From a virus (taxonomy: Duplodnaviria > Heunggongvirae > Uroviricota > Caudoviricetes): a stretch of 64,000 nucleotides of DNA. The stretch is from the IMG/VR virus record IMGVR_UViG_2851976983_000001, positions 36,474 through 100,473 of that record; one strand, written 5' to 3'. This document shows, one piece after another, positions 1-64,000 of this stretch (position 1 is its first letter; each line of letters opens with the position of its first letter). The notes below the pieces were generated by a model. That model worked only from the letters and a program-made list of their open reading frames with translations, did not search any database and had not been told where the DNA came from. Made by a program: the position numbers and the translations under genes.

Positions 1-83
1 TTGATGCAGCTATCGCATCTGCGGTCGACAATATTGAATCAGCCGGTATCGGTGCAATTGTTGAATCCGTCGACTCGGCTCTT

Positions 84-410
84 GTGGGCTTAAGCGATAT
101 CGCGGAACTGACAGACCTGTCTCGCCAGGCAGTGGCGTTGCTCAAAGACGGTAAGCGCGGAAGCGGCGACTTCCCTTGCCCTGTACAACGCATAAAAGGC
201 CAGTCTCCTCTCTGGGATTGGGCTGATGTGGCTGAATGGCTCATGAATAACGGACGACTTAAAGAGGGCGATCAAATTGTCCAAAATGCCCGAACTTTGA
301 GTAAATGGAATCTGGCGCTTCGAAACAGCGTCTCGAAAGATTTCAACGAAATAGAGCAAATTGCGGAGAAACTGATTAAACGCCGCAAAGATATTGCGAA
401 ATGCGCATAA
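84..410 (+). CDS. hypothetical protein; frame is open to the window start, so possibly 5'-truncated
   Basis: ORF track 84..410 (alternative start); in-frame codons 3..83 contain no stop; followed by a hairpin terminator. Confidence 0.4.
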   Translation: MGLSDIAELTDLSRQAVALLKDGKRGSGDFPCPVQRIKGQSPLWDWADVAEWLMNNGRLKEGDQIVQNARTLSKWNLALRNSVSKDFNEIEQIAEKLIKRRKDIAKCA

Positions 411-411
411 T

Positions 412-445
412 GATGCCCGCCAATTGGCGGGCATCTGTTCTCTGT
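412..445 (+). terminator. rho-independent terminator-like hairpin
   Basis: GATGCCCGCC-AATT-GGCGGGCATC stem-loop followed by a T-rich tract. Confidence 0.5.
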
Positions 446-526
446 AAAGGTGTCTGGCATCGTCTGGTTCGTTAACGTTTACTAAACCAATGGTGACAAA
501 AATTAGTTATCTTTGAAAAATAAAGG

Positions 527-557
527 TTGCATGAAAAGAAGGGGTATGCGTTAATAG
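527..557 (+). promoter_or_regulatory. sigma70-type promoter candidate for the cold-shock gene
   Basis: -35 TTGCAT (527..532), 17-18 nt spacer, -10 TTAATA (551..556); resembles the E. coli cspA promoter; would give a ~175-nt leader. Confidence 0.45.
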
Positions 558-739
558 CATCGTTGGTTTGCAAGACAGACCTTATGTAAGCAGTTTTAGT
601 AAAGCAGTCTCAGTTCAGTGTTATCTTCTGATTTCCCTTCTTCGTGAGTCTCCTCCTTAAGTGCCTAAGTAAGTCCCAATCTATACAGATCAAATTCTCG
701 CCGCACTATGTGGCTCACAAAATTAAGAAGGTAATATCT

Positions 740-955
740 ATGTCTAATAAAATGACTGGTTTAGTAAAATGGTTTAACTCTGATAAAGGCTTTGGCTTTA
801 TTTCTCCTGCTGATGGCAGTAAAGATGTTTTTGTACATTTTTCGGCAATTCAGAGTAATAATTTCCGCACTTTGGAAGAAGGCCAGCAGGTCGAATTCTC
901 TATCGAGAATGGGGCTAAAGGCCCAGCAGCAGCAAATGTCGTTGCTCTAAGCTGA
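740..955 (+). CDS. csp: cold-shock protein, CspA family
   Basis: [23 protein letters not shown]...VFVHFSAIQ with RNP1/RNP2-like motifs; start refined to the internal ATG at 740 within ORF 644..955. Confidence 0.9.
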
Positions 956-1230
956 TTCAACGCTGATGATCCTCATTTCTACAATAACGAAGACGGTGTA
1001 AGCCTGAGTGGATAGATTTGTAGGATTGTACAAGTTGAATAAATTAGCATGGTAAGGCCATGCTAATTAAATCGACACAACGGCCAGTTTATTCCATAAA
1101 AGTGAATTGCCCATTGTGGCGAAATGCGGGGTTGCCGCATGAATAGTCAAAGGCAGAAGCTAACTGCCGGCATGGCAAAACAAAGTGCGTAAGAGGAGTG
1201 ACTTCCTCAACAAGCGCCATAATTCTTTAT

Positions 1231-1260
1231 AAACCCGCCAACAGGCGGGTTTTCTTTATT
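1231..1260. terminator. bidirectional terminator between csp and the polymerase gene
   Basis: CCCGCC-AACA-GGCGGG hairpin flanked by an A-tract upstream and TTTTCTTTATT downstream. Confidence 0.6.
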
Positions 1261-4200
1261 ACTTATTTATTGTCTCCGCGATATCAGCCAGAATGGCCTC
1301 CAGTCGCTCTCCTTCTTCCGGTCGGAAGTACAGGATATTCGGGTTAAATCCGTAGAAGACGGTTGCATCAAGCTCTGGGAAGTACTCCTTACGACCAATC
1401 AGATCTGATGGTTTACTCTTATTGTTAAATAGTGCGGTTGAACGACTACCACACGTCAAAATGTAGGTTGGTCGTACAAGATTAATTTCTTCCCGCATAA
1501 AGTCTGTGAACTGGCCTATCTCGTCTTTGGTATAGTCTTTCTCTTTGTCCTTAACCTTCTTACAAACACCCGTGACATAAAGATCGCCCATGCGCAGATC
1601 TCCAACTGTCAGTAGTTTTGCCTTAAAGTCGTCGTATCCGTTCTCCATGAAGTAGCCGGTACGAGCGTCATTGCCGTTCGCATTGTCCAGAATGATCATG
1701 ATTTTGGGTTTAATACCAATAGTCGGGCGTATCAACTCCTCACCCAAGCCCATTTCAGCCGCCATACGTGTCATGAGTACGTTGATTTCGGCAGAACGCT
1801 TAGGATTCATTTCGAACGGACGTGATGCTTTAACAGCGTCAATGATGAGATTGCCCATCAGTTCAGCCTGGTCGCGCAGTCGTTCAGGATCAGTTGCTGG
1901 CAGACTGCCTGGCTCAATTGACGCAAAAGCCCCTACTTTATGAAGCGACTCGCGTACACGACTGTTACATGCACGCTTCTCGACCGCTTCATCGAATTGT
2001 GCCACTGACTCGAATTTGCCACCAACTTTCTCACGCGCACGCATAATTGCCTGACAACCATTTTCAGAACAGCCTTTCACAGCAGAGAATGGCGCATACA
2101 GTGCCTGACTGCCGTCTTCGAGTGTGCGGATCTCAATTCGGTTAGATGACACATTAACGTCTGGTGGCAATACGCGAATGCCATAGGTCAGCGCATCCTT
2201 CACCAGCCCCTGATGCTTATCCTCGCCCAGAATGGTGAGCGCAGCTGCGAAGAACTCAGCAGGGTAGTGCGTCTTTAGCCACATAGACTGATAACTGATT
2301 AAAGAATAAGCAACGGAGTGTGATTTATTGAACTGATAGGCTCCGTTTTTCTCAAATGCAGTCCATATCTCTTTTGCCTTCGTCTCAGACAGACCTGGAT
2401 GTGACGTTGTAACGCGCACAACTGGCATTGGCAGCTTCACTCCATGCTCCAACGCCTCTTCAACTGTCCTCAGAGTACCGTCCTCGCATTTAAAATGTTC
2501 TGCGCGATGAATCCGTTGTATTGCGCCATTTTCAAGCTCTACGTCGATCCACCCAGCTTGAGCCTGAATGACAAATTTCTCACCCATGCTCCTCATCTTT
2601 TCCATGTTCTTCTTACCGATTGCTGAACGCACACCATCCGCCTCGGCCATTGTGAAACCAGCAAGAAGCCTTGTTGCGTTCATCGTTTGTTCCTGATAGA
2701 GAATCACTCCATTTGTTTCAGAGGTCAGTTCATCCAAGACAGGATGTAGTGATGTAGGCGTCATAAATCCTTTCGCAACGGAAACATAGTCATCCAACAT
2801 GCCGGATTGAATCGGTCCCGGTCGGAAGAGGGCGGTAGTTGCGACAACGGTTTTGAAACTCATTGGCTCGATGCCACCGCCCAGATCTTTAAGCAGCTTA
2901 CGCATGGGGCCGGACTCCAGCTGGAATACGCCCTGCGTGTACCCTGCAGCGAACCCATCCAGAACCTTGCGATCGTCCAGTGGGATAGCGTCGAGATTGA
3001 TGTCTTCACCGGTACTCTCTTTGATGTAGCGTTTCGCGCTATCCAGAAGATCGAGTGTTGCCAGACCGAGAACGTCCAACTTAATCAGCCCCATCGCCTC
3101 GCAGTAACGTTTATCGAACGCAATACATCGAGCATTGCCACGCAGCTCGACGGGCGTGCGCTCTACTAATGGAACGCCAGCGACGATCATCCCCGCAGCG
3201 TGACGACCAAAACCACGCATCAGGCTTTGCAGCTTACACGCCGCTTTGAACGCTTCCGGGTTTTTCGTGGCGTATTTGTCCAGGCTGGCCAGTTGCTCGC
3301 GCAGCTCTTCCAGAGACAGGCTGTCGTCCTCCATATTCTTGAACTCTTTGGATACCGCCATATCCGCAGCATCGACACCGTAAATACGTGCAGTGTCACG
3401 CAGCGCAGATGCCGCGCCCAGATAGGTGAAGTTCGGAATGCCTGCAACGTAATCTTCGCCGTAGCGTTCATTCAGATACTCGATCACCTCATGGCGACGT
3501 GCCTGGCTGAAGTCCAAGTCCGCATCCGGCAAGTCGAGACGCTCAGGGTTGATGAAACGCTCAAACAGAAGACCGTGACGGATTGGGTCGACGTTGGTTA
3601 TGCCTATGCACCACGCCACCAGAGAACCGGCAGAGGAACCACGACCAGGCCCGACAGGAATGCCAGTTTCACGGCTGTGATTCATCAGATCGCGTACCAT
3701 CAGGAAGTAACCACAGAATCCCAGGCGAGTCAGCGTGTCCATTTCGTACTTTAGCCGCTCAACATAAACCCTGTTCTCAGAAGCAGGTGGTGTGTATCCA
3801 AACTCTTTTGTGGTAAGACGTTTACGCAGCCCTGCAACAGCCAGTTTCATCAGCGTTGCAGGTTCGTCGTCTGCCATCTTGGGCAGTGCTGGTGGCAATT
3901 CATGCCAGCGCCATGTGCAGGCATCGATAATGGAGTCCTGCGTTGTTGAGGCCATTGCAGCTGTTACCGGCACATCCATGCGAACGGAGAAGGCTTTAAG
4001 CGCCTCAAGGAGATGGCGACGACCATTGATGGCGTTATCTCGCTGGTGGGGGATACGCAGACGATGCGGCTGGTCGATTTTTATGTTGTTCGTAACCATG
4101 TGCGCAATGTCTTTAATGTCTGCATCGTCGATCGATTCGTAATAAGCGGGATAGAACGCCACTGGCTCTATTTTCAATGCGCTGGCGACTTTCATCGCCC

Positions 4201-4777
4201 GGACGTTAATCTGGTCGTAGAATGGGGTAGGGTGCGGATAAACCACACTATAGAAGTTGTCTTTTCCACCCGCTGTAATCAGTGTGCTTATGATTTTTGC
4301 AAAATCGTTGCGTTGGAACACGCTACCGATGTCGGAAGTAAGCAGGATGATGTTACCTTTGGCATATGTAGAAACCAACTGTTCGAGCGAGAGACGCGGT
4401 ACAAAGTAGAACTGTTCTCGTGTGTTGGCCGCCGTCATTAGTTCGCAGATGTCGCGATATCCTTTCTCATTTTTAATTAGAGCGGTAAACGAGTAGTTAC
4501 GTCCTCGCTCCAATGATTCCATACATCCCTTAGACTCTTTAGCAAGTTTAGCCCGGTGCTCGTATGTGGGATCATCAACGATGTTTAGTTTCACACCACA
4601 AATAACCGCCATGTCGTCACCAGCGGCACGTTGTAGTGGAATAACGCTCGCAATATTCATGCTATCTGCTGAAATTACAGCGGTGTAGCCAGCTTCTCTG
4701 GCAATCTTCACCGCGTTTTCTGCTTTTAAAGCCGACTCCCCAAGTGAGAAGTCAGTTCGAACCATCAGTGCCTTCAT
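1259..4777 (-). CDS. dnaE: DNA polymerase III alpha subunit (DnaE-type replicative polymerase)
   Basis: 1172 aa; N-terminal PHP domain; core GFCGYFLMVRDLMNHSRETGIPVGPGRGSSAGSLVAWCIGITNVDP typical of Pol III alpha. Confidence 0.9.
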   Translation of the reverse strand: MKALMVRTDFSLGESALKAENAVKIAREAGYTAVISADSMNIASVIPLQRAAGDDMAVICGVKLNIVDDPTYEHRAKLAKESKGCMESLERGRNYSFTALIKNEKGYRDICELMTAANTREQFYFVPRLSLEQLVSTYAKGNIILLTSDIGSVFQRNDFAKIISTLITAGGKDNFYSVVYPHPTPFYDQINVRAMKVASALKIEPVAFYPAYYESIDDADIKDIAHMVTNNIKIDQPHRLRIPHQRDNAINGRRHLLEALKAFSVRMDVPVTAAMASTTQDSIIDACTWRWHELPPALPKMADDEPATLMKLAVAGLRKRLTTKEFGYTPPASENRVYVERLKYEMDTLTRLGFCGYFLMVRDLMNHSRETGIPVGPGRGSSAGSLVAWCIGITNVDPIRHGLLFERFINPERLDLPDADLDFSQARRHEVIEYLNERYGEDYVAGIPNFTYLGAASALRDTARIYGVDAADMAVSKEFKNMEDDSLSLEELREQLASLDKYATKNPEAFKAACKLQSLMRGFGRHAAGMIVAGVPLVERTPVELRGNARCIAFDKRYCEAMGLIKLDVLGLATLDLLDSAKRYIKESTGEDINLDAIPLDDRKVLDGFAAGYTQGVFQLESGPMRKLLKDLGGGIEPMSFKTVVATTALFRPGPIQSGMLDDYVSVAKGFMTPTSLHPVLDELTSETNGVILYQEQTMNATRLLAGFTMAEADGVRSAIGKKNMEKMRSMGEKFVIQAQAGWIDVELENGAIQRIHRAEHFKCEDGTLRTVEEALEHGVKLPMPVVRVTTSHPGLSETKAKEIWTAFEKNGAYQFNKSHSVAYSLISYQSMWLKTHYPAEFFAAALTILGEDKHQGLVKDALTYGIRVLPPDVNVSSNRIEIRTLEDGSQALYAPFSAVKGCSENGCQAIMRAREKVGGKFESVAQFDEAVEKRACNSRVRESLHKVGAFASIEPGSLPATDPERLRDQAELMGNLIIDAVKASRPFEMNPKRSAEINVLMTRMAAEMGLGEELIRPTIGIKPKIMIILDNANGNDARTGYFMENGYDDFKAKLLTVGDLRMGDLYVTGVCKKVKDKEKDYTKDEIGQFTDFMREEINLVRPTYILTCGSRSTALFNNKSKPSDLIGRKEYFPELDATVFYGFNPNILYFRPEEGERLEAILADIAETINK

Positions 4778-4957
4778 GTGTTTTTACCTTTCTGGTTTTT
4801 TTGATTTTGTCATTTGGGAAGCCTACGAACTTCCCATGCATCGAAATCGCAACTTCTTTTGCTGATTGGTGACAATCGGGCTTGTCTGGACACACCAGAC
4901 AAGCCTTACCAGTTTCAGAAGCAGCGATAAGAGAGCCGAAACATCCTTTACGCACGA

Positions 4958-6193
4958 TCAACCAAATATTTTTTGAACAACTTCACGAGCCGCTTGTGCA
5001 GAAGCTGAAGGGAGTTTGTTAATGAAAGAACGCTCAATACCTGTCACAAAGTCGCCTCGCATCATTCCAATCTTGGCCGACAACAAAAGTTCACGAGGGC
5101 CAATTGGCTGACTGATAAGGTGTTCTTCGTATCCATCGCGAACGATACCGGCAAACTTAACCATCTTTTCTGCGTATTCATCCACGATACCGGCATTTAT
5201 CAACATGTTGATCTCTGCCTCTTTGCTCATGTATTTCACATTCGAAACGATGCCAAAACGCGAAAAGTTCGCGGCGTTCTGGATGTTTGTACCCTGGTAC
5301 AAGCCGGTTTCATCACCAGATCCGTTCGTGTTGCCAGTGCCAATGAAAGCAAACCGTTCATGCGGAGTAATGCGACGCCATTCTGGAGTCGCCTCTTTGA
5401 TGACTAACGCTTCACCTTCCAGCACTGGCTGATACACGCCAAGAATTTGTGGAAACGCAAAGTCGTATTCATCCGCGAGGTAAACCCAGCCATGCTTCAT
5501 TGCGAGCGCAAGCAAGCCAGGCTCGAAATACGTAGAGCCATCACGCGCCAGAATTTGCCCCGTAACATGTGCCTCTTCCATTGATGCTGTATGTTGGGCA
5601 CGGATCAACGGACGATTGAGCAAAGCACATAGTTGTGTAGGCAATGACGATTTGCCTGTTCCTGCATGACCCCACAAATAGCCAGGTATGCCAAGTTCAA
5701 GCATCATGAAAATGTCTTTGATCAGTTCGAAGTCGCCATATACGTATCCCTTCTTCACTTCTGGAACGAACTCTGGAAACGGCGTATTGACGTTGACGCT
5801 AACCATGAGCGGCGTCCCACGTTTTGTTCCGAGTTCTTTCACCGTTACATTTAGCAGTTCGTGAGCTGCGACCAGATCTGTCTTGTACTCAACTGTGCCT
5901 GTGTAGCCTGGGCTACTGGTCACGCCAGATGATTTGGCCATTTCGCTTTTTTGCTCGGCACGTTTAGCTTGAATTGCATCAAGTGCCTTTTTCGATAGCG
6001 TTGGCTCATCTGGAAACTGTGTTGTGTACATTTTCAGTACGGTGTCAGGATCGGCATCTTTTACTGACTCAGGAATGCCCTCGCAATTACCATTGGCTAC
6101 ATGGGACTTAAAATAGTGAAATGATTTTCCGCACCACTTGCAAACAAGGTAATCAGAAGGATTTTTTTCATTTTGCAGTGCAGTAGTAGTCAT
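4958..6193 (-). CDS. AAA+ ATPase, CobS/MoxR-like
   Basis: Walker A GHAGTGKSS, Walker B-like VYLADEYD; N-terminal Cys cluster CKWCGK; immediately followed by a vWA partner. Confidence 0.6.
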   Translation of the reverse strand: MTTTALQNEKNPSDYLVCKWCGKSFHYFKSHVANGNCEGIPESVKDADPDTVLKMYTTQFPDEPTLSKKALDAIQAKRAEQKSEMAKSSGVTSSPGYTGTVEYKTDLVAAHELLNVTVKELGTKRGTPLMVSVNVNTPFPEFVPEVKKGYVYGDFELIKDIFMMLELGIPGYLWGHAGTGKSSLPTQLCALLNRPLIRAQHTASMEEAHVTGQILARDGSTYFEPGLLALAMKHGWVYLADEYDFAFPQILGVYQPVLEGEALVIKEATPEWRRITPHERFAFIGTGNTNGSGDETGLYQGTNIQNAANFSRFGIVSNVKYMSKEAEINMLINAGIVDEYAEKMVKFAGIVRDGYEEHLISQPIGPRELLLSAKIGMMRGDFVTGIERSFINKLPSASAQAAREVVQKIFG

Positions 6194-6288
6194 GCGTTTT
6201 TCCTTTGTTTTCTAATGAGCGTTCAACTTCTTATATAAATATATCATTATCTATCGTAAGTGGTTACTTATCGTTAAGGCTGTTTTGT

Positions 6289-8397
6289 TCACTTTAAAAT
6301 GATACGAGATAGTTCAGTAACTACAGATGAACCAAGACTATCAACGCTCGTTACCAGGGCATGTTTTGAGTAAAATCTCTCCGGTGCGTCAGTCATGATG
6401 CCAATTGCCATCAAATCAATGTCAGTCTGCGTTTCAATTTGCTTCGCAACCGAACGCAAATGAGCGTCAAAACCTCTCCCAACAGCCCACGGCGCGCCAT
6501 CACTCAGAACAAGCATGATCTTCCTGTCCTCCATGCGACCGGAAAATAACGATGCAAGGCTGGCTATGCTTTCACCATCCACGTTATTAAGAAGTGGGAA
6601 TGTGTAGCCTACGCACCCCATACGTGAGCGAACTTCGCGAGAATTTACCTTTTCATTCCAATTTTTGATGATAGGTAGCATTAAAGATTCAAAGCGAGAG
6701 AACTCATACTTGACAGCCTTAAGTTCTCCTGCCGCCATATGACTACCAAATGTAGTGAAGCCGGTGATAATGTTGGGAACATTTATTCGATCAAGGGCAT
6801 CGGCGATGGTATATGCACTTGCAAGAGCCAATTGTATCGTTATACCACTCATTGAACCTGATAAATCAATCACTTGTTGAACACAGGCGTTAACGGCTTT
6901 AGATTCTTCTTTTTTACGAAACACGCGATCATCATTCATTGCTAATCTGTAGATACTAGAACCATGAATGCGCCCCCGACGCTGGCCCGGTATAAACTGA
7001 ACTCTGTTTCTGCTTGCTATTGCTCGCTCCAGGTCTTTTGCCAGCGTCGACGAAACACCTGACGAAAGATGCTTTTCAATATATTTGTCGAAGAGCTGGT
7101 TGCCTTCAGGAACGATGCGATAGCGGCTGATTGGATATCCTCCTAAATCAATATCGGAGAATGTTTTAATAAGCCGTTTGATATGGGCTTCTGCCTGATC
7201 AATCGAGCCGATGAAGTCGTATGAGCGATTGTATGGCCTGTATTCGCTTTTCGAGCTTTCTGTTAACTCGCTTTTAATCGTTTCGGATAGAGCATCTTCT
7301 GTCATGCCTCCGACTTCATCTTCTATGCTATCCAGCTCCTCTAAAGCCTCTTCCAGACTCATTTTTGACGGAGTTGGGATATCTGAAGAGCCGTCTTCTG
7401 TCGTTTTTCTTTTTTCGTGGTCAGCGGTTAATGATTCTGACGCCGCGTTATCAGAAGCATCAGAATCTGATACCTCTTTATCATTTTCTGTATCATCGAA
7501 TATTGTTTCTGATGATTCAGAATTATCTGAATCATCACTGTCATTATTATCATGTTTGTACTTACTGTGTGACTCTGGTTTGATAGATTTGTGATTATCT
7601 AGCGATGAGGGTGTCTCATGATCTTCGTCGTCTTCATTGTTTTCTCCAGAGGCATCCGTCTGGTCAGCGTCTGAAGGATCGGAAGTTTTTCCCGGAGCTG
7701 ACTCCTTACCTTTGCTTTCACTTTCAGTGTCTTTGAGGATCTTAGCTATGGTCGCAGCCACCTTTACACAATCCTCGGTGCAAGACATGTTACGCACGGC
7801 CACATCGATACCATGTTCTTTTAATAATGAAATTGGTTTCTCAATGACAGGCCAGTATTCATCCATGAAATCTACGAACGGTGCTTGGCCATCCCAGGCT
7901 CTTACAACCGGACAGAGAAAGAAGTTTAGAAAAAGCGCGCGCTGATCTTTGCCACAATAAGCAATAGCCTCTGAAGCCTTTGGTTTAAAGACTTTTTCGA
8001 TTATAAGGCGTTGAGTTGCCATCAGATTACGTCTTGTTCCGTTAAAGACCTGCCCCATTTTTCGCTCGATGAACACGTCTTCTAAGGCATTCCATAGCGA
8101 CCAGGAAGGAACGCGTCCTTTTTCTCTCATTTTGTTGGACACACGAATATCGGTAAACAAAATGTGAGCAACCTCATGATCGAGAAATCCGCGCACAGCA
8201 TTCATCAATGCCGGTGTTGCGTTATCCGGGATTGATGGGATGTTTACGAGAATTGGCTCTCCATCATCGTTATAGCGTACATAAGCGTCGTCTCCTCGTT
8301 CTGCAACAGGGATGTTTTTACCTGAAAGGAGAGCGACTACTCGTTTTACACTGTCACGGAAGTCCTGAACCTCTTTGATGGAACGTTTTTTAGACAT
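6289..8397 (-). CDS. CobT-like von Willebrand factor A domain protein with acidic low-complexity linker
   Basis: C-terminal vWA MIDAS motif VIDLSGSMSG (DxSxS); central D/E/S-rich region; paired with the upstream AAA+ ATPase. Confidence 0.6.
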   Translation of the reverse strand: MSKKRSIKEVQDFRDSVKRVVALLSGKNIPVAERGDDAYVRYNDDGEPILVNIPSIPDNATPALMNAVRGFLDHEVAHILFTDIRVSNKMREKGRVPSWSLWNALEDVFIERKMGQVFNGTRRNLMATQRLIIEKVFKPKASEAIAYCGKDQRALFLNFFLCPVVRAWDGQAPFVDFMDEYWPVIEKPISLLKEHGIDVAVRNMSCTEDCVKVAATIAKILKDTESESKGKESAPGKTSDPSDADQTDASGENNEDDEDHETPSSLDNHKSIKPESHSKYKHDNNDSDDSDNSESSETIFDDTENDKEVSDSDASDNAASESLTADHEKRKTTEDGSSDIPTPSKMSLEEALEELDSIEDEVGGMTEDALSETIKSELTESSKSEYRPYNRSYDFIGSIDQAEAHIKRLIKTFSDIDLGGYPISRYRIVPEGNQLFDKYIEKHLSSGVSSTLAKDLERAIASRNRVQFIPGQRRGRIHGSSIYRLAMNDDRVFRKKEESKAVNACVQQVIDLSGSMSGITIQLALASAYTIADALDRINVPNIITGFTTFGSHMAAGELKAVKYEFSRFESLMLPIIKNWNEKVNSREVRSRMGCVGYTFPLLNNVDGESIASLASLFSGRMEDRKIMLVLSDGAPWAVGRGFDAHLRSVAKQIETQTDIDLMAIGIMTDAPERFYSKHALVTSVDSLGSSVVTELSRIILK

Positions 8398-8495
8398 GGC
8401 TAATCCTTTGTTATGAAAACAAATTATTTACTAGTGTGTTTAATGTAGCACTGCGCGAACAGGGAACTAAGCCATTCGCGCAGGGAGAAGAGGGG

Positions 8496-8708
8496 TTAAC
8501 AGATTCTGACGGCTAAAGACCCGGAGCCGGTATTGAGAAGCGTGAAGCGTTTGTTGTTAAGTTCGAATATAAAGCCAGTTGTGTCATTCACACCAACCTG
8601 AATCTGCTCATTCGGTAGATCGGTGAGGATGTCAGCTACACACTCATCAGCTAATTTCTGTACGTGTCCGATCTCAAGAGCGATTAGGCTGGAAATAGTG
8701 GTGTTCAT
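8496..8708 (-). CDS. hypothetical small protein
   Basis: 70-aa ORF in an otherwise non-coding, AT-rich divergent region. Confidence 0.3.
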   Translation of the reverse strand: MNTTISSLIALEIGHVQKLADECVADILTDLPNEQIQVGVNDTTGFIFELNNKRFTLLNTGSGSLAVRIC

Positions 8709-8884
8709 TCAATCAATCCATTCTAACTTATACTATGGTAAGGAATACTACTAAAATTTGTATCAATACTGAATACATTCATATCATATGCAAGTTAATT
8801 TTCTTACCTATTTTGGGCTAATTTTTCTCCGTGCAATGGCCTTTAACCGGTCTTTTAAGTGCCTATCGAAAATAATGATAATAG

Positions 8885-8912
8885 CTTTACAACCCTAACC
8901 TTTGATGTAATA
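8885..8912 (+). promoter_or_regulatory. sigma70-like promoter candidate for the HTH gene
   Basis: TTTACA (8885..8890), 16-nt spacer, TAATAT (8907..8912), ~50 nt upstream of the ATG at 8960. Confidence 0.35.
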
Positions 8913-8959
8913 TCGGTAAGCACTTACCAGAGAGAATTGAACGCGCAAAGGTTGTAACC

Positions 8960-9346
8960 ATGTCTGATAACAAGATTGAATTTATAGAAAGTCGCTACGC
9001 TGCTTTTATCGCAGGGTTGATTGAATCCTCACCTATGAGCCAGGCCCAGATAGCCAAAACAATTGGGTATAAAAACGCCAACAACCTTTCTTTAATTAAA
9101 AGTGGCAAAATTCCTTTGCCTATCGATAAGGTTCGTCCGCTGGCGCTGGCGCTGGGTATTGAGCCTAGTCGTCTTATGATGATGGTGCTGGAAGAACGCC
9201 AACCTGAACTCGCAGCATTTTTGTACAAAGAAGGCACCGCTCCTCTTAACGAGGACGAAAAACAGGTTCTTGCTGCATATAACGAGCGATTCGGTAAAGA
9301 GAAAGGCGCATCACAAAAGGTTGTTGAGGCCATAAAGTCTCTATGA
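8960..9346 (+). CDS. helix-turn-helix DNA-binding protein (XRE/Cro-CI-like regulator)
   Basis: SQAQIAKTIGYKNANNLSLIKSGK HTH-like segment; convergent with and overlapping the integrase 3' end. Confidence 0.5.
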   Translation: MSDNKIEFIESRYAAFIAGLIESSPMSQAQIAKTIGYKNANNLSLIKSGKIPLPIDKVRPLALALGIEPSRLMMMVLEERQPELAAFLYKEGTAPLNEDEKQVLAAYNERFGKEKGASQKVVEAIKSL

Positions 9347-10444
9347 AAAATTTACACGAATAAGCTCTGTTGATAGACGATCTCCCTTGAATTTGTGGTC
9401 AATTTCGTCTAAATCCGGTTGATCTACGATTGATGCGATGTACGTCGAGAAACTTTCTAAGGCGTCTCGCATCTCGTCCATATAATCGTGCCGGTCGTAG
9501 ACCCGATCTATCCCCTCAAGACTGTGGTTCATGATTTTGCGTGATACCTCCTGGCTTATGCCTAATGCTGGGAAGTAACTACGCGCAGTACGGCGCAAAT
9601 CTCGGGGTGTAAATGGCTCAAGCTCCATCAGTTCTGGTCGTTCCAGAATACGACGTAATGCCTGGGCTATTGCCACTTTAGACATAGGAAGGTCTTTCCC
9701 GATTTTTTTATTCGAAGGCACGAGCCACTGGCTGTCTTTACCGTATTCGAACAACTCTTCAATGCATGTGCGCATTAATGTGCTTAAAGGCAGCGAATGC
9801 TCACGTGCTGACTTGTTTCTCTTGCCTTGATTCCAAACTCCACGCTTAAGATTGAACTCACTTTTTTTAGCCCGCAGTACTTCGTCAGGTCGTCTTGCTG
9901 ATACAAGACACAGTCTGGCCGCCCATTTTGTACCAGCGCACACATTGAAGTAGTCCCATATATTCCAGAACACCCATACCTCTGCGTCGGTCAGCTTCCG
10001 CTCGCGAGGTGTGGGCTTTGCGCCACCGGCAACTTTGTTTAGTGACATATCGTTTAGCGGTGACACGTCTATCATCCCCTGGAAGGCGCACCAGCTAAGG
10101 AACTGCTTCATCAGAGAGAAAACGCGGCGGCCCATAACAATTTTGCCATCCAATATTAGAGGGTTGACCAGTTGGTTCACCATGAACCTATTAATGTCAC
10201 TTACTTTTACATCAGCAATGTGCGGCAAAACATGTATCAAAATACAATGAACAGCGATCTCTGGCCGACGTCTGGTTATCAGCAGAGATAAGCGAGTGAA
10301 TAACATGAATGCGTCCGAGAATCTCATATCATTGCTAACCTGCGAGATCATAACGGCCTGCATTTGAGATGCTCTTTCGAGATACTCAATCGCCTCTTTT
10401 GAGGTGTTCTCCGCAGCGCGTGCTCTGTCAAAGCTATTTTTCAT
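9341..10444 (-). CDS. int: tyrosine recombinase / phage integrase
   Basis: C-terminal catalytic signature FTPRDLRRTARSY...IMNHSLEG...VYDRHDY (R...HxxR...Y). Confidence 0.85.
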   Translation of the reverse strand: MKNSFDRARAAENTSKEAIEYLERASQMQAVMISQVSNDMRFSDAFMLFTRLSLLITRRRPEIAVHCILIHVLPHIADVKVSDINRFMVNQLVNPLILDGKIVMGRRVFSLMKQFLSWCAFQGMIDVSPLNDMSLNKVAGGAKPTPRERKLTDAEVWVFWNIWDYFNVCAGTKWAARLCLVSARRPDEVLRAKKSEFNLKRGVWNQGKRNKSAREHSLPLSTLMRTCIEELFEYGKDSQWLVPSNKKIGKDLPMSKVAIAQALRRILERPELMELEPFTPRDLRRTARSYFPALGISQEVSRKIMNHSLEGIDRVYDRHDYMDEMRDALESFSTYIASIVDQPDLDEIDHKFKGDRLSTELIRVNFS

Positions 10445-10542
10445 ATGACAATCACCGAGTTACGCCGATTCACTGTATAAGTAAACAGTATATTAGGCAT
10501 AGATTCTTATAGGATCAAGAGTAAAAGTAACTCATTTTCAGC

Positions 10543-10575
10543 AATGATTCCATACATAGTAGGTATGGAATCATT
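10543..10575. promoter_or_regulatory. 13-bp inverted-repeat operator-like site upstream of the integrase
   Basis: AATGATTCCATAC-N7-GTATGGAATCATT perfect inverted repeat ~100 bp upstream of the int start; half-site copies at 15560..15577 and 16582..16598. Confidence 0.45.
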
Positions 10576-10655
10576 TAGATGTTGTTTTTTGAATTTTAAG
10601 GGAAACAGGAGTGAGTTTGGTGGGAATAAAAAACGGCTCCTGTGAGCCGTTAAAA

Positions 10656-10904
10656 TCAGAGGGGGCTGACGTATGCAGCCAGTTCTGTGTATCCGCCAAT
10701 CGGTTGACCATCGATCAGTACTTGGGGGATAGTCTCTACCGGTTTACCAACAATTTCACTTAGTTTTTCCTTGTCGATACCGGCAGTGGTGATGTCGATG
10801 TACTCATAATCACCGTAGCCATGTCCCTTTAGTTGCTTCGCCATCTCGACCGCACGTTTGCAGTATGAGCAATTATCGCGTCCGTAGATAACGACCTTCA
10901 TCAC
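10656..10904 (-). CDS. glutaredoxin / NrdH-like redoxin
   Basis: MKVVIYGRDNCSYCKRA with CxxC active site; ~80 aa. Confidence 0.75.
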   Translation of the reverse strand: MMKVVIYGRDNCSYCKRAVEMAKQLKGHGYGDYEYIDITTAGIDKEKLSEIVGKPVETIPQVLIDGQPIGGYTELAAYVSPL

Positions 10905-11266
10905 TTCACCTCGTGCAACTGCTGCTTGAGAAGATAGCCTTCCAGGGGCCAGATTTTGGCAATCGCGTTCTGGCGTGCAATTTTACGTCCGATCTCCGGA
11001 TCAAAGTTCTCCGGGCTGGCGCACGCAGACTCGCCGGTTACGGTGTAGCCGTTCTCCAGCACAAGAACGCAGAAGGTCAGCAGTTCGAGTGATTGCAGGG
11101 CCGGTTCAGGCTCTTCCTGCTTCAGCCACAACGGTGAGCTGCGATATCCGTCCGCGCCGGTAAAGTAAAACTCGCCTGAGATAACAGCTTCAATGCGTTC
11201 CGGGGTAACACGCGCGGCCGTTTTGCCTTTGGCCACAATCTCTTTTTCGATATCCATATCGGTCAT
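10901..11266 (-). CDS. hypothetical protein
   Basis: 121-aa ORF; stop overlaps the glutaredoxin start (ATGA coupling). Confidence 0.5.
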   Translation of the reverse strand: MTDMDIEKEIVAKGKTAARVTPERIEAVISGEFYFTGADGYRSSPLWLKQEEPEPALQSLELLTFCVLVLENGYTVTGESACASPENFDPEIGRKIARQNAIAKIWPLEGYLLKQQLHEVK

Positions 11267-11281
11267 TTTGGTTTCCTTACG

Positions 11282-11488
11282 TTAAAAACGAGCGATCCGA
11301 GCAAGAAGAATCAGGTCATACGCCTTCATCGTGTCCAGCTGCTTAATGAGGATGATGCGGTCGACATACAGCAGGCGAGCAAACACGTCGCCTGCAATGT
11401 ACGCCTCCTGTTCTTTGATGCGACCACACAGTTCTTCGTGTTCATCCATGACACGTTTCTGGTGTGGCAGGTACTCTTTGGTCATTGG
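11282..11488 (-). CDS. hypothetical small protein
   Basis: ORF 11282..11626 trimmed to the internal ATG (MTKEYLPHQ...) that begins just after the PhoH stop. Confidence 0.4.
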   Translation of the reverse strand, partial: PMTKEYLPHQKRVMDEHEELCGRIKEQEAYIAGDVFARLLYVDRIILIKQLDTMKAYDLILLARIARF

Positions 11489-11495
11489 CTTTCCC

Positions 11496-12269
11496 TTACT
11501 GATAGGCTTCCAGTGCGACTTTGCATAGCTCAGAACGCACGCAATCTTCGGTCGCAAACTCAATAAGGCCAACATGGGAGGAAGGTTTAAATCGCTCCAG
11601 TGCATCTTCCAGACCAGACTTAACATTGCTTGGCAGGTCGCATTGCGTCACATCTCCGTTCACAATGACGGTTACGTTCTCGCCCATACGGGTCAGGAAT
11701 ATTTTCATTTGTGACGCTGTAACGTTTTGCGCCTCATCGAGAATGACTACAGCGTTCTCGAACGTGCGCCCACGCATGTAAGCGAATGGGGCAATCTCTA
11801 CTTTGGCCACCTCTGGCTTTAAGCAATATTCAAGGAACGAGCCACCCAAACGCTTCTGTAACACGTCATAGACGGGACGGAAGAACGGAGCGAACTTCTC
11901 GCTCATGTCGCCCGGAAGGAAGCCCAGATCTTCTTCTGCTTGCAATACTGGACGCGTCACGATGATCTTCCCGACTTCCTTATCCAGCAGACGCTGCGCT
12001 GCGACGGCAGCTGCCAGGTAGGTCTTGCCGCAACCGGCTTCACCAGTGGCGAACGTCAGAGGTTTGGTATCGAGGGATATAAGATAGTGGGCCTGGGCCT
12101 CGTTACGTGCTTCGATGGGAGAGTTGTCACGTTTAGGTTTTGGTGGCAGAGCAGGGGCGGCAGCCAGCTCGTCAACGATGATTGTGTCAATTTCGTAGCC
12201 GTGGATGCGTGGTTTTGACTTCAGCGCCTGACGAGCTGCGCGACGCGCCTGTTTACGTTTGTTTCCCAT
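11496..12269 (-). CDS. phoH: PhoH-family ATPase
   Basis: Walker A GEAGCGKTYLA and conserved PhoH core; start refined to MGNKRK with AAAGGA RBS. Confidence 0.85.
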   Translation of the reverse strand: MGNKRKQARRAARQALKSKPRIHGYEIDTIIVDELAAAPALPPKPKRDNSPIEARNEAQAHYLISLDTKPLTFATGEAGCGKTYLAAAVAAQRLLDKEVGKIIVTRPVLQAEEDLGFLPGDMSEKFAPFFRPVYDVLQKRLGGSFLEYCLKPEVAKVEIAPFAYMRGRTFENAVVILDEAQNVTASQMKIFLTRMGENVTVIVNGDVTQCDLPSNVKSGLEDALERFKPSSHVGLIEFATEDCVRSELCKVALEAYQ

Positions 12270-12382
12270 ATTGAGTCCTTTCAAGTGAGTAACTGAAAGA
12301 ACTATACCGACAAATCATAGGTAAGTCATTACCTATTTTTTGTGTATTATCCCTCTACCATATAGAGGGATATCTTCATGAC

Positions 12383-13171
12383 TCACGGCAGTTTTGCTCT
12401 AATTTCGAGTAATTTTTGTGCCGTGACGCTGATGTCATAAGCCAGATCTTGGGTTTGGTTAATGATTCCGTAAAAGCGCTCAACCTCTTCAGGATAAAAA
12501 CGTCTGATATGGGGGATGTCGATATAATCATAATACCCAAGCCCACCCGCGGAATATTCTCTGAAAAGCGCCCAAAAGTTGTTCACTTTCCCGACCAACT
12601 CCATACGGATTGTTTCTAAAACAACATCATTGAAGCTGTAAAAGGGGTTATAGGCAATATTATCAAATGCGTAGAGTGGGTCGGTAATGTTGGTGCTTAC
12701 TTTTGCCCGGAACTGTTCGCTCTTCAGCATTTGGAGGTAGTTATAATTAAAAATATCAGTAATAGCTTTTAGAACACCGATGTCTCTATCTGAGTAATTG
12801 TTCTGGCTCACCTGGTGCGTCATTTGAAGCAGTAAAGATTGCCGAGTTTCGGCCAGTTGCTTCCAGTTTTTCAATTGCTCAACAGAATAGATAGTGTGGT
12901 CAGAGTCAATGAGTGCGCCATGTGAACGACACATCCATATACCGTTATCAATCGAGCTTCGCTGTTCTGGGGTCAAGCTAGGATCATATCTCGGCCCACC
13001 TGGCGCTGCTGCTGTAATATGGGCCGCAATACCATTATTAATCCTGCCGTTTGTATCACTGCTATCCGGGCCTACTGTTGTCTGGTTGCAGCCAAGAAAA
13101 GAGCATTTCCAGCCTACGCGTTCGGCCAGTGTTCGCTTCACCGATTGGGGAAAATCATCTCTGTTACTCAC
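12383..13171 (-). CDS. HNH endonuclease-like domain protein with uncharacterised C-terminal domain
   Basis: N-terminal WKCSFLGCN...AAHI...NGIWMCRSHGALID (Cys pairs plus His/Asn spacing of HNH nucleases); the remaining ~150 aa match nothing I recognise. Confidence 0.5.
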   Translation of the reverse strand: MSNRDDFPQSVKRTLAERVGWKCSFLGCNQTTVGPDSSDTNGRINNGIAAHITAAAPGGPRYDPSLTPEQRSSIDNGIWMCRSHGALIDSDHTIYSVEQLKNWKQLAETRQSLLLQMTHQVSQNNYSDRDIGVLKAITDIFNYNYLQMLKSEQFRAKVSTNITDPLYAFDNIAYNPFYSFNDVVLETIRMELVGKVNNFWALFREYSAGGLGYYDYIDIPHIRRFYPEEVERFYGIINQTQDLAYDISVTAQKLLEIRAKLP

Positions 13172-13211
13172 GATTAACCTCGCTGTGTTTAAACAATCTT
13201 ATGGTTATTTG

Positions 13212-13781
13212 TTAGTGGCGTTTGTCTTCTTCCAGACGCGCCGTTTTTAAGTGTTTGTCGGTAAAGGTAAGTAACGTTACGCCCTCATCTTTATTCATGA
13301 AACCGGCACCGTTTATCATCATGATCAGGCGCTCTTTGCCGCGGAATACCTCATAATACTTTCCCGCTGCACATGACATTGTCTTGGCGCACTCCAACCC
13401 ATTCAAGGCTGTTTCATCAAATACCTGATCTTTAGTGGCAACCGGCTTCCCGTATTCTTTCGTAAGCATTTCGTCGAGCTGCATGAAGGTATACTTGCCG
13501 ACGTTGGTAGTCATGCTTGACTCAACTTTGCCATCAATCAATCCACCGGTGGTATGCGGTTCCTTACCTTCAGCCGCTGCTTTATCGAACAAAGCGAAGG
13601 CTTCGATGTTTGGGGTTCGTTTTTCAAAGTGGGTTTTGTACTGGCTCTCAAGGGAGTTTTTGTCCTGACCGATTAGTGTAATTTTATCGACTTCAGACTC
13701 GTTGCATCCCGTGAGTGTGAACGCGATTATTAGAGAGGTGAGAATAGTGAAGTTGCGCTTTTTCATTGATGCTATCTCCAT
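13212..13781 (-). CDS. lipoprotein
   Basis: MKKRNFTILTSLIIAFTLTGC signal peptide with LTGC lipobox. Confidence 0.6.
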   Translation of the reverse strand: MEIASMKKRNFTILTSLIIAFTLTGCNESEVDKITLIGQDKNSLESQYKTHFEKRTPNIEAFALFDKAAAEGKEPHTTGGLIDGKVESSMTTNVGKYTFMQLDEMLTKEYGKPVATKDQVFDETALNGLECAKTMSCAAGKYYEVFRGKERLIMMINGAGFMNKDEGVTLLTFTDKHLKTARLEEDKRH

Positions 13782-13844
13782 GCAAACAGCTACGTTCCTA
13801 CTACGGGTGGCACTTCAGATAAATACTTTAGACCTTGGCAGATA

Positions 13845-14573
13845 TTAACCGATGCTGTTTTGATACCTGCGAACTGCCGCATCCAATTCACTAACATATC
13901 GATTAAACTCACCCACAACATACTCCAAAAATTGATCGTCCATGAGGACACCGTTGAAGAAATTTACTGTTATACCGGCGTTTTCATTCTTTGCACGATT
14001 GATTGCGCGGATATCTCGCTTCTGTGTTTCTGACTTCTTTGCTTTTGATTTTAAAAGGTTATGATAGTTTTCGGCAACACCATCGTTGTGAGCCATGATA
14101 TTTCTGATGGCCGCCAGATGAGCAATATCCCTGATGCCTTTGCCTCCTATGGTTCCAGTAAGTCGCTTATGGCAATCTTCGACCGTTTTGAATCTTTTGT
14201 CTGTCACCTCGCCCGACAATCTATCCATGACCTCAAGGCATTCAACCATGCGGTGTTCAAATAACCCGAACATCGTCAGAAATGCCGAACGACGAGTAAG
14301 TTGTGAAATCAAGTGCTTGTATTCCGATTTGACTTCATCAGCATCGAATCCAGAACATGAACCGCAGGTAAAATACTGTACCGTATATAGATGAATTTTA
14401 CCTTCATCGTCCTCATGCTCATCGTCATACTCACCCTCCGAGACTGCGCCCGGAAGATCGGCATCACTAAGAGCGCGAGCAATGTTTACTTCAGCCTGTT
14501 CAGCTAGCATCTTCATGATTGTAATTGATTTCGTGGCTCCCCAAAGTTGTAGATTAATAAATATCTTTGCCAT
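13845..14573 (-). CDS. hypothetical protein with HEPN-like Rx4H motif
   Basis: IAHLAAIRNIMAHND contains R-x4-H; acidic N-terminal stretch; last gene upstream of the tRNA region. Confidence 0.3.
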   Translation of the reverse strand: MAKIFINLQLWGATKSITIMKMLAEQAEVNIARALSDADLPGAVSEGEYDDEHEDDEGKIHLYTVQYFTCGSCSGFDADEVKSEYKHLISQLTRRSAFLTMFGLFEHRMVECLEVMDRLSGEVTDKRFKTVEDCHKRLTGTIGGKGIRDIAHLAAIRNIMAHNDGVAENYHNLLKSKAKKSETQKRDIRAINRAKNENAGITVNFFNGVLMDDQFLEYVVGEFNRYVSELDAAVRRYQNSIG

Positions 14574-14656
14574 CTTCCTTGTTCCTTAGAGTGTTCGGAG
14601 AAGATCCAAATAGCGTCAACCAAATGCCGCTGAATTCATATGTACGACCGCAAAGC

Positions 14657-14680
14657 AAAATGGGGCCGAAGCCCCATTTT
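14657..14680. terminator. bidirectional terminator hairpin
   Basis: AAAATGGGGCCGAAGCCCCATTTT; same GGGGCCGAAGCCCC core as 15141..15164. Confidence 0.55.
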
Positions 14681-14835
14681 ATTCAAACTATTTATTCTGC
14701 TGGCACCTAAACAAAAGGTAAAGCATAAGCAGAGATAGGACTTGGCTATGCAGAGGAGCCTGAATAAATGTCGTTAGCATTTCACTCATCGAAAGATACC
14801 TCTATTCGATTAATCAAATGCGCTACGAGACCAAA

Positions 14836-14864
14836 TTGACGTAGATTCACCTTAGTTGTAAGAT
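14836..14864 (+). promoter_or_regulatory. strong sigma70 promoter candidate on the plus strand
   Basis: -35 TTGACG (14836..14841), 17-nt spacer, -10 TAAGAT (14859..14864). Confidence 0.45.
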
Positions 14865-14870
14865 GAACTT

Positions 14871-14969
14871 GTATTGACGTATCCGTTCTCGTAACGCGAT
14901 ATGAGGTTTTTAACGATGGCAGTCGTTAAAAACCAGAAAGAACTCCCGTTCGGGGGTTCTTTTTTTTTT
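14871..14969 (+). ncRNA. candidate ~100-nt small RNA
   Basis: Downstream of the promoter above; two hairpins (14905..14934 with an 11-bp stem; 14939..14960) followed by a T9 tract; no plausible ORF. Confidence 0.3.
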
Positions 14970-15140
14970 GCGTAGTAGTCACTTTCCCATTGCACTTCCC
15001 TCTCGTTGTATGAAAACTACGGATTGTAGCATTTCCAATAGCTTGTTTATAATTTGCATAGCATAGCACAACCCACATGCGCATGTAGGACTGACAGGAA
15101 TTGCCCCACAACGTATAAAAAAGTTTGTGATTATCAAAGA

Positions 15141-15164
15141 AAAAAGGGGCCGAAGCCCCTTTGG
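15141..15164. terminator. bidirectional terminator hairpin
   Basis: AAAAAGGGGCCGAAGCCCCTTTGG. Confidence 0.5.
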
Positions 15165-15236
15165 ATTATGGTTTGCGCTAAAAAAGTGTTGCTACGATGC
15201 TAAGAAGCAATGGTTAAGAACGTCTGCCGTGTCTAT

Positions 15237-15319
15237 CACAGCGCTGAACGGTTTGGCGACATTTGCGGAGTCTTTCCGTTCGGACGGTGGTGGCGAACTC
15301 CAAACCGTTCAGCGCTGTG
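15237..15319. repeat. long perfect inverted repeat (20-bp arms) abutting the tRNA 3' end
   Basis: CACAGCGCTGAACGGTTTGG ... CCAAACCGTTCAGCGCTGTG with ~43-nt loop. Confidence 0.6.
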
Positions 15320-15320
15320 T

Positions 15321-15395
15321 TGGCGATGGTGGGTGGACTCGAACCACCGACCAGTTGATTAACAGTCAACCGCTCTACCACTGAGCTACACCATC
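15321..15395 (-). tRNA. tRNA-Asn (anticodon GUU)
   Basis: Minus-strand sequence GATGGTG-TA-GCTC-AGTGGTA-GAGC-G-GTTGA-CTGTTAA-TCAAC-TGGTC-GGTGG-TTCGAGT-CCACC-CACCATC-G-CCA folds as a cloverleaf with encoded CCA; 75 nt. Confidence 0.85.
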
Positions 15396-15834
15396 ATATT
15401 TCGCGGCGGTACTTGTTGATGGACAACCAGGCAACCAGGAACTTTCCCGCAACTTGCACTTTACGTTAGTGCCAGACGAGGCTTGTGGCGCGCTCACATA
15501 GAGCAAAGATCTGGAATCCTTCTCGGTGGTTGACGGCCGCCAGATTCTTCGATCTTATTGGATGTATGGAATCATCCATGTTGTGAAACCAGGGGCTACA
15601 TAGGCAACAATGATTTCACCAGAGGGTTAAAGAATCCTGCTTTCACAACGTTGAGGCCGCTGAACCGATTTATGTTCGACCCAACATATTGATCAGTCAC
15701 TACAGCTCTGTGGAATCACCTGTATGATTAAAAGAAAAACAGTGACCTCAACGTTGTGCGCTGGCTAACCAAGCCAGCCGGGTTACGTCGCCGCTTTTAA
15801 CCCAAGATTAAACGACATAAGTAATGGAAATGAC

Positions 15835-15949
15835 GTAACAGGATGGACGGTCAGCTGGCTGAAACCGGGATGATGGAATGGAATGAGGAAACCAACCGTC
15901 CATCCTGTTACTTCATCGAATAGGGCATGGGTGGTGCAACATGCCCTAT
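15835..15949. repeat. two consecutive strong hairpins in an ORF-free region
   Basis: 16-bp perfect stem GTAACAGGATGGACGG/CCGTCCATCCTGTTAC (15835..15911) then 10-bp stem ATAGGGCATG/CATGCCCTAT (15920..15949). Confidence 0.5.
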
Positions 15950-16143
15950 CCTGCGTTCTGAAATCACACTCGCTCAGTGTGTCCCATTTCGGTGACGAGG
16001 CTGGAAACTGACCTCGCTGGTGTTTGGCTTCTTAGGCTACTGCCAGGTACGTATCTTCGTTTGCAGTTATATTTAACGTTCAAACAGTCGCATCTCAACG
16101 AAAACAAGTGAATCTTATACGTATTAAATAAGTAAGTAAATGC

Positions 16144-16449
16144 TTATTTTTCTGTGGCTCGTTCAGTTGCTATCTTTTTGATCAAACTCACCTTCTGTTC
16201 CGGCGTTCTCGTGATGATGGCCGTAAAACGCTTCGCATGAATAGTGATAGTTTCGTTCTCCTTCAGTTCACCGTAGTGAGTCTCCAGCAGAGAACCCAGG
16301 CGCCACAGGCCGTCGTCTATGCGTTTATGGCTGGCAAATCTGATCAGCAGTAGCTTTACGATTAACTGACCAATGTAAAAGGCATATCCGAAGCCGGCCG
16401 CCACAAGGTAGGTTACCAGCCACCAGTAGAAAGAGGTCAAATTGCTCAT
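16144..16449 (-). CDS. hypothetical membrane protein
   Basis: N-terminal hydrophobic helix FYWWLVTYLVAAGFGYAFYIGQLIV; start overlaps the upstream stop. Confidence 0.5.
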   Translation of the reverse strand: MSNLTSFYWWLVTYLVAAGFGYAFYIGQLIVKLLLIRFASHKRIDDGLWRLGSLLETHYGELKENETITIHAKRFTAIITRTPEQKVSLIKKIATERATEK

Positions 16450-16598
16450 TTCCGCACTCCCGTCTCGTGAACAACCCGATACAGACGCTTACCGATGCGA
16501 AGCGTTTTGGTTTCCAGTTCCTGCCTGACCATATCGCGACAGATACTGAAGCCGAGGGCCACGCCCCCAGCAAAAGATAATAGGATGTATGGAATCAT
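16446..16598 (-). CDS. small membrane protein (50 aa) missing from the ORF track
   Basis: Hand translation MIPYILLSFAGGVALGFSICRDMVRQELETKTLRIGKRLYRVVHETGVRK; start and stop overlap both neighbours. Confidence 0.4.
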   Translation of the reverse strand: MIPYILLSFAGGVALGFSICRDMVRQELETKTLRIGKRLYRVVHETGVRK

Positions 16599-16810
16599 CA
16601 GAACGCCCCCGCCTCAGTCAATTGCTGCAACAGTGAGTGTCCTTTTTCAGTGAGTTGATAGTTCTCCACACATCCCTTTGGCGAAACGTTAGCGACAAGA
16701 TTCATACGTTCCAGTTTGGCGCGGGTCTTTGGCTTCCAGTTGGAATAGAACTCTTTCCATTGGCTGATTTCACGCAGAGTTTCCTTCTCCCGTTTACTTA
16801 ACATGATCAT
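16598..16810 (-). CDS. hypothetical protein
   Basis: 70-aa ORF translationally coupled to both neighbours. Confidence 0.5.
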   Translation of the reverse strand: MIMLSKREKETLREISQWKEFYSNWKPKTRAKLERMNLVANVSPKGCVENYQLTEKGHSLLQQLTEAGAF

Positions 16811-16970
16811 CCTTAATCTCCTTCAGTGTGTACGTGATATCTACAATGCGGTTAATGCGGCCGCGCCTCTGCATGACACCGGCTTTTACGTAATCGTTGA
16901 TGCAGCTGGACGTAACCAGACTGCCGATAACAATGCCGACGACCAAAAATACAATCATCCAGCCGAGCAT
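16794..16970 (-). CDS. small membrane protein (58 aa) missing from the ORF track
   Basis: Hand translation MLGWMIVFLVVGIVIGSLVTSSCINDYVKAGVMQRRGRINRIVDITYTLKEIKDDHVK; ATG overlaps the ligase stop. Confidence 0.4.
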   Translation of the reverse strand: MLGWMIVFLVVGIVIGSLVTSSCINDYVKAGVMQRRGRINRIVDITYTLKEIKDDHVK

Positions 16971-18292
16971 CAGTCTTTATCTCCAATACGGTCTTCGGTA
17001 TCTCGCAGACATTTCGGCCACTTCAGACGTGGGTGGCGTAAGCTACCGTCCGGCGTTTTCTCATGGCAGTGAACCTCGACGATGCGTCCACGATACTTCT
17101 CCTGATTGTTCCAGATCTCATCCAGGTACTTATGCTTGATACCGCTGGCACGAACGATGACGCCGTTCTCCAGACGAATCACTATCTTGCCCAGCGTATG
17201 CGCAAAGCCAGAGTCCGGGTCGCCTGGCTCGAAGTCGATGATTTCACCGTCTTCGGAATCCTCGTCTTTCAACTTCCACCAGCTGCGGGTACGCTTGAAC
17301 TCGTAAACAGAATCCGGATCTTTGCCCATCTCCCCCTCTTCGTTCTCGTCCAGGCGCTTCATGAAGCGTTCGATAAAGTCTCCATGGCTATGGATGATGT
17401 AGAACGGATGCAGGTGGATATCTTGCGCGTAATCTTCCCCGCAAGTGTTGCGGAACAACGCCACCAGCATAGCCAGGCGCTCTTTCAGCTTCATGCCGGT
17501 CTTCAGGTACTCTTTGCTTTTTGCCTGAGCACGCCACTCCGGTAAGAAGAAATCGAAGATGTGGTAAACGGCACCAATGGCTTTCACGTTCTTCTTGCGA
17601 AGCGCCGATACGGACTGGTTGAACGTACCTGCAGTACCCTCACCATCGAAGAAGATGTGCTTGAACCCGGAGAGTCTGCCTCGCTCCAGCATGGCCGGTT
17701 TAAGGTGATCGAGTGACGTAATCGGATTTCCGGTACGCGTCAGGAAGTTCACCTCTTCCTCGTCAACGATGACTTCGCAGATAACCCGGAGACCATCGAG
17801 TTTGAGGCTGCCGATCATTGGCCACTTGGCCTTTGGATTTGGTTTAAATGGGTATTTGTCGCCTTTCTCCTTGTACGGAGACGCCAGCTGTACCTCAAAC
17901 TTCGGAATTGGGTTTTCGAACACCTTGTTGCACAGGCTGATGCCGACGCCGGCTTTCGGATCTTTCAGCAGGAAGCGACGAAACACGTCCTGCCCGTCAG
18001 CGCACATTGAGGCAACGAGTGATTCGACAGCAGTAATGGCCGCGTTCCCGGTCAGTTCGCGCGCCGCCAGCTTCTCCAGCAGCTCGACTACCTTCTGGTC
18101 GATGGGTACGGAAGTATCGAGTGGCTCGACCACTTTGTACTTCTTCACACCGAATCGAATGAATGGGTTGAGCATTAGCGAGACCATGCTCTGCTCAAAT
18201 TCATCAAGGTTGGCCAGCGCCTCTTTTTTGGCGTTGGTTCCCATCGTTTTTATGGCATCCAGCTTGTGCTTTAGGGCGATCAGTTTTTCCAT
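16970..18292 (-). CDS. ATP-dependent DNA ligase
   Basis: Adenylation motif I SLKLDGLR (KxDGxR); 440 aa. Confidence 0.85.
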   Translation of the reverse strand: MEKLIALKHKLDAIKTMGTNAKKEALANLDEFEQSMVSLMLNPFIRFGVKKYKVVEPLDTSVPIDQKVVELLEKLAARELTGNAAITAVESLVASMCADGQDVFRRFLLKDPKAGVGISLCNKVFENPIPKFEVQLASPYKEKGDKYPFKPNPKAKWPMIGSLKLDGLRVICEVIVDEEEVNFLTRTGNPITSLDHLKPAMLERGRLSGFKHIFFDGEGTAGTFNQSVSALRKKNVKAIGAVYHIFDFFLPEWRAQAKSKEYLKTGMKLKERLAMLVALFRNTCGEDYAQDIHLHPFYIIHSHGDFIERFMKRLDENEEGEMGKDPDSVYEFKRTRSWWKLKDEDSEDGEIIDFEPGDPDSGFAHTLGKIVIRLENGVIVRASGIKHKYLDEIWNNQEKYRGRIVEVHCHEKTPDGSLRHPRLKWPKCLRDTEDRIGDKD

Positions 18293-18326
18293 TAGTGTTT
18301 AACCTCCATCGGTCGCTCGGGAGTTT

Positions 18327-18791
18327 TCATGTGTTTTCTTTGGTTGCTTCTTCAATGAGTGCCGCGTACACGTCAGTGACAGGCCCCAGTGAATCGGTGG
18401 ACGTGGTTTCGGGTTTGGCTGGTTCTGTTTTCTTCGTGCGTTGAATCGTCATGGTGTTGCGCTTCCGGGTAAGCGTTCTGGCGTGGTCGTTTTGCTCTTC
18501 CACTTCTTTGATAAGCGCAGCCATATCGATGAAGTAGAGCTGTTCGCCTTTGCGGATCTCTTCGACCATCATCTTCAGCGCCTGGCATTTTCCAGCAGCA
18601 ATGGCCGCAGCGCAGGACTGGAACGATGTCGCTGGGAGACGCTTCTCTTTGTAGGCGAGGATGGTGTGCTGGCAGACTGTATAGCTGCAATGGGCCTCAT
18701 GGCCGTTGATCTTCACTTCCTGACAGCGCAGCGAATAACCGTTGTTTCCGGAGATAGACGGGATTTTCGACAAATCTGTTTTTGTGGACAT
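18327..18791 (-). CDS. hypothetical Cys/His-rich protein
   Basis: Trimmed to MSTKTDL; CQEVKINGHEAHCSYTVCQH zinc-binding-like cluster; ATAAGTAAGTAC motif ~20 nt upstream. Confidence 0.5.
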   Translation of the reverse strand: MSTKTDLSKIPSISGNNGYSLRCQEVKINGHEAHCSYTVCQHTILAYKEKRLPATSFQSCAAAIAAGKCQALKMMVEEIRKGEQLYFIDMAALIKEVEEQNDHARTLTRKRNTMTIQRTKKTEPAKPETTSTDSLGPVTDVYAALIEEATKENT

Positions 18792-18872
18792 GCTTCTAAC
18801 CGTAGTCGTGTACTTACTTATTGAGCGCAGTTTAAAAAAGCCCCACCAGGGGGCTAAATGGTTTATCAAGGC

Positions 18873-19667
18873 TTACCAGGTAGCCCAGCCAGTCATTTTG
18901 TCCTGAGCGGCTTCGAACCGGTATGGTTCCAGTAAATCGTTGGCATGGTGGACGGCGTAGGATTTTGCCTCCTGTTTAATCATCGGCAGCTCGTTGGCCA
19001 GGCGTGCCACCTGCCCTGCAAAACTGGCGAGCACACCGTCACATGTCTGACCCGCGTCGACAATGATGCGCACCAGGTCTAAGTCGCTGCGGCACATATC
19101 GCAGATGATGCCGTATTCCACCTCACGAATGCGCTCAACGGCTTTTTTGGTATCGCCACTGACCACCAACTCCAGCAAACCAGGTGGGGTTGTCAGATCT
19201 GTAACGCGTTCGGTAACTTCAGGCAGTTCGACAATGCTCAGGAACGCCGCGATAGAAGGATCATCCTCTACGCCAGCCCTGCCTTTGATCGCGCGAAGAG
19301 TCGCGTCGACAATTTCCTCAAACCGTTCACCTTCATCGCACACTGCCTGATTGGTGTAGACAACGCGACCGTCGTACCATGCACCGGCGCGTACTTCGAC
19401 CGTTGCGTCCTTCATTTTGCGAGTGAACGCCACGAGTGCCGCGCGTTTCTGTTTAACACCAGGCAGCTCCGGGGACTCCCCAAAACGAACCCAGACCCGC
19501 ATGTATTTCGAGCCTTCCGAAAGAGGTGCGGTGCTCACAGACGTGGCGATGTGCTCCAGCGCAGTCTGGATCGCCTCATCGATAATCTTCTGGCGCTCTT
19601 CTGTATCAATTTCTACGCCTGATTTGTCGATGATTTCGGTAACGGACTTCTGAATATCTGCTTTCAT
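18873..19667 (-). CDS. hypothetical protein
   Basis: 264-aa ORF; perfect ATAAGTA-N6-TACTTAT palindrome upstream at 19711..19730. Confidence 0.5.
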   Translation of the reverse strand: MKADIQKSVTEIIDKSGVEIDTEERQKIIDEAIQTALEHIATSVSTAPLSEGSKYMRVWVRFGESPELPGVKQKRAALVAFTRKMKDATVEVRAGAWYDGRVVYTNQAVCDEGERFEEIVDATLRAIKGRAGVEDDPSIAAFLSIVELPEVTERVTDLTTPPGLLELVVSGDTKKAVERIREVEYGIICDMCRSDLDLVRIIVDAGQTCDGVLASFAGQVARLANELPMIKQEAKSYAVHHANDLLEPYRFEAAQDKMTGWATW

Positions 19668-19850
19668 AAAGGTTCCTCAATTCCTTCGTCGAGCATATTC
19701 TTACAGAAATATAAGTATGTATCTACTTATCAATGTAGGCGTTTAGTTTCGTTTATAAAAAATGCTCTTAATCTTGTCCAGTTGTAGCTGTCAGGTCACT
19801 TCTATATGATTTCACTTAACTAATACGTTAAACACACAAGGCTTAGGTCT

Positions 19851-20903
19851 ATGACAACGTTGTCCAAAAACGTGATGCAACACAGGAAGGTATTGAAAGA
19901 AACTGGTTTGGCGTTTGCCAAATCTATACCGCTTGTTGGACCTCATATTGAGGCAGCGGAAAAAATGTTCACGTTGTTCTCAGAGATAAATGCGACGACT
20001 TGTCGTGATCGATTCAACCGTTACATTATGGGCATTGGTGAAATTTGCGACGATGAGGTCGATATCTCAAGAGAACACTTTTCGGCGTTAGTCAAAAAGC
20101 TCGTGCTTGATGATGAAGACAAGAAAACAGAATACTACATTCGCTTGACGGTAAGCCTAGCCCGCAGCAGCCTTAACGACGATGAAAAACTATTTTTTAT
20201 CCACATACTGAGTGGGTTAACCTGCTTTGATATTGAATATGCGCGCAAACTTTACATCACAACAAGCTCGCCAATAAAAGGCTATAAATCAACTGTATTA
20301 GCCCAAGTTAGCCTCACATCACAAAAAAGTGGAATGGCTCTGAGATCGCTAAATAAGCTCATAACCTCGGGTCTCGTCTACGAAGACAGGGCTGGCGAGA
20401 TCCAAGCGAACCCCATGTTCAAATTAACAGATGAACTTGAGCGTCTTTTAGGATTTATTTTTCACAAGGATGATTTGGAGCCTGAAGCTTTATCTATTGA
20501 GCCAAAGGAAGAATACGACGTCATTATCATTGAAAGCAGCGAAATCTATAGTGGGGCATATCCAAACAGCATTTATCGTAGTTTGAAAGCCGCCGGCATT
20601 AAGGTTTGCATAGAAAAAAATGAAGACTGCATTACAACCAAGCTGGCAAAGTACTTCATCTCAGTCAAAACAGGGAGCGGACTCAATGGTGAAGGTGAGT
20701 GGATTGAATTTGGGCAAATTTACGTCCTCAAACGCCTAGATTCAAGCAGTAAACGTTTCTATGAAAATGAGCACAGTGAGACAGTCAGTATCAGCAATTT
20801 TAAACCTAAGGATAACGACCAAACATATGATGCAAGTTTGCTAAATATAGCACTAAATAATATCGCTGCGTTTGTCCTGAACCGTCTGTCTCCCACAACT
20901 TAA
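19851..20903 (+). CDS. hypothetical protein; orphan plus-strand AT-rich gene
   Basis: 350-aa ORF opposite to the surrounding minus-strand replication genes; no motif I recognise. Confidence 0.6.
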   Translation: MTTLSKNVMQHRKVLKETGLAFAKSIPLVGPHIEAAEKMFTLFSEINATTCRDRFNRYIMGIGEICDDEVDISREHFSALVKKLVLDDEDKKTEYYIRLTVSLARSSLNDDEKLFFIHILSGLTCFDIEYARKLYITTSSPIKGYKSTVLAQVSLTSQKSGMALRSLNKLITSGLVYEDRAGEIQANPMFKLTDELERLLGFIFHKDDLEPEALSIEPKEEYDVIIIESSEIYSGAYPNSIYRSLKAAGIKVCIEKNEDCITTKLAKYFISVKTGSGLNGEGEWIEFGQIYVLKRLDSSSKRFYENEHSETVSISNFKPKDNDQTYDASLLNIALNNIAAFVLNRLSPTT

Positions 20904-20904
20904 A

Positions 20905-22086
20905 CTACACGAGTGACTCGATACCGAGCACTTTGCATTTTAACTCCAGCTGTTTGGAGTAAGGCTTGGCACGATAATAGGCTTTGAGGATCTGCTCTGG
21001 CGTCGCGTCGCCGGGGTCGAGACCTTCTTCGCCCAGACAGGCCACTTTGACATTTAGTCCGATGCTGGTGAGGCGTTTGGCCGCCGACATGGTGTTGCGG
21101 ATCGCTTGCTTCTCGCTATCCCACATCATGATGACGTTGCGTAATCCACGCGCCTTGAGCGTCAGGAACGCGCCCAACTGATCTTCAGCGTCCTCATTCA
21201 TATTTCCGGACAAGTGCATCCCGAACGTGCCAATTGGCTCTACATAATCCCTCAGCGTCTTTTCGTCGAAGATGGCTCGCTTCACGCCCATTACGTCAAA
21301 TGCCCCTTCACACACAACGACTGTTTGTTTCCCGACTGCGTTGTGGCCGTTGTAGAGAAACTTACCCGACGCCGGCAGCTGCATAGGGAAGAGATAACGG
21401 CGTTCTGCTGCACCGGTAATGTCACGCCCCTGGAAGGTCTTCATCACGCCATCCAGATCGTAAACCGGTATCAGGATGCGCATATCAAACACCTGCCCTT
21501 TGACCTGGTCTGTGTACGGATCGACGTATGCGTGCTTGCCTTCGACGCAGTAACGCAGATCAAAGTATTTGGCCAGATCCGGGGAGATATGGCGCTCCAC
21601 CAGATAATCAGGAAGACGACCGTCAATGGGGAGTTCGTAATGTCGAGGGAGAGCTACTGGCCCTTCGAGTTCAACCTTGCTGGCCAGCACGACCTCTTCC
21701 TTCTTCGGCGCCCATCCTTGTGAGATCAGCGCGTTCTGCACATATTCCTCGAACTGTCGTCGTGATTTACCGCTGTAGTGCTTGAGGAAGACCAGCTTAT
21801 TGAACTGAATCTCTTCGGGATGATCACCAGCAAAGCATTTGCCGACGCCACTGGTCAGATTGAAATATACCTTCCAGTTGGAGCTGCCACATACCGGACA
21901 CTCCTTGATATTCACTTCACGACCGCGAGCACTCACGCCTCCACGTCGATAAACGATACCTTCAGTGTCCAACCATTGTTCAAAATCTAATTCGGTAATT
22001 AGCTCTTTCAGCTCGCTCACGATAATTCCACTTTTAATAGGCAATATTGTGACCAACCTAAATGTTGATATAACATAAAGGCTCAT
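20905..22086 (-). CDS. DNA primase (zinc-ribbon + TOPRIM)
   Basis: CPVCGSS...CFAGDH zinc-binding motif and TOPRIM VVVCEGAFD; start uncertain (ATG at 22086 or GTG near 22021; the ORF-track start 22158 lies beyond a hairpin). Confidence 0.7.
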   Translation of the reverse strand: MSLYVISTFRLVTILPIKSGIIVSELKELITELDFEQWLDTEGIVYRRGGVSARGREVNIKECPVCGSSNWKVYFNLTSGVGKCFAGDHPEEIQFNKLVFLKHYSGKSRRQFEEYVQNALISQGWAPKKEEVVLASKVELEGPVALPRHYELPIDGRLPDYLVERHISPDLAKYFDLRYCVEGKHAYVDPYTDQVKGQVFDMRILIPVYDLDGVMKTFQGRDITGAAERRYLFPMQLPASGKFLYNGHNAVGKQTVVVCEGAFDVMGVKRAIFDEKTLRDYVEPIGTFGMHLSGNMNEDAEDQLGAFLTLKARGLRNVIMMWDSEKQAIRNTMSAAKRLTSIGLNVKVACLGEEGLDPGDATPEQILKAYYRAKPYSKQLELKCKVLGIESLV

Positions 22087-22167
22087 GTGTTTTTCTTTTG
22101 TGGTTTGGCAAAAGAAAAGTTGTTTCACCAATGAATCAAGCGTGGAGGTGTTCTCCACGCTTATTTT

Positions 22168-23508
22168 TTAGGTAACGTCTAAGATTCGCTCAATGAAGCG
22201 CATTTGTTCGAGTTTTTGTTTAACGCGAATGCTGATCCCTCCCTGCTGGTTACGTGAACCAGCAAAGTAGAGACGAGCCTCTCCTTTCGCTTCTTCTTCT
22301 TCGGTTTTGTTGATCGTTATTACCAGGTCAGCAATACGTACTTTTTCGATGTTGTCGGCGGCGTGCATCATTGTGGCAACTTCTGACGCGCCACCTTCAC
22401 GGTTTGTCTGCGATGCCGTGATTCCAGCAACGTTATGTTTGTCATAAAGAGCACGTAAATCGGTGTAGATACTACGAATGTTGGCGCGATCATCACGAAG
22501 GTCATAACTGGCACGCATCAAATCTGCGTAGTCGACAACAACCATGTCAGGCACCATGCCGTTGGCTTTCATGCTGTTAAGCATACGGTCCAGATCTGCC
22601 GGTGACATACTTCCTGACGGACGCTCAACCACCCACAAACTACCAATCCCCTTCGTGGCTCCCAACTCTGCCAACTTACGATGAACCTCATCGCGCCGTT
22701 CCACCAGCTTGGACATTTCCGTCTCCGACAATCTTGCATCAAAACGGTCGGATAAAATGGTAGTGTGAACCTCCAGCGAGAGATACAGAACATTGTAGCC
22801 AGCAAGCGTTGCGTTTATGGAAAACTCACCCATTGCGGTCGATTTACCGGATTTAGCGAACCCCATGAAGAGCACCATTTCACGCTTCGCCCAGCCTTTT
22901 TGGTACAGCAACCTATCGAGCAGAGGGAGTCCAGTTGTAATGCTGTTTGGCACATACTCCTCTGAAGCCTCATATTCACGCGCTTTCAATCGCTCACTTG
23001 CGGAGGTGTAGTAGTCATAGATTCCGGTCGCTTCGTTCGATCCAATCTGCTGAACCTTGGCCATGATTGCCATCGCCCCCTGAAAGTCGCCTTTCTCTTT
23101 CAGTTCAGCAGCCTTAATCAGAGCATCATCAAACGCTACGCTTTTTGCGAAGGTTGATACCTGGTCAACCATGTACGAGGTATCGGACAATTTTTCTGCA
23201 AGGATGCGCTTAAACGCAGCAACAACATCGGCGAATAGTTCCTCACGGATAGTCTTATCGCGTTTCGCACGCTTAAGCATATCCAGAATTGCAGATGAAG
23301 AGGGCGCGCTCTTGTACATACGGTAATAGCCCGAAACCATATTAACCAATATGGCATTGGCCGCATTGGCAAATTGGCTAGGCACAACCAGATCTCCCGC
23401 ACGAGTAAGAAACTCGTGATCACGACAAAAATATGCCGTCAGTCTGTTCTGGAAATCTTCATCAAACTCTTCGGACAGCCCGCGTCCTGTATGGCAAAGT
23501 TCGGTCAT
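22168..23508 (-). CDS. DnaB-type replicative helicase
   Basis: Walker A GFAKSGKST and RecA-like C-terminal core; 446 aa. Confidence 0.85.
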   Translation of the reverse strand: MTELCHTGRGLSEEFDEDFQNRLTAYFCRDHEFLTRAGDLVVPSQFANAANAILVNMVSGYYRMYKSAPSSSAILDMLKRAKRDKTIREELFADVVAAFKRILAEKLSDTSYMVDQVSTFAKSVAFDDALIKAAELKEKGDFQGAMAIMAKVQQIGSNEATGIYDYYTSASERLKAREYEASEEYVPNSITTGLPLLDRLLYQKGWAKREMVLFMGFAKSGKSTAMGEFSINATLAGYNVLYLSLEVHTTILSDRFDARLSETEMSKLVERRDEVHRKLAELGATKGIGSLWVVERPSGSMSPADLDRMLNSMKANGMVPDMVVVDYADLMRASYDLRDDRANIRSIYTDLRALYDKHNVAGITASQTNREGGASEVATMMHAADNIEKVRIADLVITINKTEEEEAKGEARLYFAGSRNQQGGISIRVKQKLEQMRFIERILDVT

Positions 23509-23551
23509 GTGCTTTCCTTTGTTTTTTAAACAAATTGTTTTCTAGTATTAG

Positions 23552-24292
23552 TTAATTAGATAGGGGATCAATAAACCGCCGTGCTTCTTCCAGTTCTTCT
23601 GGAAAGTGGGCGGAAATAAGGCGCTCTGGAACGATTTCCATTAGCCAGATAGCGGAGAAAATTGCGCGTATGCGCTTGCTGCGGGGGATGGTGCGTAAAC
23701 GCTCCAGAATCCACTCAAAATAGCTTTCCTGGATCGGGTTGAACTGCATGTCTCCCATATGCTTAAAGCTAACCAGAGAGTCATCCAGACGGGTTGTTGC
23801 GCGTCTGGCTAATTTCTCTTCAAATATCTCAATCAGTTCTGGCTGCCATAAATGCTGTGGGCGCGGCAGCTTGTCCCACAGCCGTCGTGCAGCTGCGGAA
23901 AGAACGGTGGAGATAAAGTAGTCGTATGAGCAGCAATAGCGGTCAGCAAACTGGCGTGCTTTCCATAGAGACGTTTTATTGGCAGTCGACAACTCCTGAT
24001 AAGGCAGGCGTTTTAACCCGGTGGTGAACGGAGCTGTTTCAAAGTGTTCTCGACCGTGCGTCAGCATGATATTTGAGTACTGACGTTTGTATGCCTCCGT
24101 AAAAAGACAGGTGGCCATGAGAGGATGCATGTCGCGGTAATCAAACCACTTCGTCTCGAAGAGTTCAGCCTCGTCTTTACAGCGCGACAAACCAATGTTT
24201 TCAGCGACCCACTTGTCCATAACAGCGGTATTCCACTCTGTCATGAAGTCGTACTGGTCGTTGTCGATGGTATCGAAAAAGATTTGGCTCAT
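23552..24292 (-). CDS. hypothetical protein (possible helicase loader by position)
   Basis: 246-aa ORF immediately upstream of the helicase; GATAAGTAAGTAA motif ~20 nt upstream of the ATG. Confidence 0.45.
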   Translation of the reverse strand: MSQIFFDTIDNDQYDFMTEWNTAVMDKWVAENIGLSRCKDEAELFETKWFDYRDMHPLMATCLFTEAYKRQYSNIMLTHGREHFETAPFTTGLKRLPYQELSTANKTSLWKARQFADRYCCSYDYFISTVLSAAARRLWDKLPRPQHLWQPELIEIFEEKLARRATTRLDDSLVSFKHMGDMQFNPIQESYFEWILERLRTIPRSKRIRAIFSAIWLMEIVPERLISAHFPEELEEARRFIDPLSN

Positions 24293-24408
24293 GTGGCTCG
24301 CCTGGTAGGTAGTTACTTACTTATCACAATGAGCGAATGATAGCGACTGGTGGCAGTTTTTGGAAGTGGAAACGGAAGGGAGTTGTTCTGGTGGTGTCTT
24401 TTAAAAGA

Positions 24409-24463
24409 CCTGCTTCCGTATATATTTAATAAGTTACTTATTATTTATATATACAGAAGCAGG
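24409..24463. repeat. 55-bp palindromic element, copy A
   Basis: CCTGCTTCCGTATATATTTAATAAGTTACTTATTATTTATATATACAGAAGCAGG; near-identical copy at 61865..61919. Confidence 0.8.
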
Positions 24464-24574
24464 CATAACTTGTCGTCTTAGACGCCCAGAAGCTCTACAC
24501 TTTGAGCCTGTTAAATTGATTAAAAACTTATGTGTAAAATAGAACGCATTAGTCAGTAGCTAAGAGATGCAATA

Positions 24575-25342
24575 ATGGACGATTTATCGGTATACGCGAG
24601 ATCATTGGATAAGGCTAAATACTATGTTTACTGTCTCTATGATACAGAAGACAAGATGAAAAGACCGTTTTACATAGGAAAAGGCAAATCGACTCGTTGT
24701 CTCGATCACATCAAGTATCCCGATGACTCTCCCAAATCCATGCGGATCAAAGAACTTTTGGCTAATAAAAAATTAGGCATAGATATACTTCGTCATGGTA
24801 TGGATGAAACCACAGCCAAACTTGTTGAGGCGACATGCATCGACCTTATGGGGGTCGGAGAGCTTACGAATAAGGTTCGAGGAAGTGGTTCCATGATGGG
24901 CAGAATATCACTGGACGCCTACCATCACTTAGTGCTGCAAGAGGAAACTGAAATTGCTCCTGAGCACGCCGGTCTTGCCTTCCTGCTAAACAGCACCTAC
25001 AAGTCAGGAATGTCCGCTCTGGCATTATATGAAGCTACGCGTGGCGTATGGGCAAAGGTTCCAAGAGACGAGAATCTCAAATATGCCTACGCTACATATG
25101 GTGGGCTGATAATGGAAGTTTATCAGATTGAATGCTGGGTCAAAGCCGGTTCTCAGCAGTACTTTACAAGGGATATAGCTCTTGGCCCCGACACAAAACG
25201 TTATGAATTTGTTGGCAGAATAGCCGATGAGCATATTAGAAAACTGTATGTAGGCAAATTAATCAAGAAGCCACCAAGCTACGGTAGCCCTTTTGTGAAG
25301 GTTGGGGTGGTTAGGACTGAACATAGTGTTAGCGCGGCATAA
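24575..25342 (+). CDS. GIY-YIG nuclease-domain protein (homing-endonuclease-like)
   Basis: N-terminal YYVYCLYD...PFYIGKGKSTRCLDH resembles the GIY-(x10-13)-YIG...R core; plus strand, own terminator. Confidence 0.45.
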   Translation: MDDLSVYARSLDKAKYYVYCLYDTEDKMKRPFYIGKGKSTRCLDHIKYPDDSPKSMRIKELLANKKLGIDILRHGMDETTAKLVEATCIDLMGVGELTNKVRGSGSMMGRISLDAYHHLVLQEETEIAPEHAGLAFLLNSTYKSGMSALALYEATRGVWAKVPRDENLKYAYATYGGLIMEVYQIECWVKAGSQQYFTRDIALGPDTKRYEFVGRIADEHIRKLYVGKLIKKPPSYGSPFVKVGVVRTEHSVSAA

Positions 25343-25359
25343 AGCTGACACAGTAGTTA

Positions 25360-25396
25360 TGCATTGGCGCAACGTACGCGCCAATGCATGATTTTT
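25360..25396 (+). terminator. rho-independent terminator of the GIY-YIG gene
   Basis: TGCATTGGCGC-AACGTAC-GCGCCAATGCA followed by TGATTTTT. Confidence 0.6.
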
Positions 25397-25754
25397 AACC
25401 TTTTTTCATCAACTCTCGTTTGATTTCATCGGTACGCATCGTGACATCGGCAGCTGTGATCGCCTCGTTAAGTTTCACGATGTCCTCGATTTCCTGCGGT
25501 GACTTCTCTGCCAGATGGAAAATGGCTGCGCGAATCACGTCTGAACGGGTGAACTTCTCGAAGCGAGGGATGAACTTCATCATCTCCAGCAGTTCGAAGT
25601 ATTCGTCCTCCAGTGACATTGTGCGGCTTTTAATTTTCTCTTTGCCACGAGTCGGGCGTCCCTGTGGTCTGACTGGTTGGCGCAAAGGAGTTGTGTTCTT
25701 AGCCGGTGCATCAGGCTCTTTGCGCTTTGCTAGGTCACCCATTTTCATGGACAT
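25395..25754 (-). CDS. small partition/centromere-binding protein candidate (ParG/ParB-like)
   Basis: 119 aa, basic N-terminus; translationally coupled to the ParA gene (ATGA overlap). Confidence 0.4.
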   Translation of the reverse strand: MSMKMGDLAKRKEPDAPAKNTTPLRQPVRPQGRPTRGKEKIKSRTMSLEDEYFELLEMMKFIPRFEKFTRSDVIRAAIFHLAEKSPQEIEDIVKLNEAITAADVTMRTDEIKRELMKKG

Positions 25755-26422
25755 TATTCTTCTTCCTCCAGACTCAACAGATAATCTACAAATTCTTCAA
25801 ACTCGGCTTCCGCCTTTTTGTCGCGCTCGCTACCGGTCATTTCAAAGATAGAACGACCAGACTCTTCCGCATCATCATAGACGTTGCGGTTATATAGATT
25901 GACTGGCGCAGACTCGATGCCAAACGTCTCAACAATCTCTTTAGCCGCCAGAATGCGAGACACTTGTGATGGCAAAGCCGGGCACTGGTTCATGACCGCG
26001 CGGACCTTCACTTTATCGTTTACATTACGAACATTGTCGATAATAGGATCGATGTCACGCAGAGATTTCAAATCACGACGCTTAGGACGAAGCGGGATAA
26101 TGATAACGTCGGCCATCAGCATCGCTTGTCGCTGAATTTCGGAGTCAAAGCCACCAGCATCTACCACTACATACTCAGCTCTACCCTGAAGCGATTTTAG
26201 GTGCTTAATGATGTCATCCTGAACGTATGCAAAAGGAATCAGCTCAAGGTCTTCGTTCTGTCGACGGTCTTCACACCAGCTCGTTGTCGTGCGCTGAATA
26301 TCTATATCGGTGATATAAACCTTCTTCTTCTTTTTGACTTTCAGGCAAACGGCAATTTGCTGGGCAACGGTGGATTTGCCAGGCCCGCCCTTTGTGCCGC
26401 CAACCACAAAGATCTTGGTCAT
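25754..26422 (-). CDS. parA: ParA-family partition ATPase
   Basis: Deviant Walker A VGGTKGGPGKST; 222 aa, typical of small type Ib ParA. Confidence 0.8.
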   Translation of the reverse strand: MTKIFVVGGTKGGPGKSTVAQQIAVCLKVKKKKKVYITDIDIQRTTTSWCEDRRQNEDLELIPFAYVQDDIIKHLKSLQGRAEYVVVDAGGFDSEIQRQAMLMADVIIIPLRPKRRDLKSLRDIDPIIDNVRNVNDKVKVRAVMNQCPALPSQVSRILAAKEIVETFGIESAPVNLYNRNVYDDAEESGRSIFEMTGSERDKKAEAEFEEFVDYLLSLEEEE

Positions 26423-26568
26423 TGGAGAGTTCCCTTTGCGTATATAATTATCGTCTGAAACAACTTGTTTTCTTATATGTGATATAGCCTAAATGCCTAC
26501 GGCTGTGGTGTAAAGGTTAAATGGTAGGTGCTGCCTTAGAATTTTTAGGCGAGAATCAATGGCTGTTA

Positions 26569-26594
26569 ACAAAAAAGGCGACCAAAGTCGCCTG
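26569..26594 (-). terminator. rho-independent terminator after the 26599..27351 gene
   Basis: On the minus strand: GGCGAC-TTTG-GTCGCC followed by TTTTTT. Confidence 0.6.
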
Positions 26595-26598
26595 ATTT

Positions 26599-27351
26599 TT
26601 AATCTTTTAGGTATAAACCTACTGGAGTTCTTGTTTTGCGGGAGATGATAAGTACGATAAATTTCTGAACGTTAACTTGCACTTTGTTTGGGAGCCAAGA
26701 GCTTAACTCTGCATCAAGCAACAATCCTCTGTTCCACGGCAAAAATCCGGTTTCTTTCCCCATCCCGTACTCGCCTAACACATCCTCGAACGTTTCTGTT
26801 TTGGCATTGTATATACGCACATCGCCGGTTCGCATGAGAGGCCCTGCCCAGATCTTAGCACCAGGAATGGTTTGTGTATCGTCGCAGACTAAATGCTCAT
26901 ACCAATGAAGAAGAAAGAGATAGGTACGGTGACACAATCCTCGCTGACGACGCTCTCTGACAGTTTCGACACCAGCTACCTGGTAACATTCGATCTCATT
27001 ACCGTCTTCAACAAAACTATATTCACGCAGAGCTATCCTACCAGCGATCGTATTTTTGTTTTCGTCCAGAAGCCCGGACTGGAGCACCTCTTTGATAATC
27101 TCTTCTTCAGGGGCATCTTCATCCGCTCGATCTAAGATGAATTCGCTCAGGTCGCCTTGGTCGCGCGCACCTACACGTTCCATAGAGACATACAGGCAAA
27201 TGTCATCTTCTGGTTCAATGATTTCAATTTCTGAGATTTTATAGAGGGAGGCTTCATTGATAAGAAAGCCAAAACGAACAACACGAGTCTCCCCTTTATG
27301 AGGAAACTCGCTTAGATCTTTTGAATATGCGCTATCTAGTGTAGGAGCCAT
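26599..27351 (-). CDS. hypothetical protein
   Basis: 250-aa ORF overlapping the upstream 127-aa gene. Confidence 0.5.
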   Translation of the reverse strand: MAPTLDSAYSKDLSEFPHKGETRVVRFGFLINEASLYKISEIEIIEPEDDICLYVSMERVGARDQGDLSEFILDRADEDAPEEEIIKEVLQSGLLDENKNTIAGRIALREYSFVEDGNEIECYQVAGVETVRERRQRGLCHRTYLFLLHWYEHLVCDDTQTIPGAKIWAGPLMRTGDVRIYNAKTETFEDVLGEYGMGKETGFLPWNRGLLLDAELSSWLPNKVQVNVQKFIVLIISRKTRTPVGLYLKD

Positions 27352-27719
27352 TTTGTAGCAGAATCATCAGCCTTAACCGTGCTGACAATGCTACCATGAT
27401 TGCGTAAGAAGCGGCGAATAGAATGTTCAATAACCTCCGAAAAAGCCTCGATAAAACGAGACAGCTCAGGGTACTGTTTAGCTGGCTTGACTACAAAACG
27501 AACACGACCATTCAGGTAAATTGCTTCAGCTAATGGCTTCACGCTTGCACCAGCGCGCTCAACATCGTCTTTGAAGGTAACGATGAAGCGTGAGTCTTCC
27601 GGTTCAATAGCGTCATTATTGAGCTTACGTACTTCAAGCTTGTGCTGATTCAGCACATGAGTCTCGATAATACTCGTGCAATCGCGAATAGTTTGTATAG
27701 AACGTTTCTCGTTCAGCAT
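27336..27719 (-). CDS. hypothetical protein
   Basis: 127-aa ORF; first gene of a two-gene unit downstream of the lysis cassette. Confidence 0.5.
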   Translation of the reverse strand: MLNEKRSIQTIRDCTSIIETHVLNQHKLEVRKLNNDAIEPEDSRFIVTFKDDVERAGASVKPLAEAIYLNGRVRFVVKPAKQYPELSRFIEAFSEVIEHSIRRFLRNHGSIVSTVKADDSATKWLLH

Positions 27720-27943
27720 GTGTCCACCTTAGCCGTTAACACAAGTGTCATTGCGGCACCCCTCTCGGGGTTGAAGGCTACGAGGATGCGTAGCCTGTAT
27801 GTGCCCACTTACGTGGATGCCTAATAAATCTACATCAAATTACTAAATGATTCAACATGAGCTTGAGTGAACAGGCGTGTATATGAGTGAAGATGCCATC
27901 TTTAGGATAAAAGGTAAACTGAGACCACTCATCAATCATCGCC

Positions 27944-28171
27944 TCAGTTCAGGTGCCCCCACTCACACAGCCTTTCACCTATCGTATTGTGGATAAGCAA
28001 CTGTCGCTCCGTTTCCTCAGTCATAAAATCCTCTCTACTCACATAGATAGGATTTGCAGCATCGCAGAATAGCACGCCTGGAGCCTGCGTCTTAATCACG
28101 CACCCATTTATCAAGCAGCTCGCGATGAACACCAGAGGCATCTTTTTGCCGCACTTCATTAACCGTTTCAT
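27944..28171 (-). CDS. outer-membrane spanin candidate (Rz1-like lipoprotein)
   Basis: MKRLMKCGKKMPLVFIASCLINGC with lipobox, encoded in an alternative frame overlapping the 3' part of the Rz-like gene; start uncertain. Confidence 0.5.
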   Translation of the reverse strand: MKRLMKCGKKMPLVFIASCLINGCVIKTQAPGVLFCDAANPIYVSREDFMTEETERQLLIHNTIGERLCEWGHLN

Positions 28172-28343
28172 TTTTGACATCCACTGTGCTTTGAAGTCGT
28201 TTTCTGTCTTCCTGTTTTGCCTTCTCTTCCATTGCTCGTCGCGCCGCATTTCCGCCCATCGTGTAAGCGCCGACAAGAACGAAAAGAACGGCAGCCAGCG
28301 TAATCAAAGCAACTTTTAGCTTTGTCATCAGGCTGCCTAGCAT
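28092..28343 (-). CDS. inner-membrane spanin candidate (Rz-like)
   Basis: N-terminal TM ALITLAAVLFVLVGAY followed by a charged region. Confidence 0.55.
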   Translation of the reverse strand: MLGSLMTKLKVALITLAAVLFVLVGAYTMGGNAARRAMEEKAKQEDRKRLQSTVDVKNETVNEVRQKDASGVHRELLDKWVRD

Positions 28344-28344
28344 A

Positions 28345-29064
28345 TTAGACCATCCCTTTCTGGTGTCTTCTTACCTGCGACCAGGCGATAAATCCAGCCA
28401 CAACAATAGTGGCAATACCGAAGATGATGCGTACTGTATCCCCGCTAGAGATATGACCTTGTGCTTTATCCATAGCAGCGGAAACCTGCGGCATAACATC
28501 TGCCAGCTGCGCCAGACCAATACCTGCTGTAACAGTTGCGCCAGCGGTTTCTTTAGTTACAGGAACAGCCTTCACGGTTTTCACCGGCTTAACGACGCCA
28601 GCTCGACGCAGACCTTCCTCAATAACTTCTGCCGCATACCAGGTGTTCAGCGTTTTTAGTGGACCTCGACCATTCTCGTGGCGAATGATTGCCTCAACCA
28701 AAGGTCGAAGGATGTCGTAATCATGCAGATCGATGATCATGTCTGCGGTTACACCAACGGCTTTAGACACCTCATTAATGTAGGCGTCAGTGTTGTTTTC
28801 ATTCGGCGGTGCCCAACGTTCAATAACTTCACGAATGGTATCGATACTTGAGCCGTCTTTTGCGCGACGTTTGTCGTGGTAGGTAATTAGAGTCACCGCC
28901 AGCGCACGAATCCCCCAAACAGGGTCTTTAAACGTGCAAAAGCGCGGTTCGTCTGGATTCGCAACCAGACCTTGCCACGGTGATCCTTTATCAAGATTAC
29001 CGGGGTTATTATTACGAATGCCTCTCGGAGTCTTCATCCTTGATCTCCTGTTATTGCAGTCCAT
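28345..29064 (-). CDS. lysis-cassette protein, possible endolysin/peptidoglycan-associated with C-terminal TM anchor
   Basis: Sits between holin-like and spanin genes; N-terminal GIRNNNPGNL motif; C-terminal hydrophobic helix IIFGIATIVVAGFIAWSQV; enzymatic class not established. Confidence 0.35.
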   Translation of the reverse strand: MDCNNRRSRMKTPRGIRNNNPGNLDKGSPWQGLVANPDEPRFCTFKDPVWGIRALAVTLITYHDKRRAKDGSSIDTIREVIERWAPPNENNTDAYINEVSKAVGVTADMIIDLHDYDILRPLVEAIIRHENGRGPLKTLNTWYAAEVIEEGLRRAGVVKPVKTVKAVPVTKETAGATVTAGIGLAQLADVMPQVSAAMDKAQGHISSGDTVRIIFGIATIVVAGFIAWSQVRRHQKGMV

Positions 29065-29386
29065 TTTTTACGCCATACGCGGCTAACCCCAAAAGCAGTG
29101 CAGTAATAATGAACGACGTTATTTTAGAAACAATGCCGCCAAAGAACCCACTGGAGATGGAATCTAACCGGTTAAGGAGCTTGTCCAGGTTGGAGTGTTG
29201 AATACTATGTTGCGCTGGGGTCATATCACCAAAGTAGGTTTTCAGCTGATCATTGACCTCCTGGCCAATTTCTTCACGTAGCTCTTTGCCTAATTTGCCA
29301 ACAACCTCCCGAGCAACGATCGCGGCAATACGCTCAACTTGCTCTGTTGTAACGCCCGCCATCTCGTTCGACATGTTTTCCTCCAT
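29051..29386 (-). CDS. holin-like small membrane protein
   Basis: 111 aa with C-terminal TM ITSFIITALLLGLAAYGV; first gene of the lysis cassette. Confidence 0.45.
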   Translation of the reverse strand: MEENMSNEMAGVTTEQVERIAAIVAREVVGKLGKELREEIGQEVNDQLKTYFGDMTPAQHSIQHSNLDKLLNRLDSISSGFFGGIVSKITSFIITALLLGLAAYGVKNGLQ

Positions 29387-29452
29387 GAAAAGTCAAATCG
29401 GGATGGCGGATTTATATCACATTTCACCCTTTTGTTGTAGGTGTGTACTTAC

Positions 29453-29689
29453 CTACCATTCAGCATTGCAACGGACTGATGAGAAAGCACCTACTCCTAC
29501 CCATCGCCAGTTATAGATGCTACCCGCTTTGTATAAGGTATAGTCGTTCACTTTTTTAACAGCATATATGGGTATGACTGTCTCCTGTCCACCAATGATA
29601 GCCTCACCATAACATATAGGTGTCGGCAATTTCTGGCAGCCAGTAAGAGAGAGAACAACAGCTATTGTTAGAAATAATCTTTTCATCAT
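29453..29689 (-). CDS. small lipoprotein
   Basis: MMKRLFLTIAVVLSLTGC signal peptide with LTGC lipobox; 78 aa. Confidence 0.6.
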   Translation of the reverse strand: MMKRLFLTIAVVLSLTGCQKLPTPICYGEAIIGGQETVIPIYAVKKVNDYTLYKAGSIYNWRWVGVGAFSSVRCNAEW

Positions 29690-29696
29690 TTACTCA

Positions 29697-30305
29697 TCAG
29701 TTATACAGATTTCTATTTATTACCGGTACTCTGCCATTTACGCTAAAACTATGGCCGCCATTAAGTTGGTTTACGAATATAGAGCTAACAGTATTTCCAT
29801 ATGCCGCATATCCATAAACCATTGTCATGGCCCCGCCCGGTACTGGAACCGCGAACACATTTGCATATGTTGGGATTATCGCTGGCGGGTAATCAAAAAC
29901 ATGCCCTCCAGAACTGTTCCACTCCGTATTATTAAGAAAGGTAAATGAAAGTGGGATATTTGCCGTATTATAGATCTCCTCTCCTCGCGCATTGAAAAAA
30001 CTCATGCCCCAAGTTTCTTTTTTGGCTATACCTTTCGAAAATACGTATATCGTGGCACTAGAGTCGCTACCCTGACCTCCGAAACTGTAAATCACCTGGT
30101 TGTTACGCACTATTCTGTTGGCTATTAATGAAACAGCTTTCGAATAGGAAACAAAAATCATCGGTGAACGATCTGGAGATATTTGGGTGTTAAACTCTGT
30201 CCCGCCAGACAAAGAAACAACCTGCTTTCTCTGAAAAACGATAGGAGACAAAGAAGGAGACATCCAGACCTTCCCGTCAGATCGATATATCTTGCTTCCG
30301 TACAT
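29697..30305 (-). CDS. hypothetical protein downstream of the tail fibre
   Basis: 202-aa ORF. Confidence 0.5.
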   Translation of the reverse strand: MYGSKIYRSDGKVWMSPSLSPIVFQRKQVVSLSGGTEFNTQISPDRSPMIFVSYSKAVSLIANRIVRNNQVIYSFGGQGSDSSATIYVFSKGIAKKETWGMSFFNARGEEIYNTANIPLSFTFLNNTEWNSSGGHVFDYPPAIIPTYANVFAVPVPGGAMTMVYGYAAYGNTVSSIFVNQLNGGHSFSVNGRVPVINRNLYN

Positions 30306-30559
30306 TATTTTTGAAAAACCAATATGTTTAAATTGCCACTAGCTCCAGACCATGAAATGGTATTTCCAGAAACCGTAAGACTTGTGTATTTCCCATTGGT
30401 TACGTCCATTATGTAATAGTCGATTCCCAATCCCGCCTCAACCTCATATGTTCTACTTCCAGAACCAGAGGGAGTAAAATAATCGAGGTAATAAACAGGG
30501 GCCAACGCATCGACCATCTCCTGTCTTGATGGCGACCATACCTGTGCACCATAGCTCAT
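30305..30559 (-). CDS. hypothetical protein downstream of the tail fibre
   Basis: 84-aa ORF; start overlaps the next gene's stop. Confidence 0.45.
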   Translation of the reverse strand: MSYGAQVWSPSRQEMVDALAPVYYLDYFTPSGSGSRTYEVEAGLGIDYYIMDVTNGKYTSLTVSGNTISWSGASGNLNILVFQK

Positions 30560-32023
30560 AAATATATCCTTATACTTTTAAGCAGGGGCTGGTTTAGTTC
30601 CAGCCCCGATTGAAGTTGTTTATTCTTTAGGTGAATTTAACTTCGTTTCAAGCTCCTCAACCCTTTTGGTCAATTGCTGAATATGATGAATGAGTGGTAC
30701 AACCAAACGCTCATACATCACCCCTTCAGCGACCATACCATTTGAGGAAATATCTTCTGGAGAATCATTATTTGTTGGTTCACGCCAATGGACATATTGC
30801 GGGGCAATCTCACCTACCTCTTCAGCAATAAGGCCGTAATACCCCCAATCCTTTCGGTCACCTCGACAAATTGAACGATACCAAACAGGTCTTAATGACA
30901 AAAGTTCATCAGCATATCGATCTTGTAATGTTTCAATATCCTTTTTATAGCGCCTTGAAGATGTTGAACGCCAAACTGTATTGATACCTGGGTTTGGATC
31001 AATGTACATATTGGCACCGCTAGTAGTTGTGCCAATATCCCATATAGCAAACCCTCCACTACCGCCTGATTTGACAACCAGTGTTTCAGCAATAATATCC
31101 AGGTTGCCACTATAGCCTGTCAGTGATGATCTGCTTGCATAGGAACTTAGAAGGTTTGTTACCTCTGTTTTCGTGTAAGCATTAAGGTTAGCCGCAGTCA
31201 AAGTAATATCGGCAGAGCCATCAAACGCCACACCAGCAATTTTCCTTGCTGTCTGCAATTTTGTGGCTGTTGCGGCATTACCAGTAGTATTCTGATTACC
31301 GGTTGTATTCACACCAGGGATTGAATCCTTAGCAGTATATACCTGCGCCCACGCTGACCATGCCGCATCTGTGGTATCTCTTCGTGAGCGAATGAAAACT
31401 GGCGCATGTGCACCGCTCGTACCACTCCAGCCAATAAGCAACTCGCCCTCACCAGCAGCACTCGCACCTTTCATGTGCAATACGTTGCCATACGTGGTCG
31501 GATAGCTATTGTTGTACGCCTCGTACATTTGAATGCCAGCAGTGCCTTGAGTAGAGCCGCTTAATGCCGTAACTCGGCCACGAGATACCAGTGTATTAAT
31601 GTTGATATCGCCTGAGCCATCAAACTTAACACCATTGATGTTTCTCGCTGTTTGCAACTTCGTAGCTGTTGAAGCATTACCGTTCAAACTACCATTTACG
31701 CCACCAGTCACATTTAGTCCATTACCAATTGATACCGCACCGCTGGTATTATTAATTGTAATAGGTCGCAAACCGTTCCATGAACCTAATGTGTCTCCTG
31801 ATGCTGTTAGCATGAAATATGTGTTCGATCCATCATTACGGATAAAGAACCCAAAGCTACCGTAAGCAATGCGGAAACCATTTGCATATTTTGAAATGAT
31901 CTCACCAGAAGACGTTAATCCGCCAGTTAACGCTCCTCCAGATAGTGGTAAAGCTCCGACATCAGCCGCAGTAGGCTTGTTTTTAGTGTTATACGCTCTG
32001 CGCCATCCTGGTTGGATTTGCCC

Positions 32024-32929
32024 CTATATTTCCAGACATCTGTTATCACTTAACCCATTACAAGCCCGCTGCCGCAGATATTCCCGTGGCGAGCGATAAC
32101 CCAGCGCACTATGCGGATGCCATTCGTTATAATGCTCGAACGCCTCTGCAAGGTTCTTTGCTGCCGTTAACCCGTCTGGTTTGGGCATGATACTGATGTA
32201 GTCACGCTTTATCGTTTTCACGAAGCTCTCTGCTATTCCGTTACTCTCCGGACTCCGCACCGCCGTGTTCTTCGGTTCAAGTCCCAACATCCGGGCGAAC
32301 TGGCGTGTTTCATTAGCCCGGTAGCATGAACCATTATCCGTCAGCCACTCCACTGGAGACGACGGAAGATCGTTGCCGAAGCGGCGTTCCACCGCTCCCA
32401 GCATGACGTCCTGTACTGTTTCACTGTTGAAGCCGCCGGTAGTCACCGCCCAGTGCAGTGCCTCACGATCACAGCAGTCCAGCGCGAACGTGACACGCAG
32501 TCTCTCTCCGTTATCACAGCAGAACTCGAACCCGTCAGAGCACCATCGCTGATTGCTTTCTTTCACGGCCACTCTGCCTGTATGTGCCCGTTTCGATGGC
32601 GGTACAGCAGGTTTTCGCTCAAGCAACAGCGCATTCTGGCGCATGATCCGGTAAACACGTTTGGCATTGATCGCAGGCATACCATCAAGTTCTGCCTGTC
32701 TGCGAAGCAGCGCCCATACCCGACGATAACCATACGTGGGCAGCTCTCCGATAACATGGTGTATACGGAGAAGCACATCCGTATCATCAGTGTGACGACT
32801 GCGGCGGCCATCCATCCAGTCATCGGTTCGTCTGAGAATGACGTGCAACTGCGCACGCGACACCCGGAGACAACGGCTGACTAAGCTTACTCCCCATCCC
32901 CGGGCAATAAGGGCGCGTGCGCTATCCAC
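32024..32929 (-). CDS. insD: IS2 transposase OrfB
   Basis: 301 aa, recognised as IS2 InsD. Confidence 0.9.
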
Positions 32930-33252
32930 TTTTTTGCCCGTCCATATTCAACGGCTTCTTTGAGGAGTTCATTTTCCATCGTTTTCTTGCCGAGCAGGCG
33001 CTGGAGTTCTTTAATCTGCTTCATGGCGGCAGCAAGTTCAGAGGCAGGAACAACCTGTTCTCCGGCGGCGACAGCAGTAAGACTTCCTTCCTGGTATTGC
33101 TTACGCCAGAGAAATAACTGGCTGGCTGCTACACCATGTTGCCGGGCAACGAGGGAGACCGTCATCCCCGGTTCAAAGCTCTGCTGAACAATTGCGATCT
33201 TTTCCTGTGTGGTACGCCGTCTGCGTTTCTCCGGCCCTAAGACATCAATCAT
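32887..33252 (-). CDS. insC: IS2 OrfA (HTH)
   Basis: [41 protein letters not shown]...; ORF-track start trimmed to the IS2 orfA ATG. Confidence 0.9.
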
Positions 33253-36134
33253 CTGTTCTCCAATGACTAGTCTAAAAACTAGTATTAAGACTATCACTTA
33301 TTTAAGTGATACTGGTTGTCTGGAGATTCAGGGGGCCAGTCTACTGGTGAATAGCTCGTCCCGTTAAATACATAGATAAACTCCGCATTAGTGAGAGCAC
33401 CAGAGACACTCGTCGTTGTGGCCGTTGTTATACGGATCGTATAATTGTTTGAGCTACTACCGTTATTAAATACCTCTATAACAGCTCCTGCTAATGGAAT
33501 AACGCCACAACCAGTTTCACTATTTGGTATGGTTGCACTATTGGCATAGGCCCACGCACATCGAGCAATCCATGACTTTGTGTTAAATGCTCCATTATTT
33601 TGCAATAACGTCACTAACTGTGCTGTTGTTATTGCTCCGCCATTACTTCCTGTAGTTAACCAACCAGTAGGAGATGCCGGGCAACCTATATTTGCTGGCG
33701 ACAAGGAAATATTTGCCGAGCCGTCAAACGACACCCCATTGATAGTACGCGCAGTCTGCAACTTCGTAGCAGTAGCCGCGTTGCCCGTTGTATTCTGATT
33801 ACCAGTCGTATTAACACCTGGCAAATTAATATTCGCAGTACCATCAAAGCTCACGCCGCCGATAGTTCTTGCCGTCTGAAGTTTTGTAGCAGTTGCAGCA
33901 TTACCAGTGGTGTTCTGATTACCCGTAGTATTTACACCTGGAAGGTTGATATTTGCAGAACCGTCGAAACCAACTCCACCGATAGATCTTGCCGTCTGCA
34001 ATTTCGTTGCTGTACTTGCATTACCATTTAATGTTCCGGTGATCCCACCAGTAACAGACAACGGACCTGAAACTGTTCCTCCGGTTGTTGGCAGTGCTCC
34101 AATATCTAACGGCGTCGGTTTCTGATGTGTGCTATACATCGTATAAACAACACCATCGGTAACGCTGGAAGGCTTACTAGCTGAATATGTTGGCGATGTA
34201 TAAATAGAAACTGTCGCATTTGCAGTACAATCCCAATGGATATTTACACGAGTCGCATAATTGCCAATCTCAACGTAAATATCATATGTATCGCCGGATG
34301 TGTTGATCCAGGCGAAATTCGTTAATCCGACAGCTGTACGCTTCCACAAAGCACCTGTAATCCCTTTGGGGTTTCCATTGCCTGCTCGTAGAACCAGTTC
34401 TGAAATGCCTGCCTGATGTGGGGAGCCGACGTTGTAACCAGCGCCACCAATCAATGCGATGTAAACGATGGAACTCGCTTGTGGCATTGTAACAGTAGCC
34501 AGTTTGAACCACCCGGCCCCGCCAGAGAAAGACATCGTTATTGAATTTAAAGTACCAATATCTTTCGGCGTTAATGTGATATCCGCAGTCAGTGCTTTCC
34601 CGTTAATTTTTCGGTTAGATGGCACCCTGCTGTTCGCATTGTCATTGACTACTTTAACTGCTTTTGGCGTTGCGGCCAGCGATTCACTGGTGCTGTCGAC
34701 AGCACTGCTAAGTTTCACAACACCTTTAGTTGTAAGGCTTGCGTCTTCCATCGCAACTGCACCGGCAATCTCTTCAGCACGATCAGCAGCAGCTTCCGCA
34801 CGGGTCGCAGCGGATTCAGCAGCAGTTTTGCTCTGAGATGCTGCCGTCGCACTGCCTGCCGCCTCTGTTGCTTTCGTGGATGCCGTCGTGGCGCTGCCCT
34901 TCGCTGCTGACGCCTGTCTGGTCGCCTCATCTTTTGAAGCAGACGCAGATGATGCCGATGACGCTGCCGAACTGGCGGACGATGCGGCTGCCGTTTTTGA
35001 GGATTCTGCACGGGTTTCCGACGCTTTCGCGTTCGTTTCGGATGTCTTCGCTGCGGAAGCAGACCTCGCTGCTGCGCTGGCCTGTTCAGTGGCTTCGCCA
35101 GCCTTCGTTGTGGCTGTTGAAGCAGACGATGCGGCACTTTCTGCCGATTTTCCGGCGGCGGTGGCACTGGCTGAGGCCTGCCCGGCACTTGTTGACGCGG
35201 CACTGGCAGACGACGCAGCCGCTGTTTTTGAGCCTGCCGCAGCCGAGGCGCTCTGTCCCGCTGCCGTTTCAGAAGACCTGGCGTTCGTCTCGGACGTTTT
35301 TGCCGCCTTCGCGGAATTTCCTGCCGCCGTTGCCGAGGAAGCGGCATTACTGGCGCTCGAGGCTGCGCTCGTTTCTGATGATTTCGCTGCCTCTTTTGAG
35401 GCCGCCGCATCCCGGGCTGAGGTGGCAGCTTCTGACGCCTTCGTGGTCGCGGTGGATGCAGAAGTGGCTGCAGATTTTTGTGACGCTGCAGCATTCGTTT
35501 CAGACGTTTTCGCGGCACCGGCACTGGTGGCCGCCGCGCTTTTTGAGGACTCTGCAGCGGATGCACTTTGAGACGCTTGAGAGGCTTTTTCTCCAGCGGT
35601 ATTGGCGCTTTCTGCTGCTGCGGCAGCACTGGCCGCCGCCTCACGAGCTTTGTCGCCAGCAGCATCAATCGCGTCAGTGTTATTTTTATACCACTCAACG
35701 TTTTCGTTGTGCTCGTTGACGATCTGCATTAGCGGCTTAACGGCCACTTCTGTACCGTCTTCACGCTCGATTGTCACCTCATCCAGAGCAGTCAACCAAC
35801 TGCGCATGGACTTGGAATCAGCCGACATACGCGACATTAGTGCTGTAAAGCGCGCGCTAAACTGTGTTAAGTCGCCTTCATAGGTCGTAATGATTCGGCA
35901 CGGAACTTCAGACTGAGTTTCGCCGGTATAAGGTTCTGAGAGAACAATGTTCGTATCACTGGTTACGCGCTTGATCTCATACAGCTTATTGTCGGGGCCA
36001 ATGACGATCATCCCCGGCAACACACCATTAGCTGTTACGTTCCAGGCTGTCCCTGCCCCAACCAGAGTATTGCTGCCCTGTGTAAATGTGATAGTACCTT
36101 CCCTGTACCACATGTTGAATATGCTCCTTGATTT

Positions 36135-36155
36135 GGTGGGCTATCCTTGCCCACC
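36135..36155. promoter_or_regulatory. hairpin between the J-like stop and the tail-fibre start
   Basis: GGTGGGC-TATCCTT-GCCCACC; preceded on the minus strand by an ATAAGTA-type palindrome (36156..36176). Confidence 0.4.
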
Positions 36156-39100
36156 ATTAAGTATGTACCTACTTATTTTTACCTATATAAATATTTTTTT
36201 CTACATTACAGAAGGCCAATTCTTACTCGTAGGACGTTGTTATCGTCATAAACGTCAATCCGCTGACCATTTATGACCAGTCGCCCATTACCCCCGCTAT
36301 TACCGTTGATCTCAAGCGTTCCATTTTTGCCGAACCGCCATCCAGATCTACCGCTAACAAAATTGGTAGATTGCAGATCGCCTACTTTTGCATTGGTGAT
36401 TGTGCCATCCTTGATATACGCACCATTCATATAGGCGATACTGTTTTCGATAACAAATGGCGTGGTGATCTTCCCGTTAACAGAGTTGACCAAACCAAAC
36501 CTGTCAGCCTGCACCAAAAACTGAGAAAGGCCAGTGGTGTCGATACCAAGCGCAATACCAGCAACATACTTCTGCCCTCCGCTCGTTGAAGTCTCCATTT
36601 TCAACGTCCACGCGGTTGACACTTTTTTGTTGGTATCAGCAATAGCTGTTGCCTGCTGTTGAATTGTCGCGGTATTTCCATCCACCTCTGCTTTCAGAGT
36701 GTCGATTCGCCCACTTAGAGCATTATCTGCCTGCGTTCTCGCTGTCGTTTCAGTTGTGACCGCCGCAGAAATGTTGGCTGCTGTTTGAGACTCTAAGTTT
36801 GTGATTTGAGTCGCCAATGCCGCATCTTGCTCTGTACGCGTTTTCGTTTCGGTTGCTACAGCCGCTTTAATATCCTCTTTGTATTGAGAGGTCAGCTTGG
36901 TGATCTGAGACGACAACGCCGAGTCAGCATCAGTTCGAGCCTGCGTTTCAACTGCAACGGCCGCACTAATATCTTTCGCTGTCTGTGCTTTTAAACTTGA
37001 AACCTCTTTTGTTAAAGCGGTATCACCATCAGCACGAGCCGTTGTTTCTCTGGCAAGAGATGCCTCGAGATCATTAGCTTTTGCTGTAAGAGACGAAATC
37101 TGAGTGGACAATGCACTATCGGCATCAGTCCTTGCCTTTGTCTCTACAGCAACCGCTGCGGCAATATCAGTTCCGGTTTGTGCTCGCAGGCTGTTAATTT
37201 CTCGTGAGAGCGCCTGGTCAGCACTTGCTCTGGTCTCCTGCTCCTGAGTGATGGCAGCGGATATATCACCGTCAACCTTTGACTGAAGCTGGTTTATTTG
37301 TTTGGCTAACGCAGAGTCCCCGCTTGCTCGGGCCTCCTGCTCACTACGTATTGCAGCAGAAATATCATCATCAACCTTTGCCTGAAGTTGGGTGATCTGG
37401 CTTGCCAGAGCCGAATCTTCCGTTGCTCGGGCTTCTTGCTCTTCCTTAATAGCTGCGACGATATCGTTGCTTACTTTCGACTCAAGCTGAGTGATCTGTG
37501 TCGTCAGAGCTTCATCGGCAGATGTGCGAGCCTCCTGCTCTGTACTAATCGCCGCGCTGATATCTCCTTCAAACTTAGATTGCAGCTGAGTGACACGCTT
37601 TGCCAACGCTTCATCGCCATCGGCACGAGCGGTGGACTCTTCCAGAATACTGGCCTTAATGTCTTCGCCAATTTCTACGCGAATTTCCTCAACCTTCGTG
37701 GCCATTGCAGACATATCATCAGCAAAGGTTTTCTGTGTTGTTGCGATCTTCGCGTTATTGACCATCTGCTTGTGCTGGTCTTCATCTTGACGAAGAGCCA
37801 GGTCAATATTTGTTTTGGCTAACGCCTCAATGTTCGTAGTCAGTTCTGCACTGGCACGATCGACCTCTGCAACCGTCTTTTTCATTTCTTCAACGGCAGC
37901 GGAGCTTTCCTCTACCGTTGACTGCAACACTTCCAGTTGTTTAGCGTTTGCAGCATCGCCTTCAACACGAGCCTCGCTTTCCTTAGCAATAAGAGCCGCC
38001 GCTTCATCTCTTGCAGCCTTTATTGCCTCGACTGTATTAGCGAGAGCTTTATCGTGTTCAGATACGGTGTTTTCGATTTCAACAATTGCAGCATCAGTAG
38101 CATCAATTTTTTCAAACGCTTCATTGACCTTGTCGATCGTTGCCGAAACCTCACCTTTAAGCTCGGTTTGTGCGTTCTCCAAAGCATCGCTACGCTCGTT
38201 GAATTTTATTTCAAAACCCGCGAGGTTATCGCTGAACTGCTTATCTAATTCAGCTATATCTTCCTTAACGTCGTTTACCGACCCCTCCAAAGATTCGACG
38301 CTCTGGTTGATATGCTCATTTAACTCGTCAACTGCTTCTTGAGAGGCTTTGCTGTTGATGTCCTCAAGCAGAGCCTGACCAAGCTCGGAAGATGTAATTT
38401 TGCCAGCCAGGAACGACAGTACATCGCGAGTTGTCGCCTCTGTACCCAAGTTTGAGTTCGGAGGGCTTAACATACCTCGCTTGTTCGATGCTCGAACCCA
38501 GTAATACCACGTTTCGCTATCCCCAAGACCAGCATGTGTAAAGGTGGTGCTTGCAGACTCTGCGATCAGTTTCGCCGTATCCAGATTGTTGGTCTGGGAT
38601 GCGTAAACATTAATGTGATCAAGGTCTACCGAATCTGGATTAACCCAATTCAGTATCACATTACGATAGTCTCCAACGGCCGTTAATGACGTTGGGGCAT
38701 CCGGCGGTGTCATTGTGCCCAACACCTGATAAACGGTACTGATAATCTCTGTTTTTTTACCGTTGAATGAAACCGCATACAGTTGGAAGTCGTAGTGTCC
38801 ATTCTCCGCGACATTAACGATTTCGTATTGCTCTTCGGTTACACGCGCCGATTGCCAGTTCGATACATTGTTTTCATCAGAACGTCGCCAACTGATCCAA
38901 TACTCTGGAGATTTTCCTTCCCATGTTGCAGTCAGTTTTACTGACAGGTTGCCCGGGCTTGAGAGATAAGTCCCTTCAGTGATTTGCAGATTAGATGGCT
39001 TGGAGTAAGTTGGGTCCAATACCGTCGTATTCTGCGGGATCAGCGTTGCGCCATTGTCGATTGCCTCATATTTAGACGGATTGTTCTCAACAGCGGTGAT

Positions 39101-39229
39101 GTCAAAGCTACCCGGCGTTTCCCCCTGCGCGATGTTAACGATGCGAACGCGCATAGGTTCGAGATCTGGTTCTGTAATTGTCCAGACACCGTTCAAAACA
39201 GGCGTTTCCGCTGACGACAGGGCTTTTGA

Positions 39230-41174
<1,945 letters not shown>

Positions 41175-41199
41175 ACTTCCTGAGAAAGAGGTAAACAGG

Positions 41200-41522
41200 A
41201 TGACTAAAAATACTCGTTTTTCCCCCGAAGTCCGTCAACGGGCAGTCCGTATGGTTCTGGAAAGTCAGGATGAATATGACTCACAGTGGGCGGCAATTTG
41301 TTCCATTGCCCCAAAGATTGGCTGTACGCCGGAGACTCTGCGTGTCTGGGTTCGCCAGCATGAGCGGGATACCGGGGGCGGTGATGGTGGGCTCACCAGC
41401 GCTGAACGTCAGCGTCTGAAAGAGCTGGAACGTGAAAATCGTGAACTGCGCCGCAGTAACGATATCCTTCGCCAGGCTTCCGCTTATTTTGCGAAGGCGG
41501 AGTTCGACCGCCTCTGGAAGAA

Positions 41523-41526
<4 letters not shown>
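41200..41526 (+). CDS. IS3-family transposase OrfA
   Basis: [57 protein letters not shown] (HTH + leucine zipper). Confidence 0.9.
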
Positions 41527-42551
<1,025 letters not shown>

Positions 42552-44219
42552 CGATTTTGCCTTCCTGATTCAATATCCGAATAAAGCTGCCACTTTTAGC
42601 TAACGACACAGGCGCATCGAGAGTGATGCTGTTTTTGGTAAACTCCACAATTCGACCGGAGTTACGTTTACCTGCACGATATTTGTTCTGAATCAGAACG
42701 GTTTCACCAGGCATCAGAAATGAGGCGTCTAAGCCGGCAGTAAATGTAATTACATCCGACTCCATTCTGGCGGTATACAAAAGCCACAAACCAACTCGGT
42801 GAGCCTGGCCTCGGCTTGTACATCCAAATGCTACGACTTCTGTTTTACGCTCACCATAACGGCGCATTGCGTCCTGATCTTCAACGTATTCGATGTTTTG
42901 CTTATAACCGTCCTCCTTGTTGTTGTAGGTTACGAGCGCAACGGATGGGCGATCTTTACGCGCAGAACCTTTATAGGTAAACAGTCCATCTTTGACGTTG
43001 GAGTTGGTAAACATCATTACCGGATCTGATGGGCTATCCTGCATGATGTTAACCATGCCACCAGCCCAAAACACCATGCCGCGGAATGCACCGGCAATAT
43101 CCTGAATTAATCGGTATGCGTCTTGTCGACTGGTGATCTGCGTATTGATTGCAAAGCGTTTCTCTTTACCCCCAAAGCCATCATCGACCTCTTCGTCACA
43201 ATATCGACCAATCTGGTAGAGCTGGCCGAGGTCAATCATGGATTCCGACACAAATTGCCCAAGACCATACCGAGTATTGGTAAGCAAATCGTAGAGAATC
43301 CACGCAGGGTTTGAAGAAGACAACAGCTTAAAAGTACCGTCCCATACGCCGACATAAGTATTGGTGTATTCGTTGTAGTTTGACGGTACTCGGATTTTGA
43401 TACCGCGCACCAAATACGAACGGGAAGGGATTGTGCTACCAAACTGCTCTGAATTGACCTTCAAGCCAACAAGAGCAGAGTTAGGGTAGTTCATTGGCGT
43501 GTCGACAATCTCACCGATGGAATCAACCCATGTGTCGTTGTAGAGGTACTGGCTACTATTATCATCTGTAAGACGAATCACCCTAACCTTGTATGCACGA
43601 CCAGGCTTAGGCAGTTTCAGCTCATAGCTACGGTAATACACGCCGGTTTTCTTTGCCGTTAGCGTGATATCAACGCTTTTCTCACCTTCTGCCACTACAT
43701 CAGAAAATGTTGCGTCTGCGTTGGCGATCTGGAATTTGTACTTCACCGTAGTGCCATTTGTATCGCCAGAGCTTTTATCAACGCTACGTAAAGAGGGGAA
43801 TTTCATGATGACACGAACGCGATCAGCTTCATCGTTATCGATTGAAACCGTAACGTCGTGTGTTTTTTTAAGCTGAATATTTACGGACTTAGGCGTTTCG
43901 ACAAAATCAAAACCAGCCATTGGCGTCTGATCTTGTGAGCCGTCACGAAAATCCCATGTAATACCGCTGAAGTTGGAAGAGCCATCTTCATTCAAGATCG
44001 GTAAATCGTCGATGAAGATCGACTTTGCGCCATTTACCAGGCCACCGATAACCCCCTCGCCAAGAAGGTCGAGGATGGCTGCCATAGCACGAGAATTGAC
44101 AGTATCATCAGCTTCAACCGGGGTACGGCTGGAGCTTTTACTTTTCTTGCCACCAGCACCGGCAATAAGAAGCGGTAATTTTTTCTTCTTGAACTGTTCC
44201 ATGTCCAAAAAATCCTTGA

Positions 44220-44810
44220 TTACATAAGCTGGTCGATGGTGATAGAAGAACTCACGACCTGTGAGCCAACTAAAATTTCCTCGCCATAGATAAGCTGTAC
44301 AGGGTTCCCCTGGTTTGTTGTGTTTTGAGGTCCATCAAAGTAATAAGAGTTCGAGTTATCCGCCTGCCTCACACTTTCGTTAGTGGCTTGCGGAGATATG
44401 ATTTGCGCTATACCGCCCATCATCAGTGACAAACCGAGAGGCGCAAGAGCGGGCACCCATATCGAGGCAACCATTAATACTGCTCCAACAACCGTCTGAA
44501 ACCATCCAAAAGCAGATCCACCACTTCCTCGCGGAACAGGGGTAATGCGGATTTTTGCAATATTGTCAGACTGCCCCATCATCTGATATTCACTCTCGTC
44601 CACAGACCACTTGTGGCCCTGTTTATTGGTGATCTGGATGTGGTATCTGTCATAGGTTTTGATATTGCGCTTCATCCATGCTTTAAACCCAGGCTTGTTG
44701 GCCTCAATTAAATCCAGAGCCTGTTTTGTATTACGCACCTTTAGATGCCAGTGGCGGCCAAAATGTTTGGCCATAGGGCCGCCAAGCTGCACATGAACTA
44801 ACTCAGACAC
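44220..44810 (-). CDS. tail assembly protein, lambda gpI-like
   Basis: 196 aa; hydrophobic central segment; position between K-like and J-like genes. Confidence 0.65.
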   Translation of the reverse strand: MSELVHVQLGGPMAKHFGRHWHLKVRNTKQALDLIEANKPGFKAWMKRNIKTYDRYHIQITNKQGHKWSVDESEYQMMGQSDNIAKIRITPVPRGSGGSAFGWFQTVVGAVLMVASIWVPALAPLGLSLMMGGIAQIISPQATNESVRQADNSNSYYFDGPQNTTNQGNPVQLIYGEEILVGSQVVSSSITIDQLM

Positions 44811-45622
44811 GTCTCATCTCCCTTGAGCAAGTCTCTGTGACGCAAGTGATGCGTCGTATGTTTCTGATACATCCCGCCGTAATAAGCACGACAACTAAGG
44901 CGGTCGATCTGGTGATGAAGAATCATTCCATCGCCGATATAAACCGCACAGTGGTCAGGCATTTTTCCGTATTGGATAAAGAAGACGTCCCCACGTTGAG
45001 GTTCTGTTCCGGGCGCAAGCCGTACCAATCCTTCGTTTCGGTAGTTCTGATCGAGAATGTCGTTATCGCCGGTGTACCACGATGGAATATGCAGGTGTGC
45101 GTTCGGGTTTAGTTCGACGTTAAACTCACGCTTCAAATAGTCCCGACACAACATCCAGCAATCAAATACGCCAAATACATACGGTCTGCCCAGGTATGGC
45201 ATTTCGAAACCATCAGGAGTGATCACATTCATCTCGCTAAAATGGAAAGGGGCATCTCCCTCAACATTCTTGCGAATAGCCAGAATCATCCACGGAACTT
45301 CCGTCGCTTCGCAGCCTGCACGATCGGCATCAGATGCTTCTGCTGATTCATCAGTATGTGAATGCCAGATTGCGATAACATCACCCGCATCCTCTGCCGC
45401 CATAATGTCGTCAACGTGCATTACAAAAGTGTTCTGCGGGTTCTCCGAAACATTCCGCGCTTCCATAAAGCGATATTTGTCGCCATTAGTTCTAACCAGA
45501 AAGCCACACGCTTCATTAGGGTAGCGATTTATGGCGCAGAGATAGATTTGCTGCATAACGTCAGAGCCAAGCTCAGGGATTGCTTTATTACCCATACCGC
45601 GTAGCTCCAATAAATCCGCCAA
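44798..45622 (-). CDS. tail assembly protein, lambda gpK-like (JAB/MPN + NlpC/P60)
   Basis: EACGFL...HSH JAB-like motifs and DCWMLCRDY NlpC/P60-like Cys motif. Confidence 0.75.
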   Translation of the reverse strand: MADLLELRGMGNKAIPELGSDVMQQIYLCAINRYPNEACGFLVRTNGDKYRFMEARNVSENPQNTFVMHVDDIMAAEDAGDVIAIWHSHTDESAEASDADRAGCEATEVPWMILAIRKNVEGDAPFHFSEMNVITPDGFEMPYLGRPYVFGVFDCWMLCRDYLKREFNVELNPNAHLHIPSWYTGDNDILDQNYRNEGLVRLAPGTEPQRGDVFFIQYGKMPDHCAVYIGDGMILHHQIDRLSCRAYYGGMYQKHTTHHLRHRDLLKGDETCLS

Positions 45623-46286
45623 AATGGATCACACCGTCGGCAAAATAATTCCGACGCGCATTACAGGCGTCATAACGTTTTGTGCAGTAATCAGCACCAG
45701 ACATAGACGTCTGCTGGTTATTTTTGTCGAAATATGGACCGGTATAGCCGCATTCTGGCCCTCGGTATTTCCACGGGCAGGTGTTTTTAATGATCTGACG
45801 ATACGGCAGTTGCACCCCCATCAAATCGAACACACTGGACAATTCAAACTCGACAACCTGATGAGTTTCGAGAGTTTTCTGTTCGATAAACCACATTTCA
45901 TCCGGGAAATGTTGGTTTGGATCTGCTGTTGGGTTGCCGTCTTTAAAATTAACGGCATCGAGGAAGCGAGCCAGCGTCATCTTGCGAATAATGCGGCAGC
46001 CAACAAGATCGTCGTTCGCCTGAACTTCCGCAGAGACGGTTCCGGCAAAGTTCGATACCTGAATTTTTGGACGTGGCAACGTTCCCTGGCCAGTTTTGTC
46101 AAAGCCTGATGCTTTGATTGGCCACGGCTCGTATGTCACTCCTTGCCAGACGACCGGTTGCATCAGTTCGTTTGTTCCGGCGTGGAAGAATAGCTTCCCC
46201 CCTGAAGTTGTGTTCGACATATCCAGTACGAACAACTCAATGAGTGCAGAGGGAGATAAGCTCTGAATATCAGCTTTAATTCCCAT
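45588..46286 (-). CDS. minor tail protein, lambda gpL-like
   Basis: Collinear with lambda L (...VVWQGVTYEPWPIKASGFD..., C-terminal Cys cluster); start trimmed to MGIKADIQ with AAGGA RBS. Confidence 0.8.
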   Translation of the reverse strand: MGIKADIQSLSPSALIELFVLDMSNTTSGGKLFFHAGTNELMQPVVWQGVTYEPWPIKASGFDKTGQGTLPRPKIQVSNFAGTVSAEVQANDDLVGCRIIRKMTLARFLDAVNFKDGNPTADPNQHFPDEMWFIEQKTLETHQVVEFELSSVFDLMGVQLPYRQIIKNTCPWKYRGPECGYTGPYFDKNNQQTSMSGADYCTKRYDACNARRNYFADGVIHFGGFIGATRYG

Positions 46287-46368
46287 TGTTTCATCCTTGA
46301 AATAAGTAGGCGCTGACATCCTGTCAGCGCCACAATGATAGTAAATTAGTACTTACTTATCCAGATAC

Positions 46369-46704
46369 TTAAGCCTCAAATACTTGTCTGAATGTAGCAG
46401 TTAAGACACAGTACCCCTGATATCGCTTGACCGTATGACTGTCACATACAACTACAATCTGCTTGCCTCTTGGATTAACCCAATAGAACGATTCAACGCC
46501 TGATCGCTCAGTCAGGAAGTCATCGATTGCATTAATTTCGTTGTATGATCTGGTAAAGGTTAACGACCATTCTTCTTTAATACGATTAAGACCTTGAGCC
46601 TGTCGCTGCTCGTAGTCATCACCAAAATTAAGTACCGTTACATTCGGTTTTACGCTTTTTTCAGATTCGTAATCTGGATACCAATTAAACGTTTGTCTTT
46701 CCAT
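46369..46704 (-). CDS. minor tail protein, lambda gpM-like
   Basis: 111 aa; position and size match lambda M. Confidence 0.65.
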   Translation of the reverse strand: MERQTFNWYPDYESEKSVKPNVTVLNFGDDYEQRQAQGLNRIKEEWSLTFTRSYNEINAIDDFLTERSGVESFYWVNPRGKQIVVVCDSHTVKRYQGYCVLTATFRQVFEA

Positions 46705-46746
46705 CTCACATCCTTGTGAGACTGCCCCGGTCGGGGCAGTCGATAG

Positions 46747-49700
46747 TTAGTTACGTTGAGTGTTTGGGTTGAGTGATCCGCCAGGGCGTTTCTCTTGAGC
46801 GATAGTCTCAAGCGCGATTGCTTTCATCCGTTGAGCGGCATTGTTCCATATGCTTTCTGTATCGCCGGATTCAGTTGTGCTACCGTCACTATGGACGTTG
46901 ATCTCAATTGATACCGGAGAAAGAACATTTCCTCCTCCACTCATACCATCGGTACTGAGCGTTACAGGGATTGTTCGACCATCAGGCAATGGAACATACG
47001 CCTCATTCATATCGCCTTCCCCAAACAACGCCAATTGAGGTGAGTTGGCGATACCGCCTTTCTGGTATGCCCGGAGCGGGATCACGCCGTCTTTTCCGAA
47101 TATGCCACCATTTGCAAACTTCGGAATTGCAGGAATACCATTCGTGCCATCGGCAGCAGAACTGGTCAGATTGTTGAACCCGGAAGTTGAGCCAGAAGAA
47201 CCGGACATCAATCCATCGAATCCACCACCAGCCCATACTGAAACCAAACCAGATGCAACTGTCGCGCCGAAATTCAACCACTTATTACCAGAGCCGGAAG
47301 CATTAGCTCCAAGCATTGCAAACGCGGCAGACAGAGCGCCGGTAACAGAGCTGAGGTTCTGCATCGAGAAGATGGAGTCCTTCACTGCTTTTGTCTCAGC
47401 ATCTTTGGCTTCGGTGCTATCAAATAGCCCCGATACCCAGCTACCAATCGCATTTGTTGCTGTGCCAATTGCGCTGGTGGTCTGCTGTGTTGTTTGCCCC
47501 AATCCAGTTACCGAACTGGACGTCTCCTTCGTGGCTTCTCCTACCGACTTGTCGCCATTAACAGTGTTGCCCATTCGTACACCTTGATTGGCAACGGCAG
47601 AAGCAACTCCAGTGAGCAAATTGCCACTCTGTGAACTACCAGCTGCGGTGGTTCCCATCCCCAACATGTTCATTAGAGGCAGCGTGATTTGCGACTTCAC
47701 GACCATATTGGTGATATCTTTCAAAATGGACTGAGATAGGCTGGAGAAGCTCATCTTCCCGTTAATAACGAAATCAGTCAGGACATCAGTTAAGCCACTA
47801 AACAAATCAGTCCAGGTGCTTTCGATCTGCTCTGCCAAGTTTTCGTATTCCAGTGCCAACTTCTGCGTCGCAGTCCCCGTCTCTTTAATAAGCGCGGTAT
47901 TGCCAGCAGCAATCAGTTGATTGATTTTCTTTGTATAAAGCGCCACAACTTTAGGATCAGACGCCTTATCACGAAGTTCTATCAACGCTTTGAGATTGCG
48001 GTTGTAGGTGTCTTCGAAATCAGCAACTTTCTCTTCGCGAGACGGCGTATAGCCAGCACTAATAATGGAATCCGCCTCCGGTGCCCAAGTGGAGATCATC
48101 TGCTCAACATTGCGGCGATTAAACATCTCGCGATATTCAGGTGTCGCATTTTTGAGGTCTTCAAGACGTTTTTTCGCCTTGTCGATCATCTCTTGAGTGA
48201 TGAACTCGTTAGGAACCGCATTAGCCAAATCTGTCAGCGATTTCGTTGTATCGCGAAGAGACTGATCAAACGATACCGTAGCCTTAGAGCTTTCACCCAT
48301 TTGCCCCATAAGCTGATCGGCTTTGTCCAGAGCCTTCTGGTATCCGGCTGCCAGTTTCTGTTGCGCTGCCTGTTCCTTCTTGGCCGCACGCTGCGAGGCG
48401 TTAGCTGATCGTTGGGCTGCTTTCTCGGCAGCTGCTGCATCCTGTTCACGAGCTTTAGTTAGTGCAGCAATGGCTGCGGCACGCTCTTCATCGCTCATTT
48501 TCTCCAGAGAGCTGGCGCTGGATGCTTTCTGCAAATTAAGCTGCGTCTTGAGTTGTTTAGGCCCAATAATCGGCTTACCTTCGAAGTCCATCATCGGAGT
48601 GCCGTCAGGCAAAGTACGCTGATAAGTCGCAGAATCCATCTGGTTTCGCATATATTGCGCCAACGCCTTCTGAGCAGCTTTATCAGTTGTACCTAACCCA
48701 AGAACAGTCCCCTGGTTTGACATTACGCCCTTACCAGTTTTGGCCGCGTTATCTCTCTCGAACTCTGCCTGAGTAAGTTCCTGAGCAACGGCTTCCAAAT
48801 GCTCCTGATAACCACGAATACTGCCTTGCAGTTTCTGGATTTGCTCGGTATTGCCATCCTTTTTGGCTTTTTCAAGCTGATCATTAAGAGTCGCGATTTG
48901 CTTCTCGGTCGCATTCTTACGAGAAGAAAGTGAATCAACCAGTTTTTGCGCAGGCTCCAGATAGCTTTTGTTTACCGTTTCACGTAACGGTGCCAATAGC
49001 TTGTTCTTTTCGTCATCTGAAAGTGAACCGTCATCATTGATTTTCTGGATCTTGTCCAGAGCCTCCTGCCGGGCTTTCACGAATGTTGCCGCGAAAATCT
49101 GGTTTTCCGCTCGAATTTTCTCAATCTGAGATTCGGCAGCCTCTTTAGCCAAACGCTTTGCTACAGCGCCGTCACCAAGAGCTATCGTGCCGGTTATCTT
49201 TTGATATTCTTCCTGATTTTTTTTCAGGCGTGCTTCGATGTCAGCCTTCGACTCTTTGTGAGTAATAACACCGGCAGAGTTAGATACGTAATTAACACCC
49301 TCACCAGTTTTTAATGCTCGTTGATCAGCAAGAATCTGCTTTTCGAGCTTTTCTGCGCGGTCGGCCATTTGTGCACGTTTGGCCGCCGTCATCGCCTCTG
49401 GTATTTTCCTAATCTCGTCAACGACCTTTGAAGTTTCGCTGCGGAGCATGGTCATGTACGTGATTAGGCCAGCAACAGCTACAGTGGCAACTGTAAATGC
49501 TGCCCCTATAGGGTTTGCTGCAATGAACGCCGTTAATCCAGCAAAAGCGCCTTTAAGCCCCGTAATCGCCCCACGGATGGCGAAAATAAGAGAGGGGATC
49601 GGAGCCAGCCCCATACGTGCCGCACGATTGAATCGAGTTACTGCTGTAGCGCCGAGGTTAAATGGAGTCTGTATGGCGGTCGCCATCGTGGCAAAGGTGC

Positions 49701-51339
49701 TAACCATCTGGCTCCCAGCGCCAACTACCCCCATGATCCCTGCTCGCATCAGTTTGAACGCAACCATCGCGGCCACGACCTTACCGAGATTAATTACCAG
49801 TTCTTGGTTCTTTGCTAACCATTGAGCAAGCTGACGCAACCCATCGATTGCCGTTGTTAACCCCGAACCTAAAGAATTGGCAAACGAAATCCCTTCGGCG
49901 CTATTCATGATTGAAGCCAGTTCTTTCATCCCCTTCGATAGAGAATCCAGATATCCGGCCTGACCAACCCGATCAGCAAATAACGTGAATGACGTCTGAA
50001 GTTGCGCCAGCGCACCTGTGTAGGTTTGCATCATGTCTTTCGCTGCGTTCTCATTCTCCGCACGCAGACCAACAAACATCAGAGACAACGCCTGTTTTGC
50101 CTCAACCGTACCGCTGGCAACGGCTTTAGTCAGTTCCCCCATAGTGATGCCTGCGGCGTCTGCCATTGCCTGCATCGCGTTAGGAACGGCTTCACCTAAT
50201 TGCTGACGTAGCTCTTCCATTGACACAACGCCCTTACCGGACATCTGCTGAACGGCCACAGCCGCACGTTTCAACAGCTCACTATCACCACCAAAACGAG
50301 CAACGGAGTCCACCAGCGCCTTCAGAGAACCATCGGTTGGATCTAAGCCAGCAGAACGAAACTTCACGAAGGAGTCTGTTAACGCCTGCATCGCGAACGG
50401 CGCATTTTGAGCCATGTCTACGATGTACTTCATATCATCAGCCGCAGCCTGGCCCGGGTTGGACTTCTCCTTATTCAACCCTCGAAGCATCACCCGCATA
50501 CGTTCCATTTCGGCCGCAGCTTCAACAATAGGCTTCTGCCACCCAAACATGATGTCAGTAACCGTTCTGGCTGCATCTCCGATCTCGCCAAGCAGGAAAA
50601 TGTTGCCACGAAGGCCAGAGAACATACCTCCTTCGTTACTTTTACCGCTATGGCCAGAAGCGCCGCTACGCCGCCCGCTACCACCATCGCCACTTCCAGA
50701 TGTACGAACGCGTACCGGCTTGCTAATCAGTTGCTGACGTCCGATAACTTCGTCCATCTGCTCACGAACCTTTTTCAGTCCCTCGGCAGCCTGACTCGTT
50801 GTGACACCCCAATTACTGAGTCGCTTCGTCGTGGTATTAAGGCGCGTATTCATGCCACTCACGGACACAGAGGCTTCTTTGACCTCCGTACCAAAGCGGC
50901 TTGCGCTTTTGCTTGCATAGGTCGCCCAATCAGAGAAATCATTTAGCTCTGATTGCACTTTACGTAATGACGCGGTGAGTTTATCTACTGAAGAAGTTGT
51001 CGTATCGACGCGCTCAATCAGGGCTTTAAGACCAGAATTGAGGCTGGTGATGTTGCCACGCATTTTACGCGTAGCATCTGAAGCAAGCTCAAAACCGGCA
51101 GCTACATCCTGTAGTTTATCTGCCGTAGAATCGAGCTTGCTTTCCAGAACGCCAATGATACGGGCGACCGAACCCAAAGAGCGTTCAAAGGTTTGGATTT
51201 TTTGAGCAGGCTTTGTTACCTGCTCACCAAATCGAGTAAGCAGTTTCCCCGCACGATCGATTGACGCTGTAAACTGTTTGTCTTCCAGCGACAGGATAAA
51301 CTCTACGTTTTGTGACATTCCCTTGTCATCCTCTGCCAA
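46747..51339 (-). CDS. tail tape-measure protein
   Basis: 1530 aa, long helical/coiled-coil core, Gly-rich hydrophobic segments, lambda gpH-like C-terminal region. Confidence 0.9.
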   Translation of the reverse strand: MAEDDKGMSQNVEFILSLEDKQFTASIDRAGKLLTRFGEQVTKPAQKIQTFERSLGSVARIIGVLESKLDSTADKLQDVAAGFELASDATRKMRGNITSLNSGLKALIERVDTTTSSVDKLTASLRKVQSELNDFSDWATYASKSASRFGTEVKEASVSVSGMNTRLNTTTKRLSNWGVTTSQAAEGLKKVREQMDEVIGRQQLISKPVRVRTSGSGDGGSGRRSGASGHSGKSNEGGMFSGLRGNIFLLGEIGDAARTVTDIMFGWQKPIVEAAAEMERMRVMLRGLNKEKSNPGQAAADDMKYIVDMAQNAPFAMQALTDSFVKFRSAGLDPTDGSLKALVDSVARFGGDSELLKRAAVAVQQMSGKGVVSMEELRQQLGEAVPNAMQAMADAAGITMGELTKAVASGTVEAKQALSLMFVGLRAENENAAKDMMQTYTGALAQLQTSFTLFADRVGQAGYLDSLSKGMKELASIMNSAEGISFANSLGSGLTTAIDGLRQLAQWLAKNQELVINLGKVVAAMVAFKLMRAGIMGVVGAGSQMVSTFATMATAIQTPFNLGATAVTRFNRAARMGLAPIPSLIFAIRGAITGLKGAFAGLTAFIAANPIGAAFTVATVAVAGLITYMTMLRSETSKVVDEIRKIPEAMTAAKRAQMADRAEKLEKQILADQRALKTGEGVNYVSNSAGVITHKESKADIEARLKKNQEEYQKITGTIALGDGAVAKRLAKEAAESQIEKIRAENQIFAATFVKARQEALDKIQKINDDGSLSDDEKNKLLAPLRETVNKSYLEPAQKLVDSLSSRKNATEKQIATLNDQLEKAKKDGNTEQIQKLQGSIRGYQEHLEAVAQELTQAEFERDNAAKTGKGVMSNQGTVLGLGTTDKAAQKALAQYMRNQMDSATYQRTLPDGTPMMDFEGKPIIGPKQLKTQLNLQKASSASSLEKMSDEERAAAIAALTKAREQDAAAAEKAAQRSANASQRAAKKEQAAQQKLAAGYQKALDKADQLMGQMGESSKATVSFDQSLRDTTKSLTDLANAVPNEFITQEMIDKAKKRLEDLKNATPEYREMFNRRNVEQMISTWAPEADSIISAGYTPSREEKVADFEDTYNRNLKALIELRDKASDPKVVALYTKKINQLIAAGNTALIKETGTATQKLALEYENLAEQIESTWTDLFSGLTDVLTDFVINGKMSFSSLSQSILKDITNMVVKSQITLPLMNMLGMGTTAAGSSQSGNLLTGVASAVANQGVRMGNTVNGDKSVGEATKETSSSVTGLGQTTQQTTSAIGTATNAIGSWVSGLFDSTEAKDAETKAVKDSIFSMQNLSSVTGALSAAFAMLGANASGSGNKWLNFGATVASGLVSVWAGGGFDGLMSGSSGSTSGFNNLTSSAADGTNGIPAIPKFANGGIFGKDGVIPLRAYQKGGIANSPQLALFGEGDMNEAYVPLPDGRTIPVTLSTDGMSGGGNVLSPVSIEINVHSDGSTTESGDTESIWNNAAQRMKAIALETIAQEKRPGGSLNPNTQRN

Positions 51340-51595
51340 ATATTTGCATCAGTTGCTCTTTGGCGTCAGGGTCTGCCTTATCCTGGCTTGGATCGTAGAC
51401 TTTATCTGTTACGACTGGTCTTCCAATCCTGAGTTGCAAACCCTCCATGAACGCCTTCACAGCCTCGCCATCCGCCTGGGACGCACGAGCGACTTGTAAG
51501 TTGCGGACATCCTCTTCCGCACGCAGACGGTCTATATTGCGACTGAGCATCCAGAACATCGTGAGAGGAACGTTCAGTAGCTCTAATGGCGACAC
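51326..51595 (-). CDS. tail assembly chaperone T-portion (GT frameshift product)
   Basis: Frame stays open upstream of the annotated start and overlaps the G stop in the -1 frame. Confidence 0.5.
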   Translation of the reverse strand: MSPLELLNVPLTMFWMLSRNIDRLRAEEDVRNLQVARASQADGEAVKAFMEGLQLRIGRPVVTDKVYDPSQDKADPDAKEQLMQIFGRG

Positions 51596-51675
51596 GGCGT
51601 AGTGAGCAACTACACGACTGAAATAGAATCCGAGATCTATTGAGACGGTCCTTGTCCCGGATTCATCGCGGGAAA

Positions 51676-51993
51676 TTACTTTGCCCCTTCGCCAGCCGCT
51701 TTTTCGTTTTCTTCATCAATCACTTCCATAGCGAAGGTGAAGATCTGCTGGAGTTGCGGAACAGTCAGTTTTTCAAGAACTTCGTCAGGTACTGAAGGGA
51801 TAACCTTACGAACCAGATCTGCATAAGCTGTCACTTGCTCAACAGGAGACATGTTCATGAGATCTTTACCTTCCATCTGCTTGATGGAAACGAACAGACC
51901 TACCGTCATTTCAACGATGGGATATTCCTGACCGCCAAATTTGATGCTTTTCTTCGGAGGCAGAATGGAATCGAGATCGAGTAATTTGGTCAT
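51676..51993 (-). CDS. tail assembly chaperone (gpG-like)
   Basis: 105 aa acidic protein between major tail and tape-measure genes. Confidence 0.6.
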   Translation of the reverse strand: MTKLLDLDSILPPKKSIKFGGQEYPIVEMTVGLFVSIKQMEGKDLMNMSPVEQVTAYADLVRKVIPSVPDEVLEKLTVPQLQQIFTFAMEVIDEENEKAAGEGAK

Positions 51994-52048
51994 TGGTTAA
52001 AATCCTTTTAAAAGAGAGGCCCATCCTGAGCCTCTGCTTAATTACTGA

Positions 52049-52795
52049 TTAATCTGCGGGGTTAATCGTTACTGATTTAGTTGCCTTCTTACCACCGCTA
52101 TTGCTGGTGAAGGAGATATTTGTAGAACCCTGCGCCACACCACGTACCAGACCCGTTTGATCTACCGTGGCCTTTTCCTGGTCTTCGGATTCCCAAACAC
52201 CGGTTTTGTCTGCGGCATCAGCTGGAGTGATTTCGGCTGTCAGTTGCACAGTTTCTCCAGCTTTTACGGTTGGAGATTCCGGTGCGATCGACACAGTTTT
52301 TACCGGTTTAGGGCCGCTCATTCTTCCCAGAACGCCTTCGTCATCAGGGTATGCGCTGAACTGAACAGAGAACACACGAACATCATCAGACTGGTAGGTC
52401 ATAGTGAAGTTGCCCGCGGTTGCCGCTTTCGGGATGGTCAACACATAGTCGGTGGTGTCCTGCGGAGTCAGAACCAGCTCCTTCGCCACATCAATCAGGT
52501 TAACGCCCTGTGCAGATGTGATCGTGACAGAGTTGTCATCTTCGCTCAGAGTAGAACCAGGCATCAGGTCAACCATGTTTTGGAGTACAGACTCAGCCAG
52601 AGGCGCGGTGATGGTAATGTTGCGCCCCTGAACTAATTCGGAAATTACGGTCTGCCCCAACTGATCGACGGTGACTTTCAGTGTTTCAGTGGCTACTTCA
52701 ACCTGAACACCACCTTTGGTGTAACCCAAATCCACACCACCAAACGACACCTTACAGGCACCAAGTTTGATGTTTTTTACATGGGTATTAGACAT
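52049..52795 (-). CDS. major tail protein with C-terminal Ig-like (Big_2) domain
   Basis: Start trimmed to MSNTHVK with AAGGAG RBS; C-terminal Ig-like segment VKTVSIAPESPTVKAGETVQLTAEITP... Confidence 0.7.
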   Translation of the reverse strand: MSNTHVKNIKLGACKVSFGGVDLGYTKGGVQVEVATETLKVTVDQLGQTVISELVQGRNITITAPLAESVLQNMVDLMPGSTLSEDDNSVTITSAQGVNLIDVAKELVLTPQDTTDYVLTIPKAATAGNFTMTYQSDDVRVFSVQFSAYPDDEGVLGRMSGPKPVKTVSIAPESPTVKAGETVQLTAEITPADAADKTGVWESEDQEKATVDQTGLVRGVAQGSTNISFTSNSGGKKATKSVTINPAD

Positions 52796-52844
52796 TGATG
52801 GAAAACTCCTTTTTCCGTTAATTCTACGCATTCATTGCGCTAAT

Positions 52845-52862
52845 AGTAAGTATATACTTACT
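52845..52862. promoter_or_regulatory. perfect 18-bp palindrome upstream of the major tail gene
   Basis: AGTAAGTATATACTTACT. Confidence 0.45.
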
Positions 52863-52869
52863 AATTGAG

Positions 52870-53376
52870 TTAATTCAATAAATAGCCAGCAAATTCAACA
52901 GGAATGCCTGCTTCTATTAATGCCCCATCATTTTTGGGATAAATGATTGGCATCGCCATCGGTCGAACAAGTCGAAAATAAACACCACCAGATTCCGTTT
53001 CCTCTACTGGAAACATCTCAATGATTTTATTGGCTTTCTCAACCGTCGTAGTAATTGACGAACCACGCACAATTATTGTGAATGATTCGTGGTAAAAGCC
53101 CTGTAGCTCATGATCGATGCTGATACCGGTATTTGGGTTAATAAGCAGGACGCCAGATTTCACATTGGCAGGCAAGTAGTGACAGAAAATGTCAGTCCCG
53201 ACCGTGCCAATCTTTGCCTTCTGCATCAAACTTGCAAACGCTTCAATAAACACATTAACCTCTCGTAAAACCGGCTTTTCTGGCAGCCTCAAGAATCGCT
53301 TCTGAGAACTGCTTCTCGCTAATTTCCACCGCTCTTTCCAGAAAGTGTGGCCCAACACGAGGTTTAACACCGGCAA
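52870..53376 (-). CDS. tail completion/terminator-like protein (by position)
   Basis: ORF 168 aa; true start probably internal because of overlap with the upstream gene. Confidence 0.4.
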   Translation of the reverse strand: MPVLNLVLGHTFWKERWKLARSSSQKRFLRLPEKPVLREVNVFIEAFASLMQKAKIGTVGTDIFCHYLPANVKSGVLLINPNTGISIDHELQGFYHESFTIIVRGSSITTTVEKANKIIEMFPVEETESGGVYFRLVRPMAMPIIYPKNDGALIEAGIPVEFAGYLLN

Positions 53377-53728
53377 TTGGTGGGTTTGTCACGTTCTTCA
53401 TTCGAGAAAGATAACCGAGTCGGTATTTACCCAGCTCCATGTACTTAGCATAGTCACCTACTTCTACGCCCGGATGCCCCTGACGTGGTTTTGCTCCAGA
53501 CACAGAAAGCTCAATACGCAGCCCTGAATAACCTTCTTTAATCACCCTGGCAAAGATGGCTGTCTCCAGAGATCCGGTTTCCAGCGGGGCCATTGCACGG
53601 CTGAGACGCTCAACCAAACGCGCCAGCTTTTCCATGTCCCGAATAAGATATCGCTTAAATGCTTTCTGGCTGTTGTTGAGTCGATTCCCCGCACGTTTGA
53701 ACTGATGCGCATCGTATTTCAGACCCAT
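53255..53728 (-). CDS. head-tail joining/tail component protein (by position)
   Basis: 157-aa ORF in the head-tail connector block. Confidence 0.4.
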   Translation of the reverse strand: MGLKYDAHQFKRAGNRLNNSQKAFKRYLIRDMEKLARLVERLSRAMAPLETGSLETAIFARVIKEGYSGLRIELSVSGAKPRQGHPGVEVGDYAKYMELGKYRLGYLSRMKNVTNPPIAGVKPRVGPHFLERAVEISEKQFSEAILEAARKAGFTRG

Positions 53729-54159
53729 ATATTCGCCCCTACTTCAAGATGCCCTGGTCTTCCTCGTAGCCCCCAGCGGCGATGAACACTGGACACCTTT
53801 AATTTTTGACCTTCAAGGATCAGTACATCATCAAGTTGTACAGCCGCTTCCAAAGGGACAACTAACACAGCATCAAACAGCTCCAGACTCGCCTTACCAC
53901 GACTACCAGAGCTATCAGCACGAACTGACGATTTCTCATTACTCTGTTCGAACTTAACCACGCCGACATTCGTCTTCCTGACGAATTGTAATTGCGCCTC
54001 ACCGTAAACGTTCTTTGCGCCAAAGCGGTAGATCGCAATTTCTGTTTGCCATGAAATATTCATGCTCTCTCCCTGTTGTTGTCGGTCGCTCTCATTACTG
54101 GCCAAAAACCCTTTAGACCAAAAGTAAATAATGCGACTGGCGTTACGCACGGCGAACAA
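53719..54159 (-). CDS. head closure/head-tail adaptor (by position)
   Basis: ORF 146 aa, probable internal start MNISWQTE. Confidence 0.4.
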   Translation of the reverse strand: MFAVRNASRIIYFWSKGFLASNESDRQQQGESMNISWQTEIAIYRFGAKNVYGEAQLQFVRKTNVGVVKFEQSNEKSSVRADSSGSRGKASLELFDAVLVVPLEAAVQLDDVLILEGQKLKVSSVHRRWGLRGRPGHLEVGANIWV

Positions 54160-54976
54160 TCATACGGTTGTTGATGTAACTGACCAGCAAGCGCCAGGTA
54201 CTGCGAGCCACATGCACGTTTGCAGCTTTACCGGTACGGTACATGTTGGTTGTTTCACCGATTGACTCTGACAAAATGCCATCCTCTCGTGCTGCGGCAA
54301 CATCATTGCCATTTGCGATCTCACACGCTTCGTTGACAACGGCAAGCATCAACGCTTCTTTGAAGTAGTCAGGGAACTCTTCAAACTTCTCCTGCGTCAT
54401 CTTTTCCCAATCGACTAAATCATGCCGGTACGCTCCATCTGCTCCCCACGGAATGTCATACACATTCAGCATATTTTGAGGGCGATCGTATCGGTCAAAG
54501 TCGATACGTAGAATTTTGCGGATTGAGAACGGTAAAGTTTTAATTCGTCTGGTAGCCTCAATGAGACGCTTGCGCATTAAGCCTTCACCATCCGACAGCA
54601 AAGTGTCCCCATTCAGCATATCGATCGCCTGCATTTGAGCATCAGCGACAGTTGCAAACGACTGTTCTGGTATCGACAGTTCAAAACTATTCAGCAGAAC
54701 ATACATTTGCCGCTCTTCATGCATCAGACCCGATGCAACAGCCTTCACAATGACGTACCGCAGATCGCGTTCTTTCTCAGAGAGCTGGTTATATTCAGCC
54801 GACACGACAACCGGAATCGACATTTGACCGCTGGTGATTTCTAGCGGCTCGCCATCAACGAGAATAGCCCCGGTGCTGTCCTTTACTGTGTAGGTAGCAG
54901 ATTCGATATCCAGCACGTTGAAGGCAAATGAAAGGGAAACAGCTTCACCGCTACGATACGAGTCGATCTGCGCCAT
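54143..54976 (-). CDS. hypothetical virion protein
   Basis: 277-aa ORF in the head-tail block. Confidence 0.4.
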   Translation of the reverse strand: MAQIDSYRSGEAVSLSFAFNVLDIESATYTVKDSTGAILVDGEPLEITSGQMSIPVVVSAEYNQLSEKERDLRYVIVKAVASGLMHEERQMYVLLNSFELSIPEQSFATVADAQMQAIDMLNGDTLLSDGEGLMRKRLIEATRRIKTLPFSIRKILRIDFDRYDRPQNMLNVYDIPWGADGAYRHDLVDWEKMTQEKFEEFPDYFKEALMLAVVNEACEIANGNDVAAAREDGILSESIGETTNMYRTGKAANVHVARSTWRLLVSYINNRMIVRRA

Positions 54977-55410
54977 TACTCACCGCCTTGTGCTTTCAGG
55001 ATGCCTTCAATCATCTCGACAATTCCTTTCGCTTTGACACCAACCTGATTACCAATCACACGTAGACCGGCAATGCCTTCATTGTCTGCAATTGACTCCA
55101 ACTCTTCTCGTGTGAAAGTCTGGATCTGTTTGGCCGGTTCATCTGGTGTCCCACGTTTCATTGGCACAATGTCAGGTGCTGCTGGCTCGGTAATCAGGTC
55201 TGCGGTCAACTCGCCACGATCACTGTATGCGGCAGACGGAGAAACATTTTTGCCCTCGACTGTTGATGCTCGCATTGAGGCACAAATCCTTTGCTGATCG
55301 ATAAAAGGCAACTCCGCTACGGACACCCCGTTCTCGAACTGAACGCCGCACAACATTCCCGAATAACCGGAAAATTGCGGTTCTAATAAAACAATTTTTG
55401 CTGGTTTCAT
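54976..55410 (-). CDS. hypothetical virion protein
   Basis: 144-aa ORF. Confidence 0.4.
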   Translation of the reverse strand: MKPAKIVLLEPQFSGYSGMLCGVQFENGVSVAELPFIDQQRICASMRASTVEGKNVSPSAAYSDRGELTADLITEPAAPDIVPMKRGTPDEPAKQIQTFTREELESIADNEGIAGLRVIGNQVGVKAKGIVEMIEGILKAQGGE

Positions 55411-55454
55411 AACGCATTCTCTCTACATGGGCGGCTTTCGCCGCCCAATATTGA

Positions 55455-56375
55455 TTATTCCTGTGCAGCAGTGACTTCTACGGTCGCTGTCGCTTTGTGG
55501 CTACCATCTTGGGTAGTAACCTCGATTGTGGCAGTACCAGCCGCAACGCCAGTTACAACACCGGTTTCGCTATCCACCGTTGCAAACTCGGTATTTTTGG
55601 ATTCCCAAGTAACGGTTTTATTTGTTGCTCCTGCCGGCTCGACATTTGCGGTCAGCTGAACAGTTTTGTTTGCCTCAACGGTTGTGCTATTTGGGTCGAT
55701 TTCGACGCCGGTAACAGCCACAACAGGCGCAGTTACTTCCACCGTTGCAGTTGCCTTTTTGCTGCCATCTTGGGAAACGATCTCAATCGTCGCAGTGCCA
55801 ACTTCTACACCAGTAACGTTCCCGCTCTGGTCTACCGTTGCCTTATCTTCATTTTTGGAAGACCAGGTAACAGCCTTATTCGTCGCATTTGACGGCTGAA
55901 CATTCGCTTTCAGACTGACTGATTTCCCTTTCTCAACAGACGTTGATTCTGGCGTTACCGTTACGGATTGAACGGCTACCGGATTTACGGTGACTTCCAC
56001 TGAAGCGGAAAGCTGGGTTTCCTGATCAGTTGCAGTAATTTTTACTTTGCCTGGTGCTACGCCAGTTACTAATCCAGTGCCGTTAACGGTTGCAATTTGG
56101 TCATTGGCTGACTTCCAGGTGAATGAACTGGCACTCTTACCCATACTAATACCTGCACTAAGTTGAACAGTTTTCCCAACCAAAACTGACGGTGAAGCCG
56201 GGGTTATGTTTACGGATTGGGAGAGGGGAACCGCCTGCAAACAAGCAGATAGCTGACTTTGTTGCCGCTCGGTTAAAGGTTCATCGGAGATAGAATTGGT
56301 AAATCCGGCACGGCACATATGCCCCGTAAAATCCGAAAATGCCTCTTCCGTAATCTTCATCTTTTGTTCTGGCAT
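55455..56375 (-). CDS. Ig-like (Big_2) repeat protein, probable capsid decoration protein
   Basis: Three tandem ~90-aa Ig-like repeats (TVQLTANVEPAGATNKTVTWES... pattern), also visible as DNA-level tandem repeats. Confidence 0.6.
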   Translation of the reverse strand: MPEQKMKITEEAFSDFTGHMCRAGFTNSISDEPLTERQQSQLSACLQAVPLSQSVNITPASPSVLVGKTVQLSAGISMGKSASSFTWKSANDQIATVNGTGLVTGVAPGKVKITATDQETQLSASVEVTVNPVAVQSVTVTPESTSVEKGKSVSLKANVQPSNATNKAVTWSSKNEDKATVDQSGNVTGVEVGTATIEIVSQDGSKKATATVEVTAPVVAVTGVEIDPNSTTVEANKTVQLTANVEPAGATNKTVTWESKNTEFATVDSETGVVTGVAAGTATIEVTTQDGSHKATATVEVTAAQE

Positions 56376-56385
56376 TTCTCGCTCC

Positions 56386-56416
56386 TACAAAAAGGGTGGG
56401 CGTATAGCCCACCCTT
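56386..56416 (-). terminator. terminator/attenuator hairpin between capsid and decoration genes
   Basis: Minus strand: AGGGTGGGC-TATA-CGCCCACCCT followed by TTTTTGT. Confidence 0.55.
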
Positions 56417-56448
56417 TAACATAGATAACTACTTATCTACTACACTGA

Positions 56449-57324
56449 TTAAATTTTTACATTGGTCAGTGCAGCGATAGCCTTATCGTGCTTATTCGCC
56501 AGAGAGCAGTACCACTTCACACGGGTACGTACTGCGTCTTTGTTCTGTACAGTACCAATGTTTTCAACAACGATACCTGCGTTGTCGCCGCCATACAGAC
56601 CAGTAACGCCGTTCTCTTCTGACAGATGCAGGCAGTAGATGCTTGCTTTGCCAGAATCGGTCGGGATGAAGTCGTTGATGATGAACGGAACGCCGTTATG
56701 ACACAGCATCGGACGACCGAAGTTCTCCATCATGATTTCAGACGGACCTACGTTTACTGTACGCAGCAGCGCACGGTAAGCACGCAGGTGCTCTGAACGC
56801 ATCATGATGCAGTCAGCACCAAGATCTTTCACCGCATCGACCAGTTCGTCGAACATAGAGAAAGTCATAGATGCACCGGCGATATCGATCTTCTGATCTG
56901 CGTGCATCAGGCGTGGAATGCCGTCAAACGCCTTGTTGTTGGAGCTGGAGTCACCCAAAATCAGGTTGCGACGGAACGCACGAGCCAGACCTTTAACTTT
57001 CTGACGAACCTGAATAGCCAACTGGTTGTTGGTGTCGGCCATAGTGGTCGCCAGGAATTTATCAACGTCTACGTCACCTGCCAGAATACGCAGTTTCGCA
57101 ACGCATTCTTCGAAGGTTGCTGCACCTTCAGGGATGGTGTCGTTAACGTCGATGAAGGTAGCTTCACTCAGCGTTTTTTCACGGTTGTACAGATATGCCT
57201 TTGAATTAATTTTCATAAAAGGCAGGATGGCAAACAGGTCATCGCGATCGATGATGGTTTCAATCACGCCCTGTTCAAGTTCGTTGTTAGACAGCTTTTC
57301 AGCTTCTTCACGCAGTAATGGCAT
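56449..57324 (-). CDS. major capsid protein candidate
   Basis: 291 aa, directly downstream of the scaffold-like gene and followed by a terminator; abundant-protein context. Confidence 0.6.
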   Translation of the reverse strand: MPLLREEAEKLSNNELEQGVIETIIDRDDLFAILPFMKINSKAYLYNREKTLSEATFIDVNDTIPEGAATFEECVAKLRILAGDVDVDKFLATTMADTNNQLAIQVRQKVKGLARAFRRNLILGDSSSNNKAFDGIPRLMHADQKIDIAGASMTFSMFDELVDAVKDLGADCIMMRSEHLRAYRALLRTVNVGPSEIMMENFGRPMLCHNGVPFIINDFIPTDSGKASIYCLHLSEENGVTGLYGGDNAGIVVENIGTVQNKDAVRTRVKWYCSLANKHDKAIAALTNVKI

Positions 57325-57349
57325 CTATCAATTCCCTTTGATTTAGATG

Positions 57350-58237
57350 TTACTTAAGTCCAATTTTCCCCAGACCGGAGGCCAACTTATCCATAGTCGA
57401 CTTGTTCTTCGGTTGGGATATTGTGTAGGTCGATTTGGAATGTGAGCCTACACCCTGCTTGGCTTCGCTACGCATCAATGCGTCAGCTTCCGGATCTGCC
57501 CGCACAATGCGTTCAATCGCGGATTCAAACGGCAACGGCTTACCTTCACCGTCAACCAGAACAGCTCGTTCTTTGTGACCTGCCGGTTTGTCATAACCCA
57601 CTACGCTACCGTCTTCACCCACTTCAAAATGAGAACCGTAGATCACGCGGGCTTTTGCCGGAGTCATCAGAACTTTGTCACGTAGGAAGAGAGAGTTACT
57701 GAAGGAAGCGCCCACGGTCATCTCGACTAATTGAGATTTCAGTGATGCGTTTTCACTTTCCAGTGCTGCATAACGTTCGTCACGCTGTGCCAGCTCTGCC
57801 TGGTGTGCTTCGATCATCTGTTTTTTAACAGCATCGAACTCACCACGACGCTCCAGTTCAGCTTGCTCCGCCTCACGACGTGCGTTTTCTGCGGCCTGTT
57901 CAGCTTCTAAAAGCTGGCGAGCACGAGCCGGATCGATATCACCGTACTGAGCAAGCTGATCGGCCAATGTGCGCTCTTTCTCTTTGCGCTTCATGTTCTC
58001 CTTCAGCAGTTCAGCACCAGCTTTCTTGGTTTTACGAAGTTCGGCCAGTAACTCTTCCTGAGTCATGCCAGCGTATTCGTCATCGCCCTTCGGCTGCTCT
58101 TTTTGTTCACCCTGTTTGTCAGGATCTTGTGTACTCTGCTCATTATCAGCAGCTACACCGCCAGCGCCTCCACGCTCATGCGCTTCAGCGACATCCATCA
58201 GACCACGACGGGCCAAAAGCATTTGCCACAGATTCAT
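57350..58237 (-). CDS. scaffolding protein candidate
   Basis: 295 aa, strongly charged coiled-coil-like centre (EAEQAAENARREAEQAELERRGE...). Confidence 0.55.
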   Translation of the reverse strand: MNLWQMLLARRGLMDVAEAHERGGAGGVAADNEQSTQDPDKQGEQKEQPKGDDEYAGMTQEELLAELRKTKKAGAELLKENMKRKEKERTLADQLAQYGDIDPARARQLLEAEQAAENARREAEQAELERRGEFDAVKKQMIEAHQAELAQRDERYAALESENASLKSQLVEMTVGASFSNSLFLRDKVLMTPAKARVIYGSHFEVGEDGSVVGYDKPAGHKERAVLVDGEGKPLPFESAIERIVRADPEADALMRSEAKQGVGSHSKSTYTISQPKNKSTMDKLASGLGKIGLK

Positions 58238-58258
58238 AAAAATTCCTTTTGTTACTTA

Positions 58259-59833
58259 TCACTCGTTCTCTTGAGTAGATGAGTCCCCATTCCCTCGGGG
58301 TTGATCTTGCCCGCTTTCTTGGGCTGCACCACGATCATAAGTAAGTACTGACTTATTTTCAAGGGTATTTAGATCATTTTTTGGAGGAAAATTCAAGAGA
58401 TCTTTATCAAATTCCTTTTTCATCGCCTCAGTAATGTTCGGGAAAATCTTCTCAATAAGCATTTCCATCTGGTGACGACGTACAGAGTCCGGTGCCTGAA
58501 GTAATGACAGTTTCTCGGCAACAGAAAATTCATCAGTAAGGCCACGAATATCGAAACTTTCTGGATACGCAATTAAAGAGTGGTCTTCGTCCAGATCTAC
58601 CCCCATCCATTTCGCAACCAGTAGCATGATTTGGCGTTCAGCCCTTTCCAGACGCTCTGCTTTTGTGACAAGCAAGCTATTTACACGCTGGAAGTCATAC
58701 ATTTTTGCGGCACCAGATGAGTTATCGATTCCCTGTGCGTTGTCCTGCTTCGTTCGCTCACCAGCTACACCAACTGAATGGTAGATTTCGTTAATCACCG
58801 TCTTAATCGTAGTGATGATCATCTGAGCTTGTTTCGGGTCTGGTGACAGATAAAACGGCTGGTTTCCACCTTCAGAATCGTAGGTGAAGACTCGCTTTGT
58901 GCCCATTTCAAGCACTTTAGTGTGGTTTTCATCACCAGGTAAAAGCGACTGTACTGGTATAGCCAACTGGCTAAATGTCTGATCCTGAATAATGGCATCA
59001 AGGTTTGACAGATAGTTTGCAACCGCACGATCAAGATAAGCGATATCATCGATCAACGATGGGCTGAAATACGGTGATTCACTTTCTCCAATACAATCAA
59101 CAGGAAACACAGGAACTACGCCGAGATTATGCTCACCGCTATCCTCTAAAATAACTTTTGCCTGACGGCGACCTGCTCCACCAGCGCCCTTCTTCACTTC
59201 CTCACGGAACAGATACCACTCGTTTTGTGTCCACAGACGATAACGTTGGTATTCCTGACCTGTAGAAGTAAAAGGATCTGCGTCATCGCGAGCGACTTCC
59301 ACAATTAACGCCCATAACATATTCCCGTCGTCGTCCCATGCCACATCCAGCATTTGCTGAGGTGAAATCCAGTAGGCGTAGGCGCGAGCATCTTTCTTTT
59401 TCTCGTCAGCTACTGACTCAACATCACCACTCATCGTGCTATCGACAACAACCCATATGCGACCGTAAATAGACGACTGCAAATCAATAGCGGCCATAAA
59501 TGAGTCAATAGAGGCATTCTGGCGAGTCGCACGTTTCCAGAAATTGCGGATCTGCTCTGGTGCCTCTTCGATATTTCTATGAATGTCTTCTTTAAAGAGA
59601 TATTTGTTGATGAGGTTTACCACCTCACGAGTGTGGTTGAAGCGATAAGCACGTTCAACTCGCTCCTTAAACTCCTGATCTCCCTCTTTAAAGTAACGAA
59701 AGATATTGTCTGTAAACCAACCACGCCCGCCAGCGTAAGTGCTGGCGAGGAAGTCCCAATGTTCTTTTTTCTTTTCGTATTCCGGGTGGCGTCGCGCCAC
59801 CAGATCCTTAATTTGTTTGTCGTTCAATTCCAT
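58259..59833 (-). CDS. portal protein
   Basis: 524 aa between large terminase and scaffold; acidic C-terminus. Confidence 0.7.
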   Translation of the reverse strand: MELNDKQIKDLVARRHPEYEKKKEHWDFLASTYAGGRGWFTDNIFRYFKEGDQEFKERVERAYRFNHTREVVNLINKYLFKEDIHRNIEEAPEQIRNFWKRATRQNASIDSFMAAIDLQSSIYGRIWVVVDSTMSGDVESVADEKKKDARAYAYWISPQQMLDVAWDDDGNMLWALIVEVARDDADPFTSTGQEYQRYRLWTQNEWYLFREEVKKGAGGAGRRQAKVILEDSGEHNLGVVPVFPVDCIGESESPYFSPSLIDDIAYLDRAVANYLSNLDAIIQDQTFSQLAIPVQSLLPGDENHTKVLEMGTKRVFTYDSEGGNQPFYLSPDPKQAQMIITTIKTVINEIYHSVGVAGERTKQDNAQGIDNSSGAAKMYDFQRVNSLLVTKAERLERAERQIMLLVAKWMGVDLDEDHSLIAYPESFDIRGLTDEFSVAEKLSLLQAPDSVRRHQMEMLIEKIFPNITEAMKKEFDKDLLNFPPKNDLNTLENKSVLTYDRGAAQESGQDQPRGNGDSSTQENE

Positions 59834-59859
59834 TTGAATAACCTTAGATAATTACTTAC

Positions 59860-61116
59860 CTATCGAGAACCACCAAGAATAACACGGTTTTTGACTGGAT
59901 ACCTACGATGTACTGGATAGCCCAATGCGTCTGCACTATGCTCAATGCCACCTGTCTTATCCATATCTCGTGTTCCAGGCTTGTAGATGACTTTTTCCAG
60001 TGAATCAATCAAATGCTTGCACTTCGGATCGATATACAGCCGGATATCTCCAGATGCGGTCATCAGCATTCGGTTAACAGCATTAACACGATCCGCAATT
60101 GGCGGGTGCTTTTTCGAATAATCGACACGTAAGAATCCCTTCTCTTTGAATATGTCGACGTCAGACTCCCCGCGAGCATGTTGGCGATAAGCACCTGCCG
60201 GATCTGGAAATACCGTTATCTGTGATTTCCAGCGCCAGAAGCGTCTCTCAAGCTCATCACAAACCTCTGCCGTGTTAGAGGAAAAGAGCACCAATTCATC
60301 AATTGCCCATAGCTCACCATTTGGCTGAGGTTGCAAAATTACGGAAGACATCGGGTCAATGTTGAAGTCCTGCCCTACCCATATAGGCAACCGAGGGTTG
60401 AACTGAAGCGGTTTTACATGCACGTTACGATCGAACGGGTAGTAAACGCGCCCGGACATGTTCTCAAAGCTGGCCAGGTACTCCTGAGCGAACGATTTGG
60501 GGTCCATATCGTTCTTAGCAGCTTCAATTTCCGCCGTAGGTACAAACGGAGAATCGGCAGTTACAAACTGCCAGCTCTTCCACTGTCCCTTTCTTTGCAG
60601 CTCTACGTTCTGGCCTATAGTCCACAGTTTGTGAAATTCCGAGAAGCCTTTTGGCGTACCAATGATCAGTGCACCGCCGCGTGTCGATGAAAGAGTAGGT
60701 CGTAACACCTTGTACCAAGTGTCAGCCTTCATATCCTGAAATTCATCAAGCACTACAAAATGCAACGCTACGCCGCGCAGAGTGTCAGGCTTATCAGCAC
60801 CTTTGAGGGCGATCTCCGAACCGTTCTTCAACACGATTGTCATCGTGGTGTCGTTCTTTTTCCTAACCCACTTACGAGGCAGAACTTCCTGTAGATCGTC
60901 CCACAAAATCTGGCGAGCCATCTGGTAAGTAGGAGCGACATACCAGACCCTTTGCTTTTTTTCCTTTGCCGCCGCACGAATAATAGTGGAGATCGACAAC
61001 CGGGATTTTCCCCAGCGTCGACCAGCACAAACAACTTTAAATCGATGCGGAGACTGGAAGACTTTCATCTGTCCAGAATGCAGTTGCACAAGACTGAGCG
61101 AGGACGGGATTGCCAT
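59860..61116 (-). CDS. terminase large subunit
   Basis: Walker A VCAGRRWGKS, Walker B-like HFVVLDEF; 418 aa. Confidence 0.8.
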   Translation of the reverse strand: MAIPSSLSLVQLHSGQMKVFQSPHRFKVVCAGRRWGKSRLSISTIIRAAAKEKKQRVWYVAPTYQMARQILWDDLQEVLPRKWVRKKNDTTMTIVLKNGSEIALKGADKPDTLRGVALHFVVLDEFQDMKADTWYKVLRPTLSSTRGGALIIGTPKGFSEFHKLWTIGQNVELQRKGQWKSWQFVTADSPFVPTAEIEAAKNDMDPKSFAQEYLASFENMSGRVYYPFDRNVHVKPLQFNPRLPIWVGQDFNIDPMSSVILQPQPNGELWAIDELVLFSSNTAEVCDELERRFWRWKSQITVFPDPAGAYRQHARGESDVDIFKEKGFLRVDYSKKHPPIADRVNAVNRMLMTASGDIRLYIDPKCKHLIDSLEKVIYKPGTRDMDKTGGIEHSADALGYPVHRRYPVKNRVILGGSR

Positions 61117-61748
61117 TATTCGTCCTCCCCTTCACTTCCATCATCTGTCGCATCAAATTCGCTTAGAGCTTCTTCTTCCAACGTCTCAAGCAATTCGTCA
61201 TCGATGATTTCAGGCTCGTCGTCTTCCTGACGTAATTTCGCCACCTGGGAAGGCGTAAGCTCACCAAATACCAGATTCGGAATTTCTTCCTCGTCATTTT
61301 CCGCATGATCCATGCCCAATGCTTTGGACGAAACTTCAAAGCATTTTGCAAGGGTATTACTGGCTCTCTGTAAGCTCTTGAGAGAATCCTCAATCGCCCC
61401 TAAAGGCTTACCCTCACGTTTGGCCGTAGTGACTTCGACCATCACCATCTGCCCCAACGCATACGCCCAGCCGTCATAACGTGTACGACGTTCTTCTATC
61501 TTTTCTGCACGGGCTTTAGCGCGAAGCTCTGCGTCAGATTTAAGAGACTCACGAACCATCTTCCCAACAGAGTCCGCGCCTTTCTCTAATCCTCGCTTTT
61601 TGAAATGTCTGGAGAGTGTTTCACGACGAATGCCGTACTCTTCCTCCAGCTTTGAGAGTGTATATTCGCCTGACGTCCATTTGGCTTCAGCTTCGGCCCA
61701 CTCCGCTGGTGTCAGGCGAGTTTTTACCTCGTCTTTTTCGACCGTCAT
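61116..61748 (-). CDS. terminase small subunit candidate
   Basis: 210 aa, N-terminal HTH-like segment, acidic C-terminus, ATGA-coupled to the large subunit. Confidence 0.6.
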   Translation of the reverse strand: MTVEKDEVKTRLTPAEWAEAEAKWTSGEYTLSKLEEEYGIRRETLSRHFKKRGLEKGADSVGKMVRESLKSDAELRAKARAEKIEERRTRYDGWAYALGQMVMVEVTTAKREGKPLGAIEDSLKSLQRASNTLAKCFEVSSKALGMDHAENDEEEIPNLVFGELTPSQVAKLRQEDDEPEIIDDELLETLEEEALSEFDATDDGSEGEDE

Positions 61749-61864
61749 AGATCCCTCTAAAACACACAGAGCGCGTCCATGCGCTCTAAAACAACTTGTT
61801 TACTGCATCTGCTAACCAACTTGTTTTCTGGGGTGTTTAATTAGGTCTGGCATGTCTTACGAAG

Positions 61865-61919
61865 CCTGCTTCCGTATATATTTAATAAGTTACTTATTAT
61901 TTATATATACAGATGCAGG
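61865..61919. repeat. 55-bp palindromic element, copy B
   Basis: CCTGCTTCCGTATATATTTAATAAGTTACTTATTATTTATATATACAGATGCAGG; one mismatch relative to copy A. Confidence 0.8.
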
Positions 61920-61943
61920 TCTTTAAATAAGCTCCCAGACCGA

Positions 61944-62210
61944 TTACATCACCAGTAACTTCGCTTTGGCTCGACCTAAAGTGGTTAACCCAAGAGTTCG
62001 GCGGTGATAGCGATTGTCACTGCGTTGGCGCGTATGCCCTTTCTCCACCAGCCCCTTTTTTATCAGAGCGCGAATTGAGAACTGGATACTTTGCTTGGTT
62101 GTCTTGTACGGCAAAACTTCAAGCAATTCGTCCAGGTCAAGTAGATGACCTCGCTCATAACCGAGATTGAGCGTTTTGATGATGTCCTTTTGTTTATCGG
62201 TTAACGTCAT
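61944..62210 (-). CDS. small DNA-binding protein (winged-helix-like)
   Basis: 88 aa, basic; ...KQSIQFSIRALIKKGLVEK... recognition-helix-like segment. Confidence 0.4.
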   Translation of the reverse strand: MTLTDKQKDIIKTLNLGYERGHLLDLDELLEVLPYKTTKQSIQFSIRALIKKGLVEKGHTRQRSDNRYHRRTLGLTTLGRAKAKLLVM

Positions 62211-62219
62211 GGCAAATCC

Positions 62220-63110
62220 TTATGCCGGTAAAGCAATTTCTAACGGTTTATCCAAAGGTTGTTTGTCGAATGCCAGCAGTGGCAGCGTGTCAGGCAGTCG
62301 ACGGCCAAAGTCAGGGTTTCGGTACACACCATACAACGGAGACGTAAAGCTCAGGTTGTGAATGTCCTTGAGCAGCTTCACAATGCTGGCCTCGTCCACC
62401 AGACTGTCGGCAATGTCCTGAATCGTCGTGCCACGATTCCGCCCAGCTTTTGCCAGGGAACTGTTCTTGTGGTAGTCCGCCACCAGATCACGCAGTGCAC
62501 GGCGACGACGAGACTCGCTCATTGCGAACAACTCTTTGACGATCGCCTCGTTATCACCCGGGTCGGAACGGAAATGGCGCTGGAATACACGCAGTGCACT
62601 TTCATAGCTCTTCGGTCGCTCAGGGCGGATGAACTTAAACCCTGCTTTCATGGCGAAGGGATTGTATTTGCTCATCGAGGACTGGATCTCAATGATTGGC
62701 CGGTCATGCATCCTGCTAACCAGGTTAATCATTCGATAAGAGACGCCTACGCCACGATACTGAGTATCCACAACTGAGCGACTGATCACCGCAAAGTTGT
62801 TATTTACGTACCGACCCCAGTACTGGTTAGCCACGGTGGTATTAGTGGTTGGTTTCAACTTAGGAAACATGCGGTGGCGAGGTGCCAGCAGTAGTTTCGG
62901 GTAAGCCATAACCACGACGCCCACCAGACGGTCATCAAGTTCGCAGCGATAGTAAGTTGGCGCGAAAGGTTTGCCGTCTGTTTTGTAGTGAAGCGACTTA
63001 AGAGCGTGCCAGTCCTCTACAGTTCCCTTTGTGACAGTCATTCGCTCCAGAAAGTCCAGATGACGCGGAAACTCTTCAGGGCGGTAGCGTTTAATGATGA
63101 TGTCCGTCAT
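62220..63110 (-). CDS. GNAT-fold acetyltransferase-like protein with C-terminal extension
   Basis: VVDTQYRGVGVSYRMINLV (Q/RxxGxG motif A) and ...NPFAMKAGFKFI; ATGA-coupled to the upstream ATPase. Confidence 0.45.
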   Translation of the reverse strand: MTDIIIKRYRPEEFPRHLDFLERMTVTKGTVEDWHALKSLHYKTDGKPFAPTYYRCELDDRLVGVVVMAYPKLLLAPRHRMFPKLKPTTNTTVANQYWGRYVNNNFAVISRSVVDTQYRGVGVSYRMINLVSRMHDRPIIEIQSSMSKYNPFAMKAGFKFIRPERPKSYESALRVFQRHFRSDPGDNEAIVKELFAMSESRRRRALRDLVADYHKNSSLAKAGRNRGTTIQDIADSLVDEASIVKLLKDIHNLSFTSPLYGVYRNPDFGRRLPDTLPLLAFDKQPLDKPLEIALPA

Positions 63111-63772
63111 AAATGAACCTCATCATGACTACCATTGTGATATTCCACCTTCACGCGTTCTTTGTAGTGCTTGGTTATCTGCATATCCGGGCGCAGCGCG
63201 TTCTTCAGGTCTTCGTGAGTCGTCGCCACCATTACCGTTGCACCAACCTTTCGAGCGGCACGCTGGAGGTTAGATGCCACAACCTGAGCGGTTACACGGT
63301 CTAGAACAGCACCGAACTCGTCAGCAGCCCACACTTTAGCGCCTGACTCAATCAGTTTGGCAATCTTGAGACGATATTTCTGACCGTCTGACATTTCAGA
63401 AGGCTTGCGAACAAACAGATATGCATCGTTCAGACCAGCCATAGATAACAACCCAAGCGCATCGCTGGTCGTTTTGCCCAACTGATCGATGACGTTAACC
63501 TCATTATCGAAGGTAAAATCATCGATGGAGGCTACAGACAGCCCTTCATCCTTCATCTGTCGTTGCAACTCGCGCAGCACAACGGATTTGCCGGAACCGG
63601 ATTGGCCGGTGATGTACACCACATCGCCCTGCTTCACTTCCAGCTCCAGATTGTCGTAAAGCGTCCACTCTTTTTCGTCCAGGCCAAGCCCGAACGACTC
63701 AGCGATTTCCAACGTGCGCGTGGTTTTATTTACGCGTGTCTGAAACGATACGTTGATGATGTATTTGCTCAT
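63107..63772 (-). CDS. soluble ABC-type ATPase (nucleotide-binding domain only)
   Basis: Walker A GQSGSGKS, signature-like MSDGQKYR, Walker B VWAADEF, H-loop ATTHE; 221 aa, no TM segments. Confidence 0.65.
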   Translation of the reverse strand: MSKYIINVSFQTRVNKTTRTLEIAESFGLGLDEKEWTLYDNLELEVKQGDVVYITGQSGSGKSVVLRELQRQMKDEGLSVASIDDFTFDNEVNVIDQLGKTTSDALGLLSMAGLNDAYLFVRKPSEMSDGQKYRLKIAKLIESGAKVWAADEFGAVLDRVTAQVVASNLQRAARKVGATVMVATTHEDLKNALRPDMQITKHYKERVKVEYHNGSHDEVHL

Positions 63773-64000
63773 GCAGCCATCTCCCCGGAAGAGATCTTCT
63801 CCGCATATGCCACAAATGCGTCTACCCCGCTTTCTCCCGTCATTTCTTCCATGTGGGCAAGCAAATCACCAACAACAATGGCAGAGCCAGCAGGAAGCGT
63901 TTTAAAGCCCAATACGTCGACAACACGTACTTCTTCCGCTGCAACTTCACGACTGATCTCGGTGTGTTCATCCTTCTGTCGTTTAGTTTCTTCGCCAAGA
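63769..64000 (-). CDS. hypothetical protein, 5' end beyond the window
   Basis: Open frame from the window edge ending ...FVAYAEKISSGEMAA with a stop overlapping the ATPase start. Confidence 0.4.
   Translation of the reverse strand, partial: LGEETKRQKDEHTEISREVAAEEVRVVDVLGFKTLPAGSAIVVGDLLAHMEEMTGESGVDAFVAYAEKISSGEMAA

Follow-up and report, generated by a model that had tools for sequence, protein, structure and literature searches.

A 64-kb window from a probable SSU5-supergroup phage-plasmid with insertion sequences in its tail-tip and side tail fibre genes

Replication and accessory genes

The window, a 64,000-nucleotide stretch of a Caudoviricetes record (IMG/VR IMGVR_UViG_2851976983_000001), carries replication genes on its minus strand that closely resemble those of phage SSU5. 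One of these, a C-family replicase of the DnaE type (DNA polymerase III alpha; 1259-4777; Pfam DNA_pol3_alpha 3.6e-73, finger, HHH_6 and PHP), shares 93.7% amino acid identity with SSU5_052. It is adjoined by a conserved gene pair, also common to SSU5, that encodes a CobS-like AAA_5 ATPase (4958-6193; Pfam AAA_5 2.1e-15) and a CobT/VWA protein (6289-8397; Pfam CobT_C 2.4e-82). An ATP-dependent DNA ligase (16970-18292; Pfam DNA_ligase_A_M) is 98.9% identical to SSU5_044, and its best solved relative is 6dt1 (1.6e-24), the T4 DNA ligase. The DnaG-like primase (20905-22158) was recognised by phrog_47 'DNA primase' (3.3e-63), its Pfam match being sub-threshold, and the DnaB-like helicase (22168-23508) by Pfam DnaB_C (3.7e-13); their amino acid identities to SSU5 are 94% and 93%, respectively.

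The DnaE, DnaB-type helicase, primase, ligase, glutaredoxin, PhoH, integrase and ParA listed by the first-pass annotation are all real according to their Pfam, PHROGs or NCBIfam matches. Its description of the replication genes as T4-like fits the ligase, together with a gp32-family SSB (PF08804, 1.7e-66) located outside the window in an identical plasmid, but not the polymerase, a PHP-containing Pol III alpha that belongs to the bacterial C family, in contrast to the B-family gp43-type enzyme of T4. RecA and a UvsY-labelled gene are likewise found outside the window, both names being taken from record annotations alone and the UvsY label from the phage Cyrano record. The phage-encoded replisome would serve lytic replication.

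Several accessory genes follow the dnaE region. A HTH regulator on the plus strand (8960-9346) shows a weak Pfam HTH_19 match (7.8e-4, below the cut-off), and its counterpart is named 'putative repressor' in the phage Cyrano annotation. The adjoining tyrosine recombinase/integrase (9341-10444, minus strand; Pfam Phage_integrase) is followed on the same strand by an accessory block (10656-14573) composed of glutaredoxin (10656-10904; Pfam Glutaredoxin 1.3e-10), PhoH (11496-12284; Pfam PhoH 1.5e-73), a nuclease-like protein (12383-13171; PADLOC endonuclease-type matches), a Gp49-family protein and two hypotheticals. A tRNA-Asn (GTT) gene, detected by ARAGORN and Rfam tRNA, is present at 15321-15395 on the minus strand, in the same position as in SSU5 and Cyrano. 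The integrase, glutaredoxin and PhoH, which had been counted among the traits of an SSU5-like element, belong to a segment (8496-15277) that is without counterpart in SSU5 itself but occurs widely and in mosaic form among members of the supergroup.

The position of the integrase 5 kb from a tRNA gene raises the question whether the element is an integrative prophage or a genomic island with its attachment site in the tRNA-Asn, and 3 of 534 matching places in complete Escherichia coli genomes are indeed chromosomal. Such an element is nevertheless very improbable, because the integrase region is plasmid-borne in all of its 251 places in these genomes, the tRNA-Asn is the phage's own gene and occupies the same position in the integrase-less SSU5, and the records identical to the window are circular plasmids. 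A search for an att-like direct repeat of tRNA-Asn around the integrase block returned none, and with the broad and mosaic occurrence of the block this rules out an island inserted at the tRNA-Asn. The role of the recombinase, which is never found in a chromosomal context, is most likely, by analogy with Cre of P1, plasmid multimer resolution or genome circularisation and not integration. SSU5 has no integrase, yet it is a working phage-plasmid.

Another gene, encoding a GIY-YIG nuclease on the plus strand (24575-25342; Pfam LEM-3_GIY-YIG), matches the PD-T4-3 anti-phage defence system in PADLOC (1.3e-23). No SSU5 homologue of this gene was found, and we suggest that it is accessory cargo and a candidate defence gene.

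Partition genes and the plasmid replicon

A ParF-like small ParA of 222 aa is encoded at 25754-26422 on the minus strand (NCBIfam ParA_partition 2.3e-33), although its score of 115.5 bits falls below the curated cut-off of 180 bits for this family. Its best solved relatives are ParF and ParA of TP228 (4dzz and 5u1g), which match over nearly the full length; residues 8-189 of the 206 in TP228 ParF align with residues 9-199 of the window protein. In keeping with the earlier assignment to type Ib, the protein is a small ParA of the Walker type, lacks an N-terminal HTH domain and has these two structures as its closest.

Abutting parA downstream, and co-conserved with it, is a gene for a 119-aa protein (25395-25754, minus strand), which is presumed to be the centromere-binding protein of the partition module. 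The two proteins are 92-93% identical to SSU5_033/034 at the amino acid level (93% for the partner and SSU5_034). When the partner was modelled with AlphaFold from its single sequence, three helices and a basic, disordered N-terminus were predicted, and a weak sub-threshold match was obtained to aCcr1, an RHH family. A Foldseek search of the PDB with the same model gave only matches of E > 3, and a ribbon-helix-helix fold, which is typical of the small partners in type Ib systems, was not recovered. As in the ParF-ParG system of TP228, the partner is small, lies downstream and has a basic, disordered N-terminal tail; unlike ParG, it is 119 aa long and has an extra long C-terminal helix. The annotators of phage Cyrano label it a RelE/ParE-like toxin. 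By comparison with type Ib partition systems, ParA and this partner would segregate plasmid copies.

No convincing centromere repeat array was found upstream of parA (26423-26598), and the repeats detected at 18-27 kb in a search for iterons or centromere sites were chance-level and two-copy. A strong AT-rich palindrome occurs at 24409-24463. Pfam, NCBIfam and PDB sequence searches with four unannotated ORFs of the window (18873-19667, 19851-20903, 23552-24292 and 26599-27351) revealed no Rep initiator. A RepA of the Rep_3 family (Rep3_N 3.9e-9, above the cut-off) is encoded in plasmid p503829_100, approximately 7.5 kb beyond the left end of the window, where it is flanked by at least nine iterons, copies of GTATGCTGTCAGCGGT. 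The window itself hence carries partition only, and the plasmid replicon lies outside it. As in iteron plasmids, RepA and the iterons would run theta replication in lysogeny.

Structural modules and insertion sequences

The structural, packaging and lysis modules are all present, two of their genes (J and the side tail fibre) being interrupted by insertion sequences. Lysis genes for holin, endolysin and Rz spanin are located at 28092-29386 on the minus strand (phrog_873 endolysin; Cyrano and SSU5 annotations) and are 82-96% identical to SSU5 in amino acid sequence. A lambda-type tail gene order had been placed within 1259-26422; the order, V-G/T-H-M-L-K-I-J, is real, but its actual location is 36206-53376 on the minus strand. 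Genes I, K, L, M, tape measure (H), T, G, major tail protein (V) and tail terminator occupy 44220-53376, with Pfam matches to Phage_tail_L (1.3e-96), Phage_min_tail for M (2.6e-35), NLPC_P60 and Prok-JAB for K, and TMP_3 and Tape_meas_lam_C for the tape measure. These lambda protein families stand in lambda order, including the FNIII-A_GpJ and Phage_Tail_Tip families of J. The major tail protein is an Ig-domain protein (Pfam Big_2), and a -1 frame is open across the end of gene G. The head and packaging module (53255-61748, minus strand) comprises neck/connector proteins, portal, major capsid protein, an Ig decoration protein, a DUF6651 protein, a putative small terminase and the large terminase, as indicated by Pfam (Terminase_6N, capsid families, Big_2), RefSeq annotation and 83-96% amino acid identity to SSU5. 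The SSU5 and Cyrano records begin at approximately 61,880 of the window.

The side tail fibre gene (30620-36113, minus strand; PHROG tail-fibre matches and junction sequences) is split by an IS2 (32013-33343) with a 5-bp target duplication, CTGGT. The tail tip/host-specificity gene J (36206-44208, minus strand; Pfam domains and junctions) is split by an IS100 (39284-42550; target duplication ACGAT), which leaves the C-terminal portion of the gene at 36206-39313 and the N-terminal portion at 42535-44208. FNIII-A_GpJ and Phage-tail_3 share one of these fragments, whereas Phage_Tail_Tip is found in the second. Nested in the IS100 is an IS629-like element of the IS3 family (41147-42455), with an ALIL frameshift pseudoknot at 41481-41597. 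The target duplications are clean, the J::IS100 junction was seen solely in the two sister plasmids, and both genes are contiguous in the virion-derived phage Cyrano (J 4728 bp, fibre 4026 bp). IS100 with its nested element splits the essential gene J, and IS2 the side tail fibre; both functions have probably been lost. Moreover, a second IS100, outside the window, lies at the breakpoints of a 17-kb SSU5 stretch that is without match in this plasmid; the stretch contains the genes annotated as NrdAB, thymidylate synthase and DHFR.

The insertions might alternatively be tolerated, for example with the J fragments or a helper prophage supplying the tail tip, so that the phage-plasmid is still fully functional and inducible. 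This would agree with the intact state of all other structural, lysis and replication genes (82-99% identical to SSU5), and the side tail fibre is dispensable in lambda. A co-resident lambdoid prophage could also in principle complement the J fragments. However, J of the lambda type is indispensable both in assembling the tail and in adsorption, and here 3.27 kb of IS DNA divides it into ORFs of 557 and 1035 aa; the NrdAB/thymidylate synthase/DHFR region of SSU5 is missing as well, and we therefore regard a functional phage as unlikely. With J split by IS100, the fibre split by IS2 and 17 kb lost, survival as a plasmid without infectious particles is most probable, and we regard the phage in this copy as probably defective.

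In the sister plasmid p500465_152, approximately 50 kb of IncFIB/MPF_F (F-type) DNA lies between two IS2 copies at the same fibre site. It is quite conceivable, if somewhat short of probable, that the window and p500465_152 represent a phage-plasmid turning into an ordinary plasmid, with adsorption genes disrupted by insertion sequences, nucleotide-metabolism genes deleted and F-type DNA flanked by IS2. If so, the IS2-flanked F-type DNA would open to a disabled phage a route of horizontal spread, through conjugation or mobilisation. Mildly instructive are the decay of the phage genes through insertion sequences and the F-type fusion in the sister strain, and they illustrate a conversion of phage-plasmids to plasmids that has already been proposed.

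Lineage and related elements

The best DNA matches are the E. coli plasmids CP025897.1 and NZ_CP025870.1 (100% identity), and the region 1259-26000 is essentially identical to p503829_100, a circular plasmid of 100,470 bp, and p500465_152. The flagged region (1259-26422) also matches the S. Typhi plasmid pHCM2 (NC_003385.1) with 89.5% DNA identity over 81% coverage and Salmonella phage SSU5 (JQ965645 / NC_018843) with 86.6% over 61%. When IS genes are excluded and at least 35% identity and at least 50% coverage are demanded, 45 of the 60 window genes have SSU5 homologues, with a mean amino acid identity of 88%. Of 5426 complete E. coli genomes, 264 contain matches to the region; 531 of the 534 matching places are plasmid-borne, and the records identical to the window are circular plasmids, i.e. 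extrachromosomal.

That the element is a phage-plasmid related to SSU5 and pHCM2 had been suggested by the first-pass annotation, and is borne out by DNA identity, by the gene-content comparison that it proposed and by the plasmid location of the relatives. Neither integration at att sites without a replicon nor affinity to an unrelated phage group, which it named as contrary outcomes, was encountered: the relatives lie on plasmids, a RepA replicon exists outside the window, and the DNA identities to SSU5 and pHCM2 are 86.6-89.5%. We consider it highly probable that the window is about 64 kb of an SSU5-supergroup phage-plasmid, of which this IS-eroded copy most probably survives only as a plasmid. 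Members of the supergroup are temperate siphoviruses of Enterobacteriaceae; as lysogens they do not integrate but reside in the cell as circular plasmids of low copy number and about 100 kb.

The element was also described as mosaic, which holds insofar as modules of differing affinities adjoin: the T4-type ligase and gp32, the lambda-type M-L-K-I-J genes and the ParF-like ParA. These same differences could be read as a recent, one-off chimera or mis-assembly in which T4-like and lambda-like phages were joined with a plasmid. Gene order and content recur, however, in plasmids (842 records) and phages (12 genomes) of at least six genera, and independent complete assemblies are collinear, so that such a chimera has practically no probability; collinearity with SSU5, Cyrano and pHCM2 refutes it. 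The mosaic architecture is instead conserved across the whole lineage.

SSU5-type phage-plasmids are common in clinical Enterobacteriaceae and are frequently mislabelled as cryptic plasmids. They bear resistance and defence genes (bioRxiv 10.1101/2025.09.12.675607). SSU5 and pHCM2 form the SSU5_pHCM2 group inside the SSU5 supergroup, whose members are IncFIB-typed and predicted Siphoviridae (Pfeifer et al. 2021, PMC7969092). The virion of supergroup phage-plasmids is that of a siphovirus, and the types span 85-134 kb (Table 1 in PMC12977533), a range that includes p503829_100; the commonest host of the pSLy3 type is E. coli (PMC12977533). The element is of an already known kind, and recognising the window as SSU5-type is a correct annotation and no discovery. 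A search of the literature and supplementary tables for the accessions of the element gave nothing relevant.

The lifestyle of P1 is similar in its iteron-flanked RepA, active partition and plasmid-serving tyrosine recombinase, but this is analogy and not homology: P1 is an unrelated myovirus with type Ia ParAB and without its own DnaE. SSU5 and pHCM2 share with the window the gene order, the DnaE, DnaB, primase and ligase, ParA with its partner, the lambda-like tail and the head and lysis genes. SSU5 differs in lacking the integrase-glutaredoxin-PhoH block and the PD-T4-3 gene, in having intact J and fibre genes, and in possessing the NrdAB, thymidylate synthase and DHFR genes (as annotated) that this plasmid lacks. 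The C-terminus of the tail fibre also differs between SSU5 and this element, a sign that their host ranges may not be the same.

The E. coli branch of the supergroup is represented by the Escherichia phages Cyrano (OV696614), CMS-2020a and PhiR41_1, which are 92-98% identical to the window in DNA across the replication, tail and head modules. Cyrano has the integrase, repressor-like regulator, glutaredoxin and ParA at the same places. It differs in that a KacT toxin-antitoxin pair takes the place of the two unknown genes at 26599-27719 of the window and in having three tRNAs instead of one, and its RepA is just 49% identical to that of this element.

Relationship to the SSU5 supergroup

Genes, most of them on the minus strand, fill nearly the whole window, which has a G+C content of about 45-53% and a single tRNA (tRNA-Asn). 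Over its full length it differs from p503829_100 (NZ_CP025870.1), a circular E. coli plasmid of 100,470 bp labelled 'non-mobilizable, rep_cluster_488', by 1 mismatch and one 3-bp indel, the latter within the DnaB-like gene. By megablast, positions 1259-26000 are essentially identical to this plasmid and its sister p500465_152 (CP025897.1), both from human stool in Wardha, India, and match another 840 plasmid records, which come from Klebsiella, Escherichia, Enterobacter, Yersinia, Salmonella and Citrobacter. The S. Typhi CT18 plasmid pHCM2 matches the same region at 89.5% identity and 81% coverage; among phages it is matched best by CMS-2020a, Cyrano and PhiR41_1 of Escherichia (91-94%) and by SSU5 of Salmonella (86.6% identity, 61% coverage).

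When the 60 non-IS genes of the window were searched by tblastn against the complete SSU5 genome, 45 had a homologue (mean identity 88%), a set that by this count takes in all replication, partition, lysis, tail and head genes. The other 15 had none above thresholds: cspG, a GIY-YIG gene, one gene of unknown function, two tail-fibre fragments and a 6.8-kb block (8496-15277) with an HTH regulator, integrase, Grx, Gp49, PhoH, a nuclease-like gene and hypotheticals. In SSU5, CobT is instead followed directly by tRNA-Asn. Mosaic versions of the block are found in Cyrano and in 726 plasmid records, which makes it part of the supergroup's 'shell' content; an origin as a foreign island was rejected on this widespread occurrence, together with the finding of no att-like repeat flanking the block.

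The DNA matches, the shared genes, the plasmid-borne relatives and the replicon thus all support the initial reading of a phage-plasmid of the SSU5/pHCM2 kind. The supergroup comprises the SSU5_pHCM2, pKpn, pSLy3 and pMT1 groups, whose members are mostly typed as IncFIB and predicted as Siphoviridae; their phage genes are conserved and their plasmid genes variable (PMC7969092), and they range in size from 85 to 134 kb (PMC12977533). The element is a member of this well-described family, and its sequence has already been deposited.

Plasmid state, replicon and partition

Positions 16000-27000 are matched in 264 of 5426 complete E. coli genomes, and 531 of the 534 places are plasmid-borne; for the integrase/regulator segment, all 251 places in these genomes are on plasmids of about 100-120 kb. 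The window itself codes for no Rep-family protein. A RepA counterpart was located in p503829_100 via the annotated RepA of Cyrano, and is absent from the plasmid's gene table because the gene spans the record origin. This Rep3_N protein is surrounded by at least nine copies of GTATGCTGTCAGCGGT (2 upstream and 7 downstream), and together they make up an iteron replicon of the classical type, some 7.5 kb to the left of the first window position. Given these plasmid places and the replicon, neither integration with att sites nor lack of a replicon, which the first-pass annotation had named as arguments against a phage-plasmid, applies to the element.

ParA (222 aa) can be aligned over almost its full length with ParF/ParA of plasmid TP228, the archetype of type Ib partition. 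It is abutted by a co-conserved ORF of 119 aa (93% identity to SSU5_034), in which three helices are predicted after a disordered N-terminus that is basic and rich in proline, and which has a weak, sub-threshold match to aCcr1, a family of RHH proteins. These features fit a putative ParG-like centromere-binding protein. A search of the PDB with the predicted structure gave only matches with E > 3, and the region upstream of parA showed no centromere repeats.

Between parA and the lysis cassette (26599-27719, minus strand) lie two genes of unknown function (phrog_3307 and phrog_2594), where Cyrano has a KacT-type toxin-antitoxin pair and SSU5 only distant homologues (33-37%); this slot is a variable 'plasmid cargo' hotspot. 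Another cluster adjoins the packaging genes (62220-64000, minus strand, continuing in NZ_CP025870.1 1-2756), with 98-99% amino acid identity to SSU5 for the two genes compared. It encodes a 296-aa protein of unknown function, an ABC-type ATPase with weak PADLOC mad3/mad8 matches, two proteins annotated with ParB/Srx N-terminal domains (the second with ParB_N) and a divergent DEAD-box helicase; the ATPase and ParB/Srx genes lie from 63107 onward, at the right window end. It may represent a second partition system, or act in DNA modification or packaging.

Replication and tail modules

All the replication and accessory genes named by the first-pass annotation are present: DnaE (DNA_pol3_alpha, finger, HHH_6 and PHP domains), a DnaB_C helicase, a DnaG-like primase (sub-threshold in Pfam; phrog_47, 3.3e-63), ATP-dependent ligase, glutaredoxin, PhoH and a tyrosine-type integrase. 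The mosaic that it described is thereby confirmed, with two corrections. The 'T4-like' label suits the ligase, whose closest solved structure is 6dt1 (T4 DNA ligase), and a gp32-family SSB encoded just left of the window, but not the polymerase, a bacterial-type C-family enzyme. The lambda-like tail is a real module (terminator, Ig-domain V, G/T, H with the lambda C-terminal domain, M, L, K, I and J), but lies at 36-53 kb, beyond the 1259-26422 assigned to it. Genes annotated as RecA and, in the Cyrano record, UvsY are also found just left of the window.

Alongside the gene content and order, plasmid context, replicon with iterons and IS lesions observed here, a working cycle may be proposed. 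During lysogeny the element would replicate by a RepA/iteron theta mode and be segregated by ParA, and lytic growth would be served by its own DnaE/DnaB/primase/ligase/SSB replisome. The integrase may act in Cre-like multimer resolution or circularisation, as none of its occurrences is chromosomal, even though SSU5 does without it.

Upstream of the DnaB operon, an intergenic 55-bp AT-rich near-perfect palindrome (24409-24463) is conserved in SSU5; folded as DNA it has a z-score of -6.0, and it could be an operator, origin element or terminator. The CobS-like AAA_5 ATPase and CobT/VWA protein directly downstream of dnaE (4958-8397, minus strand) form a conserved pair labelled 'porphyrin/cobalamin biosynthesis' in relatives, but more probably represent a MoxR/VWA-type chaperone pair.

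Insertion sequences and accessory genes

Alignment with Cyrano revealed two interrupted genes, both with clean target-site duplications. J, contiguous in Cyrano (4728 bp), is split by IS100 (39284-42550; duplication ACGAT), within which an IS629-like IS3-family element is nested (41147-42455), including an ALIL frameshift pseudoknot (41481-41597). The side tail fibre gene, contiguous in Cyrano (4026 bp), is split by IS2 (32013-33343; duplication CTGGT). The two Wardha plasmids are the only ones among 72,556 PLSDB plasmid records to contain the J::IS100 junction. Because neither tail-tip assembly nor adsorption is possible without a lambda-type J, we infer that the element has ceased to be an infectious phage and persists as a plasmid.

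A second IS100, outside the window (NZ_CP025870.1 93,727-95,692), coincides precisely with the breakpoints at which 17.4 kb of SSU5 sequence (65,936-83,315) is lacking; in SSU5 this stretch is annotated with NrdA/NrdB, thymidylate synthase, DHFR, exonucleases, methyltransferases and others. In p500465_152, the interrupted site of the fibre gene holds two copies of IS2 with about 50 kb of additional DNA between them (record 45624-96348 = window 32013-33344), and this plasmid is listed in PLSDB with IncFIB, rep_cluster_488 and MPF_F genes. The arrangement resembles an IS2-mediated cointegrate formed by the phage-plasmid and F-type plasmid DNA, though an assembly artefact might also produce such an insert. 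Decay driven by insertion sequences and the apparent fusion with F-type DNA offer a modest illustration of how a phage-plasmid is converted to a plasmid. The plasmid p503829_100 also carries metG and apbC, which appear host-derived.

Several accessory genes were also observed. The GIY-YIG nuclease gene (24575-25342, plus strand), absent from SSU5, sits between the replication genes and parA and matches the PD-T4-3 anti-phage defence model (1.3e-23), a system reported from E. coli/Shigella SSU5-group elements (bioRxiv 10.1101/2025.09.12.675607). A 262-aa protein without a Pfam match (12383-13171, minus strand) has PADLOC matches over its N-terminal ~125 residues to defence-effector endonucleases (PDC-M68A, CBASS-type effectors and Shedu SduA; down to 1.6e-23), and is possibly a further defence gene of the variable block. 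A full-length cspA-type thermoregulator 5'UTR (Rfam RF01766, 185.7 bits) accompanies the cold-shock gene cspG (562-980, plus strand), which has no homologue in SSU5. Finally, the linear SSU5 and Cyrano records share a start at window position ~61,880, immediately upstream of the putative small terminase gene (61116-61748), suggesting that packaging has a defined start there or that the two records follow the same annotation convention.

What the first reader, a model, noticed from the sequence alone, without database searches (positions are those of the whole stretch)
4958..8397. CobS/MoxR-like AAA+ ATPase and CobT-like vWA protein next to the phage DnaE
The AAA+ ATPase and a 702-aa vWA-domain protein with a long acidic linker form a pair seen in some large phages, where their function is unresolved. 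Here they sit directly upstream of a full-length Pol III alpha homolog.
Basis: partly seen in the sequence, partly recalled or inferred. Interest (0 to 1): 0.45.

Follow-up and report, generated by a model that had tools for sequence, protein, structure and literature searches.

The report
Phage CobS/CobT-like ATPase–adaptor pair
This is the already-annotated, still uncharacterised CobS/CobT-like motor-and-adaptor gene pair of an SSU5-type E. coli phage-plasmid; it almost certainly does not make vitamin B12, and it probably works as an ATP-driven protein-remodelling machine with its own zinc peptidase during the phage's lytic DNA replication.

Summary
On the minus strand, 8397..6289 encodes a 702-aa CobT-like protein and 6193..4958 a 411-aa MoxR-class AAA+ ATPase. 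A 69-aa ORF and a 1172-aa DnaE follow. The window is 97% identical to the E. coli phage-plasmid Cyrano (SSU5 group). The identical pair sits on plasmids in 216 of 5,426 complete E. coli genomes, so the feature is known and its function is not.

What I add:
- Both proteins score far below NCBI's CobS/CobT equivalog cut-offs. The window has no CobN, and E. coli is not known to have one.
- The adaptor's N-domain keeps an invariant HExxH…E zinc-peptidase signature (239 of 240 relatives). Canonical CobT has lost it.
- All five MIDAS residues, the shaft segment and the residues aligned to canonical CobS-contacting positions are conserved.
- The ATPase carries an extra N-terminal Ros/MucR-like zinc finger.
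- The pair lies in the DNA-replication module in four unrelated phage lineages that use different polymerases.
- In the Cyrano lysogen it is transcriptionally silent, together with DnaE.

Best reading: a CobN-independent, lytic-phase AAA+/vWA remodelling machine with a probably active peptidase. Its client is unknown.

The parts
8960..9346 (+). HTH repressor-like gene (128 aa), transcribed divergently from the operon that holds the pair
   Evidence: Pfam HTH_19, E=8e-4. Its Cyrano equivalent, CYRAN_45 'putative repressor', is expressed in the lysogen at 95.75 normalised units.
8496..8708 (-). 70-aa ORF, first gene of the minus-strand operon (phrog_2627, unknown function)
   Evidence: An AT-rich 250-nt intergenic region separates it from the repressor gene.
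6289..8397 (-). CobT-like adaptor, 702 aa. Layout: M48-like N-domain, acidic linker, shaft, vWA domain.
   Evidence: Pfam CobT 4e-27 and CobT_C 2e-82. PDB CobT hits. 41-sequence alignment A2.
7732..8397 (-). N-terminal domain (aa 1-222). Predicted as helix, three-stranded sheet, then a helical bundle; zincin/M48-like.
8164..8178 (-). HExxH motif (H74-E75-V-A-H78). Candidate third ligands are E106 and E111.
   Evidence: Invariant in alignment A2. Present in 239 of 240 full-length relatives. Replaced by S-M-A-L-R in canonical Rhizobium CobT.
7243..7725 (-). Acidic, Ser-rich disordered linker (aa ~225-385)
   Evidence: 51 D/E and 31 S in the 166 residues 225-390. Length and sequence are hypervariable among relatives, whose total lengths run 580-804 aa. 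Canonical CobT also has an acidic linker.
6292..7080 (-). Shaft-like segment (aa ~440-500) and vWA domain. MIDAS residues D511, S513, S515, N605, D633; the D511-S515 motif is at nt 6853-6867.
   Evidence: Invariant K454, L456, E457, R458, A459, G471, R473, G475, D489, R491, V492, F493, and D511, S513, S515, N605, D633. These align to canonical CobT MIDAS D422/S424/S426/N518/D546 and to its shaft.
4958..6193 (-). CobS-like MoxR-class AAA+ ATPase, 411 aa
   Evidence: 40-sequence alignment A1.
6083..6148 (-). N-terminal zinc-finger-like element (C18, C21, H31, C37) inside a ~95-aa extension that canonical CobS lacks; followed by the FPDxPxLS motif
   Evidence: C18 is invariant; C21 and H31 are >=90% conserved. 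13 of 40 family members hit Pfam ROS_MUCR, best E=7.7e-5. The window's own protein does not hit it. The N-terminal 100 aa also match repeated C2HC and Ros/MucR finger proteins.
4961..5773 (-). AAA+ module (aa 141-411). Walker A G175-S182 at nt 5648-5671; Walker B D241-E242 at nt 5468-5473.
   Evidence: Invariant G175, G178, G180, K181, D241, E242. Aligns to CobS 9ujv residues 38-315.
4752..4961 (-). 69-aa four-cysteine ORF between the ATPase and DnaE (motif GCFGS-x12-C-x2-C-x5-C)
   Evidence: phrog_6337, E=2e-45. Its start overlaps the ATPase stop and its end overlaps the DnaE start by 26 nt. Homologues occupy the same position in six relatives.
1259..4777 (-). DnaE (Pol III alpha), 1172 aa, with a C-terminal family-4 UDG-like domain
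   Evidence: The same fusion occurs in relatives.
1231..1252 (.). GC-rich hairpin just past the DnaE stop codon; likely the end of the operon
   Evidence: The scan flagged it on the plus strand, and the palindrome reads the same on both strands. No comparable hairpin lies on the minus strand between 8400 and 1260; the single minus-strand hit there (1946..1929) has a 5-pair stem.

Best explanation
The two genes encode a MoxR-class AAA+ hexameric motor (CobS-like) and its vWA adaptor (CobT-like). They probably assemble as the cobaltochelatase CobS-CobT complex does. A shaft preceding the vWA domain inserts into the ATPase ring, the adaptor's N-domain docks on the ATPase small domain, and the client is held between the MIDAS face and the N-domain.

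This is not a cobalt chelatase. The host has no CobN, and the adaptor's M48-like N-domain keeps an HExxH…E zinc site that true CobT has lost. I therefore infer a protein client that is remodelled by ATP hydrolysis and probably cleaved.

The pair is promoter-proximal in the repressor-controlled lytic operon that continues into DnaE. It is silent in the lysogen and lies in the replication module in unrelated phage lineages. The client is therefore most likely a protein connected with setting up phage DNA replication. The Ros/MucR-like zinc finger on the ATPase may tether the machine to DNA.

Shown: homology, motifs, fold class, synteny, silence in the lysogen. Inferred: complex architecture, peptidase activity, link to replication, identity of the client.
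For: Homology and fold:
- CobS/CobT homology and a MoxR fold.
- Walker A and B motifs and all five MIDAS residues are invariant.

Complex architecture:
- The shaft-equivalent segment is conserved (compared).
- D73 and N124 are invariant. They align to canonical CobT D80 and N130, which contact CobS in the crystal structure.
- The β3-α2 loop contacts CobN in the canonical enzyme. Here it is an invariant VNxPxxPDNA, unlike the canonical sequence.

Peptidase site:
- HExxH is present in 239 of 240 relatives and absent from canonical CobT.
- The zincin-type hits are weak but point the same way, and the M48C resemblance of CobT_N is published.

Not a chelatase:
- NCBIfam equivalog scores are 84.8 against a cut-off of 558.55, and 66.2 against 759.05.
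- No CobN was found among the large ORFs scanned.

Operon and replication context:
- Genes are tightly packed or overlapping, with no comparable minus-strand hairpin before the end of DnaE.
- Cyrano lysogen RNA-seq gives CobT-like 7.8, CobS-like 6.7, DnaE 10.1 and the repressor 95.8.
- Replication-module placement is seen in SSU5-like and ~100-120 kb DnaE phages, in cyanophage P-SSM4 between gp46 and gp45/44/62, and in Vibrio ICP2-like JSF27 upstream of a helicase and PolA.
- Family members carry a Ros/MucR-type finger.
Against: - There is no experimental evidence for peptidase activity, complex formation or any client.
- Pseudomonas Nickievirus phiK7B1 keeps the pair next to DnaE but has lost both histidines (DSEISK). 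Peptidase chemistry is therefore dispensable in at least one lineage.
- Placement in a replication module is weak functional evidence. Within the DnaE lineage it is simply inherited synteny.
- The window's own ATPase does not reach significance against ROS_MUCR.
- The absence of CobN from E. coli rests on established knowledge, not on a search I could run.
Confidence: 0.5

Rival explanations
1. Cobaltochelatase motor. The viral CobS-CobT pair hijacks the host's CobN to raise cobalamin supply for nucleotide synthesis. This is the reading behind the 'porphyrin/cobalamin biosynthesis' annotations, and Liu et al. 2021 proposed it.
For: Clear homology to CobS and CobT, including the MIDAS, shaft and linker. 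The proposal is in PMC8651126.
Against: - By established knowledge, E. coli has no CobN and no de novo corrin pathway, and Salmonella and Klebsiella use the ATP-independent chelatase CbiK. I could not test this here.
- No CobN was found in the window.
- Scores are far below the CobS/CobT equivalog cut-offs.
- The conserved HExxH, and a β3-α2 loop unlike the canonical CobN-contacting loop, are not explained.
- The genes are silent in the lysogen.
Confidence: 0.04
2. Virion-assembly chaperone and co-chaperone with peptidolytic processing of structural proteins. Iyer et al. 2021 proposed this for the MoxR-vWA-metallopeptidase pair of T4-like jumbo phages.
For: The same architecture (MoxR plus a metallopeptidase-vWA protein) was described in PMC7824862. 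That paper cites a MoxR-vWA system needed for tail development in an archaeal virus.
Against: - In all four lineages examined, the pair lies among replication and recombination genes and not in the morphogenesis module.
- In this window the structural genes lie more than 20 kb away.
- Here it is the promoter-proximal part of the operon next to the repressor.
Confidence: 0.12
3. Metallochaperone. Like NorQD, CoxDE or the chelatases, the pair uses ATP to insert a metal into a client enzyme. Candidates are the DnaE PHP domain and the adjacent four-cysteine protein. The HExxH…E site would hold the metal and would not cut peptide bonds.
For: - The closest structural relatives of the ATPase are metal-centre assembly motors (NorQ) and the CobS chelatase motor.
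- A conserved four-cysteine ORF and a PHP-domain polymerase follow directly and appear translationally coupled.
- The glutamates E106 and E111 are also kept in canonical CobT.
Against: - Cyanophage and ICP2-like versions have no DnaE and no four-cysteine ORF next to them.
- HExxH on a zincin scaffold is the classic catalytic signature, not a transfer site.
- There is no direct evidence.
Confidence: 0.14
4. Host-takeover or counter-defence protease. The machine recognises and destroys or disables a host protein, such as a defence or nucleoid protein, early in the lytic cycle and with no specific link to replication.
For: Lytic-only expression and early-operon position. A peptidase signature. 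A vWA MIDAS suited to grip an acidic residue on a foreign protein.
Against: - The pair is highly conserved and syntenic across very distant hosts (Enterobacteria, Rhizobium, Pseudomonas, Stenotrophomonas, Vibrio, cyanobacteria). Typical counter-defence genes are variable accessory genes.
- There are no significant PADLOC matches.
Confidence: 0.15

Closest known systems
Aerobic cobaltochelatase motor CobS-CobT (Pseudomonas denitrificans/Rhizobiales type; PDB 9ujv, 9uka, 21vt)
   Same: - A MoxR-class AAA+ ATPase paired with an adaptor built as M48-like N-domain, acidic disordered linker, shaft and vWA domain with a five-residue MIDAS.
- Positions aligned to the canonical CobS-contacting residues of CobT_N are conserved.
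   Different: - There is no CobN partner.
- Scores are far below the equivalog cut-offs.
- Gene order is reversed: adaptor then ATPase here, against cobS then cobT.
- HExxH is intact here and lost in CobT.
- The ATPase has an extra ~95-aa N-terminal zinc-finger extension.
- The sequence aligned to the CobN-contacting β3-α2 loop differs.
Viral 'cobST' gene cluster / MoxR-vWA-metallopeptidase pair (cyanomyovirus cobS plus 'peptidase', SSU5 'porphyrin biosynthesis' proteins; PHROGs 249 and 1576)
   Same: This is that family. PHROG matches are 2e-106 and 6e-302. The ATPase is 100% identical and the pair's DNA 97% identical to Escherichia phage Cyrano. Cyanophage and Vibrio members share the adaptor-then-ATPase order, the HExxH motif and the MIDAS.
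   Different: Nothing essential differs. Cyanophage ATPases lack the Ros/MucR-like finger and have a different N-terminal extension.
NorQ-NorD and CbbQ-CbbO (MoxR AAA+ ATPase plus vWA adaptor that remodels a metalloenzyme client)
   Same: These are the best structural matches for the ATPase (Foldseek 2.7e-16 to 6e-15, TM to target 0.85-0.87). The logic is the same: a hexameric motor with a MIDAS-bearing adaptor.
   Different: - Sequence identity is only 16-22%.
- I know of no HExxH peptidase domain in NorD or CbbO, but I did not test this here.
- The clients of those systems (cNOR, Rubisco) are absent from this element.
M48/M56 gluzincin metallopeptidases and minigluzincins (ZMPSTE24, HtpX, BlaR1, abylysin)
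   Same: HExxH on the helix after a three-stranded sheet, conserved glutamates on the next helix, and weak but consistent fold matches.
   Different: The protein is soluble and fused to a vWA domain. Fold scores are low, and activity is unproven.

Membership tests
Cobaltochelatase CobS (TIGR01650) / CobT (TIGR01651) equivalogs | Whole-protein score above the curated equivalog cut-off | tested here: not met
   CobS model: 84.8 bits against a cut-off of 558.55. CobT model: 66.2 bits against 759.05.
Cobaltochelatase CobS (TIGR01650) / CobT (TIGR01651) equivalogs | A CobN catalytic subunit available in the element or the host | tested here: not met
   Of the four ORFs of 900 aa or more in the window, DnaE, the 1035-aa tail-tip protein and the 939-aa ORF have no CobN domain. 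The fourth (1530 aa) was not scanned. It lies in the tail module and corresponds in size to Cyrano's 1,525-aa tape-measure protein. Absence of CobN from E. coli is established knowledge and was not searched here.
Cobaltochelatase CobS (TIGR01650) / CobT (TIGR01651) equivalogs | CobT N-domain is a pseudo-peptidase (no HExxH) | tested here: not met
   The window has D73-HEVAH78. Canonical Rhizobium CobT has D-SMALR at the aligned positions.
CobS/CobT superfamily (Pfam CobT PF06213, CobT_C PF11775; homology to PDB CobS/CobT) | Significant sequence homology over the AAA+ module, the N-domain and the vWA domain | tested here: met
   PF06213 4e-27 and PF11775 2e-82. 9ujv 1.8e-25. 9uka 1.4e-53 with a profile.
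MoxR-class AAA+ ATPase with vWA adaptor | AAA+ fold of the MoxR clade with intact Walker A and B motifs | tested here: met
   Foldseek top hits are NorQ and CbbQ. G175xxGxGK181S and D241-E242 are invariant. CbbQ_C hits 29 of 40 family members.
MoxR-class AAA+ ATPase with vWA adaptor | Adjacent gene encoding a vWA protein with a complete MIDAS | tested here: met
   D511, S513, S515, N605 and D633 are invariant. The genes are 95 nt apart on the same strand.
MoxR-class AAA+ ATPase with vWA adaptor | Physical complex, with the adaptor shaft inside the ATPase pore | not testable with these tools
   There is only conservation of the shaft-equivalent segment and of the positions aligned to D80 and N130. 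No multimer prediction was available.
Gluzincin (M48-like) metallopeptidase | HExxH plus a downstream Glu ligand | tested here: met
   H74, E75, H78, E106 and E111 are invariant in 41 sequences. HExxH is present in 239 of 240 relatives.
Gluzincin (M48-like) metallopeptidase | Zincin fold | tested here: inconclusive
Gluzincin (M48-like) metallopeptidase | Zinc binding and peptide-bond hydrolysis | not testable with these tools
   Needs biochemistry.
Ros/MucR-type prokaryotic C2H2 zinc finger (PF05443), on the ATPase N-terminus | Significant match to the family model | tested here: inconclusive
   13 of 40 aligned family members match (best E=7.7e-5), but the window's own protein does not match at E<=0.1. 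It shares the aligned C18, C21 and H31.
Known anti-phage defence systems (PADLOC) | Match to any defence-system protein model | tested here: not met
   The ATPase has no hits. The adaptor has one marginal DrmE hit (E=0.0014, 15 bits).

The most novel reading that the evidence does not exclude
The widespread viral 'cobS/cobT' genes are routinely counted as cobalamin auxiliary metabolic genes in marine viromics. They may not be B12 genes at all. They may instead encode a DNA-tethered, ATP-driven unfoldase with a zinc protease that removes or processes a protein at the onset of phage DNA replication. That would be a phage counterpart of the eukaryotic p97-SPRTN/Wss1 arrangement, needed across SSU5-like phage-plasmids, cyanomyoviruses and ICP2-like podoviruses.
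Probability: 0.2. Interest if true: 0.75.

Novelty: already known. Interest (0 to 1): 0.35.

Why it matters
The pair is common. It is on plasmids in 4% of complete E. coli genomes and in about 1,000 PLSDB plasmids, mostly from Klebsiella, Escherichia, Acinetobacter, Enterobacter, Yersinia and Salmonella. It is also in 494 phage records, most of them marine cyanophages. It is routinely annotated as 'porphyrin/cobalamin biosynthesis', and in Cyrano as the unrelated Salmonella-type CobS/CobT enzymes.

If the reading above holds, those annotations are wrong, and so are the ecological inferences drawn from viral 'cobS'. The pair would instead be a conserved lytic-cycle function of clinically relevant phage-plasmids. 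The conserved HExxH, MIDAS and Walker motifs give clean point mutants for testing it.

Tried and rejected
- A scan of viral contigs with the ATPase alignment returned only close SSU5-type relatives, so it said nothing about distant context. I used annotated phage records and contigs of distant homologues instead.
- Single-sequence phmmer of the adaptor N-domain against the PDB gave only noise such as HLA chains. The profile run and hhalign were needed.
- The afdb50 fold library was unavailable.
- Foldseek of the N-domain against the PDB gave nothing significant.
- In Xanthomonas phage JGB6 the ATPase match lies under a gene labelled 'DNA polymerase III alpha', which looked like a gene fusion. 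That record's gene calls are fragmentary throughout, so I rejected it as evidence.
- PADLOC gave no defence-system match.
- Literature searches for experiments on viral CobS/CobT, and for pHCM2/pMT1 with cobS/cobT, found no functional study.
- The N-terminal 100 aa of the ATPase, searched against 1.84 billion representatives, gave only 10 hits and no informative new architecture beyond zinc-finger repeats.
- The promoter scan found fewer sigma-70-like sites than in shuffled sequence, so no promoter is assigned.
Full report
**What is there.** Three co-oriented ORFs sit on the minus strand: 8397..6289 (702 aa), 6193..4958 (411 aa) and 4777..1259 (1172 aa).
- The 411-aa protein matches Pfam AAA_5 (2e-15) and PHROG 249 'porphyrin biosynthesis' (2e-106).
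- The 702-aa protein matches Pfam CobT (4e-27), the CobT_C vWA domain (2e-82) and PHROG 1576 (6e-302).
- The 1172-aa protein is a complete Pol III alpha.
- Residues ~225-390 of the 702-aa protein hold 51 D/E and 31 S in 166 positions, so the 'long acidic linker' is real.

A 69-aa ORF (4961..4752) lies between the ATPase and DnaE and overlaps both.

**Which element this is.** The region is 97% identical to Escherichia phage Cyrano, the pLF82 phage-plasmid of E. coli LF82, and about 82% identical to Salmonella phage SSU5.
- The same 3.4 kb occurs at 95% identity or more on plasmids in 216 of 5,426 complete E. coli genomes, and never on a chromosome. PGAP labels it 'cobaltochelatase CobT-related protein' and 'AAA family ATPase'.
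- A canonical CobT vWA query finds 1,018 PLSDB plasmids. About 1,008 of these match at under 60% identity, mostly in Klebsiella, Escherichia, Acinetobacter, Enterobacter, Yersinia and Salmonella.
- The Cyrano record names the two genes 'cobalamin synthetase' and 'dimethylbenzimidazole phosphoribosyltransferase'. From my own knowledge, those are the unrelated Salmonella-nomenclature CobS and CobT enzymes, so this is a name-collision error.

**The ATPase.**
- It aligns to solved CobS (9ujv, E=1.8e-25, residues 141-411 against 38-315).
- A 40-sequence alignment down to 45% identity shows invariant Walker A (G175, G178, G180, K181) and Walker B (D241, E242) residues.
- The AlphaFold model (pLDDT 87) is closest to the MoxR ATPases NorQ (2.7e-16) and CbbQ.
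- Compared with canonical CobS (330 aa), it has about 95 extra N-terminal residues. These contain C18-x2-C21…H31…C37 and an FPDxPxLS motif.
- 13 of 40 family members hit Pfam ROS_MUCR (best 7.7e-5) through this region. The window's own protein does not.
- The region also matches repeated C2HC and Ros/MucR finger proteins.

**The adaptor.** I aligned 41 sequences, about 30% identical to the window outside the SSU5 group.
- The MIDAS residues are invariant (D511, S513, S515, N605, D633).
- A block before the vWA domain is invariant (K454, L456, E457, R458, A459, G471, R473, G475, D489, R491, V492, F493). It corresponds to the 'shaft' that canonical CobT inserts into the CobS ring.
- G70-F-L-D-H-E-V-A-H78 is invariant, as are N103, E106, D107 and E111.
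- HExxH occurs in 239 of 240 full-length relatives retrieved.
- It also occurs in the cyanophage P-SSM4 'peptidase', in Vibrio phage JSF27 CobT and in a Rhizobium phage CobT.
- In canonical Rhizobium CobT the aligned residues are D-S-M-A-L-R, so both histidines and the glutamate are gone.

The N-domain model (pLDDT 85) has a helix, a three-stranded sheet and then a helical bundle. This is the topology reported for the canonical CobT_N crystal structure, which its authors liken to an M48C peptidase domain (bioRxiv 10.64898/2026.07.21.739949). My own fold searches are only weakly supportive:
- Foldseek's only notable hit is the minigluzincin abylysin, at E=0.53.

Iyer et al. 2021 had already noted a MoxR-vWA pair with an N-terminal metallopeptidase in T4-like jumbo phages (PMC7824862).

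**Likely architecture.** In the canonical complex, CobT_N residues R76, D80 and N130 contact the CobS small domain. CobN sits between the N-domain (sheet and β3-α2 loop) and the MIDAS face. By the profile and hhalign alignments, with a +4 numbering offset, D80 and N130 correspond to the invariant D73 and N124 here. R76 corresponds to R69, which is Q in many relatives. The β3-α2 loop is an invariant VNxPxxPDNA in the phage family and differs from the canonical sequence. I infer that motor-adaptor docking is conserved and that the client-facing surface is different.

**Not a cobaltochelatase here.**
- NCBIfam equivalog scores are 84.8 against 558.55 (CobS) and 66.2 against 759.05 (CobT).
- Gene order is adaptor then ATPase, the reverse of cobS then cobT.
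- None of the large ORFs I scanned carries a CobN domain.
- By established knowledge, E. coli has no CobN and no de novo corrin pathway. I did not test this here.
- The published proposal that viral CobST hijacks host CobN (PMC8651126) therefore cannot apply to this element.

**Context and expression.**
- The operon reads: divergent HTH repressor, 70-aa ORF, adaptor, ATPase, four-cysteine ORF, DnaE, hairpin.
- Cyrano lysogen RNA-seq (S1 Table of PMC9928086) gives 7.8 for the adaptor, 6.7 for the ATPase and 10.1 for DnaE. The repressor is at 95.8 and HicA/HicB at 141-294. The pair is therefore silent in the plasmid state, together with DnaE.
- Relatives at 35-52% identity keep the order adaptor, ATPase, (sigma-like gene), four-cysteine ORF, DnaE-UDG, gp32, 5'-3' exonuclease, RecA. 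These are uncultured ~100-kb phages, prophages, and Pseudomonas Nickievirus and Rhizobium phages. Stenotrophomonas phages also carry the ATPase, but I did not inspect their context.
- In Prochlorococcus phage P-SSM4 the pair lies between gp46 and gp45/44/62.
- In the 49-kb Vibrio podovirus JSF27 it lies upstream of a helicase and PolA.
- Linkage to DnaE is therefore lineage synteny. Placement in the replication module recurs with three different polymerase families.

**Caveats.**
- Pseudomonas phage phiK7B1 has lost the histidines (DSEISK) yet keeps the pair next to DnaE.
- No experiment addresses function in the literature I could search.
- Fold evidence for the zincin domain is weak in my hands.
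- Module placement is circumstantial.

**Verdict.** This is a real, correctly identified and already catalogued gene pair. The best-supported mechanism is a CobN-independent MoxR/vWA remodelling machine with a probably active zinc peptidase that acts in the lytic, replication-associated programme. The client is unknown. My confidence is about 0.5 in that reading, about 0.85 that it is not a cobalt chelatase, and near certainty on the fold and family assignment.

Noticed in passing
window 4752-4961 (minus strand): A 69-aa ORF overlaps the ATPase stop and the DnaE start. It carries G-C-F-G-S-x12-C-x2-C-x5-C. Homologues of 57-184 aa with the same four-cysteine motif sit immediately upstream of DnaE in six relatives. 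The spacing recalls the CxnCx2Cx5C pattern of WhiB-like Fe-S proteins (my own recollection), but there is no Pfam hit. The Cyrano record does not annotate this ORF.
   Followed up: partly
window 1259-4777 (minus strand), DnaE residues ~1053-1168: The phage Pol III alpha has a C-terminal family-4 uracil-DNA-glycosylase-like domain (TIGR00758, 5e-7). The same DnaE-UDG fusion (PF03167) occurs in relatives L002, L090 and L092.
   Followed up: partly
L001 (Escherichia phage Cyrano OV696614), CYRAN_47 and CYRAN_48: The deposited annotation calls the pair 'dimethylbenzimidazole phosphoribosyltransferase' and 'cobalamin synthetase'. These are the unrelated Salmonella-nomenclature CobT and CobS enzymes, so the gene names have been confused.
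   Followed up: yes
L002 11182-11856; L087 9209-9844 (Rhizobium phage RHph_N1_10): Some relatives have a sigma-70 region-2-like gene inserted between the ATPase and the four-cysteine ORF. The window has none.
   Followed up: no
L086 5847-7931 (Pseudomonas phage phiK7B1): The CobT-like protein of this Nickievirus has lost both HExxH histidines (GFLDSEISK) but keeps the MIDAS and its position next to DnaE. This is an independent loss that parallels canonical CobT.
   Followed up: partly
L093 (Xanthomonas phage JGB6 OQ436456): The replication-module genes of this record are split into many short fragments, and a CobS-like segment is labelled 'DNA polymerase III subunit alpha'. It looks like a low-quality assembly or annotation rather than a real fusion.
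   Followed up: partly
window 644-955 (plus strand): A cold-shock-domain protein gene (CSD, 4e-33) lies just beyond the DnaE terminator hairpin, on the opposite strand. L092 has a CSD gene about 4 kb upstream of its CobT-like gene.
   Followed up: no
window 11496-12284 (minus strand): A PhoH-like ATPase gene (PF02562, 1.5e-73) lies upstream of the integrase.
   Followed up: no

Follow-up and report, generated by a model that had tools for sequence, protein, structure and literature searches.

Two putative stand-alone nucleases and an orphan lipoprotein in a variable cargo slot of an SSU5/pHCM2-like phage-plasmid

The window, by which the whole analysed stretch of 64,000 nucleotides is meant, is 100% identical to the E. 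coli plasmid p503829_100, which belongs to the SSU5/pHCM2-like phage-plasmids. Three minus-strand genes, here g1, g2 and g3, lie between its phoH gene and the tRNA block, and their open reading frames were confirmed where a sequence-only reading had placed them. The RefSeq entry of identical sequence, NZ_CP025870.1, labels all three products hypothetical; they are real genes. The features of the locus are as follows.

12348-12372, minus strand: downstream hairpin, 11-bp stem, -15.1 kcal/mol, z -2.6
12383-14573, minus strand: the three genes, within the slot between phoH and the tRNA block
12383-13171, minus strand: g1, 262 aa
12386-12787, minus strand: C-terminal domain of g1 (residues ~129-262), four-helix bundle with small beta elements
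12788-13162, minus strand: HNH (His-Me finger) domain of g1 (residues ~4-128)
13212-13766, minus strand: g2, 184 aa from the RefSeq start; 13212-13781, 189 aa, from an alternative upstream ATG at 13781
13783-15139: g3 cassette, 1357 bp, comprising g3, the upstream terminator and ~460 bp of non-coding DNA
13845-14573, minus strand: g3, 242 aa
14088-14105, minus strand: R157-N-I-M-A-H162 of g3, HEPN Rx4-6H motif
14657-14680 (or 14656-14681): upstream hairpin, bidirectional-looking intrinsic terminator, AAAATGGGGC-TTCG-GCCCCATTTT

The upstream hairpin, 84 nt before the start codon of g3, has U/A tracts at either side and folding energies of -16.8 kcal/mol (minus strand) and -14.9 kcal/mol (plus strand), in agreement with the bidirectional terminator proposed earlier. 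The segment 14651-14683 is repeated directly, with 85% identity, as a terminator at 15135-15167. The hairpin proposed at the other end (12343-12365) is real, but its true position is 12348-12372, beginning 10 nt past the g1 stop codon. This supposedly insulating hairpin is followed on the minus strand by an A-rich stretch without a U tract and is therefore not a canonical intrinsic terminator. A promoter-like site for phoH lies beyond it (12329-12301). No significant structure was found in the gaps g3-g2 (63-78 nt) and g2-g1 (40 nt), which makes co-transcription plausible, and the three co-oriented genes are probably co-transcribed in p503829_100.

Among related plasmids the g3 cassette behaves as an indel unit that is gained or lost whole. 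In pToe3-1, 112 bp stand in its place and the flanks are 91-93% identical; the right edge of the cassette abuts the terminator at 15135-15167. A conserved structured RNA-like element upstream of g3 is also present in K. oxytoca pKO_JKo3_2, which lacks g3. A candidate sRNA on the plus strand is placed at about 14871-14972. A type III toxin-antitoxin RNA was considered for the region upstream of g3, where a terminator is present; this was rejected because there are no tandem repeats in 14500-15400 and because the RNA-like element occurs without g3.

The sequence-only reading had described the product of g1 as an HNH-type Cys/His signature joined to a domain of unknown kind, and this description holds. 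C23, C28, H51, C81 and H84 are invariant in an alignment of 41 homologues and N76 is at least 90% conserved; H51 is the predicted catalytic histidine, and C23, C28, C81 and H84 the predicted zinc site. PADLOC matches were obtained to PDC-M68A (1.6e-23), the CBASS HNH effector (1.1e-20), SAVED_HNH (3e-18) and the SduA N-terminus (1.7e-16), all confined to the HNH region, with every SAVED_HNH alignment stopping at about residue 119. Among PDB sequences the matches are 9om4 (SPARHA HNH-APAZ, 2.5e-9, spanning HNH residues 11-105 only) and Cap5 7rwk (2.8e-7). A Cap5-type N-terminal HNH nuclease domain is present, and by sequence and fold it clusters with the defence effectors Cap5, SPARHA and PDC-M68A. 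Against PHROGs, g1 matches phrog_34329 at 9.8e-29 and the HNH homing-endonuclease family merely at E 0.39. An HNH of the g1 type is also found as ORF2 in the Z-region of phage P2-EC46, with 38% identity over residues 4-175. The C-terminal 134 residues match no named family and contain no SAVED domain, the four-helix bundle is unmatched, Pfam gives no DUF4263 match in g1, and a DNA-targeting domain was not recognisable in the protein.

Homologues of g1 form 356 clusters and reach ~40-45% identity in other genera. Solitary copies occur in a Klebsiella integrase island, in a P. aeruginosa ICE (immediately preceded by an HTH gene), in Morganella beside ParDE, in Burkholderia and in a Vibrio integron-like cassette array. 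No CD-NTase cyclase adjoins the distant homologues examined, and most neighbours of the homologues elsewhere are unrecognised by PADLOC, so that the neighbourhood argument for g1 is weaker than the one for g3.

The second gene had been called a lipoprotein, and its N-terminus bears this out as a prediction. It reads MKKRNFTILTSLIIAFTLTG followed by C, a signal peptide ending in a lipobox of the form L-[AST]-[GA]-C; the lipobox L18-T19-G20-C21 (13704-13715) is invariant in 13 sequences. C126 and C132 are also invariant. Asparagine at position +2 predicts sorting to the outer membrane. Only 16 clusters make up this very narrow family, all of them enterobacterial and at least 64% identical. A profile search of 1.84 billion representative proteins gave only one full-length distant relative, P0264 (2.8e-8); the other matches are FMN_bind repeats and Cys-rich repeats and look spurious. 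Searches of Pfam, PADLOC and PDB gave no match for g2, and its sequence resembles none of the known lipoprotein families. Phage exclusion lipoproteins often block a receptor. Cor and Llp are exclusion proteins of this type, and g2 is likewise a small secreted lipoprotein of a temperate phage-like element; its sequence does not resemble theirs, however, and a cor gene is already annotated at another place on the same plasmid.

The R-x4-H motif that had suggested a HEPN RNase for the third gene lies in a matching fold. The g3 protein is an all-alpha up-down helical bundle resembling solved HEPN domains, stand-alone; it has a helix at the N-terminus, and residues 45-75 form an acidic beta-hairpin insert. 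R157, N158 and H162, which fit the usual HEPN pattern R-[NHD]-x3-H, are invariant among 58 homologues, as are R94, R95, E106 and H152, so the catalytic residues proposed for both nucleases are kept in their homologue alignments. With g3 alone as query, PADLOC returned RTasHEPN (9e-4) and Cas13c (8e-3); across the family an RTasHEPN match was found in 19 of the 58 members (best 8e-6), and others match AbiD, Cas13b/c and CARF_HEPN. Matches to Pfam HEPN_RiboL-PSP, Swt1 and Abi_2 are all below the gathering score, and a Foldseek search against PDB was uninformative. By its sequence features g3 is a protein of the HEPN ribonuclease family and a putative RNase.

Homologues of g3 comprise 121 clusters, again reaching ~40-45% identity in other genera, and are found in a Pectobacterium ICE, in Pseudomonas and on 252 plasmids, 92 of them conjugative. 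Most are solitary and have no conserved partner gene. Some directly adjoin UzuA/Uzume (9.8e-60), PD-T4-5 (1e-31) or an Abi family protein, and in Pantoea a truncated homologue follows an HTH gene.

As had been stated from sequence alone, no named system fits: neither PADLOC nor Pfam nor NCBIfam yields a full-length family, and none of the curated defence models matches g1, g2 or g3 over its full length. A literature search for the protein accessions and for PDC-M68 returned nothing.

The contents of the phoH-tRNA interval vary across related plasmids between g3+g2+g1, g2+g1 only, g3 only and unrelated genes. The complete set is kept in p503829_100, in Citrobacter plasmids and in S. Typhi pHCM2, where the three genes are 92% identical at the DNA level. 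Many plasmids, among them E. coli plasmids, carry g2+g1 without g3, and Klebsiella SSU5-like plasmids have g3 alone beside phoH. The slot of Klebsiella phage pJN2-26 is filled by an unrelated 304-aa gene and that of K. oxytoca pKO_JKo3_2 by the PADLOC candidate PDC-S67 (5.9e-36). By such comparisons the interval is a recombination-prone, swap-prone slot, best read as a hotspot for cargo or defence genes. Alleles are exchanged as well: in one Citrobacter relative (L016) g1 is only 59% identical, against 99% for phoH, 95% for g2 and 98% for the ligase, and in another locus (L002) g2 is 66% and g1 93.5% identical. From these identities, g1 and g2 have been swapped independently. In the loci examined outside the SSU5-like plasmid group, homologues of g1 and g3 were never found together and never with g2. 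Within that group g1 and g2 are always adjacent, and a lineage-specific functional link between these two is therefore possible.

The sequence-only reading had joined nuclease, membrane component and HEPN protein into one abortive-infection or exclusion module; in such a model the lipoprotein would be a sensor in the membrane, and the HNH and HEPN proteins would be the effectors. The co-orientation of the genes, the short gaps without terminators, the terminator upstream of g3 and the retention of the triad in pHCM2, the Citrobacter plasmids and p503829_100 are all consistent with this. Adjacency in one genome is nevertheless insufficient to call a multi-gene system, and the presence/absence and allele-swap data contradict a joint module: g2+g1 persist without g3, g3 stands alone in Klebsiella relatives, g1 and g2 alleles assort independently, and the homologues of g1 and g3 examined outside the plasmid group have neither of the other two genes in their neighbourhood. 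A lipoprotein in the periplasm or outer membrane would moreover be unable to contact cytoplasmic nucleases directly. One integrated three-gene system is thus highly improbable and was rejected. An accessory or defence-type role is plausible. From presence/absence, allele swaps and solitary homologues, the apparent operon is best read as a secondary juxtaposition of separately mobile hotspot genes. Our favoured reading, at somewhat better than even confidence, is that the slot contains three functionally independent genes, two stand-alone nucleases and an orphan lipoprotein.

Two other explanations give the genes a role apart from defence. One takes g3 as a HEPN toxin acting in post-segregational killing and plasmid stability, or g1 as a homing-type HNH endonuclease, or both. 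An HTH gene precedes the P. aeruginosa g1 homologue and the truncated Pantoea g3 homologue in a toxin-antitoxin-like arrangement, homologues lie beside ParDE, RelE and YafO toxins, and phage HNH genes are often homing endonucleases. Within the window, however, no MNT-type or other antitoxin gene adjoins g3, and its homologues are mostly solitary; the g1 HNH groups with defence effectors and barely with the PHROGs homing family, has no recognisable DNA-targeting domain, and is neither in nor beside a conserved target gene. Addiction or selfishness is consequently unlikely. Service in the lytic cycle, with g1 degrading host DNA, g3 cleaving host RNA or tRNA and g2 acting in lysis or on the envelope, would suit the surroundings, as the genes are set among the replication and nucleotide-metabolism genes phoH, ligase, glutaredoxin and dnaE, with a phage tRNA gene as neighbour. 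Yet they are dispensable, many relatives (Klebsiella phage records included) lacking some or all of them, and their homologues are common on non-phage elements, namely conjugative plasmids, ICEs and integron-like cassettes. The tRNA-Asn beside the slot has the anticodon loop CUGUUAA, which we take to be that of the host tRNA-Asn also, and shows no sign of being a nuclease-resistant replacement. A lytic-cycle role is very unlikely. The related pairing of a HEPN anticodon nuclease with a resistant phage tRNA-Asn was likewise rejected on the loop and on the occurrence of this tRNA-Asn in plasmids without g3.

Several known systems share a domain with g1. Cap5 (HNH-SAVED) and the HNH-APAZ protein of SPARHA have its HNH domain type, but g1 carries neither SAVED nor APAZ, and no CD-NTase or Argonaute gene is annotated anywhere on the 100-kb plasmid. 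It is a single gene, even in the integron-like cassette array. It is therefore not Cap5, which has a SAVED sensor and an adjacent CD-NTase, nor SPARHA, which has an APAZ fusion and a short pAgo. The HNH domain is also common to PDC-M68A and P2-EC46 ORF2 (phrog_34329), and PDC-M68 and ORF2 too are found where temperate elements have variable hotspots of cargo or defence genes; their alignments to g1 reach no further than about residue 128-175, and the C-terminal domains are different. P2-like phages are described as carrying hotspots of anti-phage systems (PMC9122126). Assignment to PDC-M68 was rejected, since only profile positions 4-123 of 253 are covered, no PDC-M68B-type partner is present and g2 and g3 have no PDC-M68 match. 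Shedu SduA was rejected as well, with coverage of the N-terminal HNH-like part only (positions 15-127 of 326) and no DUF4263. A colicin-type operon of HNH DNase and lysis lipoprotein was rejected on architecture. There the HNH forms the C-terminus of a large toxin that also has domains for translocation and receptor binding; g1 is the opposite, with its HNH at the N-terminus of 262 aa. There is no immunity ORF, and g2 has 184 aa against ~50 aa for a lysis lipoprotein.

For g3 the nearest likenesses are HepS, AbiD/AbiF/Abi_2 and the RT-associated HEPN of DRT, the abortive-infection proteins of solitary HEPN type; g3 is a stand-alone protein of ~240 aa borne on a mobile element, and its HEPN fold carries an invariant RNxxxH. 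HepS of the Gifsy-1 prophage is a solitary HEPN anticodon nuclease without conserved partners that is activated by a phage tail-tip protein (PMC13043305). The lack of conserved partners is shared by g3; sequence homology to Gifsy-1 HepS was not found, and g3 was not placed in that family.

With the slot read as three independent genes, g1 and g3 are plausible single-gene anti-phage factors, probably trigger-activated abortive-infection effectors of uncharacterised families; the defence role is one that we infer. By analogy with HepS and AbiD/F, g3 would be an inactive oligomer at rest, and an infecting phage would trigger cleavage of tRNA or mRNA and so abort the infection. The g1 protein is probably a solitary DNase. 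In CBASS (Cap5) and in the short-Argonaute system SPARHA, killing is done by an effector with an HNH domain of the g1 clade, which oligomerisation activates (PMC12738770). The conserved four-helix bundle would replace the SAVED or APAZ sensor, perhaps as an autoinhibitory or sensing domain that controls HNH oligomerisation and non-specific DNA cleavage. The lineage-restricted g2, probably in the outer membrane, may act alone, with surface modification or exclusion as the likeliest role. Against the reading as a whole, no antitoxin is evident that would restrain two constitutively encoded nucleases.

SSU5-type phage-plasmids, pHCM2-like ones included, are found widely among S. Typhi, Shigella, E. 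coli and Klebsiella and are commonly described as cryptic; a DefenseFinder survey scored the pHCM2-like plasmids, carriers of all three genes, without a defence system. If g1 and g3 are active, these elements would gain their first assigned defence functions, and two single-gene families would be added, a HEPN family present on 252 plasmids and an HNH-plus-helical-bundle architecture. A bolder proposal is offered tentatively, at less than even confidence: that g3 and g1 are each the founding member of a new abortive-infection family of single proteins, that current tools score as empty a defence repertoire which pHCM2-type phage-plasmids of S. Typhi, E. coli, Citrobacter and Klebsiella do possess, and that g1 is an executioner HNH driven by a small four-helix-bundle sensor, which would need neither second messenger nor guide nucleic acid to recognise its phage cue. 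Were g1 and g3 active, the phoH-tRNA slot would be worth mining for further candidates, since in relatives it houses PDC-S67 and further unknown genes.

The element p503829_100 of E. coli 503829 (NZ_CP025870.1) is 100% identical to the window and is an SSU5/pHCM2-type phage-plasmid, annotated with RepB/ParB functions and with terminase, portal, capsid and tail genes. RefSeq annotates the genes for tail fibre, tail tip and host-specificity J as cut or truncated by IS2, IS100 and IS3 (window ~31800-44200, record 40003-52391), and p503829_100 is therefore probably unable to form infectious particles. Three minus-strand genes, g1, g2 and g3, all labelled hypothetical proteins in NZ_CP025870.1, lie in the interval (slot) between phoH and the tRNA block; the same trio occurs in S. 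Typhi pHCM2, where its DNA is 92% identical. Their ORFs have exactly the coordinates that the sequence-only reading had assigned, and its component calls (HNH-like nuclease, lipoprotein, HEPN-like protein) were correct. The features of the region are:

12348-12372, downstream hairpin, real, with no U tract after it on the coding strand
12383-13171, minus strand, g1, ORF of 262 aa
13212-13781, minus strand, g2, ORF of 189 aa (184 aa from the RefSeq start, ATG at 13766)
13845-14573, minus strand, g3, ORF of 242 aa
14657-14680, upstream hairpin, GC-rich stem with A and U tracts at its two sides
15321-15395, minus strand, tRNA-Asn

The upstream hairpin claimed earlier is a genuine stem. The downstream one also exists, displaced from the proposed 12343-12365, and is not a canonical terminator because of the missing U tract. 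Folding of the g3-g2 and g2-g1 intergenic gaps gave no significant structure, so co-transcription of g3, g2 and g1 is plausible in p503829_100.

What looked like a system is a set of independent cargo genes lying side by side in a hotspot. The earlier view of one integrated nuclease, membrane and HEPN module is contradicted by presence/absence, gene-by-gene allele exchange and solitary homologues, and a three-gene system of g3, g2 and g1 is considered very unlikely. The E. coli plasmids pR9-658-1 and pToe3-1 retain g2 and g1 and lack g3; 112 bp stand in there for window 13783-15139 (the g3 cassette), between flanks 91-93% identical. Klebsiella SSU5-like plasmids carry a 69-71% identical g3 directly beside phoH, without g1 or g2. 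The slot is occupied by an unrelated 304-aa gene in Klebsiella phage pJN2-26 and by two other genes in K. oxytoca pKO_JKo3_2, one of them a full-length match to the PADLOC candidate PDC-S67 (5.9e-36). Alleles in the slot are exchanged gene by gene: g1 of a Citrobacter plasmid is 59% identical, compared with 99% for phoH, 95% for g2, 90% for g3 and 98% for ligase, and g2 of pR9-658-1 is 66% identical, compared with 93.5% for g1.

Full-length g1 homologues occur alone outside the SSU5/pHCM2 group, in a Klebsiella integrase island, directly after an HTH gene in a P. aeruginosa ICE, in Burkholderia, in a Vibrio integron-like cassette array and beside ParDE in Morganella. Homologues of g3 likewise occur alone: they were found in Pseudomonas, in an ICE of Pectobacterium and on 252 plasmids, 92 of these conjugative. 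At none of the outside loci listed is g1 combined with g3 or g2. In the P. aeruginosa ICE (L007 5702-6810) the HTH gene is of Xre type and lies 3 bp upstream of the g1 homologue; on a Pantoea plasmid (L028 3538-4555) another HTH regulator precedes a truncated homologue of g3 by 1 bp. These pairs are toxin-antitoxin-like or regulator-effector arrangements, and the window has none of this kind.

An HNH (His-Me finger) nuclease domain spans residues ~4-128 of g1; within it C23, C28, H51, C81 and H84 are invariant among homologues and N76 nearly so. Pfam barely detects HNH_2 (E 0.2), and PADLOC gives strong matches, confined to the HNH region, to PDC-M68A (1.6e-23), the CBASS endonuclease effector (1.1e-20), SAVED_HNH (3e-18) and the SduA N-terminus (1.7e-16). 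The best sequence matches among solved structures are 9om4 (2.5e-9), cited in a paper on SPARHA, short-Argonaute systems with HNH effectors (PMC12738770), and Cap5 proteins (CBASS). The C-terminal 134 residues match no sequence family in Pfam, PADLOC or NCBIfam, and their model, of very high confidence, is a four-helix bundle. Since the HNH domain matches defence effectors and the bundle matches only generic or designed bundles, g1 is a new combination, a defence-effector-type HNH with a previously undescribed domain replacing the SAVED of Cap5 or the APAZ of SPARHA effectors. The annotation of the whole plasmid contains neither a cyclase nor an Argonaute.

The N-terminus of g2, MKKRNFTILTSLIIAFTLTG|C, is a textbook lipoprotein signal with an invariant lipobox. 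Under the +2 rule, Asn at +2 predicts outer-membrane sorting, and g2, with Asn at this position, would be sorted to the outer membrane. Two of its cysteines, C126 and C132, are invariant, in keeping with an extracytoplasmic location. It belongs to an extremely narrow family (16 clusters, at least 64% identity, enterobacterial throughout); when 1.84 billion representative proteins were searched exhaustively with a profile, a single distant full-length relative emerged. A cor gene ("phage exclusion lipoprotein Cor") is annotated in RefSeq near the tail genes (window ~29450-29686, record 37642-37878); the element therefore already has a dedicated exclusion lipoprotein distinct from g2.

In g3 the motif R157-N-I-M-A-H162 and residues R94, R95, E106 and H152 are invariant in 58 homologues. 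The predicted model is of excellent quality (pLDDT 93.2, pTM 0.87) and best matches HEPN toxin-antitoxin toxins. Pfam matches (HEPN_RiboL-PSP, Swt1, Abi_2) are all sub-threshold. When members were scanned singly, 19 of the 58 matched the PADLOC RT-associated HEPN model (best 8e-6), and others matched AbiD, Cas13b/c and CARF-HEPN.

A defence role of the cargo genes can reasonably be inferred because the slot acts like a cargo/defence hotspot, because g3 homologues directly adjoin UzuA/Uzume (9.8e-60) on an IncFIB/IncHI1B plasmid of K. pneumoniae and PD-T4-5 (1e-31; RefSeq "Abi family protein") on a conjugative plasmid of Serratia, and because ORF2 in the Z-region of phage P2-EC46 encodes an HNH protein of the g1 type. 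P2-like phages are described as bearing hotspots of anti-phage systems (PMC9122126). HepS, a solitary HEPN tetramer of prophage origin that acts as an anticodon nuclease once it has bound a phage tail-tip protein (PMC13043305), and the HNH domains of Cap5/SPARHA, which turn into active DNases on oligomerisation (PMC12738770), serve as templates: by analogy, g3 may be a trigger-activated RNase and g1 a trigger-activated DNase whose four-helix bundle would control oligomerisation. No full-length defence-model match was found for g1, g2 or g3, which bears out the earlier statement that no named system matches and agrees with the reported lack of DefenseFinder systems in pHCM2-like plasmids (bioRxiv 10.1101/2025.09.12.675607). 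What is new is an HNH domain architecture, together with two uncharacterised families that belong to known superfamilies.

An addiction or selfish function, in which g3 would be a plasmid-maintaining HEPN toxin and g1 a homing-type HNH, is rather unlikely. It would suit the structural matches of g3 and the HTH genes preceding some homologues, but g3 has no evident antitoxin gene beside it, and the HNH domain of g1 groups with defence effectors, not homing enzymes (E 0.39 for the PHROGs HNH endonuclease family). Host takeover during the lytic cycle is very unlikely, the genes being dispensable and common on non-phage elements.

g3 homologues repeatedly come directly after a further nuclease or defence gene read in the same direction: after UzuA (GIY-YIG) with a 17-bp gap in K. 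pneumoniae pPUTH1 (L025 4151-5729), after an NYN/OST-HTH protein with a 91-bp gap in Pseudomonas (L010 5137-6732), and after PD-T4-5/Abi with a 124-bp gap in Serratia (L027 2789-4720). This adjacency may mean no more than clustering in defence islands, or it may reflect a functional pairing of a looser kind. Just downstream of phoH (10901-11485) are two small genes, for a crAss001_48-related protein (PF21825, 8e-13) and an N4 Gp49/Sf6 gp66-family protein (PF13876, 6e-32); the latter, which the pJN2-26 annotators give as a putative cyclic-nucleotide phosphodiesterase, could have an anti-defence function beside the cargo slot.

A candidate small RNA of ~100 nt lies on the plus strand (14836-14975), with a promoter-like site (TTGACG-17-TAAGAT, 14836-14864) and three hairpins, of which the last has a 13-bp stem and leads into a T10 terminator; the MFE is -43.8 kcal/mol (z -5.1). 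Copies occur in 81 plasmids, and no Rfam family matches. The block 14773-14965 is 84-97% conserved in Salmonella, Citrobacter and Klebsiella SSU5-like plasmids (flanks ~73%), and RNAalifold on five variants gave five compensatory pairs in hairpin 2, with G-U pairs favouring the plus strand. It is not an obligate partner of g3, as pKO_JKo3_2 has it without g3. The two GGGGC-NNNN-GCCCC terminators at 14651-14683 and 15135-15167 form a pair of 33-nt direct repeats that share 85% identity and are separated by 484 bp. On its right side the g3-cassette indel (15139/15140) directly adjoins the second of them, which suggests cassette exchange by recombination at the repeated terminators. Directly 3' of tRNA-Asn is a perfect 20-nt inverted repeat (15237-15256 / 15300-15319, 43-nt loop). 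The window has only tRNA-Asn at this site, and related plasmids have up to four tRNA genes (Ser, Thr, Tyr, Asn).

Follow-up and report, generated by a model that had tools for sequence, protein, structure and literature searches.

Does the promoter- and terminator-like sequence next to a tRNA gene of an enterobacterial phage-plasmid mark a genuine small RNA gene, and if so, what would this RNA act on? The window analysed here, a stretch of 64,000 nt, comes from the E. coli plasmid p503829_100, a phage-plasmid of the pHCM2/SSU5 type. The tail genes of p503829_100 are interrupted by insertion sequences. The initial annotation had described a discrete small RNA (sRNA) unit beside the tRNA, with two hairpins and nine consecutive T residues, transcribed opposite to the flanking operons in a region devoid of a credible ORF. 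We find that the unit is invariably paired with a divergent ORF for a small hydrophobic peptide, and it is better read as a putative cis-antisense RNA located within the probable 5' leader of the mRNA of this ORF. On balance we favour the interpretation that it forms the RNA component of an addiction module resembling type I toxin-antitoxin systems, with a layout reminiscent of both Ldr/Rdl and Hok/Sok.

The sRNA promoter is present as initially described (Table 1) and matches the consensus at 9 of 12 positions. All annotated neighbour genes and tRNA-Asn lie on the minus strand, in agreement with the proposed opposite orientation. The terminator likewise sits where it had been placed, its T run counting ten residues and not nine, and an A-rich stretch precedes it, while its U tail is long. 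RNAfold predicts a 5' tail followed by three hairpins, terminator included, instead of the two that had been reported. The predicted fold has a free energy of -42 kcal/mol (z = -6.9), and none of 200 shuffled sequences was equally stable. Coding potential within 14836-14969 was rejected, because a 47-aa minus-strand ORF (14852-14995) and a 24-aa plus-strand ORF are both broken in relatives by indels in the T run and the hairpins. The absence of a credible ORF therefore holds inside the unit; it does not hold for its surroundings, where the conserved 33-codon ORF is found. Rfam scans, at gathering thresholds and by E-value, returned no family for the sRNA, and the weak matches to Phe_leader and ctRNA_p42d are due only to the shape of a hairpin plus terminator. 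No second copy of the sRNA occurs in the window. The bare promoter and terminator motifs are not above chance: between 12000 and 18000 we count 5 promoter-like sites (8.7 +/- 3.4 in shuffled sequence) and 7 terminator-like sites (5.9 +/- 2.8). It is conservation and covariation that lift the unit above chance.

Table 1. Coordinates of the sRNA gene, its partner ORF and associated predicted elements in the window.
Feature	Position	Strand	Details
Two-gene module (sRNA + 33-codon ORF)	roughly 14646-15090		~445 bp
33-nt direct repeat, left copy	14651..14683	.	carries the GGGGCCGAAGCCCC terminator
33-nt direct repeat, right copy	15135-15167		
sRNA promoter	14836..14864	+	-35 TTGACG 14836-14841, 17-nt spacer, -10 TAAGAT 14859-14864
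sRNA, ~99 nt	14871..14969	+	start inferred
sRNA 5' tail, 7 nt	14871-14877	+	
sRNA hairpin 1	14878-14903	+	loop CUCGU
sRNA hairpin 2	14905-14934	+	
sRNA terminator hairpin	14935-14964	+	13-bp stem
sRNA T run	14960-14969	+	T10
33-codon ORF, candidate type I toxin	14688..14789	-	ATG 14789-14787, TAG 14690-14688, encodes MSEMLTTFIQAPLHSQVLSLLMLYLLFRCQQNK
SD hairpin in ORF mRNA, predicted	14788..14810	-	AUCGAA-UAGAGGUAUCU-UUCGAU; encloses SD AGAGG (14803 to 14799), pairs AU of AUG
Long leader hairpin, predicted	14820..14898	-	antisense of sRNA nt 5-28 pairs with DNA just upstream of sRNA -35
Three-codon mini-ORF in putative leader	14979..14990	-	ATGGGAAAGTGA, SD-like GAGGGAAG (15002 to 14995)
Candidate ORF-mRNA promoter	15060..15070	-	extended -10 TGTGCTATGCT; possible -35 CCTACA (15089 to 15084); inferred start ~15053
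Second extended -10 candidate	15023..15031	-	TGCTACAAT; inferred start ~15016; lineage-specific
Intrinsic terminator after ORF	14646..14680	-	stem 14657-14680, U-rich tail toward 14646

The sRNA unit is present in about 81 plasmids. Identity to Klebsiella relatives across 14775-14900 reaches 92-100%, compared to 76-92% for the adjacent CDS, and the 5' third is the best-conserved section of the RNA. The arrangement TTGACG-17-TAnnAT is retained in all eight lineages despite differing spacers, with TATGAT, TAAAAT, TAACAT and TAATAT as -10 variants. Five pairs of hairpin 2 carry compensatory double changes, a number reached in none of 500 shuffles (slid controls gave 0-3). In helices 1 and 3 variation is limited to exchanges of G-U with A-U and of U-A with U-G; these wobble changes are tolerated on the plus strand only, which indicates that plus is the strand of the sRNA. 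Six divergent homologues keep the same architecture, a 5' tail and three hairpins, and across the lineages the length ranges from 92 to 110 nt with an unchanged fold. A covariance model of the sRNA scored distant homologues weakly and also matched the RNA I of a small plasmid (19.7 bits), and because of this cross-match it was rejected as proof of homology. Taken together, the comparative data support the view that the unit is a discrete non-coding small RNA gene on the plus strand that possesses a promoter and an intrinsic terminator of its own.

The second part of the initial description, an orphan next to the tRNA, did not survive. In the eight plasmid lineages that carry the module (four phage-plasmid types, 1.9-kb ColE1 plasmids, an IncR/IncY plasmid and two Enterobacter plasmids) the sRNA never occurs without a divergent ORF, 32-36 codons long and specifying a hydrophobic peptide, and the distance from the sRNA +1 to the ATG amounts to 81, 81, 81, 81, 77, 78, 81 and 81 nt. 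In the window the ORF starts on the opposite strand, 47 nt upstream of the sRNA -35. The proximity of the tRNA is incidental, since the module also occurs in plasmids that have no tRNA nearby. Carriers include S. Typhi pHCM2 and clinical SSU5-type phage-plasmids of Klebsiella and Citrobacter. Among complete E. coli genomes about 1% carry a copy, and every copy found is located on a plasmid, none on the chromosome. In the 1.9-kb plasmid the module is among very few features, and in three other plasmids it adjoins type II toxin-antitoxin genes. The 33-nt direct repeats flank a 484-bp module on both sides, and in a related plasmid that lacks it, homology to the window begins at 15138 and continues onward. 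In related phage-plasmids the module is dispensable. A search of the genome collection with the 16-mer TCTCGYAACGCGATRT gave chance matches only.

Each phage-plasmid relative with a locus that spans the partner ORF completely keeps it at 33 codons, uninterrupted by in-frame stops. The sole exception among complete phage-plasmid copies is a frameshifted C. freundii allele that has kept the sRNA. Where it could be calculated, dN/dS is about 0.1-0.3, with one near-identical pair at 0.58; third positions carry an excess of substitutions (e.g. 12/6/23), and the other frames contain stops. Given its constant length, low dN/dS and third-position excess, the ORF is, as judged from these alignments, coding and under purifying selection. 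For the peptide a single helix is predicted over residues 3-31 with a hydrophobic core at residues 13-27. The peptide of the phage-plasmid branch has a basic C-terminal tail, which the other branches lack. Homologues of 32-36 aa are found in four further plasmid lineages, and the family shares the motif MxE..F.(Q/K)AP..(S/T)Q.L(T/S). Searches in Pfam, NCBIfam, PHROGs and PADLOC gave no family match, profile searches revealed no known toxin family, and phmmer against 1.84 billion representatives returned one relative only. None of the matched records listed annotates the ORF, and this holds for all RefSeq matches in E. coli too.

How, then, might the two genes interact? The mRNA of the ORF shows no complementarity to the sRNA outside the region where both would overlap. 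Were the mRNA to begin in the interval that separates the ORF from the sRNA promoter, it would not be complementary to the sRNA, and antisense control would demand a transcript that begins beyond the sRNA gene. A candidate start exists: every lineage has, on the ORF strand, an extended -10 of the form TGnTAnnnT at a distance of 21-96 nt upstream of the antisense T run, and in all eight the sRNA gene is situated antisense between this element and the ORF. In all phage-plasmid lineages TGTGnTATnAT is kept amid divergent flanks; at the corresponding place TGTGATATAAT is found in lineage L148, TGTGATATGAT in L149 and TGGTA(G/A)ACT in L150 and L151. We infer the mRNA start, and with it the second transcript and the overlap of both, from this motif. 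A second candidate, TGCTACAAT, occurs in the window and in the pHCM2, Citrobacter and K. oxytoca types and is absent from the K. pneumoniae and K. variicola types. Downstream of the ORF each lineage has a terminator hairpin directly after the stop codon, with differing sequence. In the lineage of the window, UUUCUGGUUUUU follows the antisense of the sRNA terminator; the scan did not call it as a terminator, yet it could partly terminate a long ORF mRNA.

The predicted structure of the leader favours the ORF strand. The long leader hairpin is 4-11 kcal/mol more stable on this strand in six of six lineages, with z values of -2.9 to -5.3 compared to -0.5 to -2.4 on the opposite strand. The 5' tail of the sRNA is complemented by the internal loop of this hairpin, GUCAAUAC, and the complement of this tail has an unpaired probability of 0.52-0.77 in all eight lineages, against an mRNA mean of 0.33-0.41. 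Among close relatives, double-compensatory changes in the leader helices do not exceed those of shuffled controls; support for the fold comes from the strand asymmetry and from analogous folds in distant lineages. The SD hairpin is nearly invariant in nine sequences, and L148, L150 and L151 have SD-sequestering hairpins of unrelated sequence; the inverted repeat ATCGAA-N11-TTCGAT, considered as the operator of a regulator, is better explained as this hairpin. Thus, a structured leader with a sequestered SD, as in type I systems, is predicted here. The mini-ORF is conserved as ATGGG(A/G)(A/C)AGT(G/A)A in phage-plasmid lineages only, and Alifold weakly suggests pairing of its region with the 3' part of the ORF. 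No mok- or ldrX-like leader ORF is conserved across the relatives, and none spans the sRNA-complementary region, because indels in the A run and the hairpins shift the frame.

These observations can be combined into a proposed mechanism. The extended -10 near 15060-15070 would initiate a minus-strand mRNA of ~400 nt, whose 5' leader of ~264 nt would cross the entire sRNA gene in antisense and be followed by the hairpin-locked ribosome-binding site, the 33-codon ORF and the terminator. From the plus-strand promoter a structured RNA of ~99 nt would be made that is fully complementary to the leader. Pairing with the exposed internal loop of the leader would be nucleated by the single-stranded 5' tail of this RNA, together with the YUNR-type loop (CUCG) in hairpin 1, and the duplex would extend from there. 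The mRNA might then be cleaved (RNase III-type decay) or be barred from refolding or processing to a translatable form, and the peptide would remain unmade as long as the plasmid persists. Upon plasmid loss the short-lived sRNA would disappear, leaving the more stable mRNA free for translation; death or arrest of the cell through the membrane peptide would follow, and this would stabilise the phage-plasmid. Such a module would entail a toxic peptide, rescue by the sRNA and post-segregational killing. A maintenance role fits, because all copies found in complete E. coli genomes reside on plasmids, a minimal 1.9-kb plasmid carries the module, type II systems are found as neighbours and the C. 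freundii allele combines a frameshifted ORF with a retained sRNA. The module might in addition contribute to abortive infection or to deciding whether a plasmid or a lytic lifestyle is adopted. A literature search with names, system and peptide substrings returned nothing on the module, transcript, toxicity and rescue data included.

The peptide could instead be a non-toxic small membrane protein under antisense control, for example in superinfection exclusion, signalling or transporter modulation, with no link to addiction. The structural evidence fits such a protein equally well, many small membrane proteins are harmless, the C-terminal tails vary by branch, and a dispensable module is compatible with it. 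We nevertheless regard this as unlikely: repression in several layers, by a long structured leader, a sequestered SD and a full-length antisense RNA, is characteristic of genes with toxic products, and the exclusively plasmid-borne copies of complete E. coli genomes, the type II neighbours in three lineages and the one lineage with a frameshifted ORF yet intact sRNA speak against it as well.

Less probable still is that the unit encodes an orphan trans-acting sRNA of the Hfq type, a moron-like gene whose link to the ORF would be merely positional. Its own promoter, the strong intrinsic terminator with its long U tail and preceding A-rich stretch, and the well-conserved 5' third are all features expected of such an RNA. 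However, target prediction against the mRNAs of the element, which the initial annotation had suggested, yielded no convincing trans target: nothing outstanding or conserved emerged in the 100-kb plasmid, and the best accessibility-corrected interactions reached merely -5 to -7 kcal/mol, with nothing beyond -7.3 kcal/mol in scans of 104 translation-initiation regions. As to long duplexes, the best ones either run antisense to a gene or are at background level and lost in Klebsiella. A duplex scan of the window placed the best non-self site at 50151-50195, which was rejected since the tape-measure gene at this site is encoded by the other strand; a duplex of -46.6 kcal/mol with the start region of a 101-aa gene (16144-16449) was likewise rejected, as it belongs to the background tail of ~10,000 windows and both shifts register and weakens in K. 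variicola. Moreover, a fixed ORF linkage of 77-81 nt in eight unrelated plasmid contexts, including a plasmid of 1.9 kb, is hard to explain for an orphan. An action in trans may exist in addition to the cis role.

We consider it very improbable that the RNA controls replication or copy number, as ColE1 RNA I or another ctRNA does, with the opposite transcript serving as primer or leader. The 5' tail and three stem-loops are alike, the covariance model cross-matches RNA I, and the terminator weakly resembles ctRNA_p42d in Rfam. On the other side, the Rfam RNAI family does not match the sRNA of the window, and the small plasmid holds a separate RNA I (92.6 bits) ~300 bp away. In the phage-plasmid the module lies ~22 kb from the RepB replicon and is missing in replication-competent relatives, and the opposite strand has an ORF with the marks of purifying selection. 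An origin or iterons in the 1.57-kb non-coding region were rejected as well, because it contains no iterons and gives no AT-rich or skew signal. A chance origin, in which promoter-like hexamers happen to precede a bidirectional terminator and no functional RNA is made, would agree with motif counts no higher than in shuffled sequence, and this explanation is effectively refuted by the comparative data, namely conservation that exceeds the neighbouring CDS, compensatory changes and hexamers kept in eight lineages with differing spacers.

We thus return to the addiction module as our preferred reading. Type I toxin-antitoxin loci are routinely missed in annotation, owing to their tiny ORFs and an RNA partner, and this module is unannotated in the matched plasmid records listed, from pHCM2 to minimal ColE1 plasmids of 1.9 kb. 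Whether it constitutes an undescribed type I family of enterobacterial plasmids, with peptide and RNA both new and aiding persistence of the element, we see as an even call. Such a toxin/antitoxin family would share no sequence relationship with Hok, Ldr, TisB, Ibs, ShoB, Zor or DinQ. Should the module indeed confer addiction, this would help to explain the persistence of SSU5/pHCM2-type phage-plasmids, including copies with tail genes broken by insertion sequences, and how cryptic 1.9-kb ColE1 plasmids persist. With 445 bp the system is compact, and its eight natural variants already hint at which RNA elements matter.

Among known systems, ColE1 RNA I resembles the sRNA in its size of ~100 nt, its short 5' tail and its three stem-loops, and, like RNA I, the sRNA would act as an antisense RNA complementary to the 5' part of a longer opposite-strand transcript. 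In contrast to RNA I, the sRNA occupies a separate locus on the same small plasmid and is not the control RNA of the replicon, it has a terminator with a long U tail, it does not match RF00106, and its partner transcript would encode a conserved peptide. The tisB/istR-1, shoB/ohsC, zorO/orzO and dinQ/agrB pairs share divergent genes for an sRNA and a small hydrophobic toxin as well as long structured leaders with sequestered ribosome-binding sites. The module differs from these pairs in that complementarity is confined to the overlap, which implies that the mRNA must traverse the sRNA gene.

Type I systems are defined by mRNAs of 150-400 nt and peptides of 20-60 aa, and in Hok/Sok and Ldr/Rdl the antisense RNA lies inside the toxin mRNA, 5' of the ORF (PMC8594479; PMC2887945). 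The hydrophobic peptide described here stays below 60 aa, and its mRNA would measure ~400 nt. With hok/sok of plasmid R1 and its relatives pnd, srnB and flm, the module shares the proposed role in plasmid addiction, a long folded toxin mRNA that would fully overlap an antisense RNA located 5' of the toxin ORF, pairing that is proposed to begin at a single-stranded 5' tail of this RNA and, tentatively, a 5'-3' fold-back of the mRNA. Its peptide is shorter (33 aa against ~50), no Pfam match and hence none to Hok/Gef was obtained, no Rfam match and hence none to Sok, and a mok-like overlapping frame on which the antisense RNA could act is missing, since relatives carry indels that disrupt any ORF across the sRNA region.

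The ldr/rdl system differs in sequence and in detail. The peptide does not match Ldr_toxin (PF13940) at E values up to 10, whereas the LdrA control gave E = 1.7e-24 (86 bits), and hhalign assigns a probability of 2.7%. Rfam rdlD (RF01813) has no match over 14550-16200 at E up to 10, with RdlA-C at 86-92 bits. The sRNA of the module is longer, has three hairpins, starts 81 nt from the ATG and comes with no conserved leader ORF; in the E. coli ldrA/rdlA control the divergent sRNA starts 48 nt from the toxin ATG. The module is plasmid-borne, the ldr/rdl loci of K-12 are chromosomal. Despite these differences the layout is similar: a hydrophobic peptide of ~35 aa and, in what would here be the toxin leader, a divergent gene for an sRNA of 60-100 nt that does not overlap the ORF (PMC8594479). 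Gene order and orientation equal those of ldrA/rdlA, and in our case the overlap depends on the putative mRNA start. The peptides have in common an AP(I/L)L ... aromatic-R appearance and a basic C-terminus, and both units are compact at ~0.5 kb, with 535 bp for ldrA/rdlA and 484 bp for the module.

The small RNA (sRNA) gene next to the tRNA is real, but it is neither an orphan nor placed in an ORF-free region, and hence the initial annotation was essentially right in its observation, with minor corrections, and half right in its interpretation. A conserved minus-strand ORF had been overlooked beside the sRNA promoter. The sRNA is probably a cis-antisense partner of this small membrane-peptide gene, and it seems reasonably likely, with less confidence, that the two work together as a type I toxin-antitoxin or addiction module.

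Taken as bare motifs, the promoter and terminator of the sRNA are unremarkable, since 5 promoter-like and 7 terminator-like sites occur in the surrounding 6 kb, compared with 8.7 +/- 3.4 and 5.9 +/- 2.8, respectively, in shuffles. The promoter is as initially described, while the terminator, also present, ends in ten T residues and not nine, and the structured RNA comprises three hairpins and a 7-nt 5' tail instead of two hairpins. From a start near 14871 the fold reaches -42 kcal/mol (z = -6.9), and the reverse complement is weaker (-30.7 kcal/mol). The suggested Rfam scan returned no family with gathering thresholds, nor with an E-value limit of 10. BLAST matches to the unit come from ~81 plasmids (Klebsiella, Salmonella, Citrobacter and E. 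coli), all belonging to a single phage-plasmid type; phage SSU5 and most E. coli relatives lack it. Klebsiella plasmids match the wider region at only ~73% identity but positions 14775-14900 at 92-100%, above the level of the adjoining protein-coding gene (76-92%). Across nine distinct variants, IMG/VR and metagenome contigs included, the three helices are preserved in 95.6% of cells. In hairpin 2, five pairs have both sides changed, which 0/500 shuffles equal, and slid controls give 0-3. Helices 1 and 3 differ solely by G-U/A-U and U-A/U-G exchanges; read from the other strand, these would give A-C mismatches. Indels in the T run and hairpin 2 destroy all ORFs crossing the unit. Conservation, compensatory pairs, strand-specific wobble and broken ORFs thus bear out a discrete non-coding plus-strand RNA gene.

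The partner ORF is preceded by an AGAGG Shine-Dalgarno (SD) sequence 8-9 nt upstream and followed immediately after the stop by an intrinsic terminator. All phage-plasmid relatives covering the whole ORF retain its 33 codons, save one frameshifted allele, at a nucleotide identity of just 52-72%. Substitutions favour third positions (e.g. 12/6/23, window versus K. oxytoca type), dN/dS is ~0.1-0.3 where calculable (0.58 in one near-identical pair), and the remaining two frames contain many stops. The encoded peptide, MSEMLTTFIQAPLHSQVLSLLMLYLLFRCQQNK, combines a hydrophobic core with a basic C-terminus, is predicted as one helix over residues 3-31 (AlphaFold, single sequence, mean pLDDT 76.5), and keeps six residues invariant in ten variants (M1, F8, A11, P12, Q16, L18). 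It has no match in Pfam, NCBIfam, PHROGs or PADLOC, where the control LdrA matches its Pfam family (E = 1.7e-24), and phmmer found one relative in 1.84 billion representative proteins. The ORF is unannotated in the RefSeq record and among the plasmid matches listed, and GenBank labels the pHCM2 variant just 'hypothetical/uncharacterised protein'. A natural +1 frameshift in a C. freundii plasmid (NZ_OW849258.1, locus 701-784), common to several 110-kb C. freundii plasmids, yields a 27-aa peptide, MSEMFTIFIQAPLLSQVLTVLALLPMG, whose basic tail is gone, beside an intact sRNA. Decay of toxin genes by such frameshifts is common, and the allele is weak evidence for toxin-like decay here.

Apart from an overlap, the sRNA has no complementarity to the ORF region, and hence the crux is whether the ORF mRNA spans the sRNA gene. 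We infer that it does, as three lines of evidence say yes. Firstly, a candidate extended -10 for the ORF strand lies ahead of the complement of the sRNA terminator in every lineage. By our own estimate, TGnTAnnnT occurs by chance in ~9% of 100-nt stretches, so that four or five independent lineages would hardly all have it by accident; neither motif scan nor inspection revealed an alternative promoter between sRNA start and ORF. Secondly, a long ORF-strand hairpin is predicted, in which the antisense of sRNA nt 5-28 pairs with DNA upstream of the sRNA -35, a region that would be co-transcribed with this antisense by the ORF strand only. The hairpin recurs with unrelated sequences in distant lineages, and in 6/6 lineages its ORF-strand version exceeds the other strand in stability by 4-11 kcal/mol (z -2.9 to -5.3 versus -0.5 to -2.4). 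In closely related phage-plasmid copies the leader helices show wobble changes only, not above shuffled controls, and therefore the structural argument rests on strand asymmetry and the distant lineages. Thirdly, the complement of the single-stranded 5' tail of the sRNA is predicted in an internal loop of this hairpin and is unpaired with a probability of 0.52-0.77, whereas the mRNA averages 0.33-0.41 (8/8 lineages). The putative leader also contains a three-codon mini-ORF, conserved in the phage-plasmid branch only and absent from other branches. An Alifold pairing between it and the 3' portion of the ORF, statistically unsupported, recalls the fold-back of hok.

From this anatomy we infer a possible mechanism, comprising pairing, duplex formation and derepression on plasmid loss. 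An mRNA of ~400 nt would carry a 264-nt leader with the entire sRNA complement. The ribosome-binding site of the ORF lies inside a predicted, nearly invariant hairpin, for which SD/anti-SD hairpins of other sequence substitute in 3/4 remaining lineages. Contact would arise between the exposed leader loop and two sites of the sRNA, its free 5' tail and the hairpin 1 loop CUCG (YUNR-type); the ensuing duplex, up to 99 bp long, would cause cleavage or block the rearrangement or processing needed for translation. Once the plasmid is lost, the sRNA would disappear and the membrane peptide be made. Antisense logic of this sort is established in hok/sok, ldr/rdl and related systems (PMC8594479; PMC2887945). 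The sRNA may also act on trans targets in the host; target prediction within the plasmid, as proposed initially, gave unconvincing candidates.

Features of the module and its surroundings (window positions unless stated otherwise)
Feature	Position	Strand	Sequence or remark
sRNA promoter	14836-14841, 14859-14864	+	TTGACG, 17-nt gap, TAAGAT
sRNA gene	~14871-14969	+
sRNA terminator stem; T run	14935-14964; 14960-14969	+
ORF	ATG 14789-14787, TAG 14690-14688	minus	exactly 33 codons, divergent from sRNA promoter
SD hairpin	14810->14788	minus	AUCGAA-UAGAGGUAUCU-UUCGAU(G)
Mini-ORF	14979-14990	minus	ATG GGA AAG TGA; K. variicola ATG GGA CAG TAA
SD-like sequence of mini-ORF	14995-15002		strong, purine-rich
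Putative mRNA	~15053 to ~14650	minus
Candidate extended -10	15070->15060	minus	TGTGCTATGCT
Same, other phage-plasmid types			TGTGATATTAT, TGTGATATCAT, TGTGTTATGAT; kept while surrounding sequence diverges
Same, small plasmid; IncR/IncY plasmid			TGTGATATAAT; TGTGATATGAT
Same, Enterobacter plasmids			TGGTA(G/A)ACT
Distant copy, 1.9-3.6-kb ColE1-type plasmids			MAELLTAFIKAPLISQVLTIILCLIFVVHSLLN, 33 aa; Salmonella, E. coli, E. fergusonii, Klebsiella
Distant copy, IncR/IncY E. coli plasmid			36-aa peptide
Distant copies, two Enterobacter plasmids			32- and 36-aa peptides
Direct repeats	14651-14683, 15135-15167		33 nt, 85% identical; each with terminator hairpin GGGGCCGAAGCCCC
Annotated-gene-free stretch	14574-16143		1.57 kb
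tRNA-Asn	15321-15395	minus
Inverted repeat 3' of tRNA-Asn	15237-15319	minus	20 bp, perfect; 43-nt loop
Second long hairpin	15830-15916		22-nt arms, 95% complementary
Second ATCGAA-N12-TTCGAT	13584-13607		within minus-strand CDS
cspA thermoregulator	562-980	+	full-length, Rfam 185.7 bits
Tail-gene pseudogenes	~31800-44200		record 40003-52391
ALIL pseudoknot	41481-41597		same region

Distant copies were found by tblastn with peptide queries. All eight lineages have a divergent TTGACG-17-TAnnAT promoter beside the ORF, a terminator 3' of it, and an sRNA of 92-110 nt with a 5' tail and three hairpins in largely unlike sequence; the distance from sRNA start to ATG is near-constant (81, 81, 81, 81, 77, 78, 81 and 81 nt). 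A role as control circuit of the replicon was rejected because the small plasmid encodes its own RNA I at another locus (Rfam 92.6 bits). Of 5,426 complete E. coli genomes, 53 contain the small-plasmid branch, plasmid-borne every time and unannotated in the records listed, and the phage collection searched held no copy of the module. On the IncR/IncY plasmid (L149) and the two Enterobacter plasmids (L150, L151) the copies lie 100-600 bp from type II toxin-antitoxin genes (HigA/RelE, Phd/RelE and HicA, respectively), which hints at toxin-antitoxin or defence islands. In the window the 484-bp module is flanked by direct repeats, and homology to a module-less related E. coli plasmid begins at 15138, suggesting that recombination between the terminator copies inserted or removed the module.

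The element carrying the window is an SSU5/pHCM2-type phage-plasmid. Positions 14600-15400 are 100% identical to p503829_100 of E. coli strain 503829 (NZ_CP025870.1; window position = record position - 8192) and 95% identical to Salmonella Typhi pHCM2. Its replication and partition functions (a RepB replicon, a DNA-replication gene set and a ParB-family partition gene) are accompanied by siphovirus structural genes, of which several are disrupted by insertion sequences. The tail tip fibre, host specificity protein J and one tail protein are annotated pseudogenes, interrupted by IS2, IS100 and one IS3-family element. Probably, this copy is a defective phage that persists as a plasmid. It also carries a host-type RNA thermosensor, the cspA thermoregulator, ahead of a cold-shock gene annotated cspG. 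Further inverted repeats occur near the sRNA, which shares its annotated-gene-free stretch with tRNA-Asn. The repeat directly 3' of the tRNA keeps its stem in Klebsiella relatives through two compensatory double changes (GCGCUGAACGG/CCGUUCAGCGC to GCGUUGAGCGG/CCGCUCAACGC) around an unrelated loop, and SSU5 lacks its distal arm; possible readings are a processed RNA, an RNase III site and a DNA-level element. The second long hairpin, its arms likewise exactly 43 nt apart, is kept in all relatives, SSU5 included, with a variable loop. ATCGAA/TTCGAT inverted repeats occur twice in the window (0.04 expected), the other site being the SD hairpin.

No description of the module was found in the libraries and literature covered, and specialised databases might list it among uncharacterised candidates. 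Membership in Hok/Sok was rejected, with no Pfam or Rfam match and no conserved mok-like frame. The pairs tisB/istR-1, shoB/ohsC, zor/orz and dinQ/agrB are divergent, do not overlap and depend on a short trans-complementary segment, which the window module lacks. ColE1 RNA I resembles the sRNA in shape and scores 19.7 bits with the covariance model built from the sRNA, so that weak matches of this model cannot be read as homology. Our benchmark was ldrA/rdlA of E. coli K-12, in which the divergent sRNA gene lies inside the toxin leader, starting 48 nt from the toxin ATG, in units repeating every 535 bp. Both sequence tests for Ldr/Rdl membership failed; the module found here follows the same plan, with 81 nt instead of 48 and a 484-bp unit. 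It is best classed as a new family of an already known kind. It introduces no new principle; what the matched phage-plasmid records (S. Typhi pHCM2, Klebsiella, Citrobacter) contain is a family that is clean, testable and apparently unrecognised.
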